A stretch of 64,000 nucleotides of DNA, taken from Squalus acanthias. Its lineage: Eukaryota. Positions 1 through 64,000 of this stretch are shown here, piece by piece. Location: the NCBI GenBank assembly GCA_030390025.1, contig CM059432.1:84198001-84262000 (forward strand). Reading direction: 5' to 3'. A model generated the notes under the pieces. That model made no database searches. It was not told the DNA's origin and was given only the letters and a program-made list of their open reading frames with translations. The position numbers and the translations under genes were made by a program. Numbering within the stretch: position 1 is the first letter of the stretch; each line of letters opens with the position of its first letter.

Positions 1-1132
1 TGTGTCTTATCCAAAGAAATGACGACATCATGCCTCAGTTGCATTGACCATTATTTAATCACTAATATACAAGCTCTCCATTTAAAACATACCAGTCTGC
101 TGCCTAAACACTCCAATTCCTTACAAACAACAGAATAATTTGTTTAGCTGTGTAAGCAGCAGTGAGACTGCATACAATGAAATAATGCATTCTGTTTTTA
201 AAATGAATAAAAATTGATTATGTCCCAATAAAATCTAAATTGGCAGAGTGTTAATTGAATTCCACATAAACATCTGTAGCAGTCTGTGACTTTTTATTGT
301 GTGGTAATGTAATATAGGACACTCAGGAATAAATGCATCCTCCAGATGATTTCACAGAGAATTTCTAATGCTGCCTGATGAAATTGTAAAAATCTGATTT
401 TAAGGATGTGCTAATGACTCTTAAAACAAAGCAAAAACACTTAAGCACAAGAATAATTTTGCCCTACTGTCCGCTAGATAAATCATATGCAAATTAATGT
501 CACTTGAAAAATATATGCCTTGAAGGTATAGTCATCATTTAGTACAACAAACAAAAATATATTACTAACTGATAAGAGTAGCTGTCATCAATGAAACAAC
601 CATGCAGTAACAACTCTCTCCATGAAGACATTTTGCCTAATCTCTCTCCTCACAGTCTTAGTGGCAATTTTAAATTGATGTCCCCTCATCACTGACAAAA
701 TGATATACCCTATTCACCTTATCAAGTTCCTTCATCATTTTAAAAATATCTCAAATTTCCTCTTAACCTTCTAGTGGAAATAGTCCCAGTTGGGAGGTGG
801 GGGCTTTCCTGGAATCTAACACAGGAGGAGTTTAGGAGGAAGGGGACCAGAATCTGGGAGTATTAGTGGATTGCTGGGTCCTGACAGTATTGGAGTGAGG
901 TGCAGGGTAGAGTAGCCTTGTGGGGAGGCGGTGGGGGGGGGGAACGTGCTGGTAGAATGGGACCCAAATTAGCCATGGCCCCTTTTGGACCATCAAGTGT
1001 TAATTCCCTATCATGGCCTTGTCTGTCAGCCTCCTTCCTTTAACCATTCACAGCCTCTTTTATGTTGTCAAGCTCCTCTTCATTGCCAATTTCCCTGTGG
1101 TCAAATGATTTCTGTCTTTATGTTGCTGCTTT

Positions 1133-1979
1133 AACATAACAGCATACGAATTAGGAGCAGGAGTAGGCCATCCGGCCCCTTGAGCCTGCTCCGCCATTCA
1201 ATAAGATCATGGCTGATCTTCGACTTCAAACCCACTTTCCCACCTGGTCTCCATATCCCTTGATTCCTCTAGAGTCCAAAAATGTATCTATCTCAGCTTT
1301 GATTATACTCAACGATTTAGCATTCACAGCCCTTTGGGGTAGAGATTCCAAAGATTCACAACCATCTGAGTGAAGAATTCCTCCTCACCTCAATCTTAAA
1401 TGGCCAAACCCTTAGACTGAGACTATGCCCCCTAGTTCCAGACTCTCCAGCCAGGGAAAACAACCTCTCAGCAGCAACCCTGTAATCCCCCTCAGAATCT
1501 TATACGTTTCAATGAGATCACCTCTCATTCTTCTAAACTCCAGAGAGTATAGGCCCAATCTACTCAATCTCTCCTCATAGGGCAACCCTCTCAACCCAGG
1601 AATCAAACTAGTGAACCTTTGTTGCATCGCCTCTAAGGCAAGTATATTCTTCCCCAGATAAGGAAACCAAAACTGTGCATAGTACTCCAGGTGTGGTCTC
1701 ACCAAAGCCCTGTACAATTGTAGCAAGACTTCCTTACTCTTGTACTCCAACCCCCTTGCAATAAAGACCAACATGTCATTTGCCTTCCTAATTGCTTGCT
1801 GTACCTGCATGCTAACTCTGTTTCCTGTACGAGGACATCTAAATCTCTCTGAGCACCAACATTTAATAATTTTTCACCATTTTATTCTTCCTACCAAATT
1901 GAATACCCTCAAGTTTCCCCACATTATACTCCATCTGCCACCTTATTGCCAACTCACTTAACCTGTCTATATCCCTTTG
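1133..1979 (-). mobile_element. CR1 LINE, 3' part (RT C-terminus, 3'UTR, short-repeat tail)
   Basis: ORF 1412..1810 has CR1 motifs (LYRALVRPHLEY, LGLYSLEFRRMRGDLIE). The element resumes at ~7311-7329 and 9422-10195 after nested insertions. Confidence 0.9.
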
Positions 1980-3258
1980 ATATAGACCTAACCTGTCTAC
2001 ATCCCTTGTGGTGTTCCACAAGGATCAGTGCTGGGACCAATATTGTTCACAATTTATATTAACGATCTAGACTTTGGAATCAAATATACAATTTCTAAAT
2101 TTGCAGATGACACCAAATTGGGTGGGGGGGGCGGGGGGAATAGCCAATACTGAGGAGGACTGCAACAAATTACAAGACATTAATAAACTTGAAGAATGGG
2201 CATATAATTGGCATGAAATTCAACACAGATAAATGTGAGGTATTACATTTTGGTAAGAAAAATAGGGATGTCACATATTACTTGGAAAATACGAATCTAA
2301 ATGGGGTAGATGAGCAAAGGGATCTCGGAGTACAAATACACAAATCACTGAAAGTAGCGATACAGGTCAATAAGGCCATAAAAAAAGCAAACAAAGCACT
2401 AGGGTTTATTTCTAGAGGGATTGAATTGAAAAGTAGAGAAGTTATACTAAACTTATATTGGACCTTGGTTAGACCACACTTGGAGTACTGCGTACAATTC
2501 TGGTCGCCATATTATAAAAAGGATATAGAGGCACTGGCGAAGGTGCAAAAATGATTTACAAGGATGATACCAGAAATGCGAGGGTATACCTATCAGGAAA
2601 GGATGAACAGGCTGGGTCTCTTTTCTCTTGAAAAGAGAAGGCTGAGGGGTGACCTAAAATTATGTGTCTTTAAAATTATGAAAGGTTTTGATAGAGTAGA
2701 TACAGAGAGGCCGGAATTGTCATGCTGCCGTGTGTACGGGATTGGAGGTGGGTCGGGAGTAAAAGTGGAAATAAATTGGAGCACGTTGGGAACCCGCTGT
2801 CATCCCGCCTCCTCGCGCCTTTAACTCGGGCGCGTTTGCCATCGCGGCAGTGACCCGAACAGCAGTGGCGGGCCACTTAATTTAGATCATTATTACCTTG
2901 TTGTCAGACCCTTAACCGTGATTTTAACCAGACCTTTTGAATTTCACTGCATGACCACAGGAATCATGCAGCTTGGGAACCACGTCTGTCAAGCTGTGGC
3001 GGAAGTTCAGTGGTAATTGATCGAGGTCACTAATGCAGAACATGGAAAAGCACAATAAATACTGCCACCTGACACCTGCTTACTTTCCTAAGGGAAATGC
3101 TCTTGCTGAGTGCATTTTCAGCACAGACTTAGGTGTCTAGAGTTTGCAAGTCTTTTCTGCAAATTCGGAAACCACTCTCACCTCATTGCTACTACCTATC
3201 AAACCATTGACAGATTGCTTCTCTGATCTCTACTTAACCTGCCATCTATTACATCAGC

Positions 3259-4486
3259 ATGGGTGCCATTTATACTGTCTCTCCTTGATCCTCAGAATCA
3301 GACCACGTTGAGCCCCAACACCAGCAGCTGCAGGCACATCAGCAGCAGCAACAACAACACCACCACCAACCTTCTCCTCAATGACCTGATGCTCCACAGG
3401 ACAGAAGGCATAACTCAGGGCTGCACTGTGCCATAGGCAATACCCCCAACACAGGGTATACAGGCAGAGGATGAGCTTCCTCAACATGACTGAGCAGCAG
3501 TGCCAAAGGAGGCTCAGGCTATTGCTTCAGGTCATTGCAGACATTTGCACATTGCTGGAACAAGACCTGCAGCCCAGAGGACCTGGTGGATACGCCTTAC
3601 CAGTGGCTGTCAAAGTTACCAGCGCCCTCAACTTCTTTGCCTCAGGGTCCTTCCAGGGATCTGCAGCAGACATTTGCGGCATCTCGCGATCAGCCACCCA
3701 CAGATGCTTCACACAGGTCACCGATGCCATGTTTGACAAGTCAGCCAATTATATCAACTTTCCCACTGATGACGCCAGTGTTACTGAGCGGGCGCTGGGC
3801 TTTGCGGCTCTGGCTGGCTTCCCACAGGTGCAGGGCATCATCGACTGAGCACATGTGGCCATCAGGGAACCCCATCATCACCCAGGAGTGTTTGTCAACT
3901 GCAAGGGCTTCCGCTCCCTCAATGTGCAGCTCATCTGCAATCATAGGAAGATCATCATGCATGTACGTGTCATGACTCTTTCGTGCTGCGCCAGTCCACC
4001 CTCCCTCAGCTCTTCGCATCACCAAACAGACTTACTGGCTGGCTGCTTAGAGACAAGAGCTATCCACTGAAGACATGGCTCATGACACCCTTGAAGAGGC
4101 CACGTACTGAGGCCAAGGAGCATTATAATAAGAGCCACATGTCCACCAGATGTGTCATAGAGCAAACAATAGGCATGTTGAAAATGCACTTCAGATGCCT
4201 TGACAGATCTGGAGGAGCTCTTCAGTACGCACCAGCCAGGGTCTCCAGAATCGTCATCGTCTGCTGCGCGCTACACAACATAGCACAGCAACGAGGATTA
4301 AAGTTGCATGAGGAACAAGGCGCTGATTGCACAGCCTCTTCAGAGAAGGAGGAGGAGGAGGATGAGCAGCAGCTGCAAGATGAGGAGGAGGAGCAGGAGG
4401 AACCTGAGGTCCAGATGCCGGCAGCACCCAAGCACATTGCTGCCCGGGAGGCCAGGGATGGCCTCATCATGGCCAGATTTACTTAA
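3259..4486 (+). pseudogene. HARBI1-like DDE transposase (stops, frameshifts)
   Basis: Motifs [60 protein letters not shown], and an acidic tail. Confidence 0.92.
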
Positions 4487-4799
4487 CTTCCTGCATTATA
4501 CCCATATGGCTGCCACATGCTGTAACAGGTTCCCACCCAACCCCTTCCACCCCCCCTCCCCCCCACTGCCCACCCTGCCTAACAACACCATAAAGCATCC
4601 CTACAATCACCAAGCCATTCCTTTCATACTGACCCCCATTGCTGTAGGTAACGTTATGTCTGACCATTCACTCCAACTCACTAAGCCACTTCCAAAGTAG
4701 CAGACAAAAATGGGCATGACCGGAAAGTGGTGAAAATAAATAGTTTTATATGTGACATAAGAGTAATGGAACCTTAACAAAAACACTTCTTTAAGCACC

Positions 4800-6710
4800 C
4801 ATGTGTTTACCCTTGTGCATCTACTTCAGTGTCAATTTTTTTTTACGCATGCTTCTACAAGGTGCAACCCCTATGGCTTCAGCAGAGGTAGAGGCAGCCA
4901 GCTCACTTCCCTGCTGCAACTACGAAGACACTTTTGGCGGATGTCCTCTGGGTTTTGGAGCCTCTGATGGCCCCGCCAAAGTCTGCTCCTCCTGCGACTG
5001 TGCAGGGGCAGACTCAGCCATCGCAATGCCAGGAGGCATCTGGGACTCTGGTTGAGGAGGAGGCAATGGGGGAGAAGTGTGAGCGCTTTGAGAGAAGCCC
5101 CCACTTCTATGTCCCCTCTCACCATCGTCCCTCTCATGGGGCACCTGCACTTCCCTGCTGGCAAGGAGCTGGAGAGCACCTTGCTGCACATCAGTGGGGC
5201 CATGATGACCCAAGTCTATGTTGACATCCCTCCTAGAGAGGAGGTCGATGAGCCTCTACCATCTGTTCTCCATAGGTAGCATGTGCTCATGTGAGTGGCG
5301 CACTAGCTGCTCCATGCAGGTGGCCATCCTTTCCATGGAAGAGCCTACAGTCGCCATCGCCTGCGACACGGTGGTGTGCATGTTGGAGATGGACTCCTCC
5401 ATTCTCTGCACATTTGCAGACATCGCGCTCGCAAAACCTGTCAGAGCCCCCTGCACTTCTTCCTGCACCTCCAGGATCGGCCTCTTTCTCGATGGCCCCC
5501 AAGTCTCAGCGTCTGCATGCAGCTGAGCAGAGCTGGGAGCATCCTGTGTCCTCTGGCGAAGAGTCTCCACTGCTGTCCCTGTCTCCACCATCTCCTCATG
5601 CTCACTTATGACTTGTGAGACAGCAGGTGACAACACTACTCTATTTCATGTAGGACCCACCGAGGTGTGCGTATCTGTGCTGGTGCTGGGTGCGCTTAGG
5701 TCTGGTAACGGTGCACCCTCAGGGGCTAGAGGCTCCTCTGAGGAGTCATCTTCCTCTTCTGCCTGGACAGTGGGATGGGGGGGGGGGGCAGTGCTCTTGA
5801 TGGACCTGTGGGAGAGTAAAGAGATGATTTAGAAATGTCATATCAAGAATGGGTAACAATATCATTATGCACATGATGAACATTCACTGGCTGCTGACGC
5901 CATTCCCCATATGAGTGACTGCTGTATGCCATGTGGCTGTATGAGTTATAATTCTGTCACCATGTTGCTGAGATGTGCTCCCCCTCTCCGCATCCCACTG
6001 CTAGCTGCTCTGCAACTCCTGAGACCTCCAGGGCGACCTCCTCTGCTGGAGTCAATGTAGCGAATGATGGAGGGCCACCTCCAGTTCTCTCCCTCTCATT
6101 GTGGGCTCTCTTCTCCTGCAAGGAAGGAAAGAAGAGATGTTTGAGTGAGAGTGATGGCATGAGTGCAAGGAATGTGTGGGTTACATCTTTAGAGGGTGAC
6201 TATGAGGGAGTGTGGTGCCAATGTCAAAGTGCCAATGCAAAGTGGCCTCCTTGTATGTTAGTTCGTATGATTGCATTAGGATGAGGGTGAGTGTGAGGGG
6301 TGGTTAGTTAGATTGGGATGTGAGTATGTAGATAGAGAGAGAGGGATGGGTGGGCATGCAAGGTATGTTGGTGTGAGTAATGATGTGCAGGAGTAGGCTT
6401 GGGAAGGCAAAGCAATGGGGATGTGATGACAGGCATAGCAGGATGAAGTTGAGTGTAGCTTTGCACTCACCTTTCCTGATCTCATGAGATCATTGAAGCG
6501 CTACCAGCACTGCACTCAGGTCCTCCTCACCACATCCCTGCTGTTCACCCCCTCTGCTATCTCCAGCCAGGCTCTTTTGGTCTCTTAGGGAGGTGTCTTG
6601 CACGCATCAGAAGGGAAAAGGACCTCCCTGTGTGCTCTGACACCTTCCACAAGAATATGTAGGGAGTCATCGGAAAAGCTGGGTACAGGCCTCTGTCTCT
6701 GTGCAGCCAT
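4800..6710 (-). pseudogene. Harbinger Myb/SANT-like DNA-binding protein, 3 exons (approx. 6710-6471, 6115-5961, 5805-~4800)
   Basis: MAAQRQRPVPSFSDDSLHILVEGV..REVLFP..AWLEIA..RFNDLMRSGK|GT; AG|EKRAHNERERTGGGPP; canonical GT-AG sites; coiled-coil-like exon 3; in-frame stops in exon 1. Confidence 0.85.
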
Positions 6711-7640
6711 GTGTGCAAGGATGAGCAGTAGGCAGATGCTGCACAGTCCTAGATGAACCTTCAAATGCAATGTGGCCAAGGCTCCTTTAAATATCCCAGC
6801 TGGAAATGAGTCATCGATGACATCATCAGACCCGCACCATTTAATAGCACCAGGAAACGTACAGGCCTGCCTTAATAGGCACCATTAAGGGAAAGTCACT
6901 CTGAGGAGCGGGATGAAAAAAAGAACGGGGTCATCGACCGCCCGCACCCGACCCACCCACGTAAAGAAAATTCCGGCCAGAGTGTTTCCACTTGTGGGGA
7001 AGTGCAAAACTAGAGACCATCAATATAAGATGTCCACCAAGAAATCAAATAACGAATTCAGAAAGAACTTCTTTACCCAGAGTGGTGAGAATGTGGAACT
7101 CGCTACCACAGGGAGTGGTTGAAGCGAATAGTATAGATACATTTAAGCGGAGGCTAGATAAGCATATGAGGGAGAAGGGAATAGAAGGTTATGCTGATAG
7201 AGTTAGGTGAGGAAAGATGGGAGGAGGCTCAAGTGGAGCATAAATGCCAGCATGGACTGGTTGGGCCGAATGGCCTGTTTCTGTGCTGCATATCCTATGT
7301 AATCCTATGCAATCCTTTGCAGGCTCTTTGGCCGGAACTTTCTCCAGGGAGGCGGGTTGGGGGTGGGGGGCCTCCGAGATGGGCTTTATCGGCAGGGCCT
7401 GATTTGCATGCGAGGCCTTGGATTCCCACCCGCAGCCAGCCAGATTGAGAGGCTGGCTGGCTGCGGGCGGGGAGGTCTGCAGATGCGAGGGGTCGGTCCG
7501 GGGGATGGATCGTGTGAGGGGTGGTGTCAGGAATGGGCAGTTTGGGATTGCGGGGGTGGTGTGGTCGGGGGGTCGGCAGTCAGGGATTGTGGTTGGGCGG
7601 GGTCGTGGGGTCGGCAGTGGAGGATCGGGGATCGCAGGAT

Positions 7641-8956
7641 ATCTTTATAAAGCATTGGTTAGGCCACAACTGCAGTATTGTGTCCAGTTCTGGTCACCAC
7701 ACTTTAGGAAGGATGTGAAGGCCCTTGAGAGGGTGCAGAGGAGATTTACCAGAATGGTTCCGGGGATGGGGGATCTTAGCTACGAGGACAGGTTGGAGAA
7801 GCTGGATTTGTTTTCATTAGAGCAAAGGAGGTTGAGGGGTGATTTGATAGAGCTGTACAAGATTATGATGGGTTTGGATAGGCTAGACGGGGAAAGGCTG
7901 TTCCCACTAGTTGATGGTACAAGGGGGACACAGATTTAAGATTTTGGGCAAGAGATACAGGGGGATGTGAGGAAAAACTTTTTTACACAGCGAGTGGCAA
8001 GGACCTGGAACTCGCTGCCGACGGAAATGGTGGAAGCGGACACACTCAATGTTTTCAAGGGGAGACTGGATAGGCACTTGAGGGAAATAAACTTGAAGGG
8101 CTACGGGGATAGAGCGGGGGAATGGGACTGACTCAATTGCTCTGCAGAGAGCCGTCACGGACTTGATGGGCCGAATGGCCTCCTTCTGTGCCGTTATGAC
8201 TCTATGGGGGAAAAATTGGGTCGTGCCCCCTTTGGGGCGCTAACTTCGCTGGGTCGCTACTTTTAGCACCCCGAAAAAGTTAGCGCCCCCGCGCCCGAAA
8301 TTCACCGGTAGTGCCCCAAGAGGGAGGCGGTGTGCTATTGGCAGCGCCCCGCCTCCCTCTTGGGGCGCTGCGAGTGAATATCACAGCGCTACGTCGCGCC
8401 GCGGTACTGCAGGCCTTCCTCCCCTTATTAAAGGGGAGGGGCCTAGCGGAGCGCGACCTGGGGCCCAGCTGGACAACAGGGATCGGAATGCCGGCAAAAG
8501 AGCCCAGCACTCAAGAGAAGTGACGGGCTTACGGCGCGCAGCCAGCTCTCCGCAGGGGGACTTCACAGAAGGCCGGGGACAGCAAAGCGGGCAGGTGCTG
8601 GCAGGCGGCCAGCAACAAAAATGGCCGCCCGGCACCTCCCCTTTAATTTGCGCTGCCCCGGCCACAGGTAGGCCCCCATGACCCTGTCGGACATAGCGTC
8701 CGGCGGTAAGTCAGAGGGCGCTAACAAAGATCGCGGCCGGTGCACTGCGCATGGCAATGACGGCATCTCTGGCGGCGCAGCGCCACGGGGCGCTAACGGT
8801 TACCGCCGCCGCTAACCTCCCGCTGAATTTCGCGGGAGGCATTGGTGGCACCGCGCCCAGGCGCGAGTTGCTTTGCGCCCCGTTAGCGTCCTCTTAGGGC
8901 GCTAACGGGAGGCGCAAATCAACCGAATTTTTAGGCCTATGACTCTATGACTATGA
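7641..8956 (+). mobile_element. CR1 3' fragment (7641-8205) whose (tatgactc)n tail is split by a MITE
   Basis: [24 protein letters not shown]...RLRGDLIE; the tail resumes at 8938. Confidence 0.9.
8206..8937. mobile_element. GC-rich Harbinger MITE (732 bp)
   Basis: Imperfect TIRs GGGGGAAAAATTGG and (rc) GGCCTAAAAATTCG; TSD TAT on both sides; repeated GGCGCTAA motifs. Confidence 0.88.
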
Positions 8957-9421
8957 GGGGGGTCAGCAGTGGAGGATCGGGGATTGCGGAAGGGGGGTCG
9001 ACAGATGGGCGGTCGGCCAGAACATTGGCTGGGGTTTCAGCTGGGGATCGGCGGGGGGTGGGATTGGAGGATTGGCGGGGGGTGGGGTCGGCTGGGGATC
9101 AGGGATCGGGGGGTGTCGGGGATCGGCAGAGGGGGGGAGAGAGCCTCGAAGCCAGACACCAGAGGATTGTGGACGGCCTCAGCATCATCGGTGGGGTGGG
9201 GGGGGAGCCCTCATGGTGGGGATCGGAGGCCTGGGAAGGTGATCGGAGGCCTCGTGAGGGGATCTCCGATCGTTGTGGGTGGGTTACTTAGGGACCCTGG
9301 AGTTAGGTATAAAGCCACTTACTCCTGGATGCAGCAGTCCCTGCCTCGGTTTAACTGCCGGGTTTCATGAATTGCTCCAACACCCCAAACCCACCCGTTT
9401 TCTTAGGGGAAAATTCCGGCC

Positions 9422-10195
9422 AACTGTCCTCCTCACAGCTTACTTTCCTACCTAGCTTTGTATCGTCAGCAAACTTGGTTATATTATACTCGGTCCCTTC
9501 ATCTAAGTCATTAATGTTGATTGTAAACAGCTGAGGTCCAAGCACTGATCTTTGTGGCACTAGTTACACCCTACCAACCGGAAAATGACCTGTTTATCCT
9601 TACTCTCTGTTGTCTGTCCATTAACCAATCCTCTATGCATGCTAATATATTACCCCCAGCCCCATGAGCCCTTATCTTGCATAGCAACCTTTTATGTGGC
9701 ACCTTGTTGAATGCCTTTTAGAAATCCAAATATACTACATCCACTGGTTCCCCTTTATCTACCCTGCTCGTTACATCTTCAAATAACTCTAATAAATTTG
9801 TTAAACACCATTTCCCTTTCATAAAACCATGTTGACTCTGCCTAATCATACTATGATTTTCTAAGTGCCCTGTTCCTTAATAATGGATTCCAGCATTTTC
9901 CCGATGACTGATGTCAGGCTAACTGGCCTGTAGTTTCCTGTTTTCACTCTCCCTCATTTCTTGAATAGCAGGGTTACATTTGCTACCTTCTAATCAGCTG
10001 GGACCGTTCTAGAATCTAGGGAATTTTGGAACATCACAACCAATGCATCCACTATCTCTGCAGCCACCTCTATTAGAACCCTAGGATGTAGGCCATCAGG
10101 TCCAGGGGATTTGTTGGCTTTTAGTCCCATTAGTTTTCTCTACTGATCTTAATTACTTTACGTTCCTTACTCTTTTTAGTTCCTTGGTTCCCCTT
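9422..10195 (-). mobile_element. Continuation of the minus-strand CR1 (RT domain)
   Basis: [28 protein letters not shown]; sequence joins the CR1 that stops at 1979/7329. Confidence 0.88.
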
Positions 10196-10239
10196 TAAAG
10201 GATTTAGGGCACAATTAGTGATTTTGCCAACTTATACAG

Positions 10240-10798
10240 TGGTAGATTTTCCGTCCGTATGATTCTTGGCTGGCTGCCCAATAGTGCTGGCAGTGGAAAA
10301 CATACACCTCAGGGCAGCCCGCCAGTTCTGCACCGCTGCAATATGAGGCAGCCCAGTCGGCCTACAGCCAGCCAGGTGATCGCGGGGGGGATGTATCCAT
10401 TCTCTGGAGGGGGTACCATTGTAGCACAGGCCAGGTTGTCTTTATGGAGCTTGGAGGAGAAATCCTGTTTCTGCTGGCCCCACAACAATAAATTAAACCT
10501 TACCTTCCAGGCTCCTCTGACTGGACCACCAGCTGAAACAATGCAGAATGTGCATGACGCATGCTATGCCTAGGTGAGCCCTAAAATAGCAAATCGGGGT
10601 CCTATGTATGTCAAAAGACCATGATTTGCATGTAAAAAGGACCTACAGTCTGACTCAGGCAAGCGCTCTGGCCACCCAGCATAGGCCATTGGGAATATAG
10701 AGTTGGGCACATTGTCGGTGGGAACAGTGTGGTAAGTGATACCCCACCATTTTTAGTGTGTCGCATTCCCACTTGATGGGAGGCCTCAAAATCTCCCC
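10240..10798. mobile_element. Harbinger-type MITE
   Basis: TGGTAGATTTT...AAAATCTCCCC flanked by CAG on both sides. Confidence 0.65.
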
Positions 10799-10888
10799 CA
10801 GTCTTTGATGAAAATAAATTTTCATAAATAAACAAAAATAACCTCATATAATACTCAAAGGCTCATCGTTTACACAATTTGCAAATAA

Positions 10889-11100
10889 CATTCGCACCAC
10901 ACAAGTGTCAGGCAATAACCATCTCCAACAAGAGAGAATCTACCTTCTCTTGACATTCAATTACTATCATCGGATCATCCACCATGTAGACTGCAGAGGT
11001 TCAAGAAGAAGGCTCACCACCACCTTCTGAAGGGCAACTAAGGATGTGCACTAAATGCCAGCCTTGCTAGCGACGATCCAATCCCGAGAATACATTTTTA
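10889..11100 (+). mobile_element. Internally deleted 3' fragment of the second LINE family
   Basis: Matches 29210-29320 joined directly to the family tail (ggttcaagaag..ctcaccaccaccttct..gggcaacta). Confidence 0.75.
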
Positions 11101-11398
11101 AAAGTCCAAATTTTTAAAATGAAAGTTATTTTAAAATTTCATGTTAGCATGTATTGATTTTTTTTTAAATTTTGTCTGAAACCTCATTTTGGATATTAGA
11201 AATTCCTGTTACTAAAAGAAAAAATGGCAGATTGAAGATTTTTCAAAATGTGTTCTGAATCATTACATAAATTCCTTTTTTTATTGGTTGGTTCTTCTGA
11301 CTGGTTATTCAAGAATGGTTGTTTCCTTAAGTCCTTAGAAATTTTTCTGGCAACTTACCTTGCTTTTGACTTGTATGTTCCTTATCTCTTCAATTCAG

Positions 11399-11628
11399 GT
11401 GAATGTGGAACTCACTACCACAGGGAGTAGTTGAGGCGAATAGTATAGATACACTTAAGGGGAAGCTAGATAAGTATATGAGGGAGAAGGGAATAGAAGG
11501 TTATGCTGATAGAGTTAGATGAGGAAGGATGGGAGGAGGCTCGAGTGGAGCAAAAACGCCAGCATGGACTGGTTGGGCTGAATGGCCTCTTCCTGTGCTG
11601 TGTATTCTATGTAATTCTATGTAATTCT
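11399..11628 (+). mobile_element. CR1 3'UTR fragment
   Basis: Near-identical to 7085-7310; (attctatgta)n tail. Confidence 0.88.
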
Positions 11629-11653
11629 GATTTACTCCTGTTTTACTTGGAAA

Positions 11654-11703
11654 CAATGTTTCCTGTAAGCTGCGCGCGCCAAAATATATTAGAGGGAACA
11701 TTG
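11654..11703. mobile_element. 50-bp hAT-like MITE
   Basis: TIR CAATGTTTCCTGTAA vs (rc) CAATGTTCCCTCTAA (13/15); flanks CTTGGAAA / CTTGGAGC resemble an 8-bp TSD (6/8). Confidence 0.65.
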
Positions 11704-12352
11704 CTTGGAGCCCAATTAATAAACTGTGATGGTGAAATGTTGACACTTATAAATTGTTATGCAAAACTTGTGACACAGGGAACAAGGTTAATTCATACAG
11801 GAAGTGTACAATATAGTCTACTGGTGTCATTTCACATAGTAAATCAGAGAATATGCTCACTTTCTTACTTGTCTATTGTCTTTCTGTTATTGTTTCTCTC
11901 TCTGTCTTTTTCTTTTCTTTTCGTTTGGAGGTGTTTCAGCATGGTGTGACAGGGAAAGGAGCCACATGGCTGAAGGCTGCATTTGGGGGAGGGACCCTTA
12001 TGCTCCTTAGCAGATCCCTTTCCAACCCTTTCCCTAATCATTATGCTTCCCCCATCCCTTATCACTTATCATGTTCCCTATCCCTTCAGCCTCCCACTAC
12101 CCTTCCCCTTCCTTCCACCCCCTGAATCCAATCTCTACCCCTAACTCTTACACTTTGAACTACATGCTCAACCCCTGAATCAACCCTCCCCCTCAATGTC
12201 ACCAATTTCACCCTTAACCCTCAGTCCACTCTCCTCTGCTGTCCCCCCCCCCCCCCCACACCCCCTCATTCCCCCTCCTATCTGTTTCCTTCAAGGAAGC
12301 TTTGTTTGCTTTAAAAGTTCAACTTACTTGTTTTATTTTCAAAGAAACCAAA

Positions 12353-12815
12353 GGGGGAAAAATTTGTGTACACCAAGAGAATTGTCGGTGTCACTGGCAA
12401 CTCAAATTAATGGCCACTGAAAATGGCTGCAGTGCTACAGTTGAAAAATTCACATTGGGGGTTGGTGATGTTTGGCACAGCGCTAACTTACCATGCAACG
12501 CCCTTCTGGTGATGTTAATGGAGGCCTCCGACCCGAAGTTCCTGTCCATAGATGGCGATGCAGCTTCTTACAGCCTGTGGGAGCGAGGTTGTGGAGTTTG
12601 TAAGAAATTATGGGCAATTAAAAGGGCTATGAATTAAAGCGGCAATGCATTCAGAACTAATAAAAATTACAATGCAGTGAAAAAATGCAGTTTTCATCCC
12701 TTGCAGCCTTTCAATAAAAAGATTACCATTAAAAAGAAGTCCCAAATGGGATTCTTCAGCACTTAAAGCTGAATTCTCTTCTGAACTTCAAAAAATGGGA
12801 GAAGTGCTTCAGCAA
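12353..12815 (+). mobile_element. Left part of a non-autonomous Harbinger derivative; its right part lies inverted at ~42592-44096
   Basis: Starts GGGGGAAAAATTTG; collinear with 39194-39651 up to GCTTCAGCA, where a Gypsy LTR interrupts it. Confidence 0.85.
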
Positions 12816-12940
12816 TGTAATTTATTATCACATGGTTTAGTATGAGCATGCTCAGTTTGCTCTGGCCTAATAAAGCAAGCACATGGACTAGCAATTCATT
12901 GTGTCTCTGTCCTTCATTTGTTCTACCTACATATATTACA
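12816..12940 (+). repeat. 5' LTR (125 bp) of Gypsy-1
   Basis: TGTAAT...ATTACA termini, internal AATAAA, followed by a PBS; 7 differences from the rc of 44097-44221. Confidence 0.93.
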
Positions 12941-12943
12941 TTT

Positions 12944-12961
12944 TGGCAACGAGGATGGGAT
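12944..12961 (+). promoter_or_regulatory. Primer-binding site complementary to tRNA-Ser(GCT)
   Basis: TGGCAACGAGGATGGGAT vs expected TGGCGACGAGGATGGGAT (17/18, using the vertebrate tRNA-Ser-GCT 3' end from memory). Confidence 0.85.
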
Positions 12962-13195
12962 CCCAAAGCCATTTTTAGGTATCATGAAAGGACACGGTAT
13001 TCAACCTTTGAGTGGACAAGTTTAAGGTGAATTTGTGACACCTAAACTGAATTTTTGCAATGTTTTACCGTTAATGCTCGTGCAGAATTGTCTGTGTTTC
13101 GCCTTCGTGTGTATGTATACACAGCAACGGGGCGTTGATTCTCACATGTACACAGGTAGCATGCTGAGTCACTGTTCAACGGGATCGGGACAATC

Positions 13196-15160
13196 ATGGC
13201 CGCGCCTACGGGATTCATCGGAAGCCTCAGCGTGTATGACCGAGATTGCAAACCATTCAGTTCTTACATTGAGCGGATGGAGATGTTTTTTAGGGCCAAT
13301 AACATTATTGAGACCGAAGGTGCAGATGAGAATATTCAAGCTCAAAATGAAGTAATTTGTGAATGAAAAAAGGCAATTTTTTCAATGGAGATCGGACTAG
13401 ATGTCTACGGAATGTTGACAAACCTACTCGTGCCAGGGAAAGCGAAGGATGCATCGTTTGAAGACATTGTTGAGAAACTCAAGGACCATTTCGACCCAAA
13501 GCCATTAGAAGTAGCAGACAGCTATAAGTTTGGTACCAGAAACCAAAAACAAAGTGAAACCATCACCATCAGTGAGTACATTGTAGCTCTTAAGAACCTG
13601 TCTTTACATTGTAACTTCGGCATGTTTTTGGATTGGGCGTTGCGAGATAAGTTTGTGTGTGGACTGGTGGATGAGCGCACACAGTCCAAGTTACTGAACA
13701 CTCCAAACCTAACGCTTGATATAGCATGCAAAATTGCCCAACTATGGAGATGGCGTCTAAGAATGCTAGGGAGTTCTGTCCAGCTCAAGAGACTAGTGCA
13801 GCTGCGGACTACAGTCACAAAGCCACCGCCAAACCTAAAGCTGTGAGACCGAGTGAGACCGGTGAGAGCAGTTCAGTGAACTGTTATCGCTGCAATGGAA
13901 GTCACTCACCACAGTCCTGCCAATACAGAAATGTGAAGTGTTTTCACTGCCAGAAGCAAAGCCATATTTCCACAACTTGCAGAGCTGGATCTAAAGCAGT
14001 AAGTAAGAACCATTCTAGTGGCAATGCAAAGCAGTGACAACAAAAGGGAGGAGTTCACAATATTGAAGTGAACACGCCTGATATTGAAGAACTAGGCATC
14101 TACAGTATTTATTTCACCAGCGGCAATGCCAGCAATCGTGAGAAAGACTTCCATACAAAACTTTTGATCAACGAGCAATGTATTGATATGTGTATCGACA
14201 CGGCAGCGGACTGGTCTATCATGAGTAAGGACACATAGGAGAGTAAGTTTAATCAAGTAACACTTACAAAGAGTACTGTAGAGTTAAAAACCTACTCCGG
14301 AGAAATCCTAGAGACATGTGGACAAATGGAATGTACAGTTCAACACAATGGTCAGTCAGTAAAGCTGCCTACTATTGTAGCGAGCTACAATAGGCCAACT
14401 CTCATGGGCAAAGACTACTTGAGTAAGTTAAAATTAGACTGGAAAAAACGCCTTCAGTGCAGATGATTCAAAGAAGTGACTCGACACAATGCTGAACTAG
14501 TACGAAAGCATGTTCACAGACAGTTATGAGGGTATCACTGGGTATGACGCACATATCTGCAACAAGTCCAACGTGAAGCCTGTCTATTATAAGGCAAGGC
14601 CGGTCCCCTATATGTTGAAAAGTCAGGTGGAGGAAGAGCTAGCGAAGCTTAGAGAGAACAGAGTGCTCGTAAAAACTGACAAAAGTGAATGGGTTACCTC
14701 GATCATGGTAGTGCCCAAAGCAGACAAAACTGTATGCTTGTGCGGTGACTACAAAGTTACTCTCAACCAAGCAGTTGACGTTGAGCAGTACCCGTTACCT
14801 ACATCGCAAGATTTGTATGCAGCACTTTCTAGGTCAAAGGTTTTCTCCAAGCTTGACCTGTCACAGGCTTACGCTCAGCTGAATGTTGACAAAGAGAGTC
14901 AACAGTATCTCACCATCAACACACACAAGGGACTGTACTCATACACCAAGCTGCCGTACGGTGTAAAGTCCTCCCCCAAAATCATCCCGGCTGCAATGGA
15001 TAAGATTTTGCAAGGAGTTCCAAATTGCTTCTGCAATCAAGACGATGTGCTGATCGCAACAAGCAGTGAGGGAGAAAATCTAGAAGTGTTAGATATAGTG
15101 CTTCAAAGGTTGAATGCCCACCATGTCAAATTGAAAAGGAGCAAATGTGCTTTTGCCCAA
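13196..15160 (+). pseudogene. gag-pol: Gypsy (Mag-like) gag-protease-RT, frameshifted and truncated before RNase H
   Basis: MAAPTGFIG start; LRDKFVCGL; two Zn knuckles (CYRCNGSHSPQSC, CFHCQKQSHISTTC); protease CIDTAADWS; RT LCGDYKVTLN, FSKLDLSQAY, LPYGVKSSP, QDDVLI. Confidence 0.92.
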
Positions 15161-16061
15161 TCACTTGCCCAAAACCTTAAATCTGTGTCCCCTAGTCCTT
15201 GTACCATCAACTAGTGGGAACAGCCTTTCCCCGGCTAGCCTATCCAAACCCGTCATAATCTTGTACAGCTCTATCAAATCACCCCTCAACCTCCTTTGCT
15301 CTAATGAAAACAAATCCAGCTTCTCCAACCTGTCCTTGTAGCTAAGATCCCCCATCCCCGGAACCATTCTGGTAAATCTCCTCTGCACCCTCTCAAGGGC
15401 CTTCACATCCTTCCTAAAGTGTGGTGACCAGAACTGGATGCAATACTCCAGTTGTGGCCTAACCAGCGCTTTATAAAGGTTCAGCATAACTTCTCTATTT
15501 TTGTACTCAATACCTCTTTTTATGAAGCCCAAGATCCCATATGCTTTGTTAACCACCCTCTCAATATGTCCTGCCAACTTCAGGGACCTATGCACATTAA
15601 CTCTCAGGTCCCACTGTCCCTGCACACTCTTTAAAACTGTGCCATTAAGTGTATATTGCCTCTCCCTGTTCCTTCTGCCAAAATGCATCACCTCACACTT
15701 CCCTGTATTAAATTCAATCTGCCACTTGTCTGCCCATTCTGCTAGCCTTTCTATGTCCTGTTGCAGTCGATTGGTATCATCGGCAAATTTAGAAATTCTA
15801 CTCTGTTTTCCAATATCCAGGTCATTTATATATATCAAAAAAAGCAGTGGCCCCAGCACTGACCCTTGGGGAACACTACTGTCTACCATCCTCCTTCTGA
15901 AAAACAGCCATTTACCACAACTCGCTGTTTTCTGTCCTTAAGCCAATTCCTTATCCAAGCTGCCACTGACCCACCTATTCCATGAGCCTCAATTTTGTAA
16001 CCAGCCTTCTATGTGGTACTTTGTCAAACGCCTTCCAAAAATCCATGAAGACAACGTCCAT
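15161..16061 (-). mobile_element. CR1-A, 3' part of ORF2; its 5' part is at 44530-48208 on the opposite strand
   Basis: RT motifs VPQGSVLGP and KFADDT; begins at (M)DVVFMDF where the 44530-48208 copy stops (DEGNAMD). Confidence 0.9.
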
Positions 16062-19000
16062 AGACATAGAAACATAGAAAAATAGGAGCAGGAGGAGATC
16101 ATTTGGCCCTTCGAGCCTGCTCCGCCATTCAATATGATCATGGCTGATCCTCTATCTCAATACCATATTCCCGCTCTCCCCATACCCCTTGATGCCTTTT
16201 GTGTCTAGAAATTTATCTATCTCCTTCTTAAATATATTCAGTGACTTGGCCTCCACAGCTCTCTGTGGTAGAGAATTCCACAGATTCACCACCCTCTGAG
16301 TGAAGAAATTTCTCCTCATCTCAGTCCTAAATGTCCTACCCCGTATCCTGAGATTGTGACCCCTCGTTATAGACCCCCGAGCCAGGGGAAACATCCTCCC
16401 TGCATCCAGTCTGTCTAGCCCTGTCAGAATTTTATACGTTTCAATGAGATCCCCTTTCATTCTTCTAAACTCTAGTGAATACAGGCCTAGTCGACCCAAT
16501 CTCTCCTCATACGACAGTCCTGCCATCCCAGGAATCAGTCTGGTGAACCTTCGTTGCACTCCCACTCTGGCAAGTATATCCTTTCTTAGGTAAGGAGCAC
16601 AAAACTGCACACAGTACTCCAGGTGTGGTCTCACCAAGGCCCTGTATAACTGTAGTAAGACATCTTTGCTCCTGTACTCAAATCCTCTTGCAATGAAGGC
16701 CAACATACCATTTGCCTTGCTATCTACTTGCTGCACCTGCATGTTTGCTTTCAGTGACTGGTGTACAAGGACACCCAGGTCCCTTTGTACATCAACATTT
16801 CCCAATCTATCACCATTTAAATAATACTCTGCCTTTCTGTTTTTCCTACCGAAGTGGATAACTTCACATTTATCCACATTATACTGCATCTGCCATGTAT
16901 TTGCCCACTCACTCAACTTGTCTAAATCGTCTTGAAGCCTCTTTGCATCCTCCTCACAACTCACAATCCCACCTAGTTTTGTGTCATCAGCAAACTTGGA
17001 AATATTATATTTGGTTCCCTCATCCAAATCATTGATATATATTGTGAATAGCTGGGGCCCAAGCACTGATCCCTGCGGTACCCCCCTAGTCACCGCCTGC
17101 CACCTCGAAAAAGACCCATTTATTCCTACTCTCTGTTTCCTGTCTGTTAACCAATTTTCAATCCATGCCAGTATATTACCCCCAATCCCATGTGCTTTAA
17201 TTTTGCACACTAACCTCTTATGTGGGACTTTATCAAAGGCCTTCTGAAAAACCAAATACACCACATCCACTGGTTTCCCCTTAACTATTCAACCAGTTAC
17301 ATCCTCAAAATCTCCAGTAGGTTTGTCAAACACGATTTCCCTTCCAGAAATCCATGTTGACTTTGTCTAATCCCGTTGATATTTTCTAAGTGTCCTGTTA
17401 TCACACCCTTTATAATAGACTCTAGCATTTTCCCTACTACTGATGTTAGGCTAACCGGTCTGTAGTTCCCTGTTTTCTCTCTCCCTCCTTTTTTAAATAG
17501 TGGTGTTACATTTGCCACCTTCCAATCTGCAGGAACTGTTCCATAATCTACGGAATTTTGGAGATGACAACCAATGCATCCACTATTTCCAAGCTTACCT
17601 CTTTTAGTACTCTGGGATTCAGACTATCAGGCCCTGGGGATTTATCAGCTTTCAGTCCCATTAATTTCTCCAGCAATTTTTTTACTAATACTAATTTCCT
17701 TTAATTCCTCCTTCTCACTTGACCCTTGGTTCCCTAGCATTTCTGGGAAGTTATTTGTGTCCTCTTCCGTGAAGACAGATCCAAAGCATTTGTTTAATTT
17801 CTCTGCCATTTCCTTGTTCCCCATTATAAATTCTTTCATTTCTGACTGTAAGGGACCTACATTTGTCTTCACTAATCTTCTTCTTTTTACATACTTGTAG
17901 AAGCTTTTACAATCCGCTTTTATGTTCCTTGCAAGTTTACTCTCATACTCTATTTTCCCCCTCTTAATCAATCTCTTGGTCCTTTTTTGCTGAACTCTAA
18001 ACTGCTCCCAATCCTCAGGCTTGCTACTTTTTCTGGCAACTTTATATGACTCTTCTTTGGATCTAATACTATCCTTTATTTATTTTGTTAGCCACGGTTG
18101 GGCCGCTTTTCCTTTTGTGTTTTTGCGCCAGAAAGGAATGTATAACTGTTGCAATTCATGTATTCATTCCTTAAATGTTAGCCATTGCCTATCCACCATC
18201 ATGCCTTTTAATGAAGCTCCCCAATCTATCATCGCCAACTCACTCCTCATACCTTCGTAGTTTCCTTTGTTTAGATTTAGGACCCTAGTTTCGGATTGGA
18301 CTTCTTCACTTTCCATCTTAAAGAACAATTCTATCATGTTATGGTCACTCTTCCCTAAAGGACCCCGCACAAAAAGATTATTAATTAACCCCTTCTCATT
18401 GCACAATACCCAATCTAGGATAGCGTGTTCCCTAGTTGGCTCCTTAATGTACTGGTCTAAAAAACCATCTCGTACACACTCCAGGAATTCATCCTCCACA
18501 GTATTATTGCTTATTTGGTTTGGCCAGTCTATATGTAGATTAAAGTCACCCATGATTACTGTCGTACCCTTGTTACATGCATCTCTAATTTCCTGTTTGA
18601 TGCTGTCCCCTACATTACCACTACTGTTTGGAGGCCTATAGACAACTCCCACCAATGTTTTCTGCCCCTTGGTGCTTCTTAGCTCCACCCAGACTGATTT
18701 TACATCTTTATTTTCTGAGCCAATATCCTTTCTCACTATTACTCTGATTTCATCCTTTACTAATAACGCCACCCCGCCTCCTTTTCCTTTTTGCCTGTAT
18801 CCGTAATCGCAATTATATCGTATCCGTTTACATCTATTTGCGCTGTTAATTCGTCTACCTTATTACGAATGCTTCGTGCATTCAGATACAGTGCCTTTAG
18901 ATTTGTCTTTTTAACATTTTTAGACATCTTAACATTTTTTTGTACTATGGCCCTATTTCTCTTATTACTATTTTTTCTTACCCGGACCCTATTGTTAGTG

Positions 19001-19260
19001 CACTCTTGTTTGTACGCTCTGTTCCTGACACAATCTGGTTATCCTTACCCCGATCACTTTCCTACACTGCTTCCTTATCCCTTCTCTTTAGCATTCTCGA
19101 GTTCTCTCCACTGGGACCCTCCCCCCCACCCCGCCCCGATTTAGTTTAAAGCCCTATCTACCACCCTAGTTATTCGATTCGCTAGAACTCTGGTCCCAGC
19201 ATGGTTCAGGTGTAGTCCGTCCCAAAGGAACAGCTCTCTCTGTCCCCAATACCGGTGCCA
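16062..19260 (-). mobile_element. CR1-B: ORF1 end, APE endonuclease, RT, (tttctatg)n tail
   Basis: 372-aa RT ORF 16152..17270; endonuclease motifs VGVVYRPP, IMGDFN, SDHN in 18164..18772; ORF1 esterase end DGLHLN. Confidence 0.95.
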
Positions 19261-19261
19261 G

Positions 19262-20475
19262 TGCTGGTGCTGGAGGGAGTGAATGTTTAAGGTGGTGGAT
19301 GGGGTGCCAGTCAAACAGGCTGCTTTGTCCTGGATGGTGTCGAGCTTCTTGAGTGTTGTTGCAGCTGCACTCATCCAGGCAAGTGGTGAGTATTACATCA
19401 CACTCCTTACTTGTGCCTTGTAGATGGTGGAAAGGCTTTGGGGAGTCAGAAGGTGAGACACTCGCCGCAGAATACCTAGCCTCTGACCTGCTCTTGTTGC
19501 CACAGTATTTATGTGGCTGGTCCAGTTAAGTTTCTGGTCAATGGTGACCCTCAGGATGTTGATATTGGGGGATTCGGCGATGGTAATGCCGTTGAATGTC
19601 AAGGGGAGGTGGTTAGACTCTCGCTTGTTGGAGATAGTCATTGCCTGGCACTTCTGTGGTGAGAATGTTACCTGCCACTCGTCGTCCAGGTCTTGTTGCA
19701 TGCGGGCATGGACTGCTTCATTATCTGAGGAGTTGTGAATGGCGCTGAACAGTGTGCAGTCATCAGCGAACATCCCCATTTCTGACCTTATGTTGGAGGG
19801 AAGGTCATTAATGAAGCAGCTGAAGATGGTTGGGCCTAGGACACTGCAATGAGGAACTCCTGCAGTGCTGTCCTGTGGCTGTGATGATTGACCTGCAACC
19901 ACCACAACTATCTTCCTTTGTGCTAGGTATGACTCCAGCCAGTGAAGCATTTTCCCCCTGATTCCCATTGACTTCAGTTTTACTAGGGCTCCTTGATGCC
20001 ACACTTGGTCAAATGTTGCCTTGATGTCAAGGGCAGTCACTCTCACCTCACCTCTGGAATTCAGCTCCTTTGTCCATGTTTGGACCAAGGCTGTAATGAG
20101 GTCGGGAGCCCAGTGGTCTTGGCGGAACCCAAACTGGGCATCAGTGAGCAGGTTATTGGTGAGTAAGTGCCGCTTGATAGCAATGTCGATGACACTTTCC
20201 ATCACTTTGCTGATGATTGAGAGTAGACTGATGGGGCGGTACTTGACAGAGTTGGATTTGTCCTGCTTTTTGTGGACAGGATATACCTGGGCAGTTTTCC
20301 ACATTGTCAGATAGATGCCAGTGTTGTAGCTGTACTGGAACAGCTTTGCCAGAGGCACGGCTAGTTTGGGAGCACAAGTCTTCAGCACGATAACCGGGAT
20401 GGTGTCGGGGCCCATAGCCTTTGCTGTATCCAGTGCGCTCAGCCGTTTCTTGATATCACGTGGAGTGAATCAGAT
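19262..20475 (-). mobile_element. Second LINE family (CR1/L2 group), RT fragment inserted in CR1-B
   Basis: 340-aa ORF with GPDTIP, YRPISLLS, QFGFR, LDIKATFD, FADDC. Confidence 0.9.
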
Positions 20476-21118
20476 TAATTAAATTAATTAAATTAAGTTT
20501 CGTTTTTAAAATTTAGTTATATGCTGTATGTTAACTTAAAAAACTTAGCCCACAGTCACTGCCAATCACTTACCTGCCTTACCTGTGACGTCACACAGCA
20601 GTTTTTTGTTGTTGTTGCAGGTCTGCTGCTGCTTTTAACCCCACTCTCGGGCTTCGGTCTGCTCCCACTCAGGTCCGCCGCCGCTCTGTGGGAGAAGTTA
20701 GGAAAAGCAAGGCAAAGCAGCACCTCCTTCCCCCACTTCACCGAACTCCCACACTTACCAAACTCCAAGTTGTTCACTCTGTGCCCGCTGCACTCACAGG
20801 CCCCTGTATTTATTCTGTTTGTAACTCAGGTGAGTCAGCACTGCTCTGCTATTGTTTCAGGAACCAGTTTAATCTGGCTAGCTAATTAACTAACTACAGC
20901 TACTCTCCAGTAGGAGAGCTTGCTTGTTTGTCTCTGCTTAAGCCTGAAAGAAACTTTAAAATTTTAAGTTTAAAATTTAACTTAAACAGTTTCTCTTATT
21001 TAAGAGCTACTAGCAATTAACACTGGATTTTAAAAGAGATTAACCCTTAAAAGGGATTAACCCTTAAAACTCCCACACTTACCAAACTCCAAGTTGTTCA
21101 CTCTGTGCCCGCTGCACT
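20476..21118 (-). mobile_element. Probable CR1-B 5'UTR with a duplicated ~51-bp terminal unit
   Basis: Lies upstream of CR1-B ORF1; identical segment at ~20744-20794 and ~21068-21118; abuts the broken Harbinger-2 transposase. Confidence 0.55.
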
Positions 21119-22155
21119 TATCAGAGCACTTATTCTACCTCCAATTAAGTGAGGAGCAGTGTATTAGAAGGCGCCGCTTCAGCAAGGAGGTGGTCACAGA
21201 ACTCTGCCACCTCCTGCAACCAGACCTTGAGCCTCAGATCAGGACAACCACAGCTCTCTCAGTGGCAGCCAAGGTCACCGTCGCCCTCAATTTCTTCGCC
21301 AGCGGATCCTTCCAGTTTGCAACAGGAGATATAGCTAACATCTTGCAGTTTGCTATCCATCGCTGCATCTGGGAAGTCACAGAGGCTCTCTACAGTAGAA
21401 GAAGGGACTACATTTCCTTCCCCATCACCAGAGAGAAGGAAGACGAATGTGCATGTGGCTTTGCCAGGATAGCGGACTTCCCCATGGTGCAGGGTGCCAT
21501 TGACGGCACCCACGTGGCTTTGCGGGCACTGCATAACAATCCTGAGATCTTCTGTAATCACAAAAGCTGCCACTCACTTAATATGCAGTTGGTGTGCGAC
21601 CACAGACAGCGAATCCTCAATGTGAATGCCCGCTATCCTGGCAGCAGCCATGATGCCTTCATCCTGCGCCAGACCGGTGTGCCAGCACTCTTCCAGCCAC
21701 CACATCAAACTCGTGGCTGGCTGGTCGGAGACAAGAGCTATCCACTCTCCACCTGGCTCATGACACCCCTCCGCAACCCCAACACTCCTGCCCAGCACTC
21801 ATATAATGAGAGCCATGCTGCCATCAGGAACATCATCAAGCAGACCATTGGGGTGATCAAGCAATGGTTCCACTGCCTTGACCGATCGGGAGGAGCCCTC
21901 CAGTACTCGGTTGAGCGGGTGTCCCATTTCGTCGTGGTCTGCTGCATGCTCCACAAGTAGGCCATAATGAGGGCCCAGCCCTTGCCACCAGGGATTGCGG
22001 GACTACCTCAGGAGGAGGAAGAGGGAGAGGAGGAGGAGAAGGCAGATGAGGAGGAGGCAGAGGAGGAGGAACAGGAGCAAGGGAGGAGGCAGCCACTCAA
22101 TCTGCCTTCCGGAAGGGCAGTCCATGACTGTCTCATCAGAATGTGGTTCCAATAA
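21119..22155 (+). pseudogene. HARBI1-like transposase, N-terminus lost
   Basis: Open frame of about 280 codons: GAIDGTHV, YPGSSHDAFIL, VGDKSYP; the third catalytic Glu reads Lys (RNIIKQTIG); premature stop at 21960. Confidence 0.92.
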
Positions 22156-22369
22156 ATTAAATCCCAGATCCCTGTTGCTCACCACATCCCCATCATTCCA
22201 TCCCTGTTGCAGGCCATATCACAGTGCAAAGCTGAAATGAGAGACACCACAAAATCATCCAAAGCCAATTAATAAATTTATCAATAATCAGTGAACACAT
22301 ATTTACAGCAACATTATTACCTATTCACCCGTGTGCAATCCCTTAGTGCCTCTCATTACTGTGCCTTTG

Positions 22370-24222
22370 CCTACTCTAGTGCTCCTACAAAGTGTTGGCC
22401 CAGTGGCTGCAGCACGGCTGGTGGAAGGCTGCTTAGTGTCCATGCGGGAGACTTCAGATGGCCTTGCAGGATGACCTCAACCAGCTCTGGGCCTGGAAGA
22501 CCCGGCTGTAGACTGCACCACCTCAGCATGGGCGGCAGCTGTCTGGGCTGGCTGGATGACAGGTAGCAACAAGGACAATGGCAGAGTGCCAGTGGTAGGA
22601 GCAGGAATGCTGTCATCCTGACAGAGGACAGCAGCTTCCTGCTCCACGGACCCACTGCCACTCCCCTGGGGCAGCAGCTCAGCACCCCTAGCAATCTGTT
22701 GCAGCACAGATTGCTAGCCTGCTGCGACACCGTGAAAGCCCTGGTCGACGGTGGTAGACCCAGCCACGATGGCAGCAGTCAGAGCTTGTGTTGCATCAAG
22801 CTGCGACTGCGTGAGAACAGTCTGAGATTGAATGCCACCAAGCATAGACTGCATTACAGCACTAAGACGTTGCATCTCTTCCATCTGTGCTGCAATGGAA
22901 GCTGCCAGATCGCCCATCACACGCGGCATCAGGTCTGGGTCGCCACGGTCTCTCTGGGAGTCTATCATCCTTTGCAGACTGGAAATGATGGGCTCCATGG
23001 TATGCGCAGAGCTCTGTGCAATGTTGGAGGCGGACTCCTCCACACTCCTTACCATTGCCGAGAGGCTGTTGGCCACCCTTGCCATTGCACCTATCATCTC
23101 CATGTGCATGCCTATCACCCTTCTTCTAAAGGCCTCCTGATCGAGGTCCTCATCTGAGTCCTGTGCAGCAGAACTCATGCACGAACTTGCCCTTCGGGGA
23201 GCTGGCTCCCGATCTACCCTTTCCCCCTGGCCTTGCTGCAGCTGACTCGTTCCCGGTGCATCACCCTGTGCAGATCCCGCTACTATACTAGCCTCTAAAG
23301 AACATGTAGTGCCAGCATCTGAGCTGGTGCCTGCGGGTGAGACATGTAGTGATGCGGTGTGTTCCTCCTCCGCTTTTCCCGCCTCACTCTCAACGGTGCC
23401 CTCAGGGACAGGCTGCTCAGGTGTTTCCTCATCATGTGAAAGCATAAAGACACAAGATTCGGGTTAAGGTGAGGGGAGGGGGCAGGAAGGGAGAAATGCA
23501 TGCATACAGCATGATTAGCTGGAAAGTGAGAAACACTTGTGGAGTGAGGGGGAAGTGGGATGTGAGAAGAAGGAGTAGGGATGAACATACTGTTGTTGTC
23601 CCCAAGGGGGTCAATGTCACTGGTGGCCACGGCGCCCACCACCTGGTGCCCAATAATGTACAGCACTCGAGTCTCCAGCTCAGACAGTGGTTGGGTGTCA
23701 GCTTGTCCCCCGTCTGTGCGCACCTGCTCCCTCCTGTTGTGAGCCACCTTGGCCTACAAGAGAAAGGAAAGTGTGTGAGTGAGTGTGGAGCAATGTGTCT
23801 GGGTGATGTGCCTGCCATAGTTGAATAGCTGTGATTGTGTGAAAGGTGTGAGATGTGGGTGTGAGTGTTGTTACATAGAGATTGTTGGCGTGTGACTGCT
23901 GGGGGTGTGGTGCTTTGGGCAGTGTGTGCAGACTGAGGTTCAGATGGTGGCATGTAGCATTTGTTGAAGCATTGATTCACCCTGACCACCCAAGTGAGGT
24001 CATTAAATTTCTTCCTGCACTGTGTGTGGGTCCTGGGGACCACAGTGCTACCCGAGATGTGCAGGGCTACCTCCCTCCACATGGTGCGGAAGACTTGCGG
24101 CGAGGGTCTCCTGCTACTTGTGGGTAGAGCACCGCCCTCCGTCTCTCCACAGCGAACACCAACGCCTCCAATGCATGATTGCAGAATCTGCGGGCTCTCT
24201 CCCTGGGGTGTGGATCTGCCAT
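22370..24222 (-). pseudogene. Harbinger-2 Myb/SANT gene, 3 exons
   Basis: MADPHPRERARRF..ALEALV..VERRRAVLYP; WREVA..QCRKKFNDL; donor at 23980, acceptor at 23753 (KVAHNRREQVRTDGG), donor at 23590. Confidence 0.85.
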
Positions 24223-24522
24223 CATTACGGCTGTTTGAGTCGTCCGGCTCCTTCTTCTTGACCAGCTGCTGCTGGCTGAGACGGCTGCACAGCCAGCAAT
24301 GATGAGAATGAGGTTCTGCAGCATGATTGAACCTCCCCTTTAAGAACTGGAAAGAGCCTGTGGCAATGATGACTTGTGATTTGACTGCACCTGATATTGG
24401 TCAGCATTTTGAGTTTAACACCACTGAGCTAGGCCATTAGCACTTGATTTAGCACTCCAATCTTTTCTTTGCGCAGTGAGACTTAATTTTGCATGCAATC
24501 TGAAGCATTAGCACCTGGCGCT

Positions 24523-24738
24523 TGACGTAATAAAGACTCACTACGCACTTGAACATAAAGCAAGGCTTTAATCAACTTGTAACAAAACATGGAGGTCCAG
24601 TTAGCAGTCACTAGCTTCCTGTTTCCAGATTGTCTCTCCCCAAGGTGGGCCCATGCCTGAGTATTTATACTCCCTGGACGGCGCCCCCAGCTGGCCGCCC
24701 AGTAGTACTTCCTGAGTTGTTACTTGCGATTTATGACA
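24523..24738 (-). mobile_element. Solo LTR (216 bp)
   Basis: TG...CA termini; perfect 5-bp TSD GCGCT; TATAAATA and ATTAAA on the minus strand. Confidence 0.85.
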
Positions 24739-24802
24739 GCGCTAATTCTCAAACTTTTCAAAAGTTACCGCCCATTCCTGGGCTATATTGAATTTCTCCC
24801 TG

Positions 24803-25550
24803 TTTATTTATAATGCCCAGGATCCCATATGCTTTATTAACTGTTTTATTAACCTGTCCTGCAACCTTCAAAGATTTGTGCACAAGTACCCCCAAGTCTC
24901 TCGGTTCTTGCACCCACTTTAAAATTGTACCATTTAGTATGTATGGTCTCTCCTCATTCTTCCTACCGAAGTGTATCACCTCACACTGCTCTGCATTGTA
25001 TTTCATCTGCCATGTGTCTGTCCATTGCACCAGCCTGTCTATGTCTTCCTGAAGTCTATTACTATCTTGCTCACTGTTTACTACACTTCCAAGCTTCGTG
25101 TCATCTGCAAATTTCAAAATTATGCCCTGTACTCCCAAATCCAAGTCATTAACGTATATCAAAAACAGCAGTGGTCCTAGTACTGAACCTTGGGAACACC
25201 ACTGTATATCTCCTTCCAGTCCGAAGAACACTCATTCACCACAAGTCTCTGTTTTCTATCCCTTAGCCAATTTTGTATCCATGCTGCTACTGCCCCTTTT
25301 ATCTCATGGGCTTCAATTTTGCTAACAAGCCTACTATGTGGTACTTTATCAAACACCTTTTGATTGTCCATATACATAACATCAACTGCACTGCCCTCAT
25401 CCACCCTCTCCTTTACCTCATCAAAAAACTCAATCAAGTTAGCCAAACATGATTAGCCCTTAACAAATCCATGCTGGCTCTCCTTTATTAATCCATGCTT
25501 GTCCAAGTGGCTGTTCATTTTCTCCTGGATTATTGTTTCTGAAAGTTTCT
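24803..25550 (-). mobile_element. CR1 RT fragment
   Basis: NLIEFFDEV, FDKVPH, QGSVLGP, KFADDTK. Confidence 0.9.
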
Positions 25551-25560
25551 AAAAGACATA

Positions 25561-26147
25561 AGCCACTAAATTTGGCTCCATAGTGCCCGGTTTTTCGGCA
25601 TTATGGGTGCCGATTCGGGCCAGGGAGCGTGCGCATACTTCTGGTTCAGGCCGTGCCGGACGTCATTTTGGTGAGGTCGTTAGTGCGGGCGCTGGGAGCG
25701 TGCGCCGAAGTATGCAGAATATGCAGATCGTGACGTCAATCAGCATGCAACACTGATTTGATGCCAGCGCTGCCATTTTAAACTTCAACGCTGGAGCTAA
25801 CGCCCTCTCTTAACCTCACACAGCTGAACATGTGTCCAGCAGCAAGAAGGACCCCCCACCAGCGCTATTTAAAGGGATCATCACCTGCTTTTAGGTTAGT
25901 TGCGGAGTGATTTCTACTGGCTCTTGGTGAGTTTGTAGAGTAATTTCTTGGTTTGGTGTCTTATTCGAAGTTGCTGCAGTGTCCAGGGAGTGGTGTGGCA
26001 TGTTCACCTCTGAACTGCTCCCTTCACGAGACTGGAAGTTCCGGTTTCCCGCGCATGCGCAGTGCATGCAGGAAACCGGCACTTCAGGAGGCCTTACGGG
26101 TGAGTACACAGTGCGTACTCACCCGGCAAGTGCCAAATTTATGGCCC
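25561..26147 (+). mobile_element. Harbinger MITE
   Basis: AGCCACTAAATTTGGC vs (rc) GGGCCATAAATTTGGC; body homologous to the left arms at 37240-37580 and 61800-62170. Confidence 0.75.
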
Positions 26148-26356
26148 ATTGTCAAAATAAATAGGTTTATGCCATCTGTTAAAGTAACAGATAGAGGAAT
26201 GGCAAACAAACATGTTAAGCATTCGTCCACTATTAAGGGCAACAGTAATTTCTGGCCTATATTGCTCTTTTGAACCTGTTTAAAAGACTTATTTTCCTCT
26301 ACTGGAAATAAAAAGCATCACACACTACAATCAGTAAAAAAGGTGCACAAAAATAT

Positions 26357-26905
26357 GGGCCTGGATATTAACAGGGGCGGGTTATGTCAGTGGTGGCGCT
26401 GAGTTTCAGATGGGAAACCCGGAGTTCCGGGTTTCAGCGTTCGACTTTTGTCCTTGACAGGTTTCCCCACCTTGAAGTCAGCCTGATTGACAGGCTTGGG
26501 TTGGGTTCCAGTTGTGCTGGGAGGACTCCAGAGCAGGCTGCAGGAGCAGGTAGGTCTGATCCATAACCCCGGGAGGAGATCTGATCCCCGACCCCTGGGG
26601 GGATCCGATCCCAGGGGTTCTGATCCCGGGATGGATCCGATCTCTGGGGGGGCGGGGGGGGGGGGAGGTCCGATGACCGACCCCAGTGGGGGTTTTGATC
26701 CCAGGAGGAGTCTGATCTCCGACCCCAGTGGTCTTTGTATGGGGGGGGGGGTCTGATGGGGGAGCTTGGGAGGCCAAGGAGAAGCACTCCTGCTCCTCCT
26801 GGCCCACAAGCAGTGCTGTGAAGGCACTTACCTTCTCCCCGAAGCTGCCCTCCCCTCCCTTCAGCTGCCGAGTTTCCTGAGGCTTGGGAAACCTGGCCGA
26901 CCACT
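26357..26905. mobile_element. Truncated Harbinger-type MITE with degenerate GATC/G-run repeats
   Basis: Starts GGGCCTGGATATT; architecture similar to 7330-9421. Confidence 0.55.
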
Positions 26906-27439
26906 CTAATATAGGTTATGTATCAAACTCTTCTACAAGTTACTCTATTAGAGAAAAACTGTGGGGAAACTAGTTCTATCAATCTTCAGTTCTCCTTCCA
27001 ACTCATTGGATTAGTTCCTATATGCTCCAGTTGTGCCTTCTGGCTGGTTTGATTGGGATTGGAGGCTGTCAATATTAACCAGTGAAGAAACCTTATTTAA
27101 TGTGAAATTCGGAGAAGCCAACACATGGGTTGAAAAGCTGACAGTCAGCTTAAATAGCTGATGACTGACATGTATGCATTTTGAATCTTTCTCCTTATTC
27201 TGAGAGGAAGAGAGCAACATGAAATCGAAGATGCATTTCTTCACTAAATTTCTATCCTGTTGCAGCTGGAGTTTTGTCTTGAGATGTTGTAGATGGACAT
27301 TGGTGGACCATAAGTAGACTTTTATCCTTTCATCTTTAGTGGGTTCTGATGCTTTCTGATATTGATGGTAAACAGTTGAAGCAGCATGTTTGGAATTGGT
27401 GCTGCATCCAATGAGATCTGAGTCTTATGATAATATCCC

Positions 27440-27570
27440 TCCTTAACCTACGCTGTTCCAGTGAAGAAAGACCAAATTTTTTGAGTCTTTCTTTATAACT
27501 ATAACCTTTGACTCCTGGTATAATTTTAGTGAATCTTCACTGTATCCTTTCCACTGGCTAGAATATCTTT
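27440..27570 (-). mobile_element. Old, degenerate CR1 fragment
   Basis: Translates to [32 protein letters not shown]. Confidence 0.7.
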
Positions 27571-29127
27571 TTGTTGCCCAGTAAAAGAAGTACCACCACA
27601 GATCACTAATGCAAGTTCCTGCCCACATCCTATCAATTTGCAAATCATCCATTCTTTGCTTTGCATCCCCTAGTTATCTCTCTATCTACATGAGTACATT
27701 CCTTGTACAGTACTCACCACTTAAAACGTCCACATTTAAAATGGGCAGATGCTTATATCGGCCAAAAAAATGAAAACCATTAACCATTTACACTAATATC
27801 AATTTCAAAGTGGCTGGTTATAATGTCTTAAGTGCTCCATTTATTTTGTCCAGAAACAGCTGTGTTCATTCACCAGATCTTGTATTTGGTATAAACTCTG
27901 ATATAAAAACATTGATTAATATTTTAACAAGTTTATTGCATCTGATAAAGATGATACTTGCCACAGGAAAGTTTAAAAATTATTGGCTAAACATTGCTTG
28001 TTACATTTATTCACCAGGCAAAATCCTGACATGCAGAATCATGAGTGTTGCTTTGCCTATGAGAAAAAGTTTAACCACTCAAGAATTTCTAGCCACGAGT
28101 GTAGTGCAGCAGTGTTGCAGCTATAGAATAACTGGTTTTTCTCTTCTGTGATTGTGAAGCAAAGGTAACTATCTCCAGTACTGGCACTGTCAATGATGAT
28201 TTATTATACCAGTGCAATTGTCAAATGAGGATAAAATGTTGTGATTGAGAAAAAGAAGAATACACTGATGAGTGTCTCTATAAAACAAGTGCTTACTTTA
28301 ACACCGAACGTGTTTGACTAGGACATGAATGTGGATTGCTGCCAATCAGACTAAAAACAGGCACATAGTGTTCTGCATATACACCAGTAGAGTAAGTTAT
28401 AGCGCTACCCCGTTATACCGGTCATGTGTATAGCAGCTAAATCGCATTCACACGAACGCACCCGCTATGAACAGTGGGGACTGTAATACCATGTGCCTTG
28501 ATTTTCATTACAATTATCTTATTTGGCACCTTATTAAATATCTTCTGAAAGTCCATATATATGACATCCACCCTATACAAAATGGGGCTAATATTCATCT
28601 ATCCAAGGCGCTCACATTGTAACTTTGGTGGCAGTCTGCTGGAAGGGCCACAAATTAGGATGAGACCTAGATACGCCATGTCTTGGCCTGGCAATTGAAT
28701 TCCTGATCGGTCTGTGTTCATCAGTGTAGGAGGGGATTGGGGGGTAGGAGCAGAAATTGCCTACATCAGGAGTACTTGCGTCTCATGTCCTCAAAGACAC
28801 CAAGCATAGGATTGCATACCTACTCGCCAAAGGATGGAAGTGGGGCCCACCTGGGATCCAGGCTGGGTTCATGGACTGGACCTCCAATGAAAATCAGAAA
28901 TGAGGAGTTAGGGAACACACAAATCACCAACAAGGAAAGTGCCTGGAAAAGTACCAATAAGAAACTATAAGGGCTTATAAAACAACCAGGTTTAATTGGC
29001 CAGTTAGGAGAACCTATGAATGAAGGAAAAGAGAAACTGAACTAACGAAATTGCTCAAAGCACATTTTGAAAAAATATTGTCTGACATTTTTTAGTCCTC
29101 AACCTGGTGAGTATTGGCTGTAAAGAA

Positions 29128-29995
29128 GCCTCAGATAATGAAGCAGTCCACGCCCGCATGCAACAAGACCTGGACAATGTTCAGGCTTGGGCTGATAAGT
29201 GGCAGGTAACATTTGCGCCACAGAAGTGCCAGGCAATGACTTTCTCCAACAAGCGAGAGTCTAACCACCTTCCCTTGACATTCAACGGTATTACCATCAC
29301 CAAATTCCCCACCATCAACATCCTGGGGGTCACCATTGACCAGAAACTTAACTGGACCAGCCACATAAATACTGTGGCAACAAGAGCAGGTCAGAGGCTA
29401 GGTATTCTGCGGCGAGTGTCTCACCTCCTGACTCCCCAAAGCCTTTCAACCATCTACAAGGCACAAGTAAGGAGTGTGATGGAATACTCTCCACTTGCCT
29501 GGATGAGTGGAGCTCCAACAACACTCAAGAAGCTCAACACCATCCAGGGCAAAGCAGCCCACTTGATTGGCACTCCATACACCACCTTAAACATTCACTC
29601 CCTCCACCACCGGCGTACCGTGGCTGCAGTGTGTACCATCTACAAGATGCACTGCAGCAACTTGCCAAGGCTTCTTTGGCAGCACCTCCCAAACCCGCGA
29701 CCTCTTCCACCTAGAAGGACAAGAGCAGCAGGCGCATGGGAACACCACCACCTCCAAGTTTCCCTCCAGGTCATACACCATCCTGACTTAGAAGTATATC
29801 GCCGATCCTTCATCGTCGCTGGGTCAAAATCCTGGAACTCCCTCCCTAACAGCACTGTGGGAGTACCTTCACCACGCGAACTGCAGCGGCTCAAGAAGGC
29901 AGCTCACCAACAACTTCTCAAGGGCAATTAGGGATGGGCAATAAATGCTGGCCTTGCCAGTGACGCCCACATCCCATAAAAACGAATAGAAAAAA
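29128..29995 (+). mobile_element. Second LINE family, 3' end
   Basis: ORF AWADKWQVTFAP..YKAQVRSVMEY; tail gggcaataaatgctggcc plus A-rich end. Confidence 0.9.
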
Positions 29996-30548
29996 AGGTT
30001 TCGAACATAATTAACAACATTTGTATGATTATATTTACTTTTAAATTTGTCTTTGCATAACTTCATTAATATCTTGATGTGAAGACTCAAGCCTTTTTCA
30101 AAAGCTTGAGCTTGAAGTAGGTATTTGGACTAAGGGCGATCAACCTGCTAGCTTCAGGAAGATGATAATCTAAGCATGTGTAGAATTTCCCATCCCACAA
30201 CAGTAGGATTCTGTCAGTGCAAGTGGCAGGCTAACTCATCACTCATCACATCGCTTTATGGTGTAAATGGATTTCTGAGTTTCTTTCTGTGTTTTTCCCA
30301 AAATTTGAAAACAAGTAGCAGAATTAAATTTGTCAGGTAACGTTTCATGCTATCAGTTCTAAAATGTTTAGCTCAGAGAGAAAGCATAATTAAAGATAGC
30401 TATCCATTCAAGGTGGGAGAGACATGGGGTGAATTTTTACTTTCAGGAGCTTTGAGAAGCCAGCTCCAACCTGGTGACATCCGCATTTAACTACAACACG
30501 TTCGGCTGTGTGTGAGGGATAGGCGGGTTATCAATTTCAATATGTTAA

Positions 30549-31740
30549 TAAGAAACATAAGAAATAAGAGCAGGAGTAGGCCATATGGCCCCTAGAGCCT
30601 GCTCCGCCATTCAATAAGATCATGGCTGATCATCGACCTCAACTCCACTTTCCCGCCCAATCTCCATATCCCTTGATTCCCCTAGAGTCCAAAAATCTAT
30701 CTATCTCAGCCTTGAATATACTGAAAGACTCAGCATTCACAGCCCTCTGGGGCAGAGAATTCCAAAGATTCACAACCCTCTGAGTAAAGAAATTCCTCCT
30801 CATCTCAGTCTTAAATGGCCTACCCCCTATGCCCCCTAGTTCTAGACACTGCAGCCAAGGAAAACAACCTCTCTTCATCTACCCTGTCAATCTCCTTCAG
30901 AATCTTATATGTTTCAATGAGATCACCTCTCATTCTTCTAAACTCCAGAGAGTATAGGCCCATTCGACACAATCTCTCATCATAGGACAGCCCTCTCATC
31001 CCAGGAATCAATCTAGTGAACCTTCGTTGCACCGCCTCCAAGGCAAGTATATCCTTCCTTAGATAAGGAGACCAAAACTGCACAGTACTCCAGGTGTGGT
31101 CTCACCAAGGCCCTGTACAATTGTAGCAAGACTTCCTTACTCTTATACTCCAACCCCCTTACAATAAAGGCCAACATGCCATTTGCCTTCCTTATTGCTT
31201 GCTGTACCTGCATGCTAACTTTCTGTGTTTCTTGCACGAGGACACCCAAATCTCTCTGAACACCAACATTTGAAAGTTTCTCACCATTTAAAAAATATTC
31301 TGTTTTTCTATTCTTCCTACCAAAGTGATTAACCTCACATTTCCCTACATTATACTCCATCTGCCACCTTACTGCCCACTCACTGAGTCTATCTATATCC
31401 CTTTGCAGACTCTTTGTGTTCTCCTCACAGCTTACTGTCCCATCTAGCTTTGTATCATCAGAAAACCTGGATACATTACACTCGGTCCCTTCATCTAGGT
31501 CATTAATATAGATTGTAAATAGCTGAGGCCCCAACACTGATCCTTGCGGCACCCCACTAGTTACAGCCTGCCAACCTGAAAAAGATCCGTTTATCCCTAC
31601 TCTCTGTTTTCTGTCCGTTAACCAATCCTCTATCCATGCTACTATATTACCCCCAACCCCATGAGCCCTAATCTTGTGTAATAACCTTTTATGTGGCACC
31701 TTATCGAATGCCTTTTGGAAATCCAAATATACTACATCCC
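30549..31740 (-). mobile_element. 5'-truncated CR1
   Basis: 237-aa RT ORF 31013..31726, 3'UTR and (ttcttatg)-type tail. Confidence 0.93.
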
Positions 31741-31961
31741 CTTATCTCATTAAGAGCAATATTAACATGGGTTTTGGGTTTAACTGTGGGTGCACAGGTT
31801 TCCCGGGCTTCCTGGAACTCACCAGCGACTGCAAGTCGAGGACACAGCGACTACTGAGGGGGCTGAAGAAATGACAGGCAAAATTTCCCATAAGTATTAA
31901 ACTCTCACTGCTGCTTTCTTGCCTAATTGTGTGAAAGGCTTTTGCTCACAGTACTTGTGCT

Positions 31962-32053
31962 GAGAGGTTACTTTCAATTATTTAGAGATTACTTTAACAA
32001 CTTTGGAGGTTACTTTCACTACTTTGGAGGTAACTTTCACTACTTTGGAGGTT
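31962..32053. repeat. 21-bp tandem repeat (about 4 copies) upstream of the transposase ATG
   Basis: Unit TACTTTGGAGGTTACTTTCAC, degenerating leftward. Confidence 0.85.
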
Positions 32054-32098
32054 TGTACGTCTGATCTCCACTTTGCAGCTGTGATCTATCAGATCAGC

Positions 32099-33268
32099 AT
32101 GGGAGCCGCTTATGCTGTTTTACTATGGACCTCAGATGAGGACCAAGATGACCAGCAGCATCAGCAGCAACAGCAGCAGCAGGAGCACCACCAGCAGGAG
32201 CAGCAGATGTCTGCTCCTCACAGACCTGCTGCTCCACAGGAGAGGGGATGAGCAGAGAGGTGCAGCTCGCAGGAGGCGAAACCCGCAACACACAACGTAC
32301 AGGCAGAGCATCAGCTTCCTGGACATGTTGGAACACCAATGTCTCAGGAGGCTCAAGGTCTTGCGTCAGGTAGTGGCATACATTTGCAGCCTACTGGAAG
32401 AAGACCTACAGCCAAGTGGAACTGGTGGCCACGCTTTACCAGTGGCTATCAAAGTCATCACCAATCTCAAATTCTTTGCCTTTGGCTCCTTCCAGGTTTC
32501 TGCCGGAGACATTTGCAGGATCGCGTAGTCGGCTCCCACAAATGCACAACACAGGTGACTGATGCCATGTTTGCCAGGGCAGGCAATTATGTACAGTTTG
32601 ACGCCAATGCTGCCAGTCAGAATGAGTGGGTGCTTGGGTTTGCAGCTCTGGCTTGCTTCCCACAGGTGCAGGGCATCATTGACTGCACACATGTGGCCAT
32701 CAAGACACCCCCACCGAGGAGTGTTTGTCAATCCATCAGCGTACAGCTGGTGTGCAACCGCAAAAATATGATTATGCAGGTGTGTGCAAGATTCCCAGGC
32801 AGCTGCCATGATGCTTTCATCCTGTTGCAGTCAACCCTCCCTGATCTATTCGCACCTCAAAGCAGACTTGTCGGCTGGCTGCTTAGAGACAAGGGATACG
32901 CACTTAAAACATGGCTGATGACACCCGTGAGGAACCCAAGCAATGAGGCTCAGGAGCGATAAAATGAAAGCCATATGACAACCAGATGTGTCACTGAACA
33001 GGCAATCGGCATGCTGAATATGCAATTCAGGTGCCTTGACAGATCTGGAGGCGCCCTTCAGTAAGCATCTGCTAGGATCTCCAGAATGGCTGTGGTGTGC
33101 TGCGCTCTGCATAGTATTCCACAGCAGCGAGGATTGAACCTTCAGGAGGAACAAGGCGCAGAGCACAGAGCCTATTCGGAGATGGAGGAGGAACGTGATG
33201 CGGCCAATGCACCAGCAGCAGTGCACATTACTGGCCAGGATTCCCTCATAATGGTGAGGTTCATTTAG
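32099..33268 (+). pseudogene. HARBI1-like transposase with N-terminal poly-Q
   Basis: QGIIDCTHV, FPGSCHDAFIL, RDKGY, CCALH; several stops and frameshifts. Confidence 0.9.
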
Positions 33269-33519
33269 GTTCCATCAGTTCACCATCTGGCAGCCACATG
33301 CTAAACCCACTTCCCCCCACCCCCTTCCCCCAATACAAAGCAGTCCTGCAATCAACCACACATCTCTTTCATAGCCACCCATTGCTCAGCGTTAATTTTT
33401 GTCTTACCATTCATCACAAGTGAAAAAGCCACTTGCCAGGCAGCAGCCAAAAATGGGCAACATGGGAAAGTGGTGTAAACAAATAGGCCTTGAAATTCAC
33501 CTCCATAGCGCAGCTACTT

Positions 33520-36500
33520 CAGTGGGTAGAGAATGGATCTAGCCCAGGTAAATTGGAATCAAAAATTGACAGGCAAAACTGCAATCGAACAATGGTCTGC
33601 CTTTAAAGAGGAGATGGTTCAGGTACAGTCGAGGTACATTCCCATGAGGGGGAAAGGTAGGGCAACCAAAGTCAGAGCTCCCTGGATGACGAAAGAGATA
33701 GAGAGTAAGATGAAGCAGAAAAAGGGGGCGTATGATAGATGTCAGGTTGAGAATACAAGTGAGAACCAGGCTGAATATAGAAAGTTCAGAGGGGAAGTGA
33801 AAAAGGAAATAAGAGGGACAAAGAGAGAGTATGAGAATAGATTGGCAGCTAACATAAAGGGAATCCAAAAGTTTTCTATAGGCATATAAATAGTAAATGG
33901 GTAGTAAGAGGAGGGGTGGGGCCGATTAGGGACCAAAATGGAGACCTATGCATGGAGGCAGAGGGCATGGCTGAGGTACTAAATGAATACTTTGCATCTG
34001 TCTTTACCAAGGAAGAAGATGTTGCCAAAATTATAGTGAAAGAGGAGGTAGTTGAGATACTGGATGGGATAAAAATTGATAAAGAGGAGGTACTAGAAAG
34101 GCTGGCTGTACTTAAAGCAGATAAGTCACCAGGACCAGATAGGATGCATCCTAGGATGCTGAGGGAAGTAAAGGTAGAAATTGCGGAGGTACTGGCCATA
34201 ATCTTCCAATCCTCCTTAGATATGGGGGTGGTGCCAGAGGACTGGAGAACTGCAATTGTTCAAAAAAGAGTGTAAGGATAAACCCAGCAACTACACGCCA
34301 GTCAGTTTAACCTCGGTAGTGGGGAAGCTTTTAGAAATGATAATCAGGGACAAAATTAACAGTCACTTGGACAAGTGTGGATTAATTAAGGAAAGCCAGC
34401 ATGGATTTGTTAAAGGTAAATGGTGTTTAACTAACTTGATTGAGTTTTTGATGAGGTAACAGAAAGGATTGATGAGGGCAATGCGGTTGATGTGGTGTAC
34501 ATGGACTTCCAAAAGGTGTTTGATAAAGTGCCACATAATACGCTTGCCAGCAAAGTTGAAACCCATGGAATAAAAGGGACAGTGGCAGCATGGATACAAA
34601 ATTGGCTAAGTGACAGGAAAAAGAGAGTAGTGGTGAACATTTTTTTTCGGACTGGAGGAAGGTATACAGTGGTGTTCCCCAGGGGTCGGTACTAGGACCA
34701 CTGTTTTTCTTGATATATATTAATGACTTGGACTTGGGTGTACAAGGCACAATTTCGAAATTTGCAGATGGCACAAAACTTGGAAGTATAGTGAACAGTG
34801 AGGAGGATAGTGATAGACTTCAAGAAGACATAGATAGGCTGGTGAAATGGGCAGACACGTAGCAGATAAAATTTAACGCAGGAAAGTGCGAAATGATACA
34901 TTTTGGTAGTAAGAACGAGGAGAGGCAATATAAACTAAAGGGTACAATCCTAAAGTGGGTGCATGAACAGAGAGACCTGGGGGTATATGTGCACAAATCA
35001 TTGAAGGTGGCAGGGCAGGTTGAGAAAGCAGTTAACAAAGCATATAGGATCCTGGGCTTTATAAATAGAGGCAGAGAGAACAAAAGCAAGGAAGTTATGA
35101 TGAACCTTTATAAAACACTGGTTTGGCCTCAACTGGAGTATTGTGTCCAATTCTGGGCACCGCACTTTAGGAAGGATGTGAAGGCCTCAGAGAAGGTGCA
35201 GAAAAGATTTACGAGAATGCTTCCAGGGATGAGGGTCTTCAGTTACGTGGATAGACTAGAGAAGCTGGGTTTGTTCTGCTTGGAGCAGAGAAGATGTAGG
35301 GTTTGGCCGGTGCCAACATCAGTGGGTGCATGTGCCTCAAGCATTTTTGGACTTTTAAAATGGATATGTACCCTTTTAAAATGGAGACGCACATGGGCTG
35401 CGTTTTAAAAATGGAGTTTGGACTTTTGGACTTTAAAAGGGACTGCCTGTTGGTTTCTGTGAAGATAGCAGGAACTGTCTGTCTTTTGGGTTGCCATGGG
35501 ACCTGTCTCAATGCTGACGTCATGAAAGGCAGGAGCCTTTTCATATTCGAACTTGTGTGATTTGGGGAAAACCACCTTTTTTCCATGGAGCCAGGATGTC
35601 TGGATGGACAATGAGGTTTGCAGGCCAAAAGTAACACCTCTGGACTCTTTCAATGAAGGAGCAGTCAAGAACTTAACAAACAGTTAGTACTTGGAGAACT
35701 GCTCATCTACAGTAATGGCCTACCATTGTTTTCTTCAAGATGACCAATCCAAGACAGAGACATTACCAGGGAAACCAACTAGCATCTCTGCGACCATGGT
35801 AACCAGGAATCGCCCAGCAAGTTTTGTGTATTGCACGGGGTATAAACATGCTGAACTTTGGGGATGGTTGCTTGCTTGCTTTTCTCTACCATCTGTAACG
35901 GGGTTCTCCGCGTAACCACACATCCGTCAACTCTCCAGGAACGCCCGAAGTGAGTGCCTCGTCGTACCGCCTGAACGTAACTCTCTAGGCCTCATCACAT
36001 GCCTCTGTTAGGCACGGTTTTGTCTCTGGAGTCGAACGGAGCCGGGACCGCGTGAATCAACGACAAGGGCTGGTAATTATATCCAGCATACACCTCCAGA
36101 AATCCCCAGGACCGCCCGCGTGTTTTGCTGCTGAGGAACTGCAAGTATCCAAGACGCAGGCTAACATGGGTGTGTGTGTGTGTGAAGAGGCTTCCAAGTG
36201 TGGGTTCTGACCAAACCGGGACAGGGGTTTAGTTAGAAGGGTTTTTTTTTCCATTATCTAGGCTTAGATTCTGGGAAGGGGTTGGTTCAGCGTAACCAAC
36301 AGGGTGGGTATTTTAGTCTAAAGTTATAAGCTAGTGTCCACGGTCACCTACTCGTTCTGCCATAAGCGAGAGGAGTAGGGATTGTCGTTTTTTTTGTGAG
36401 TTTAATAAAAAGGAATTGATCTTTGACCAACCTGAACCGTTTCGTTTTGTCTGAATCATTTATAATCTATCCATAGTAACTCCTTGGGTCCGAACTTGGG

Positions 36501-37189
36501 GGTTATGGAGCTTGTGGTTCGCGATATAATTCAGAAGACCAACCGGGTGGCATCCGGTCACGGCCGGGTTACACAGTAATCCCGCTGGGGACGCTGCGCA
36601 TCGGGCATAGGAGAAGACCTATCTGGCCTTGGTCTCTCTCTCTCTGTGGGATTACCCGCTAATCAACGGGCTGGGCAGGGACTATTGGCATAAGCTCCTG
36701 CCATCCAAGGGAAACAACCCAAACCGGGGAGCTTTTGTGGCATGGGTCGACTCAAGGGAGAGTCATAGAAACACGGGCACGCAAAAACACCCTACAAAGG
36801 TTGAGAGGAGATTTGATAGAGGTGTTCAAAATCATGATGGGTCTAGTCAGAGTAAGATAGAGAGAAACTATTCCCATTGGCAGAAGGGTCGAGAACCAGA
36901 GGACCCAGATTTAAGGTGATTTGTAAAAGAACCAAAGGCGACATGAGGAAAAACTTTTTTATGCAGCGAGTGGTTCTGATCTGGAGTACACTGCCTGAAA
37001 GAATGGCGGAGGCAGACTCAATCCTTGCTTTCAAAAGGGAATTGGATAAGTACCCGAAGGAAAAAAAATTGCAGGGCTAGGGGGAAAGGGCGGGGGATTG
37101 GGACTAGCTGAAGTGCTCTTGCAGAGAGGCAGCACGGGCTCAACGGGCCGAATGGCCTCCTTCAGTGCTGTAACCATTCTATGATTCTA
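33520..37189 (+). mobile_element. CR1 ORF2 3' two-thirds, split by a solo LTR
   Basis: KSPGPD, FDKVPH, KFADGTK; LEQRR at 35294 resumes as LRGDLIE at 36797; (attctatg)n tail. Confidence 0.92.
35295..36796 (+). mobile_element. Long solo LTR (1502 bp)
   Basis: TGTAGGGT...ACCCTACA termini; 4-bp TSD AAGA/AAGG; TATAAA near 35841, AATAAA near 36404; removing it restores the CR1. Confidence 0.85.
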
Positions 37190-38032
37190 CTTTTGGCCCT
37201 TTTTTAAAAAAAAAGGCATTCGCCTCGCTTCCGCCTACTCCCAGCATGCCCCGCGGTGTTCGGCATCTTGGTGAGGGCGATAGCGGGGGCGGTGCGTGCG
37301 TACGCCGACAGTATACAGAGTAGGCAGATTGTGACGTCAGTCAGTGTGTAACGCACGGCCTGCCATTTTTGACATCGCCACACCATTCAACGCCCTTTCC
37401 TTAACATGCACAGCTGAACATGTGTTCAGCTGCACGAGGGACCCCCCCACCAGTGCTATTTAAAGGGATACATCTAACTTGCAGGTAAGTTGTTTATAGC
37501 TTTTGTACTGGCTCTTGAAGATTTTGGTGGAGTACTGGTTTGCTGTAAGTGATTTTAAAAGTTGTTAAAGTGTGTAGGGAGTGCTGCTAGACGTTGGGAA
37601 GATGTTGGCTGCTACTGGAAGTCCTCTGAGTACAGCACTTGCTCCCAGTCATGGGGGCTCTAGTTGCAGTCCCCCTTGCGCTGCAGCATGACAGGCAAAT
37701 GGAGCAGAGGCAGCAAAGAAGACAAGCTGCTTGCAGAGGGAGCAGGAGGAGGAGGGCTCTCAGCAGGAGGCCTTACCCACCTAGGGTCTTCAGGGAGCAC
37801 TTCTCCTACCTGCACCTAAGCCAGCAGCAGTGTGTTCGGCAGCTCCGCTTCACCAAGGAGGTAGTCACAGAACTCTGCCACCAATTTTGTGTGCTGATTG
37901 CACTACTTTCAACGGGCGTGGGCAGATCACACATTGGGATTCCCGTGCCCGTTTTTGGGCCTTATCAAATTTAGCTCCAATTTCTAACACCTGTGAAACA
38001 GTTGGAGTGAGAGACAAAGGGAAAGACACAAA

Positions 38033-38400
38033 GGGTAGATTTTAACTTGGAATACCCAGCATATACGGCTCCGTAACAGTGTTAAAATAGCTGTGTAGCA
38101 CTTACCGTCCCATTCATGTCGGTGATACCGCTGTGCCATCCTGAAGGAGCAAACTGCTGGGTGGCCATTTGTTTCAGGTGGTAGGCCCTTTTAATATGCA
38201 AATCAGGGTCCTGTGACATAGAAAGTACTCCGACTGCCATTTTAGGAATTAACTCGGCAGAACGTGAGCTGTGTATGCTTCATCCAGTTTTACGGGTGGT
38301 AAAGCTAAAGAAGCCAAAAAGAGGTAAGTTTAAAATCATTTTAGTTGGGCCAGGAGGAGCAGGAGCTGGGCAACTACTGGCTTGTTCTGGTAGTTTAAAT
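38033..38400. mobile_element. Truncated MITE related to 10240-10798
   Basis: Starts GGGTAGATTTT; shares the atgcaaatc..ggtc motif. Confidence 0.5.
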
Positions 38401-38809
38401 ATAAAAGTTTTCCCCTTTCTCAGCTGCTGCTGTTTCTGCTAAAACCATCAGCAGCTTCTGCAGCGCATTCTCGGCCGCCACTGCTTCTTGGATTGGCCGT
38501 TAGGCTGTTCTTAATTGCCACTTGCTCCCCACCCCCACTAGTCGGTTGCTCCATAGCATGTTATCCTATCTAGAATTATTTTTACTTACATGATTAGTTC
38601 CATCCAGTATTGTGAAAGGGCAGACTCATAACAAAATGCATGCATGCGCTTCCTGCCTACAATACCTAACTTCATGTCACTTTTTTAGACAGACCTATGT
38701 GTAAATATGTTTACAATTATAAATTCCAATGTCCACATTTATAATGGAAACCACTTATGTAAGCCTATCACCTTGTAATTGCACAATTTAGTCATGGGGG
38801 CACTATATT

Positions 38810-41712
38810 GGCACGGATTTTGCGGTCAGCGGCGAACGAATGGTGCTAGCAATTTATTACACTTATACTTGCCCACTTTCTATGGGCTTTTGCACTCTAA
38901 GTTGCAGTTATTAGAAATCAAAAACAGCACGGCACCCTCTGCAGGGGATCTGGGACCTGTGTGAACAGGGAAAGCAACTGTGCATCTCCTTAACCAATCG
39001 GATTAAAGAATCCTTACTGAGGCACACAGAGTCTAAACCAGGAAGTGTAAGTTCAATGCCAAAAGAAAAAGAAATAAAATGAAAGAAAGAATAATGGGAT
39101 TAAGAGAAAGAGACAGAAAGAAAAAGTAAAACAATAATTTCATTTTATTAATTTTTAAAAATCTCCAACAATAATTAAAATGTGAACGAATGAGGCCTAG
39201 AAATTCGTGTTCGTCATGAAAGTTGTTGGTGTCACCAGCAACTAGAGTTAACGGCCGCTGAAAATGGCCACAACGCTAAGGAGAATAAGTTCATCTGCGG
39301 GGGGCTGGAGATTGGTGGCGCAGCGCTAACCTTCTGTGCAACGCCCTCCTGCATTAGTGGAGACCTCCGAGGCGAAATTCCCAGCCTGAAGTGACGTTCG
39401 AGCTTTGCACAGCCTCTGGGAGCGAGGCTGTGGAGCTCGCAAGGAATTGTGGGCAATTAAAAGGGCTATGAATTAAAGGGGCAATGCACTCAGAACTAAT
39501 ACAAATTAAAATGCAGTGAAAAAATGCAGTTTTCAGCCCTAACCGACATTCAAAAAAATTGTAACCTTAAAAAGAAGTCCCAAATGTGATTATTCAGCTC
39601 TTAATGCTGAATTCTGTCCTAAACTCAAAAAATGGGAAAACTGCTTCAGCACTAACACAAATGGCTCAGCAAGCCAGGGAAGGGGCACCCATGGTCTCGC
39701 ACGCAGCACTCCAGCTTTGTGCAGGGGGTCAACACTGCAAGACAGGTCTTCTACCCACAGGGCCAGGAGGCCTTCCAGAAAGAAGGATGTGGGACCACAT
39801 CACCGAGGTCATTACTGCCAGCAGTGCCCAAAGAAGCTTCGTGACTTCAGACCACTGGTCAAGGTCAGTGAATGCATGTTCAAAAACCATCTTCTACCAA
39901 CTGCACCACTAGCCTCACACATTGCGCTTGCACAACCCCCACCCCCAATCACTCACCTACCAACAATCTGCACCAATCACAAGGCACAACTCCTATTCCT
40001 AACCTCACCTCACCCTCTTGGAGGAGACGGTGCTAGCCATTCTTGGCAGGGGCATGGCTGACCCCTTGGCCAGCGGCGGGGCTGAAAGAATATAAGATGT
40101 TGGTATCCTCATATGTTATCCTCCTTCTCGCATGCACCTTTTGCTTTCCCACCCTCCCCTCATTCCACTCCACCCTTGTACCTTCCTCATTTCACACACC
40201 AACAAAATGCAGCCTGCCCAGCCAGTAGTTGACAAAGAAGAGGGAGAGGAGAGTGAAGAAGAAGAAGAAACAACATTACTTGATTTGACATGACCAGCCA
40301 CCAGCTCCTCAAGGTCAACCAGCAAGGCCATTTGCAGGGTTCCCCACTGAAAGTCAGCAGCCTCCCACCAGCCATGCTGCAGCCACTGGGATAGCACTGC
40401 GTGACATCAGTCAGATAGGCAAAAGCACACACAAGACAGTCACTAAGAGAATGTATAAGGGTGATGAATTGATTACTTGATGTCATGTTGGATGGATAGA
40501 TGTATAAAGTTGGATTGGAAGGTTTGCTTTGTGGTGGCTTTTATTTCAGCATTGTGGTGAAGAGGATGCTGTGATAGTCAGTAACAGAGGGAAAATAAGG
40601 TGTGGGACAAATGTTGAAAAGGGAATTGGGGTTGAGGTCACTGGTACCGCAGGTGGATGATTCTATCCCAGATATCCTGGCCAGAAAGGGGCTGTCTGGG
40701 TTGCATCCTTCCTTCTGCTTCCTCCTCTTTAGCTTCCTCCTCTTCTGTGTCTTCCTCTTCCCTCTGTGAGCGAATGCTGTAAATCTGAAATGATAGCATA
40801 AAATGTTGGAAATAAAGGTGAGGCAGCATCTCGACCTGAGAGGTGAACCCTGTTTTTCTCTCCACTGATGTTGCCTCACCCGCTGAGTATTTGCAGCATT
40901 TTCTGTCTTCTCAGAGGCCTTCCTTTAACATCCAAGGCCTTGCAAGCGTCCAGCAGCACTCCCTACACACTTAAAAAACTTTTAACATCTATTGCAGCAA
41001 TCCACTATTTCAATAAAATCAAAAAAACTCAGTCCAAAATCTTAATTCCAAACTTACCTTAATGATGTGTGTGTCCCTTTAGGAGGTGCTGACATCGCCA
41101 CTGCCAGCCTGCTTGCTGCCAGATTTACCTGGCATGCTTAGGACCTAGCACTGAATTCAGCACTAGCAGCGAACTTCGGAGTGGTGAGGTTAAGTCGGTG
41201 TTGCACTCCAATTGATGTCACCACGCTGCCATTTTTTTCCAGGACACTGCCAGTTACCGGCAGCACAAAGGGAAGGAGGAAAATGGCCATTTTTCGCCAT
41301 TTCATGGCGCTAGGGAGTGGCGGTAAGTAGATGAATTTCTAGCCCTGAGACTCCACACTTGTAAAAGTTAATTTTCAGTGCCAAAGAGGTTGTTTGGCAG
41401 TAATTAAGACTTATACACCGTTAAAAATTCTCTTACACTTGAATTGATAAGCCCTAACTTTTTCTGGTGTGTTTAGTGGGTATCTATTACGAAAGTACCC
41501 CAACTTCACGCCATTGCAGGTGTTCTAATGCTGAGTCTCTTGGCGAGATACCGGTATAGCAAAGCATTGAGAGGAGCAGGGAAGCTCAGACAGCAACTTT
41601 CTGATTTCCACATTTAACTATGCATGAGCGGATGGCGGAAGTTGCTGTCCAATTTACTCCTTAATAACAGTGTGCGTTGATAGCCTCACCATTATTTCTT
41701 AACATTTCCCCA
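38810..41712. mobile_element. Older MITE-like repeat hosting the 39194-41345 insertion
   Basis: Starts GGCACGGATTTT; right end degenerate, so the extent is uncertain. Confidence 0.45.
39194..41345 (+). mobile_element. Complete non-autonomous Harbinger derivative (2152 bp) with remnants of both genes
   Basis: TIRs GGCCTAGAAATTC and (rc) GGGCTAGAAATTC; TSD TGA; Myb exon remnants at 39660-40400. Confidence 0.9.
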
Positions 41713-41869
41713 CAAATCACTTAAAATAATTTCTGACATTTTTTCACTACCATTTTTTCCTCAGTAACTAAAATTTCCAATGTACAAAATAATGGTTTAA
41801 ATATAATAAAAATAAATATAAATCATATTTCACAATAACATGATAATTTTTTCCACTGAATTTTCTGCA

Positions 41870-42590
41870 TTTCTGCAGCTACTGATTTGCTAAATCATAC
41901 TCTCTCCACCACCTTTGATGCCCTTGTCCCCACTAAAATCATTACACTCTCTCACCCTAGTTGTTCCACCTGGTATACCCCTCATCTTCGCTCCCTGAAG
42001 TCCAAGGGACGCAGACTTGAACGTCTTTTGCAGACAACTGGTCTAATCATCCATCACCAGCACTACCGGACCTGCTCTCCATCACTAAAATCGCTCACTA
42101 TTCTAAGATCATCCAGGACAGCAAAAATAACATCGGGCTTCTCTTCTCCACCACTATCTTCTCAAACCACCCTCACCTGCTTCCTCCTCCCTCACCTCCA
42201 ACAATAAATGTGAGGAGTTCATGGACTTCTTTATTAAAAAGATCAACAACATCCGTTCAACTGCTTCTGCATTCAATTCCCTCTTTCCCTAGCCCACCAG
42301 AACTTACTTCCTCTCCGTTGTCTCCCTACCCTAACCCTAAATTTGCATATTTCTCTAATTTCTCTCCTAACTCCCCTCTTGCCCTTTCAAAGTGCATCTT
42401 GTCATTGAGACAGACCTCCTTGAACCTGTTCCCACTAAATTGCTGACCACCCAACTTCCCTTCCTGGCTCCCATGTCAGTGGATAGTGTTAATGGTTCTC
42501 TCTCCTCAGGTATTGTCCCCTTTTCCTTCAAATCTGCCATCATCACCCCTCTCCTCAAAAAACCAACATTTGACCCCTCCGTCCTTAACC
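41870..42590 (+). mobile_element. L2-like LINE ORF2 fragment
   Basis: WYTPHLRSLK; VNGSLSSGIVPFSFKSAIITPLLKKP. Confidence 0.8.
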
Positions 42591-42591
42591 A

Positions 42592-44096
42592 CACCTGGGA
42601 AACCCAGCATGCAAACAGACTGACAGAGGCGCTGTTAGCACCTCTTAAAAGGACACACACATCTTTCAGGTAAGTTTGCATTTAAGCTTTTGGACTGGGA
42701 TTTTTGATTTTATTGAAGTAGTGGCTAAAAGTTTTTTAAGTGTGCAGGGAGTGCTGCTGGACATTTGCAAGGCCTTGGATGGTAAAGGAAGGCCTCTGAG
42801 AAAACAGACAATGCTGCATATACTCAATAAGTCAGGCAACATCTGTGGAGAGAGAAACAGAGTTCACATCTCAGGTCGAGATGCTGCCTGACCTGCTGAG
42901 TATTTCCAGTATTTCATGCTGTCATTTCAGATTTACAGCATCCGCCCGCAGACGGAAGAGGAAGACACAGAAGAGAAAGAAACAGAAGAGGAGGAAGCTG
43001 AAGAGGAGGAAGCAAAAGGAAGGATGCATCCCTGACAGCCCCTTTGTGGCCGGGATATCCGGGATGGAATCATCCACCTGAGTTCCCAGTGACCACAATC
43101 CCAATTCCCCTTTCAACATTTGTTCCACACCTTACCTTCCCTGTTACTGACCATCACAGCATCCTCTTGGCCACAATGCTGAAATAAAAGCCACCACAAA
43201 GCAAACATTCTCATCCAACTTTATACATATATCCATCCAATATGACATCAAGAAATCAACTCATCACCCTTATGCATTCTCTTAGTGACTGTCTTGTATG
43301 TGCCTTTGCCTATCCGACTGATGTCACACAGTGCCATCCCAGTGGCTGCAACAGGGCTGGTGGAAGGCTGCTGACTTTCAGTGGGGGACACTTCAAATGG
43401 TCTTGCTGGTCAACCTTGAGGAGCTGGTGGTTGGGAGTGTCAATTCAATTGTCTTCTTCTTCACTCTCCTCTCCCTCTTCTTGGTCAACCACTGGCTGGG
43501 CAGGCTGCATTTCATTGGTGTGTGAAATGAGGAAGGCACCAGGGTGGAGTTGTGGTGAGGGGAGGGCAGGAAAGCAAGAGGTGCATGCAAGAAGGAGGAT
43601 TACGTATGAGGATACCAGCATCTTGCATCCTTTCAGCCCCGCCGCTGGCCAGGGGCTCAGCCATACCCCTGCCAAGAATAGCCTGCACTGTCCAAGGGGG
43701 TGAGGTGAGGCTAGGAATGGGAGATGTGCCTTGTGATTGGTACAGATTGTTGGTAGGTGAGTGATTGTGGGGAAGGGTGGTGGGGAGGTCGTGCATTAAG
43801 AAGTGTATGAGGCTCGTGATGCAGTTGGTAGGAGATGGCTTTCGAAGATGTATTCACTGACATTGACCAGTGGTCTGAGGTCATGAAGCTTCTTTGGGCA
43901 CAGGTGGTGGGGGCGACATTGCTGGCAGTGACGGCCTCGGTGATGTGGTCCCACATCCTACTTTCTGGAGGGCCTCCTGGCCCCTGTGGGTAGAGAACCT
44001 GTCTTGCAGTATTGATCCCCTGCACAAAGCTGGAGTGCTGCATGCTAGACCCTGGCTGCCCCTTCCCTGGCTTGCTGAGCCACTTCTGTTAGTGCT
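42592..44096 (-). mobile_element. Right part of the Harbinger derivative that starts at 12353
   Basis: Reverse complement is collinear with ~39648-41140 and starts AGCACTAAC immediately after the 3' LTR. Confidence 0.9.
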
Positions 44097-44221
44097 TGTA
44101 ATATATGTGGGTAGAACAAATGAAGGACAGAGACACGATGAGTTGCTAGTCCATGTGCTTGCTTTATTAGGCCAGAGCGAACTGAGCATACTCATACCAA
44201 ACCATGTGATAATACATTACA
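44097..44221 (-). repeat. 3' LTR (125 bp) of Gypsy-1
   Basis: Inverted copy of 12816-12940; preceded on the minus strand by the polypurine tract AAGGGGGAAAGCAG (44222-44235). Confidence 0.93.
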
Positions 44222-44530
44222 CTGCTTTCCCCCTTAAAAAAAAATGTATTCCCCTCTCAAATACAACAAAACTATTGACCCACCTTTCCCAGCATTACAT
44301 GTACCACATAACAAAAACTCCTGGCTTTTTTTCTTTTAAATGAACTACAAATCCAGTTTTCTGACACGTTTGCAGAGCCTTCCTGATCTCCTTACAGAAG
44401 GTTTTGGTGTTGAACCAATTTTTGGGCTGTTTTGTTTTGGTTCCAAACTCAAAGATGATCCTATTTCTATCTCAGGCTTGTTTGAACCTGGTACTTCAGT
44501 TACTGAAGTCTGAACTGAGTCAAACACATG
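44222..44530 (-). pseudogene. pol: Gypsy-1 pol C-terminal tail and 3'UTR/PPT
   Basis: Reads ...PKPSVRRSGRLCKRVRKLDL* (stop at 44345), typical of Gypsy post-integrase tails. Confidence 0.75.
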
Positions 44531-47500
44531 TATGGAGTGCACATCCTGTGCCATGTGGACAGTCCTGGATGCTTCGCGTAGCCTGAACGACCACGTGTGC
44601 AGGAAGTGTCACCAGCTACAGCAACTCGAGCTCCAGGTTTCGGAGCTTGAGCGGTGGCTGGAGACACTGCGGTGCATCCGTGAGGCTGACAGTTACGTGG
44701 ATAGCATGTTTCAAGAGGTGGTCACCCTGCAGCTTAAGAGTATGCAGGCAGAGAGGGAATAGGTGACCACCAGACAGAAGAGGACGACCAGGCAGGGTAG
44801 TGCAGGAGTCCCTGGAGTGCATCGCGCTCTCCAACCAGTATTCTGTTCTGAGTACTGGTGAGGGCGATGGTTCCTCTGGGGAGTGCAGCCAGAGTCAAGT
44901 CCACGGCACCACAGGTGGCTCAGCTGCACAGGGGGGGAGGAAAAAGAGTGGAAGAGCAATAGTGGTAGGGGATTCGCTAGTTAGGGGAGCAGACAGGCGT
45001 TTCTGCGGCCGTAGACGTGACTCCAGGATGGTATGTTGCCTCCTTGGTGCCAGGGTCAAGGATGTCACTGAGCGGCTGCAGGACACTGAGGGGGGAGGGT
45101 GAACAGCCAGAGGTCATTGTCCATATCGGTACCAACAACATAGGCAGAAAGAGGGATGAGGTCCTGCAGGCAGAGTTTAGGGAGCTAGGAGAGAGATTAA
45201 AAAGCAGGACCTCAAAGGGAGTAATCTCCGGATTACACCTGGTGCCACGTGCTAGTGAGTACAGGAATAGGAGGATAGATCAGATGAATGCGTGGCTAGA
45301 GAGATGGTGCAGGAGGGAGGGCTTTCGATTCCTGAGGCATTGGGGCCATTTCTGGGGAAGGTGGGACCTGTACAAGCCGGACGGGTTACACCTCAACAGA
45401 GCCGGGACCAATATTCTCGCAGGGAGGTTTGTTAGTGCTGTTGGGGAAGGTTTAAACTAGCTTGGCAGTGGGATGGGCACCAGCATATAGGAGTAGAAAA
45501 GAGGAATAAGGTGCATAAAAGAGTGAGGGGTAGAAATTAGGTCGCGCCCCATTTGGGGCGCAAATATCGTCTGGACGCAAATATTAGCGCCTGGCGCTAA
45601 TTATCGGCACTGACTGGAAACTTCACTTTTACCGCCCCGGGAGGTGAGTGGAGCGCTAAAGCAGGCGCTGCACACCTGTCTTAAGGCGCAAAGGCCAAGG
45701 AGTGAGGCGCTACCTCAGAGCGCTGGCGAAGCTCATGTAATGTCAGTCAGCAATGGAACACACACACAATGGCACGGGCCAGTTCTTAAAGGGGATGGTT
45801 AATCTTGCTTTCCATCCACATCCTGTTCATTGCAGCCTTGAATCTCGGCCTGGAGAGACTTGCACATCAAATGTGCTGGAAAGAACAATGGAGAGTACCA
45901 GGCAAAGAGCTCAGAGTGCAGCTCCCACAGTCTCTGCTAAATCGATACAAGGAATGGCAAATCAAAATGAACCTGCAAAGTGCTGCTCAGTACCCAAAAC
46001 TCCTTCCCACAACGTTGAATCTCTCCAGAAGTCTCTCCCTCTCTCTCTCAGAATGCGTAGTTCAAAAATGCCACCAACAATAAAAGACAGGAAGAGGCCC
46101 CCTTTAAATAGCGCCCCCCCCCAGCCCCACAGCGATTGATAGCGTTCCAGTCTTCTGGTCGTTGGAAGCGCCAGGCGGTAAGGCAGGGGGCGCCACTCAA
46201 TTTCCGCTCCAGGGCGCCACAAGGGCGTTGCACCATGGAATGACGTCACAATCTGCGCGCGCAGGTGGTCGCAGCGGTAAGTTTTAGCGCCGCCGCACAA
46301 TCTCAAGTTAAGTTCCGGAGCGGCGCAAACATCGCTGCGCCCGGGCGTTAGCAGCTTTGCACCCCATTAGCACCCTCTTAAGGCGCTAACGGGAGGCGCA
46401 ACCAACTGAATTTTTACCCCTGAGTGTGTTGGATAGTACTAGAAAAGATAGTACTAGAGGCAGAAGTAGTACCATATTAGATAGGAGCAGACTAAGAAAG
46501 ACTACGAAAAATGCAAAAATGGGTTTAGAATGCATGTACGTAAACACACAAAGTTTGGTGAATAAGGTTGGTGAGCTACAAGCACAATTAGCTGTGTGGC
46601 AATATGATGTTGTGGCAATAACGGAAATGTGGCTTAAAAATGGTGAGGACTGGGCACTTAATATTCAAGGGTACAAGGTGTTCAGAAAAGATAGGGAAGG
46701 AAAAAAGGGAGGTGGGGTGGCAGTGCTGATTAAGGAAGACATTGTAATGTTGGAAAGGGAGGATGTTCTTGAGGGGACAAGGACAGAATCCATTTGGTTA
46801 GAGTTGAGGAGCAAAAAGGGTATGATCACGCTATTGGGGTATTCTATAGGCCTCCAAATAGTGAGAGGGAGGTAGAGGAGCAAATCTGCAGGGAAATCAC
46901 AGAGGTATGCAAGAGCTACAGAGTGGTGATATTGGGGGACTTTAATTACCCAAATATCAATTGGGATAATGCTAGGGTAAAGGGAAAGGAGGGGGAGGAA
47001 TTTCTGAAATGTGTTCAGGAGAATTTCCTTGACCAATATGTTCTTGGCCCAACTAATAAGGAGACATTGCTGGATCTGGTGCTGGGGAATGAGGTGGGCC
47101 AGGTCGACCAAGTGTCTGTGGGAGAAGACTTGGGTACGAGTGATCATCGTATCATAAGATTTAGATTAGCAATGGAGAGGAGCAAGGAACATTCTAGAGT
47201 GGAACTTCTAAACTGAAATAGGGCTAACTTCAATGGGATGCGAAAGGATCTAGCCAGGGTAAAATGGAACCAAAAACTGATAGGACAAACTAACGGAACA
47301 ATGGGTGATCTTTAAGGAGGAGATGTTCCAAGTATAGGCTAGGTACATTCCAACAAGAGGGAAGGGTAAGGGAAACAAAGCAAGGGCTCCCTGGATGACG
47401 AGGGAGATAGAGAAGATGATGAAACAAAAAAAGAGGGTGTATGATGCATGTCAGGTGAATTCTTCAAGGGAGAACAAGACCAAATACAATAAGTTGAGAG

Positions 47501-48208
47501 GGGATGTGAAGATGAAAATAAGATTGGCAAAGAGAGAATATGAGAGTAGAATGGCGTTAACATAAAAGGGAACCCAAAAATCTTCTACCAGCATGTAAAC
47601 AGTAAGCGGGTAGTAAGAGGCGGGGTGGGGCCGATTAGAGACAAAGAAGGTGATATATGATTAGAGGCGCAGGGCAAGGCTAGAATACTCCATGAGTACT
47701 TTGTATCGGTGTTTACTAAGGAGGTGGATGCTGACAAAATATCGGTAGAAGTGGAAAAGGTAGAGGCAATGGAAGGGTGAAAATTGATAGACAGGATGGA
47801 CTAGAAAGACTGGGTATGCTTAGAGTGGACAAGTCACCTGGTCCAGATGGCTTGCATCCCAGGTTGCTAAGGGAATTGGGGGAGGAGATAGTGGAAGGGC
47901 TTGCCATAATTTTCCAATCTTCCCTAGATGCGGTGGAGGTGCCTGAGGATTGGAAAGTGGCAAATGTGACACCATTGTTTAAGAAAAGGTGTAAGGGCAA
48001 TCCCAGTAACTACAGGCCGGTCAGTTTAGCATCAGTGGTGGGTAAAGTTTTAGAAACAATAATCAAGGAAAATATTAAGGGGCACTTGGAGAGGTTTAAG
48101 CTAATTAAGGAGAGCCAACAAGGATTTGTAAAAGGCAGATCGTGTTTGACTAATCTGATTGAATTTTTTGATGAAGTAACAGAGGATTGATGAAGGGAAT
48201 GCAATGGA
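44530..48208 (+). mobile_element. CR1-A 5' part: ORF1 (Zn finger, leucine zipper, SGNH esterase; 44532-45460) and ORF2 APE/RT start (from ~46511)
   Basis: CTSC..CRKC; VVGDSLVRG; HIGTNN; DGLHLN; VAITE, GGGVA, YRPP, GDFN, SDH; KSPGPDG; NYRPVSL. Confidence 0.93.
45527..46420. mobile_element. GC-rich Harbinger MITE (894 bp) in the CR1 inter-ORF region
   Basis: GGGGTAGAAATT and AATTTTTACCCC; TSD TGA. Confidence 0.92.
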
Positions 48209-49718
48209 TTAAATAAATACTTTGATTCTGTCTTCATGGAAGAGGACACAAATAACTTCCCAGAAATGCTAGGGAACCAAGGGTCTAGTGAGAAGGAAGA
48301 ATTAAAGGAAATTAGTATTAGTAAAAAAATAGTGCTGGAGAAATTAACGGGACTGAAAGCCGATAAATCCCCAGGGCCTGATAATCTGCATCCCAGAGTA
48401 CTAAAAGAGGTAGCCATGGAAATAGTGGATGTATTGGTTGTCATCTTCCAAAATTCTATAGATTATGGAACAGTTCCTGCAGATTGGAGGGTAACAAATG
48501 TAACCCCACTATTTAAAAAAGGAGGGAGGGAGAAAACAGGGAACAACAGCAGTAGGGAAAATGCTAGAGTCTATTATAAAGGATGTGATAACAGGACACT
48601 TAGAAAATATCAATGGGATTAGACAAAGTCAACATGGATTTATGAAAGGGAAATCGTGTTTGACAAACCTACTGGAGTTTTTTGAGGATGTAACTGGTAG
48701 AATAGATAAGGGAGAACCAGTGGATGTGATGTATTTGGATTTTCAGAAGGCCTTTGATAAAGTCCCACATGAGAGGTTAGTGTGCAAAATTAAAGCACAT
48801 GGGATTGGGGGTAAAATACTGGCATGGATTGAAAATTGGTTAACAGACAGGAAACAGAGAGTAGGAATAAATGGGACTTTTTCGGGGTGGCAGGTGGTGA
48901 CTAGTGGGGTACTGCAGGGATCAGTGCTTAGGCCCCAGCTATTCACAATATATATGAATGATTTGGATGAGGGAACCAAATGTAATATTTCCAAGTTTGC
49001 TGATGACATGAAACTAGGTGGGATTGTGAGTTGTGAGGAGGATGCAAAGAGGCTTCAAGGCAATTTAGACAAGTTGAGTGAGTGGGCAAATACATGGCAG
49101 ATGCAGTACAATGTGGATAAATGTGAAGTTATCCACTTCGGTAGGAAAAACAAAAAGGCAGAGTATTATTTAAATTGTGATAGATTGGGAAATGTTGATA
49201 TACAGAGGGACCTGGGTGTCCTTGTACACCAGTCACTGAAAGCAAACATGCAGGTGCAGCAAGCAGTTAGGAAGGCAAATTGTATGTTGGCCTTCATTGC
49301 AAGAGGATTTGAGTACAGAAGCAAGGATGTCTTACTACAGTTATACAGGGCCTCGGTGAGACCACACCTGGAGTACTGTATTCAGTTTTGGTCTCCTTAC
49401 CGAAGAAAGGATATACTTGCCATAGAGGGAGTGCAGCGAAGGTTCACCAGACTGACTCCTGGGATGGCAGGACTGTTGTATGAGGAGAGATTGGGTCGAC
49501 TAGACCTGTATTCACTAGAGTTTAGAAGAATGAGAGGGGATCTCATTGAAACGTATAGAATTCTGACAGGGCTAGACAGACTGGATGCAGGGAGGATGTT
49601 TCCCCTGGCTGGGGGGTTTAGAACGAGGGGTCACAGTCTCAGGATACGGGGTAGGACATTTAGGACTGAGATGAGGAGAAATTTCTTCACTCAGGGTGGT
49701 TAACCTGTGGAATTCTCT
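48209..49718 (+). mobile_element. CR1-B', inverted near-identical relative of ~16265-17798
   Basis: 380-aa RT ORF 48561..49703, very similar to 16152..17270; 3' end truncated at the Gypsy-2 junction. Confidence 0.93.
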
Positions 49719-51320
49719 AGTCGACAATCACGCAACTTGTCGCGATATAGTGATTTCGGTACTATGCTCACGGATGCACCAGTGTCGATTTCCATGGGTA
49801 TCCTGGTTCCTGCTACATCTACTTGGATGATGATACTTCGCAAATTGCTGGTAGATACCTTGGTGCTCCTGATGACGTGAATCTCCAGAAACTCCTCGTC
49901 CTGCTGCTTCTCTTCAATGGTTTGTAGTGTCTGGCGATTTCTACTTCTAGCATTGCCAGTTGGTTTACTCTTACATAAGAACACAAGAACATAAGAAATA
50001 GGAGCAGGAGTAGGCCATTCGGCCCTTCGAGCCAGCTCTGCCATTTAATGAGATCATGGCTGATCTTCTGCCTCAACTCCATTCACCGGCCCTATCGCCA
50101 TATCCCTTGATGCCCTTACTAGTCAGAAATCTATTGACTTCTGTTTTGAATATACCCAATGACTGAGCCTCCACAGCCCTCTGGGGTAGAGAATTCCAAA
50201 GATTCACCACCCTCTGTATGAAGAAATTTCTTCTCATCTCAGTCCTGAATGGCCTACCCTTTATCCTGAGGCTGTGGCCCCTGGTTCTAGACGCCCCAGC
50301 CAAGGGAAACATTCTCCCAGTATCCACCCTATCAAGCCCTGTAATAATTTTGTATGCTTCAATGAGATCCCCTCTCATTCTTCTGAATTCAAGAGAATAC
50401 AGGCCTAGTTTACTCAATCTCTTCTGTCGGCACGCCTTTGCAAGATACCCAGTTTTCTTGCAGTAGAAACACACTGCCTTCACATATGGATAGCTTTGAG
50501 CGATGTGTTGTCGCAGGCACCGATAGCACGACTTCAATGCACTGTTACCTTGGCCAGTTGCTGAGGCCTTGGGGCCCAATGGGCTTTTACTTTTAGCCTG
50601 CAGCCGATTCACCTCGGTTGTCTGACGACTGGAAATGGTGCAAAACTCTCGGGAGTATCGGTCAGCCATATCCATCGACATAGCTGTCTGACAAGCTAAA
50701 TCAAAAGTCAAGTTAGGTGTTGTCAACAATTTACTTCTGATACGTTCATTTTTCAACCCACAAACAAAGCGGTCACGCAAAGTTCGGTCCTGAAAGTTTC
50801 TGAAATGACAGTGAATGGATAGCTTTTTTAAAGCTATTATGTACTCACTGATACCCTCGTCATTTAATTGATCACGTGTTCCAAAATGATAACTTTCAGC
50901 AATTTCCAGGGGCTCAGGACTGTACTGCTGTTCTAACTTGGTTAGGATCTCCTTCAGTGGTATGGCCTTCGGCTTGGCAGGTACAAGCAAATTTTTCAGG
51001 GTTTCATACACCTCGGGGCCTGCTTCAGTCAAAAAAATAGCCCGTTTCATTTTTAAAACCGCCCGGTTATGGTTTACATCATCGGGGACTTCGACAATAC
51101 TATTCGCAGTGAAAAACATTTTTAGCCGCTCCACATATGCTCCGAAAGTCTCTCGGTCGCGATGGAACTCACCCAAGCGCCCTATTATTCCTATAGGCGC
51201 AGCCATCTGGAATCTGGCAACGTCGACAGTTCAGCCACGTGTGCTCGAAATTCACCTCGGATTTTTAAGTTTTTCTGCAACACTAAGAACCTCTAACAGT
51301 CCCTCCGTTGGTTGGTAGGA
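49719..51320 (-). mobile_element. gag: Gypsy-2 (Mag-like) fragment: gag (51206-50419) and protease; no LTR seen
   Basis: MAAPIGIIG..LRDRFVCGL..degenerate Zn knuckles; protease MEIDTGASVSI. Confidence 0.9.
49973..50418 (-). mobile_element. Short CR1 3' insertion in Gypsy-2 gag
   Basis: TSD CTCTT at 49968-49972 and 50419-50423; CR1 C-terminus and tail. Confidence 0.9.
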
Positions 51321-51321
51321 T

Positions 51322-51408
51322 CATGTGCTCAAGTCTCTGCAGTGTGACTGAACTCATGATCTACTGACTCAGAGGCAAGAGTGCTACCACTGAACCAAGA
51401 CTGACACC
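51322..51408 (-). mobile_element. tRNA-derived SINE head
   Basis: rc gtgtcagtcttggttcagtggtagcactcttgcctctgagtcag..gagttcagtc contains A-box and B-box-like motifs. Confidence 0.6.
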
Positions 51409-52015
51409 TTTTGCTTGGAGTTCATTGCTCTCTCCTGTTCATGTGATACCTGACCCTTTAAGCTATGGTTGTTTAAGTCATGCAGCAGCAAGCCATTTTC
51501 CACAGCCCTAGATGTTGCCACTAGTTTGTGGCGGTTATCCCATTTAAAGCACACACCATAATATTTGAACTACTTGACCTCAGAAAATGTGTCGGAGGCA
51601 GCACCAATCTTGTCAGGCAGCCAGAGTTTTGCTCAGCCACACTTCTATCAGACTTATAGCTAGAGCAGGAGATCCCTCCTATAATGTCTGGTGACATGGT
51701 TGACTGCAGAAACTGTTAGCAGCTCTTGATATACTGAGTGACCTAAGGTACATTTACAGTGCAACTACTGGTCTGAGAAAGGCAGAGCTGTCTCCACAGA
51801 GTAATCAACACTTTGAATAGACTTTCAGAAAGTGGATAGTAAAGGCAAAAAAATTAGTCTTTAAAGAAACAGTTGGTTGCTGTGTTGGGGGAGGGGGATC
51901 AGTTTTTTTCTTTTTGGATAGATGTGTTAAGATGGTCTTGTGAAATAAACTGGATTATTGTGATCTTTTAATATAACTACCACTTTCCATTATGTTAAAC
52001 TTGTATCGAGCCTTG

Positions 52016-52480
52016 TTAGGAAAATAGGAACAGGAGTAGGCCATTTAGCCCCACGAGCCCGTTCCACCATTCAATGAGATCATGGCTGATCTGCGACCTA
52101 ACTCCATATACCCACCTTTGCCCTATATCCCTTAATACCTTTGGTTAACAAAAATCTATCAATCTCAGATTTAAAATTAACAATTGATCTAGCATCAATT
52201 GGCGTTTGCGAAAGAGAGTTCCAAACTTCTACCACCCTTTGTATGTACAAGTGTTTCCTAATTTCACTCCTGAAAGGTCTGGCTCTAATTTTTAGACTAT
52301 GCCCCCTAGTCCTAGAGTCCCCAACCAGCAGAAATAGTTTCTCTCTATCTACCCTATTTTGTTCCCCTTAATATCTTGAAAACTTCGATCAAATCACCCT
52401 TTAACCTTCTAAATTCCAGGGAATACAGCCCTAATTTGTGTAATCTCTCCTCGTAATTTAACCCTTGGAGTCCGGGTATC
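52016..52480 (-). mobile_element. CR1 3' fragment
   Basis: LIPGLQGLNYEERLHKLGLYSLEFRRLKGDLIE plus 3'UTR. Confidence 0.9.
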
Positions 52481-54856
52481 AGTCTGGGCTGGCTGGCTGA
52501 CAGGCAACAGCAAGGGCACTGACAGAGTGGCAGTGGTGGGAGGATGAATGCTGTCATCCTGAGAAAGGATAGTAGGTTCTTGCTCCACGGAGCCACTGCC
52601 ACTCCCCCGGGGCGGCACCTCAGCAATCCAAGTACAGGAAACTCTTTGGTATCCGGCACCGACGTGGTGCCGGTTGATCGAAAGTTCCGGATAACGGAGA
52701 GTTATATCTACCGAGGCTATTTTTAACAAAGAAAAATAAAAAAAATCAAGAAATGTGCAGTATACAGTATTTGGGTACTCACCTACAGAATGTTGTGTTA
52801 AATGGATGGTGGAAGATGCTTGATTAAGTACATTACTACCCCCACTGACTAACTCGGCGTTCGCGGGCTCGGGCTCGGACTCGGCAACATTGCCGGTTAT
52901 TTGAGAGGAGTTTTCGGAGTACTCGGAGTTTGCGGGAGACTCGGACTGCGACTCGGCAACATTGCCGGTTATTTGAGAGGAGTTTTCGGAGGATGATTTT
53001 TGCCGGTTAAGAGAGAATTCCGGATATTTAGGTGCCGGTTAAACAAGAGTTTCCTGTAATTTGTTGGAGGACAGATTCCTGAACTGCTGTGACACCCTGG
53101 AAGCCCCTTTCCACAGCCACGATGGCAGCAAGCTGAGCCTGCATGAGAGCAGTGTGAGCTTGCATGTCTTCAGTCTGAGCTTCCGCTGCAGCACTCAGAT
53201 GTTGGGTCACTTCCACTTGTGCTGCAATGGAAGCTGAGACATCAGCCATCAGACACTGCACCATTGTTGTGTCCACAAGTGCGCTAATAGAGTTGCCCAT
53301 CACTTTCATTCTGGAAATCATGGGCTCCAAGCTCTGCGCAAAGCCCTGTGCAATGTTAGTGGCAGACTCCTCCATGCTCCTTGACAGTGACAACACACTC
53401 TCTGGCAGGCTTGCCATTGCACCTAGAATTTATGTATGCATGCCAGTCACCCTTCTTCTGTAGGCCACCACATCAAAGTCCTCATCTGAGTCCTCTGCAG
53501 CAGAACTCGTGTGCAAACTCGCCCTCCGAGAAGCTGGCACCTATGCTAAACTTTCCCCCTGCCCTGGCTGCAGGCCACAGGCCACTCATGTCCGGTGACA
53601 CACCACGTGCAGATCCTGCCTCTATACCACCCTCTAAAAGTACGTGGAGTGCCAGTATCTGAGCTGGTGCCTGCGAGTGTGAGATCGAGTGACAGTGTCT
53701 CTTCTTCTCCATCACGCTCCTCTTCCTCTTCCTGCACTGGCTGGCAAGGTTGGAGTTCTGTGTATCTGAAATGAGAAAGCCACAAGAGTTGTGGTGACAG
53801 GAGGCGGGGGGGGGAAAGCAAGATGTGCATGCTTACACCATCAGCAGCTTGTTAGTGAGAAGAGGTTGTGGTATGAGGGGGAAGTGGGATGTGAGAAGGA
53901 GGATTAAGTATAAGCATACCGCCATCTTCAATGGTTTCAGCCTTGCCACTTGCCACAGCCTCAGTGAAGGCCCTGAAAATAATGTCGAGCACCGTCTCCT
54001 CCAGCTGGGTAAGAATATGCAGGCTTGTCTGTCCCCTACTGTTTAGCTACAGTTCCCTGCGGTTATGAGCCACCTTGCCCTGCAAGAGAGAGGGAAATGT
54101 GTCAGTGAGTGCGGTGCAATGTATTTGGGCGATGTGCCTGTCATGGATAAATAACTGGCAGTTTCTGTAAGGTGTGAGATATGGGTGTGAGGCTTGCAGC
54201 AGTGGTAAGTGTGTGAGGCTGAGATGAAGCTCTGAATGTGAGGTTTGAGTCGTGATTGATAGAGATTTTTGGTAGTTGAGTGATGGGGGTGTGGTGCAGT
54301 GTGTGAGGCTAGTGGTGCAGTTGGTGGGAGATGGCGTTTGAAGATGCATTCACTGACCTTGACCACACGTGTGAGGTCATTAAACTTCTTTCGGCACTGC
54401 ATTCATGTGCTCGGGGCAAGCCTGCTGGCATTGACCTCATCGGCTATCTGCTCCCACTGCCTTCGCAGTGTGTGTCTGGAGGGCCTCCTGCAGATAGAAG
54501 ACCTGTCTCCTCCTTTCCACCCCTTGCACTAAGGCCTCTAGTGCTGCGTCCGAGAGCCTTGGAGCCCTTTCTTTGGCCTGTTGGGCCATTATCCACTCTT
54601 TCTGTTTCTGACCCTTGCCTCAACAACCAGTTGCATAAGCTGCTGCAGGCAGAATGCACCTCCCCTTTAAGAGATGCAGATTGCCTTTAAGACGTAGCTT
54701 TAATTGGAGCTAGCCTCACATGAAATTGGGCTCCCTGCTGAGCGTCCAGCCACTCAGCAGGGCGTTCAGAGCTGGGCTGAACGCTGTAATCTTTGTCATT
54801 ATCAGGTGCATCGTGATCCCTGTGCCCGTTTTCCGGGGCTATCGAATTTTTAGTCC
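52481..54856 (-). mobile_element. Harbinger-5 right half with a 3-exon Myb/SANT pseudogene
   Basis: QCRKKFNDLTRVVK with donor at 54357, acceptor at 54079 (KVAHNRREL), donor at 53919, acceptor at 53765; TIR CGAATTTTTAGTCC. Confidence 0.88.
52635..53056. mobile_element. pogo/Tigger-like MITE (422 bp)
   Basis: TA TSD; 26-bp imperfect TIR CAGGAAACTCTT..CCGGCACC; internal 42-bp direct repeat at 52878 and 52950. Confidence 0.88.
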
Positions 54857-55845
54857 GGTAAATTATTTAAGTGTTTCTTATTTTAATTCCAAGTCAACTG
54901 GAACCATGTGCAACAAATGTATCCCATGTGGAATTGTATTGTTTGGCCTGTTTTGCCATCTTATTTTAATCTGTTTAACTGGATAAATATTTACATGTTT
55001 CAATGTGATCATCTCATTTCATGACTAGTTTGTGATTCAGAATCATAACTGATTTAAATCAAAGTCAAGGGAAGTGTTATTTAATATTTTCCTCAAAAAC
55101 TTAGAAGTTTTCACTTAGATTGTTGTGGAGGCCGATGTTGATGTTCTAGATTTTCATAAGGACCTCCTGTGAAAACACCTGATGCGATGCTGCTGTTAAA
55201 ACAGTAAAGGGTTATCTGACAGCTGCAGTGTATTTCCCAGCACTACTCATAAACCCTTTCTACTGGCCTTGAAGCTAACTGTTTTTGAAATTACATGTTA
55301 GAATGATTTGTTCCTCTTTTTAAAACCCAAAAACATGTTTGAATCATAACCACTTATAACATATCCGTGCTTTTTTTCCAATTGGCAAACAATGCGAGTG
55401 CTGTAAAAAAAAGTTATTTGCTAAGAATTAAAAAAAAGAAAAGCTGTAAATGAGCAACAGGTCAATCAGTATTTGAAAAGAAAGGTGTTAGTGGCACCCT
55501 TCCTCGGAGTCCACAATGAAGATGACCAAGACGTTGTTTTGCTACCAAGGAAAGATTATAAATGTAAAGGCTAAACATGGCAAACTACTTCTAGATTAAG
55601 AAAATGTATCTTAATATGTTTTGTATATTATGGGATATTACATGTGTCAATTTAGTCTGTTTTTGTTTCACTTATTTTTGAGTTACTAGAGTTTTAATAG
55701 TATTTTTAGGCAGTAAATTCTTTAATCTGTTCTTTGATTCAGTCAGCAGGTAAGTATTTTTTCTCCCATTGGCAAAAAAACTTCTTAACATTTCTCTCCA
55801 ACACATGCTATTACTTGGAAATGCAAATTGTGTTATGCAGGCATT

Positions 55846-56247
55846 ATTAAACATTCACTCCATCCACCATCGGTGCAACGTGGCGACAGTGTGTACCATC
55901 TACAAGATGCACTGCAGCAACTCGCCAAGGCTTCTTCGACAGCAACTCCCAAACTTGCGACCTCTACCACCTAGAAGGACAATGGCAGCAGGTGCATGGT
56001 AACACCACCACCTCCAAGTTTCCCTCCAAGTCACACACCATCCTGACTTGGAAATATAGCGCCATTCCTTCATCATCACTGGGTCAAAATTCTGGAACTC
56101 ACTACCTAACAGTACCTCACTACACGGACTTCAGTGGTTCAAGAAGGCGGCTCACCACCACCTTCTCAAGAGCAATTATGTATGGGCAATAAATGCTGGC
56201 ATTGCCAGCAACGTCCACATCCTGTGAATGAATAAATGAAAAAAAAA
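55846..56247 (+). mobile_element. Second LINE family, 3' fragment
   Basis: Homologous to 29587-29995; A-rich tail. Confidence 0.88.
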
Positions 56248-56262
56248 TTGTTGTTACCATTT

Positions 56263-57540
56263 TAACAATAGAACCATAGAAGTTTACAGGCAGAAGGAAG
56301 CCATTTAGTCCATTGAGTCTGTGCCAGCTCTTTGCTAGAGCAATTCAAAACTAATCCCACTCCCAATGTCCTACTGTCTCTCCATTGACTCTATCATCCT
56401 CTGTTTCAAATGTTTATCTACTTTTCTCTTAAAAGATACAATGACCTCTGCCTCAACTATTCACTGTGGCAAAGAATTCAATATTCTATCAATTCTCTGA
56501 GTAAAGAAAATTTTCTTAAGCTCTTTCCTCACTCTCTTGATGACGCCTTATCACTGATTCTCCAGCCAGAGAAATTGGGCTAGAAATTCAATAGCGTCCA
56601 GGAAAGGGTGCTAACTTTTGAGAAGTTGGAAGTTTAGCGCCAGGCGCTAAACAATCTCGCTGCCCACTAAATTCAGTCTCAGCGCTCAAAGAATATAGGG
56701 GAGTGCTAAATCAGGTGCTAATGGCGTAGGTGGGTGGCGTTAGGCTCCAAGCAATAAGGAATATGAGGTGTTGTATAATCGGGAGTGAGCATTGCCGAAG
56801 GCACCTTCCAGCCATTAAATGGGAGGGTCACTGGAGTCTGCACACCAGCCCCCAATGATTTGGGGAGTGCAGAACGGCCATATGCTGTGGGATGAAATGC
56901 AAATTCCTTTGACGGCCCGCAACACTCTGGGGACTAAGCAGCCTTTATTTGGCTGCAGATACATCCTGCGCTCTCTGCCACTCACAACTGACCTTTGGAA
57001 TGGAAGTTCCTTGACAGCTGGGGCGTATCCCTTTAAGTAGCGCCCCGCCAGCCGCCAGCCGGCTGGTTTGCGCCTCCGCTCCCTGGCGCTGTCGGCGTGA
57101 GGCGCTACTGAAGTTTGCAGGTCGGGCGCCCAGCGAGCATTGCACGCTCGCTGACATCACCAATTGCATGCCGAAAGGTGCTGAGGCACTAACTGTTATC
57201 AGTGGCGCTATGCGGCCGGCGAATTCGCCGCATCGCTACTGCCTGAGCACCCCGTTAGCGCCCCTGCCAGGCGCTATCTGGGGGCGCTAACATGCCAAAT
57301 TTCTCCCCCATTGTCTTTCCCTATTGACCCTATCAAAACTGTTCATAATTTAAAAAAAAATAGTTTAATCTCCTCTTACCCCTCTCTGTCCCAGTGAAAA
57401 TAATCCCAGGATCTCAAGTCTCTCCTCACAACTATAGTTTTGTATCCCTGATATCATCCTGGTGAATCTACACTCTCTTTGACTTTTATGCCCTTTCTAC
57501 AATGGAGTGCTCAAAACTGCACACAGTACTGTAACCATTG
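56263..57540 (-). mobile_element. Old CR1 3' fragment split by a MITE
   Basis: Degenerate CR1 3'UTR and ORF2 end (caaaactgcacacagtact). Confidence 0.65.
56577..57309. mobile_element. GC-rich Harbinger MITE (733 bp)
   Basis: GGGCTAGAAATT and AATTTCTCCCCC; TSD ATT. Confidence 0.9.
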
Positions 57541-57551
57541 CTTTATACCAA

Positions 57552-58514
57552 CTTAACAACAACAACAATAACAACTTGCATTTATATAGCACCTTTAACG
57601 TAGTAAACATCACAAGGTGCTTCACAGGAGCAAAATCAGACAAAAATTGATACTGAGCCAAAAAAGGAGACAAAAGGACAGATGACCAAATGCTTGGTCA
57701 AAGAGGTAAGTTTTAAGCAGCGCCTTAAAAGAGGAGAGACATGTGGAGAGGTGAAGAGGTTTAGGGAGGGAATTCCAGGTCTTAGGACTTAGACAGCTGA
57801 AGGCACGACCACCAATGGAGGAGGTAGGTGATGCACAAGAGGCCAGAGTTGGAAGAACCTAGAGTTCTCGTTGGGTGTTAGGCTGGAGGAGGTTACAGAG
57901 ATAGGGCGGGGCAAGGCCATGGAGGGATTTTAACATGAAGATGAGTATTTTAAAATATAGGCATTGCTGGACTGGAAGCCAATGTAGGCCAGCAAGCATT
58001 GGGGTGATGGATGAATGGGACTTGGTGCGAGTTAATATATGGGCACCAGAGGTTTGGATGAGCTCAAGTTTATGGAAGGTGGAAGATGGGAGGCCGGCCA
58101 GGAGAGCATTGGAATAGTCAAGTCTGGAGGTAACAAAGAGTTTCAACAGCAGATGGGCTTGGGTAGGGGCAAAGTCGGGCGATACTACGGAGGTGGAAGT
58201 GGGTGGTCTTTGTGATGGAGAGGATATGGAGTTGGAAGCTCAGCTGTTAAATAAGATGTGGAGGTTGCAAACAGTCTGGTTCAACCTGAAATAGTGGCCC
58301 AGGAGGGTTATGGAATCGGTGGCTAGGAATCGGAGTTCATGGTGGGGCTGAAGACAATGATTTTGGTTTTCCCAATGGTTAATTGGAGGAAATTTTGGCT
58401 CATTAAAAACTGGATGTTGGACAAGCAGTCTGACAACACAAAGGCAGTGGAGTGATTGAGAGCAGTGGTGGTGAAGTAGAGCTGGGTATCATCAGCGTAT
58501 GTGGAACCTAACAT
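57552..58514 (-). mobile_element. L2 LINE 3' part
   Basis: YADDTQLY; FVTSRLDYSNALLAGLP..LHWLPV; tail gctatataaatgcaag(ttg)n. Confidence 0.88.
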
Positions 58515-58544
58515 CAATGTTCCTGTTAAGCTGTGAGACCGTGC

Positions 58545-60332
58545 GGCAAGGCCAGCATTTATTGCCCATCCCCAATTGCCCTTGAGAAGGTGGTGGTGAG
58601 CTGCCTTCTTGAACCCCTGCAGTCCATGTAGTGAAGGTCCTCCCACGGTGCTGTTAGGGAGGGAGTTCCAGAATTTCGACCCAGCGACTATGAAGGAACA
58701 ATGATATATTTCCAAGTCAGGATGGTGTGGGGAACTTGCAGGTGGTGGTGTTCACATGCGCCTGCTGCCTTTGTCCTTCTAGGTGGTAGAGGTTGTGGGT
58801 TTGGGAGGTGCTGTCAAAGAAGGCTTGGCGAGTTGCTGCAGTGCATCTTGTAGATGGTACACACTGCAGCCATGGTACGTAGGTGGTGGAGGGAGTGAAT
58901 GTTTAAGGTGGTGGATGGGGTGCCAATCAAGCGGGCTGCTTTGCCCTGGATGGTGTCGAGCTTCTTGAGTGTTGTTGGAGCTCCACTCATCCAGGCAAGT
59001 GGAGAGCATTCCATCACACTCCTGACTTGTGCCTTGTAGATGATGGTCAGGAGGTGAGACACTCACCACAGAATAACCAGCCTCTGACCTGCTCTTGTAG
59101 CCACAGTATTTACGTGGGTGGTCTAGTTAAGTTTCTGGTCAATGGTGACCCCCAGGATGTTGATGGTGGGGGATTCGGCGATGGTAAAGCTGCTGAATGT
59201 CAAGGGATGGTGGTTAGACGCTCTCTTGTTGGAGATAGTCACTGCCTGGCACTTGTGTGGCGCGAACGTTACTTGCCACTTATCAGCCCAAGCCTGAATG
59301 TTTTCCAGGTCTTGCTGCATGCGGGCATAGACTGCTTCATTATCTGAGGAGTTGCGAATAGAACTGAACACTGTGCAATCAACAAACATCCCCACTTCTG
59401 ACTGTATAATGGAGAGAAGGTCATTGATGAAGATGGTTCGGCCTAGGACACTGCCCTGAGAAACTCCTGCAGCGATGTCCTGGGGCTGAGATGATTGGCC
59501 TCCAACAACCACAACCATCTTCCTTTGTGCTAGGTATGACTCCAGTCAGTGGAGAGTTATCCTCCTGATTCCCATTTTACTAGGGCTCCTTAATGCCACA
59601 CTCGGTCAAATACCTCACCTCTGGAATTCAGCTCTTTTGTCCATGTTTGGACCAAGGCTGTAATGAGGTCTGATGCCGAGTGGTCCTGGCGGAATCTGAA
59701 CTGAGCATTAGGAGCAGGTGCTGCTTGATAGCACTGTCGACGACACCTTCCTGATGATTGAGAGTAGACTGATGGGGTGGTAATTGGCTGGATTGGATTT
59801 TTCCTACTTTTTGTGGACAGGACATTCCTGGGAAATTTTCCACATTATCGGATAGATACGAGTGTTTTAGCAGTACTGGAACAGCTTGGCTAGAGGTGCG
59901 GCTAGTTTTGGAGAACAATTCTTCAGCATGACAGCCGGGATATTGTCGGGGCCTATAGCCCTTGCTGTATGCAGTGCGCTCAGCCGTTTCTCGATATCAC
60001 GTGGAGTGAATCGAATTGGCTGAAGACTTGCTTCGGTGATGGTGGGGATCTCATTATCCACTTGGCACTTCTGCTGAAGATGGTTGCAAATGCTTCAGCC
60101 TTGTCTTTTGCACTCATATGCTGGGCTCCACCATCATTGAGGATAGGGATGTTCATGGCGCCTCCTCCTTCCGTTAGTTGGTTAATTCACCATTCACTAC
60201 TGGATGTGGCAGGACTGCAGAGCTTTGATCTGATCTGTTGGCTATGGGATCACTTAGCTCTGTCTATAGCATGCTGTTTTCGCTGTTTAGCATGTATGCA
60301 GTCCTGTGTTGTAGCTTCACCAGGTTGGCACT
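58545..60332 (-). mobile_element. Second LINE family, multiply deleted ORF2
   Basis: GPDNIPAV, QGSVLG, AWADKWQVTFAP and the family tail. Confidence 0.88.
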
Positions 60333-60530
60333 TTTCTTCCCTAAATGACATTCGTGAACCAGATGGTTTTTTATGACAATCCGGTAGTTTTCACCATTAT
60401 TTATTCCAGATTTATTTAATTAACTGAATTTAAATTCCCCGTGATGGGATTTGAACTCACGTCTCCAGATCATTAGTCCAGGCATCTGGATTACTAGTCC
60501 AGTAACATAACCACTATGCTACCGTACCCC
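60333..60530 (-). mobile_element. tRNA-like SINE head directly upstream of the LINE body
   Basis: rc ggtagcatagtggt (A box) ... gagttcaaatccc (B box). Confidence 0.7.
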
Positions 60531-62975
60531 CACTGGGAACAATGTTGCTCCCTTCCCAAATCCCGGGACGGAGTCAGTTTAATAATAGGGACTAGCTACC
60601 CGCACCTGTAGAAGCTCTGCAGAGGTTCCCGTCCCCAAGAAGTACGGGAAAATCAGAGTGGCAGGGTTGGGTGAACCAGAAGCCTGTTACAGGCCAAACA
60701 TTAATTTTAACAAAAATTTCAGTTCGTCGCATGGAAATCAATGCTAGCATTATGAGGTAATTGATGGCCTCTGGGATCAATTACCTATGCTCCTTGAAAT
60801 GTTTATAGCCTTGGGAAGGCTCAGTATGGAATGCACACCTGCTCTCAGCAAACACAAATTCTGTTAGGTAGCCTGGGAGTGCCTTAGACATGGTCCCAAA
60901 ATCTCTGTTAGACATAAGGGGAGCTAACGGAAGACTCCCCTCTTCTCCCAATGATTGGGATTTACCACGGTATCTTTAATGGAGCAGAAACCCAGAAGAT
61001 CCGGGTTCTGCCCTAAATTCCGACCGGCTTGTCCCCATAGTCCATTGGGTTTTAACTCTTCCAAACCCCAGGAATTTCAGCCCCATATACTTAAGTATTT
61101 GAAAACATTTTTTTAAGTTCAATCTTATGGTTTTGGCTTTGGCAACCAGTGAAGATTCCCTCAATCTTCTGCTCTTAGGACAAAGAACAGCAGGATCAGG
61201 AGGGTCACCACAGAGATGCCAGGCTGAACACCATAGGTGGTCTCTGGTCTCTACTGGTTAGTACCCATGCTTCCCTGACCACAGATCCAGATGAGGGAAC
61301 TCAGCAATGCACCTTCTGAATGAAGCAGCAGCTGTGTTGTGTCAGCTACCAGATAGCTGTTGCCACAGCTCATAAGGGAGTCCTTAAGCTGACTAAGATC
61401 TGAGCTCATTGCCAAATGAGTACTGCCATCACAGTCACTTGCTAACAATTATCTCTCTTCCCTAACTACCAAGGCTTTGATTTGGAGATCATTCTGCTAC
61501 TCCTTCACACTGGCATTCCCCCACCTTGCCCTAGATCATTCTGCATATAATCTGTCAGTGTCAAAAATACCGCACTGACAACAAATATGACAACCTTCCA
61601 TTGTTTAAAAGTACCATGCCTCCCCTTTGTGCCTACTCTTGAGTGCTCTTTTAGTCGTAGCCTTTTACTTCCCCTACAGTGGCAGGAGGTTCTGAGGTGT
61701 GTGGTTGATAGTTTGCAGCAGGAGTCTTGGGGGGAGCCCATTTTTTTAGGCGCTAATCAATCTCCTAATGCTCGAAAATGGCATCCGAGATGCGCATGCA
61801 CACCTCCAATAGGAAGTGCGCCGGACGCCATTGTGGTAAAGGGGTTTGCGCGCGCACACCTAACGACTGCGAGCAGAATGCAGAGCAGGCAGATTATGAC
61901 ATCAATCAGTGTGCAACGCTGATTTGATGCCAGCGCTGCCATTTTCAAATGCCACAGTCTAGCCTATGCCCTCTCTTAACCTCGTGCAGTTGAACATGAC
62001 ATTAAACGGCACGAAGAACCCCTCCCCCCACCAGCGCTACTTAAATGAATCATGAATTACTTATAGGTTAGTTGCTGGATTATTTCTTCTGGCTGCTGGT
62101 GCAATTCTATGTGTTTTTGGAGTTTTCCTGTACTTGTCTAAAGTTTGGATAGTCTACAGGGAGTGGTCTGGCTGGTAATTTTTTGGTGGTTTAAAGGCTT
62201 GTGCTGAAACAAGTTGCTTGCAGACATGGGTGGTCTGGTAGGCCTTCCTGTTGGAATTGAGCATGACTGGGAGAATGAAGAGAGGCCTCGCAGAGCAGGA
62301 CAAGCTGCTAGAAGAAGGAGGAGGAGGGGAAGAAGGGCTCTCAGCAGGAGGCCATATCCGTAGAGAGTCTTTAGGGAGCAATTCTCTTACCTCAACTTCA
62401 GCGACAACCAATACTGGGTTGGGTCTGGGCTGGCTAGCTGGCAGGCAATAGCAAGGGTACTGGTGTAGTGGTAAGGGTGGGAGCACGAATGTTCTCATCC
62501 TGAGAGAGGACAGCAGGTGCGTAATCCATGGAGCCACTGCCACTTTCCTGGGGCGTGCCTCAGCAATCCTTGTATTCCATTGGAGAACAGATTGCTGGAC
62601 TGACATGATGCCCTGGAAGCCTCTTTGCACACTGGTATCCACAGCCATAATGGAAGCAGTCTGAGCTTGCATGGCAGCAAGCTGAGATTGCATGACAGCA
62701 GTCTGAGCTTCCATTGCAGCACTCAGACGTTGGGTGTGTGCTGCTTGTGCTGCAATGGAAGCTGAGACATCGGTCATCAGACACTGCACTATGGTTGGCT
62801 CTACAGGTGTGTTGATGGAGGTGGCTACTTGTTCCATGTTGGAAAGGATGGCTCCAAGCTCTGCGCAATGACCTGTGACAAGTTGGTTCTGGACTCCTCC
62901 ATGCTCCTTGACAATGAATGCAGGCTTTCTGGCAGGCTTCCCAGTGCACCAAGCATTTTGTTGTGTACACCCATC

Positions 62976-63200
62976 TTGTCTCTTAATCTCTCCTGCCTTC
63001 CATCCTATCACAGACCTTCTCTTTTGTTCTTTCCTCCCCTCCCCCCTTTCCCTGCCCCTGCACTTGCTTAAAAACCTGTTCCATCTCCAGCTTTTTCCAG
63101 TTCTGACGAAGAGTCATCGACTTGAAACGTTAACTCTGTTTCTCTCTCCAGAGATGCTGCCTGACCTGCTGAGTATTTCCAGCATTTTCTGTTTTTATTT
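62976..63200 (+). mobile_element. Penelope-like (PLE) terminal-repeat fragment inserted in the Myb exon
   Basis: Interrupts sequence that is contiguous at 53430-53460; hammerhead motif followed by gatgctgcctgacctgctgagtatttccagc. Confidence 0.75.
63099..63135 (+). ncRNA. Minimal type I hammerhead ribozyme motif
   Basis: AGTT-CTGACGA-A-GAGTC(atc)GACTT-GAAAC-GTT-AACT: intact core boxes, helices I and II pair, palindromic ACGT helix III. Confidence 0.75.
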
Positions 63201-64000
63201 CAGCCTTCTTCTGTAGCCTGGTCCATCGAAGTCCTCATCTGAATCCTCTGCAGCAGAAGTGTGTGACCTCGCCCTCCGGTGAGCTTGCGTCTGCAATAAC
63301 CTTTCACCCAGCCCTGGCTCCATCGCACTTGTGCTCGGTGTCTCACCACGTGCAGATCTCGCCTCTATCCTATCCTCTAAATTACATGCAGTGTCAGTAT
63401 CTGAGCTGGTGGCTGTGAGTGTGAAATCAAGTGACAGTGTCCCTTCATCTTCATTTTCTTCTTGCTCTTCTTCCAATGCCTGGTAGGTTGCAGTTCTTGA
63501 ATATCTGAAATGAAAAACAGACAAGGGTTGGGTGGTGAGGGGAGAGGAGAAAGTAAGAAGTGCATCCTTACACCATCTGCAGTTTGTAAGACAGAAAAGA
63601 TTGAGGGATGAGGGAGAAGTGGGATGAGAGAAGGAGGATTAGGTATGTAGAAACCCTCATCTTCAATTCCTTCAGCCCCGCCGGTGGCTACGGCCTCAGC
63701 AATGGCCCTTCCTACAATGGCCAGCACTGTCTTCTCCATGGGGGTTAAAACATGCAGACGCGCCGCTCCCCCTCCCATTAATTCCAGCTGCCTCCTGTTG
63801 TGTACTACCTTCTCCTGCAAAAAAGAGGGAAGTATGTCAGTGACTGTTGTTCAGTATGTTTGTGTGTTGTGTCTGTCATGGTTGAATAGTGGTAGTGTGT
63901 GCAAGCTGTGAGATGTGGGTGTGAGGCTTGTAACAGTGCGTGAGGATGAGGTAAAGCATATGAATGTTAGGTATGAGTCCTGACTGATAGAGATTGTTGG

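Follow-up and report, generated by a model that had tools for sequence, protein, structure and literature searches.

We report here a locus in the genome of Squalus acanthias that is best read as an inversion of 30.4–33.5 kb, most probably produced by non-allelic recombination between two inverted copies of a LINE family, CR1-B. The locus lies in a window of 64,000 nt (CM059432.1:84,198,001-84,262,000; assembly GCA_030390025.1, 3.71 Gb in 3,882 sequences), about 79% of which is covered by repeats when matched to the repeats collected in this analysis. Halves of three mobile elements, a Harbinger derivative, the retrotransposon Gypsy-1 and the LINE CR1-A, lie approximately 31 kb apart on opposite strands with matching target site duplications (TSDs), which confirms the observation from which the first-pass annotation started. 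These three elements are nested round one ancestral site, and are therefore evidence for the left breakpoint only. Re-orientation is directly demonstrated only for the 7.1-kb block 42587-49719, which formerly adjoined 12353-16268 in the other orientation. Because this block ends at two microhomology junctions (42586 and 49719), we infer the turning of the 25 kb in between, and hence the extent of 30–33 kb, from the in-register left junction.

Table 1 Features of the locus, with positions counted from the first letter of the window.
Feature	Position	Strand	Remarks
PIF/Harbinger derivative, non-autonomous, left part	12353-12815	+	Ends in TSD copy AGCAA (12811-12815)
Gypsy-1, 5' part	12816-15155	+	5' LTR (12816-12940), PBS, decayed gag-protease-RT; deletion junction at end
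Junction insert	15156-15159	+	4 nt; with its neighbours repeats the 8-mer at 15165-15172
CR1-A, 3' half	15160-16061	-	Begins at TSD copy ATGGA (16061-16057)
CR1-B copy 1 (putative chimera)	16062-21118	-	Tail of X at 16062, in register into 5' part of Y
Left arm of inverted homology, the left breakpoint interval	16269-17798	-	
Minimum proposed inverted block	17799-48208		30.4 kb; 33.5 kb if crossover was at tail end of arms
Harbinger (DDE_Tnp_4 transposase)	21119-24400	+	Adjoins 5' end of Y
L2-like LINE fragment	41868-42586	+	Cut on 3' side; junction with right part of Harbinger derivative
Harbinger derivative, right part	42587-44096	-	Starts at TSD copy AGCAC (44096-44092); last ~200 nt absent
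Gypsy-1, 3' part	44097-44533	-	Internal stretch, PPT, 3' LTR (44221-44097)
CR1-A, 5' half	44531-48208	+	ORF1 esterase, endonuclease, RT start; ends in TSD ATGGA (48204-48208)
CR1-B copy 2	48209-49719	+	5'-truncated start of X; right arm, the right breakpoint interval
Gypsy-2 fragment (gag-protease)	49713-51324	-	Joined to CR1-B copy 2 by microhomology

The outermost host is the Harbinger derivative, whose halves each align to an unbroken copy in the window (39194-41345) and abut at AGCAC. The split proposed for this element therefore stands as regards the meeting of its halves, but not as regards its wholeness, as the joined copy lacks the right terminal repeat with the rest of its end. Identity to the unbroken copy is 80.6% of aligned columns for the left half and 89.3% for the right half, and against other copies both halves show the same pattern of identities as unbroken copies do. 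The target site reads CTTCAGCACTA in 7 of the 10 other Harbinger copies that were parsed there, 10 of the 11 retrieved copies being parsable. The unbroken copy has inverted ends with TGA on either side (a 3-bp TSD) and matches the flanks of a DDE_Tnp_4 element at 21–24 kb, features that assign it to PIF/Harbinger.

Gypsy-1 is bounded by LTRs of 125 nt that start in TG, end in CA and differ at 7 positions, with a primer-binding site (PBS) directly after the 5' LTR, a polypurine tract (PPT) before the 3' LTR and outer flanks reading AGCAA and AGCAC. Apart from the terminal TG and CA, these features had been noted at first pass, and they were borne out by direct comparison. The TG..CA LTRs, PBS, PPT and short TSD, with an RT (RVT_1 profile match at 14501-15211) straight after what we take from its motif to be the protease, identify the element as Gypsy-type. 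Because LTR likeness by itself proves nothing, the pairing of the two LTRs rests on their Harbinger host; 29 other LTR copies are 92–96% like the 5' LTR and 92–99% like the 3' LTR. Unbroken copies match the 5' part up to 15155, which corrects the end point of 15160 given earlier, and match the 3' part from 44533; at least ~1.05 kb that two other copies possess between these points is absent. A stretch of Gypsy-1 about 15 kb to the left of the window start was considered as the missing middle and rejected, since it belongs to a separate copy with both LTRs. This copy (L117:1916-5479) has a 5-bp TSD and LTRs with a short tandem duplication, and lies inside a Harbinger transposase gene.

CR1-A lies within Gypsy-1 and is itself interrupted, stopping at ATGGA on the plus strand (48204-48208) and resuming at TCCAT (16057-16061), exactly as the first reading of the letters had it. 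When the halves were aligned separately to 19 other copies they proved complementary in 17, with a 6-nt overlap (ATGGAT); one of the remaining copies gives a 4-nt overlap and the other is interrupted by another insertion. The two halves are of matching age, as judged from distances to the column majority of 2.3–3.0% and 2.0%. The final ~250 nt of CR1-A are missing, and another repeat lies in its 5' half at ~45.5-46.4 kb. CR1-A and CR1-B, for which CR1 is presumably the right clade name, have the characters of CR1 LINEs, namely matches to Lipase_GDSL_2, Exo_endo_phos and RVT_1 and a short tandem-repeat tail (16062-16090). The earlier claim that one flip restores all three split elements thus holds for the complementary halves with their TSD overlap but not for complete elements, given that Gypsy-1, CR1-A and the Harbinger derivative have all lost sequence, and the wholeness first assumed for the joined elements gives way to extra deletions at 15155, 42586 and 49719.

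The element that interrupted CR1-A is a CR1-B copy, here called X, whose TSD copies (ATGGA) no longer flank one copy: that at 48204-48208 stands by CR1-B copy 2 and that at 16061-16057 by copy 1. The second partner, Y, is represented by the remainder of copy 1, and its TSD cannot be read, its tail having been deleted. The inverted homology announced at first pass was confirmed between 16269-17798 and 49719-48208, at 94.7–94.8% identity over aligned columns. Across these arms both copies are collinear with 56 family members, with neither gain nor loss inside the homology; copy 2 lacks its final ~207 nt, and in copy 1 the CR1-B sequence stays in register over 3 kb past the shared stretch, as it does in other family copies. 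Because copy 1 runs in register from its tail to its 5' region, the left junction is homologous. At another locus (L165), a CR1 has entered CR1-A tail first, a few bases at most from the ATGGA site, in the orientation opposite to X.

We propose the following history, for which the nesting order, the TSD halves and the junctions can be read directly at the locus and the timing of the steps is conjectural. The Harbinger derivative would have received Gypsy-1 (TSD AGCAC), Gypsy-1 would have received CR1-A, and CR1-A would then have received X, a 5'-truncated CR1-B of ~1.74 kb, with TSD ATGGA. Another Harbinger, ~30 kb away, would have taken up a near-full-length CR1-B, Y, oriented opposite to X. 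After the insertion of both, an in-register crossover somewhere in the 1.5 kb common to X and Y would have rendered both copies chimeric, leaving X with its tail at 16062 and its 5' end at 48209. The elements would have been trimmed by separate end-joining deletions, whose junctions are present at 15155, 19264, 42586 and 49719, and of which that at 49719 may have accompanied the flip.

The position of the crossover within the arms was not located, as the 56 CR1-B copies contain no subfamily-linked columns and a change-point permutation gave p = 0.75. Since the family is star-like and has no linked columns, the crossover is unmappable and the diagnostic-SNP test suggested by the first-pass annotation is without power. 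A gap of ~20 nt in copy 2 was considered as a subfamily mark and rejected, as it is a recurrent deletion of 5–25 nt to which no column is linked. Deletions of this kind, with differing ends, occur round a short CpG palindrome in the RT region (17448-17463; 48537) in 29 of the 56 copies, a frequency inflated by the fact that nearly all of these 29 came from the search with the deleted copy as query. The 5' region of Y contains identical direct repeats of 51 nt (20744-20794 and 21068-21118), a unit that occurs once in other CR1-B copies or in short tandem arrays nearby.

Several junctions at the locus were produced by deletion. The junction at 15155 has cost Gypsy-1 at least ~1.05 kb and CR1-A its tail, and the four inserted nucleotides, taken with the surrounding letters (15153-15172), are likely to reflect locally templated end joining. 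Copy 1 has a 61-nt deletion at 18797 and carries an RTE-type LINE (19264-20474) in place of ~880 nt of Y. The junction at 42586, where the Harbinger derivative meets a LINE fragment that we take to be of the L2 family, has a microhomology of ~5 nt (GTCCT), and that at 49719 has one of 7 nt (TAGAGAA), which is found at that place in the Gypsy-2 protease region in 8 of 11 copies. The Gypsy-2 fragment (49720-51324) is without its 5' LTR and all sequence past the protease, includes another CR1 (~49976-50425), and has no partner piece within 40 kb on either side. The left part of the Harbinger at 21119-24400 was likewise not found up to 40 kb beyond either side of the window, and because this host of Y has lost its other half, no split element marks the right breakpoint.

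These junctions are the ground for the alternative that survives best, namely that nothing but the 7.1-kb block 42587-49719 changed place. X and Y would have been co-oriented and recombined with each other, the stretch between them would have been deleted, and part of it would have been recaptured the other way round, at a distance of ~25 kb and through microhomology, either as an excised circle or as a template-switch product, the middle never having been inverted. Such a history would be in keeping with the GTCCT and TAGAGAA microhomologies that bound the block, would make the missing tail of Y, the left part of its host and the right end of the Harbinger derivative one contiguous loss on the circle, and is not opposed by any element tying the middle block to either model. 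However, it calls for what we judge to be a rarer class of event, and comparable deletion junctions abound in the vicinity where nothing was inverted (15155, 18797 and 19264/20475). With so many of them about, the evidence would in any case run out at such a junction. In its template-switch version, part of X would moreover be duplicated, yet the arms share just two derived letters. We therefore consider recapture of the block improbable; if true, it would be a base-resolved record of the re-integration of germline circular DNA in a cartilaginous fish.

The inversion between CR1-B copies could also be apparent, if the assembly had switched strand across the two copies and the animal carried the unsplit order. 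The sequence order expected from such an error is identical, and the CR1-B family is abundant, with at least 14,553 candidate places in the genome. We compared contigs from 4 of the 23 public runs with 10200-21500; one run matches the unique left flank with 2 differences in 716 nt, and none of the short contig matches listed crosses an arm or a junction. Against an error of assembly, the arms are just 1.5 kb long and 5% diverged, with identical runs of at most 60 nt, and the region is free of gaps within a 154-Mb sequence, so that nothing points to a scaffolding flip at a gap: no N letters occur in the window, or in 175 further loci totalling 794 kb. Long reads generally resolve repeats of such length and divergence. 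With arms so short and diverged and no gap in the region, mis-assembly appears unlikely.

A further question is whether the arms were the substrate of the inversion or its product, as staggered breaks or a replicative inversion could themselves have generated the 1.5-kb inverted arms by duplication. This route is reportedly known in Drosophila, and the right arm does span nearly all of X and end at a microhomology junction. Nevertheless, the arms do not behave as the sister copies that an inverted duplication would leave. They are 94.7% identical to each other, compared with 95.5% to 56 other CR1-B copies, and their distances to the column majority are 2.69% and 2.85%. The two derived letters common to both compare with a mean of 1.7 and a 95th percentile of 4 in 1,540 random pairs, and no gene-conversion tract was found between the arms, the longest identical run being 60 nt against a median of 97–110 in other pairs. 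Copy 1 also runs in register 3 kb past the shared stretch, which requires a second, pre-existing element. We thus regard staggered breaks as very unlikely. By these comparisons the arms, which show no trace of duplication or conversion, appear to have been inserted independently in one burst, and because they behave as independent insertions they are likely to be the recombination substrate of the inversion and not its by-product. A divergence of ~2.8% would correspond to ~4e7 generations at the 7e-10 per base per generation given in a portion of PMC10587355, an age that we do not trust, coming as it does from decayed repeats and from the rate of another species. As the age has no lower bound, the inversion could still segregate.

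The composite junctions are rare genome-wide. Patterns of 25 letters for the junction at the 5' LTR and of 21 letters for that at the 3' side, with one mismatch allowed so that diverged cases are missed, each occur at 2 places in the genome, compared with 2,421 exact empty Harbinger sites. The two junctions of a pair lie 31 kb apart on opposite strands at this locus, and 5.05 kb apart on one strand on sequence C9. The pattern for the junction between the CR1 tail and CR1-A is found only here, compared with 4,574 exact empty sites, diverged cases again being missed. With the Gypsy/Harbinger and CR1-tail junctions this rare, a single flip with its crossover within the inverted CR1-B pair, as the first-pass annotation had proposed, is supported as the simplest history. 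That annotation had also warned that many Gypsy copies at the AGCAC site of this Harbinger family would weaken the evidence of these two elements; just one other filled site exists, that on C9.

At the C9 site (C9:26562718-26567797) an unbroken second Gypsy-1 occupies the same AGCAC position and strand of a related Harbinger. We considered whether it is a copy of the composite in the window and rejected this, since 13 derived letters are common to its Gypsy and that of the window (10–26 for nine others) and its Harbinger is no closer to that of the window than other copies are. Under uniform targeting, ~0.0004–0.002 extra same-site insertions of Gypsy-1 would be expected, hinting at a target preference for the AGCAC site; no other Gypsy-1 pair shares a site among the 20 flanks parsed. 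An account without any rearrangement, in which the halves are what deletions have left of separate insertions at favoured sites, gains some colour from the independent strike on C9 and from the one CR1-A copy in 19 with another CR1 near its ATGGA site (in the other orientation), but it requires two nested four-element stacks at identical sites within 31 kb with exactly complementary losses, and is nearly excluded by the junction counts, the CR1-tail junction being unique genome-wide.

About 80% of 17799-48208 is repeat-masked, and an unmasked stretch of 1.3 kb (35300-36600) resembles a solo LTR by eye. A Pfam search with 61 unmasked frames, drawn from within the block and 40 kb on either side, gave no match, and short exons would escape it; because no host gene is recognised in the block, no phenotype is expected. 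The T/A skew of unmasked DNA is +0.032 +/- 0.016 in the middle block and +0.072 and +0.061 in the near flanks, and this common sign weakly disfavours an old flip. Over 144 kb, neither base skews nor the orientation counts of LINEs gave a usable signal. In the older elements the left pieces are more diverged than those on the right, at 10.3% against 6.0% in the Harbinger, 6.1% against 3.9% in Gypsy and 6 against 1 of 125 positions in the LTR, which is weak counter-evidence that may be explained by the differing parts of the elements compared and by subfamily structure.

If real, the event would be a base-resolved case, in a shark-like genome, of an inversion with CR1 LINEs as its substrate, and nested insertions would make such events legible from a single assembly. 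We found no paper dissecting a CR1-mediated inversion in a shark in a search by title or abstract start, for which literature coverage was thin. According to the cited part of a preprint survey of ectopic recombination in vertebrates (PMC13320814), partial LINE copies are substrates in all clades, cartilaginous fishes being among those surveyed. That part focuses on insertions and deletions, and inversions and duplications make up <0.2% of calls and are left undissected. Inversions thus seem poorly counted in vertebrate surveys, and a test for TSD halves on opposite strands could count them genome-wide and audit assemblies.

The mechanism is already textbook, and the locus is a clean case of a well-known process. 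As far as the excerpts of Lee et al. 2008 (PMC2603318) go, retrotransposon recombination-mediated inversions (RRMI) in human and chimpanzee are recognised by chimeric elements with unmatched TSDs, and 12 of 49 events had accompanying deletions. Here too, oppositely oriented LINEs of one family lie at the breakpoints, chimeric and with unmatched TSDs, but the elements are CR1 in a shark-like genome instead of L1 in primates, the event is deduced from the nested elements of one assembly, and the TSD of Y itself is lost. In the portion of Balachandran et al. 2022 that we cite (PMC9675761), all 15 inversions among transposable element-mediated rearrangements (TEMR) have their junctions in oppositely oriented elements. 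Judged by its letters, our locus would belong with both classes, having inverted copies, a displaced TSD, in-register junctions and pre-existing partners. Homology-driven LINE-1 TEMR have a median similarity of 93.5% and a junction microhomology of 34 bp, comparable to the 94.7% and the runs of at most 60 nt seen here, whereas the partners in LINE-1 inversions are ~97% similar to each other; extra complexity was seen in none of 8 LINE-1 TEMR inversions, whereas here the right arm ends at a deletion junction (PMC9675761, same portion). TEMR inversions are polymorphic and range from 93 bp to 25.4 kb, and L1 recombination-mediated inversions average 14.3 kb in human and 3.1 kb in chimpanzee; at a probable 30.4–33.5 kb, the inversion described here would, if real, exceed these and stand at the large end of LINE-mediated inversion sizes by the figures in the cited parts of the human studies (PMC2603318, PMC9675761).
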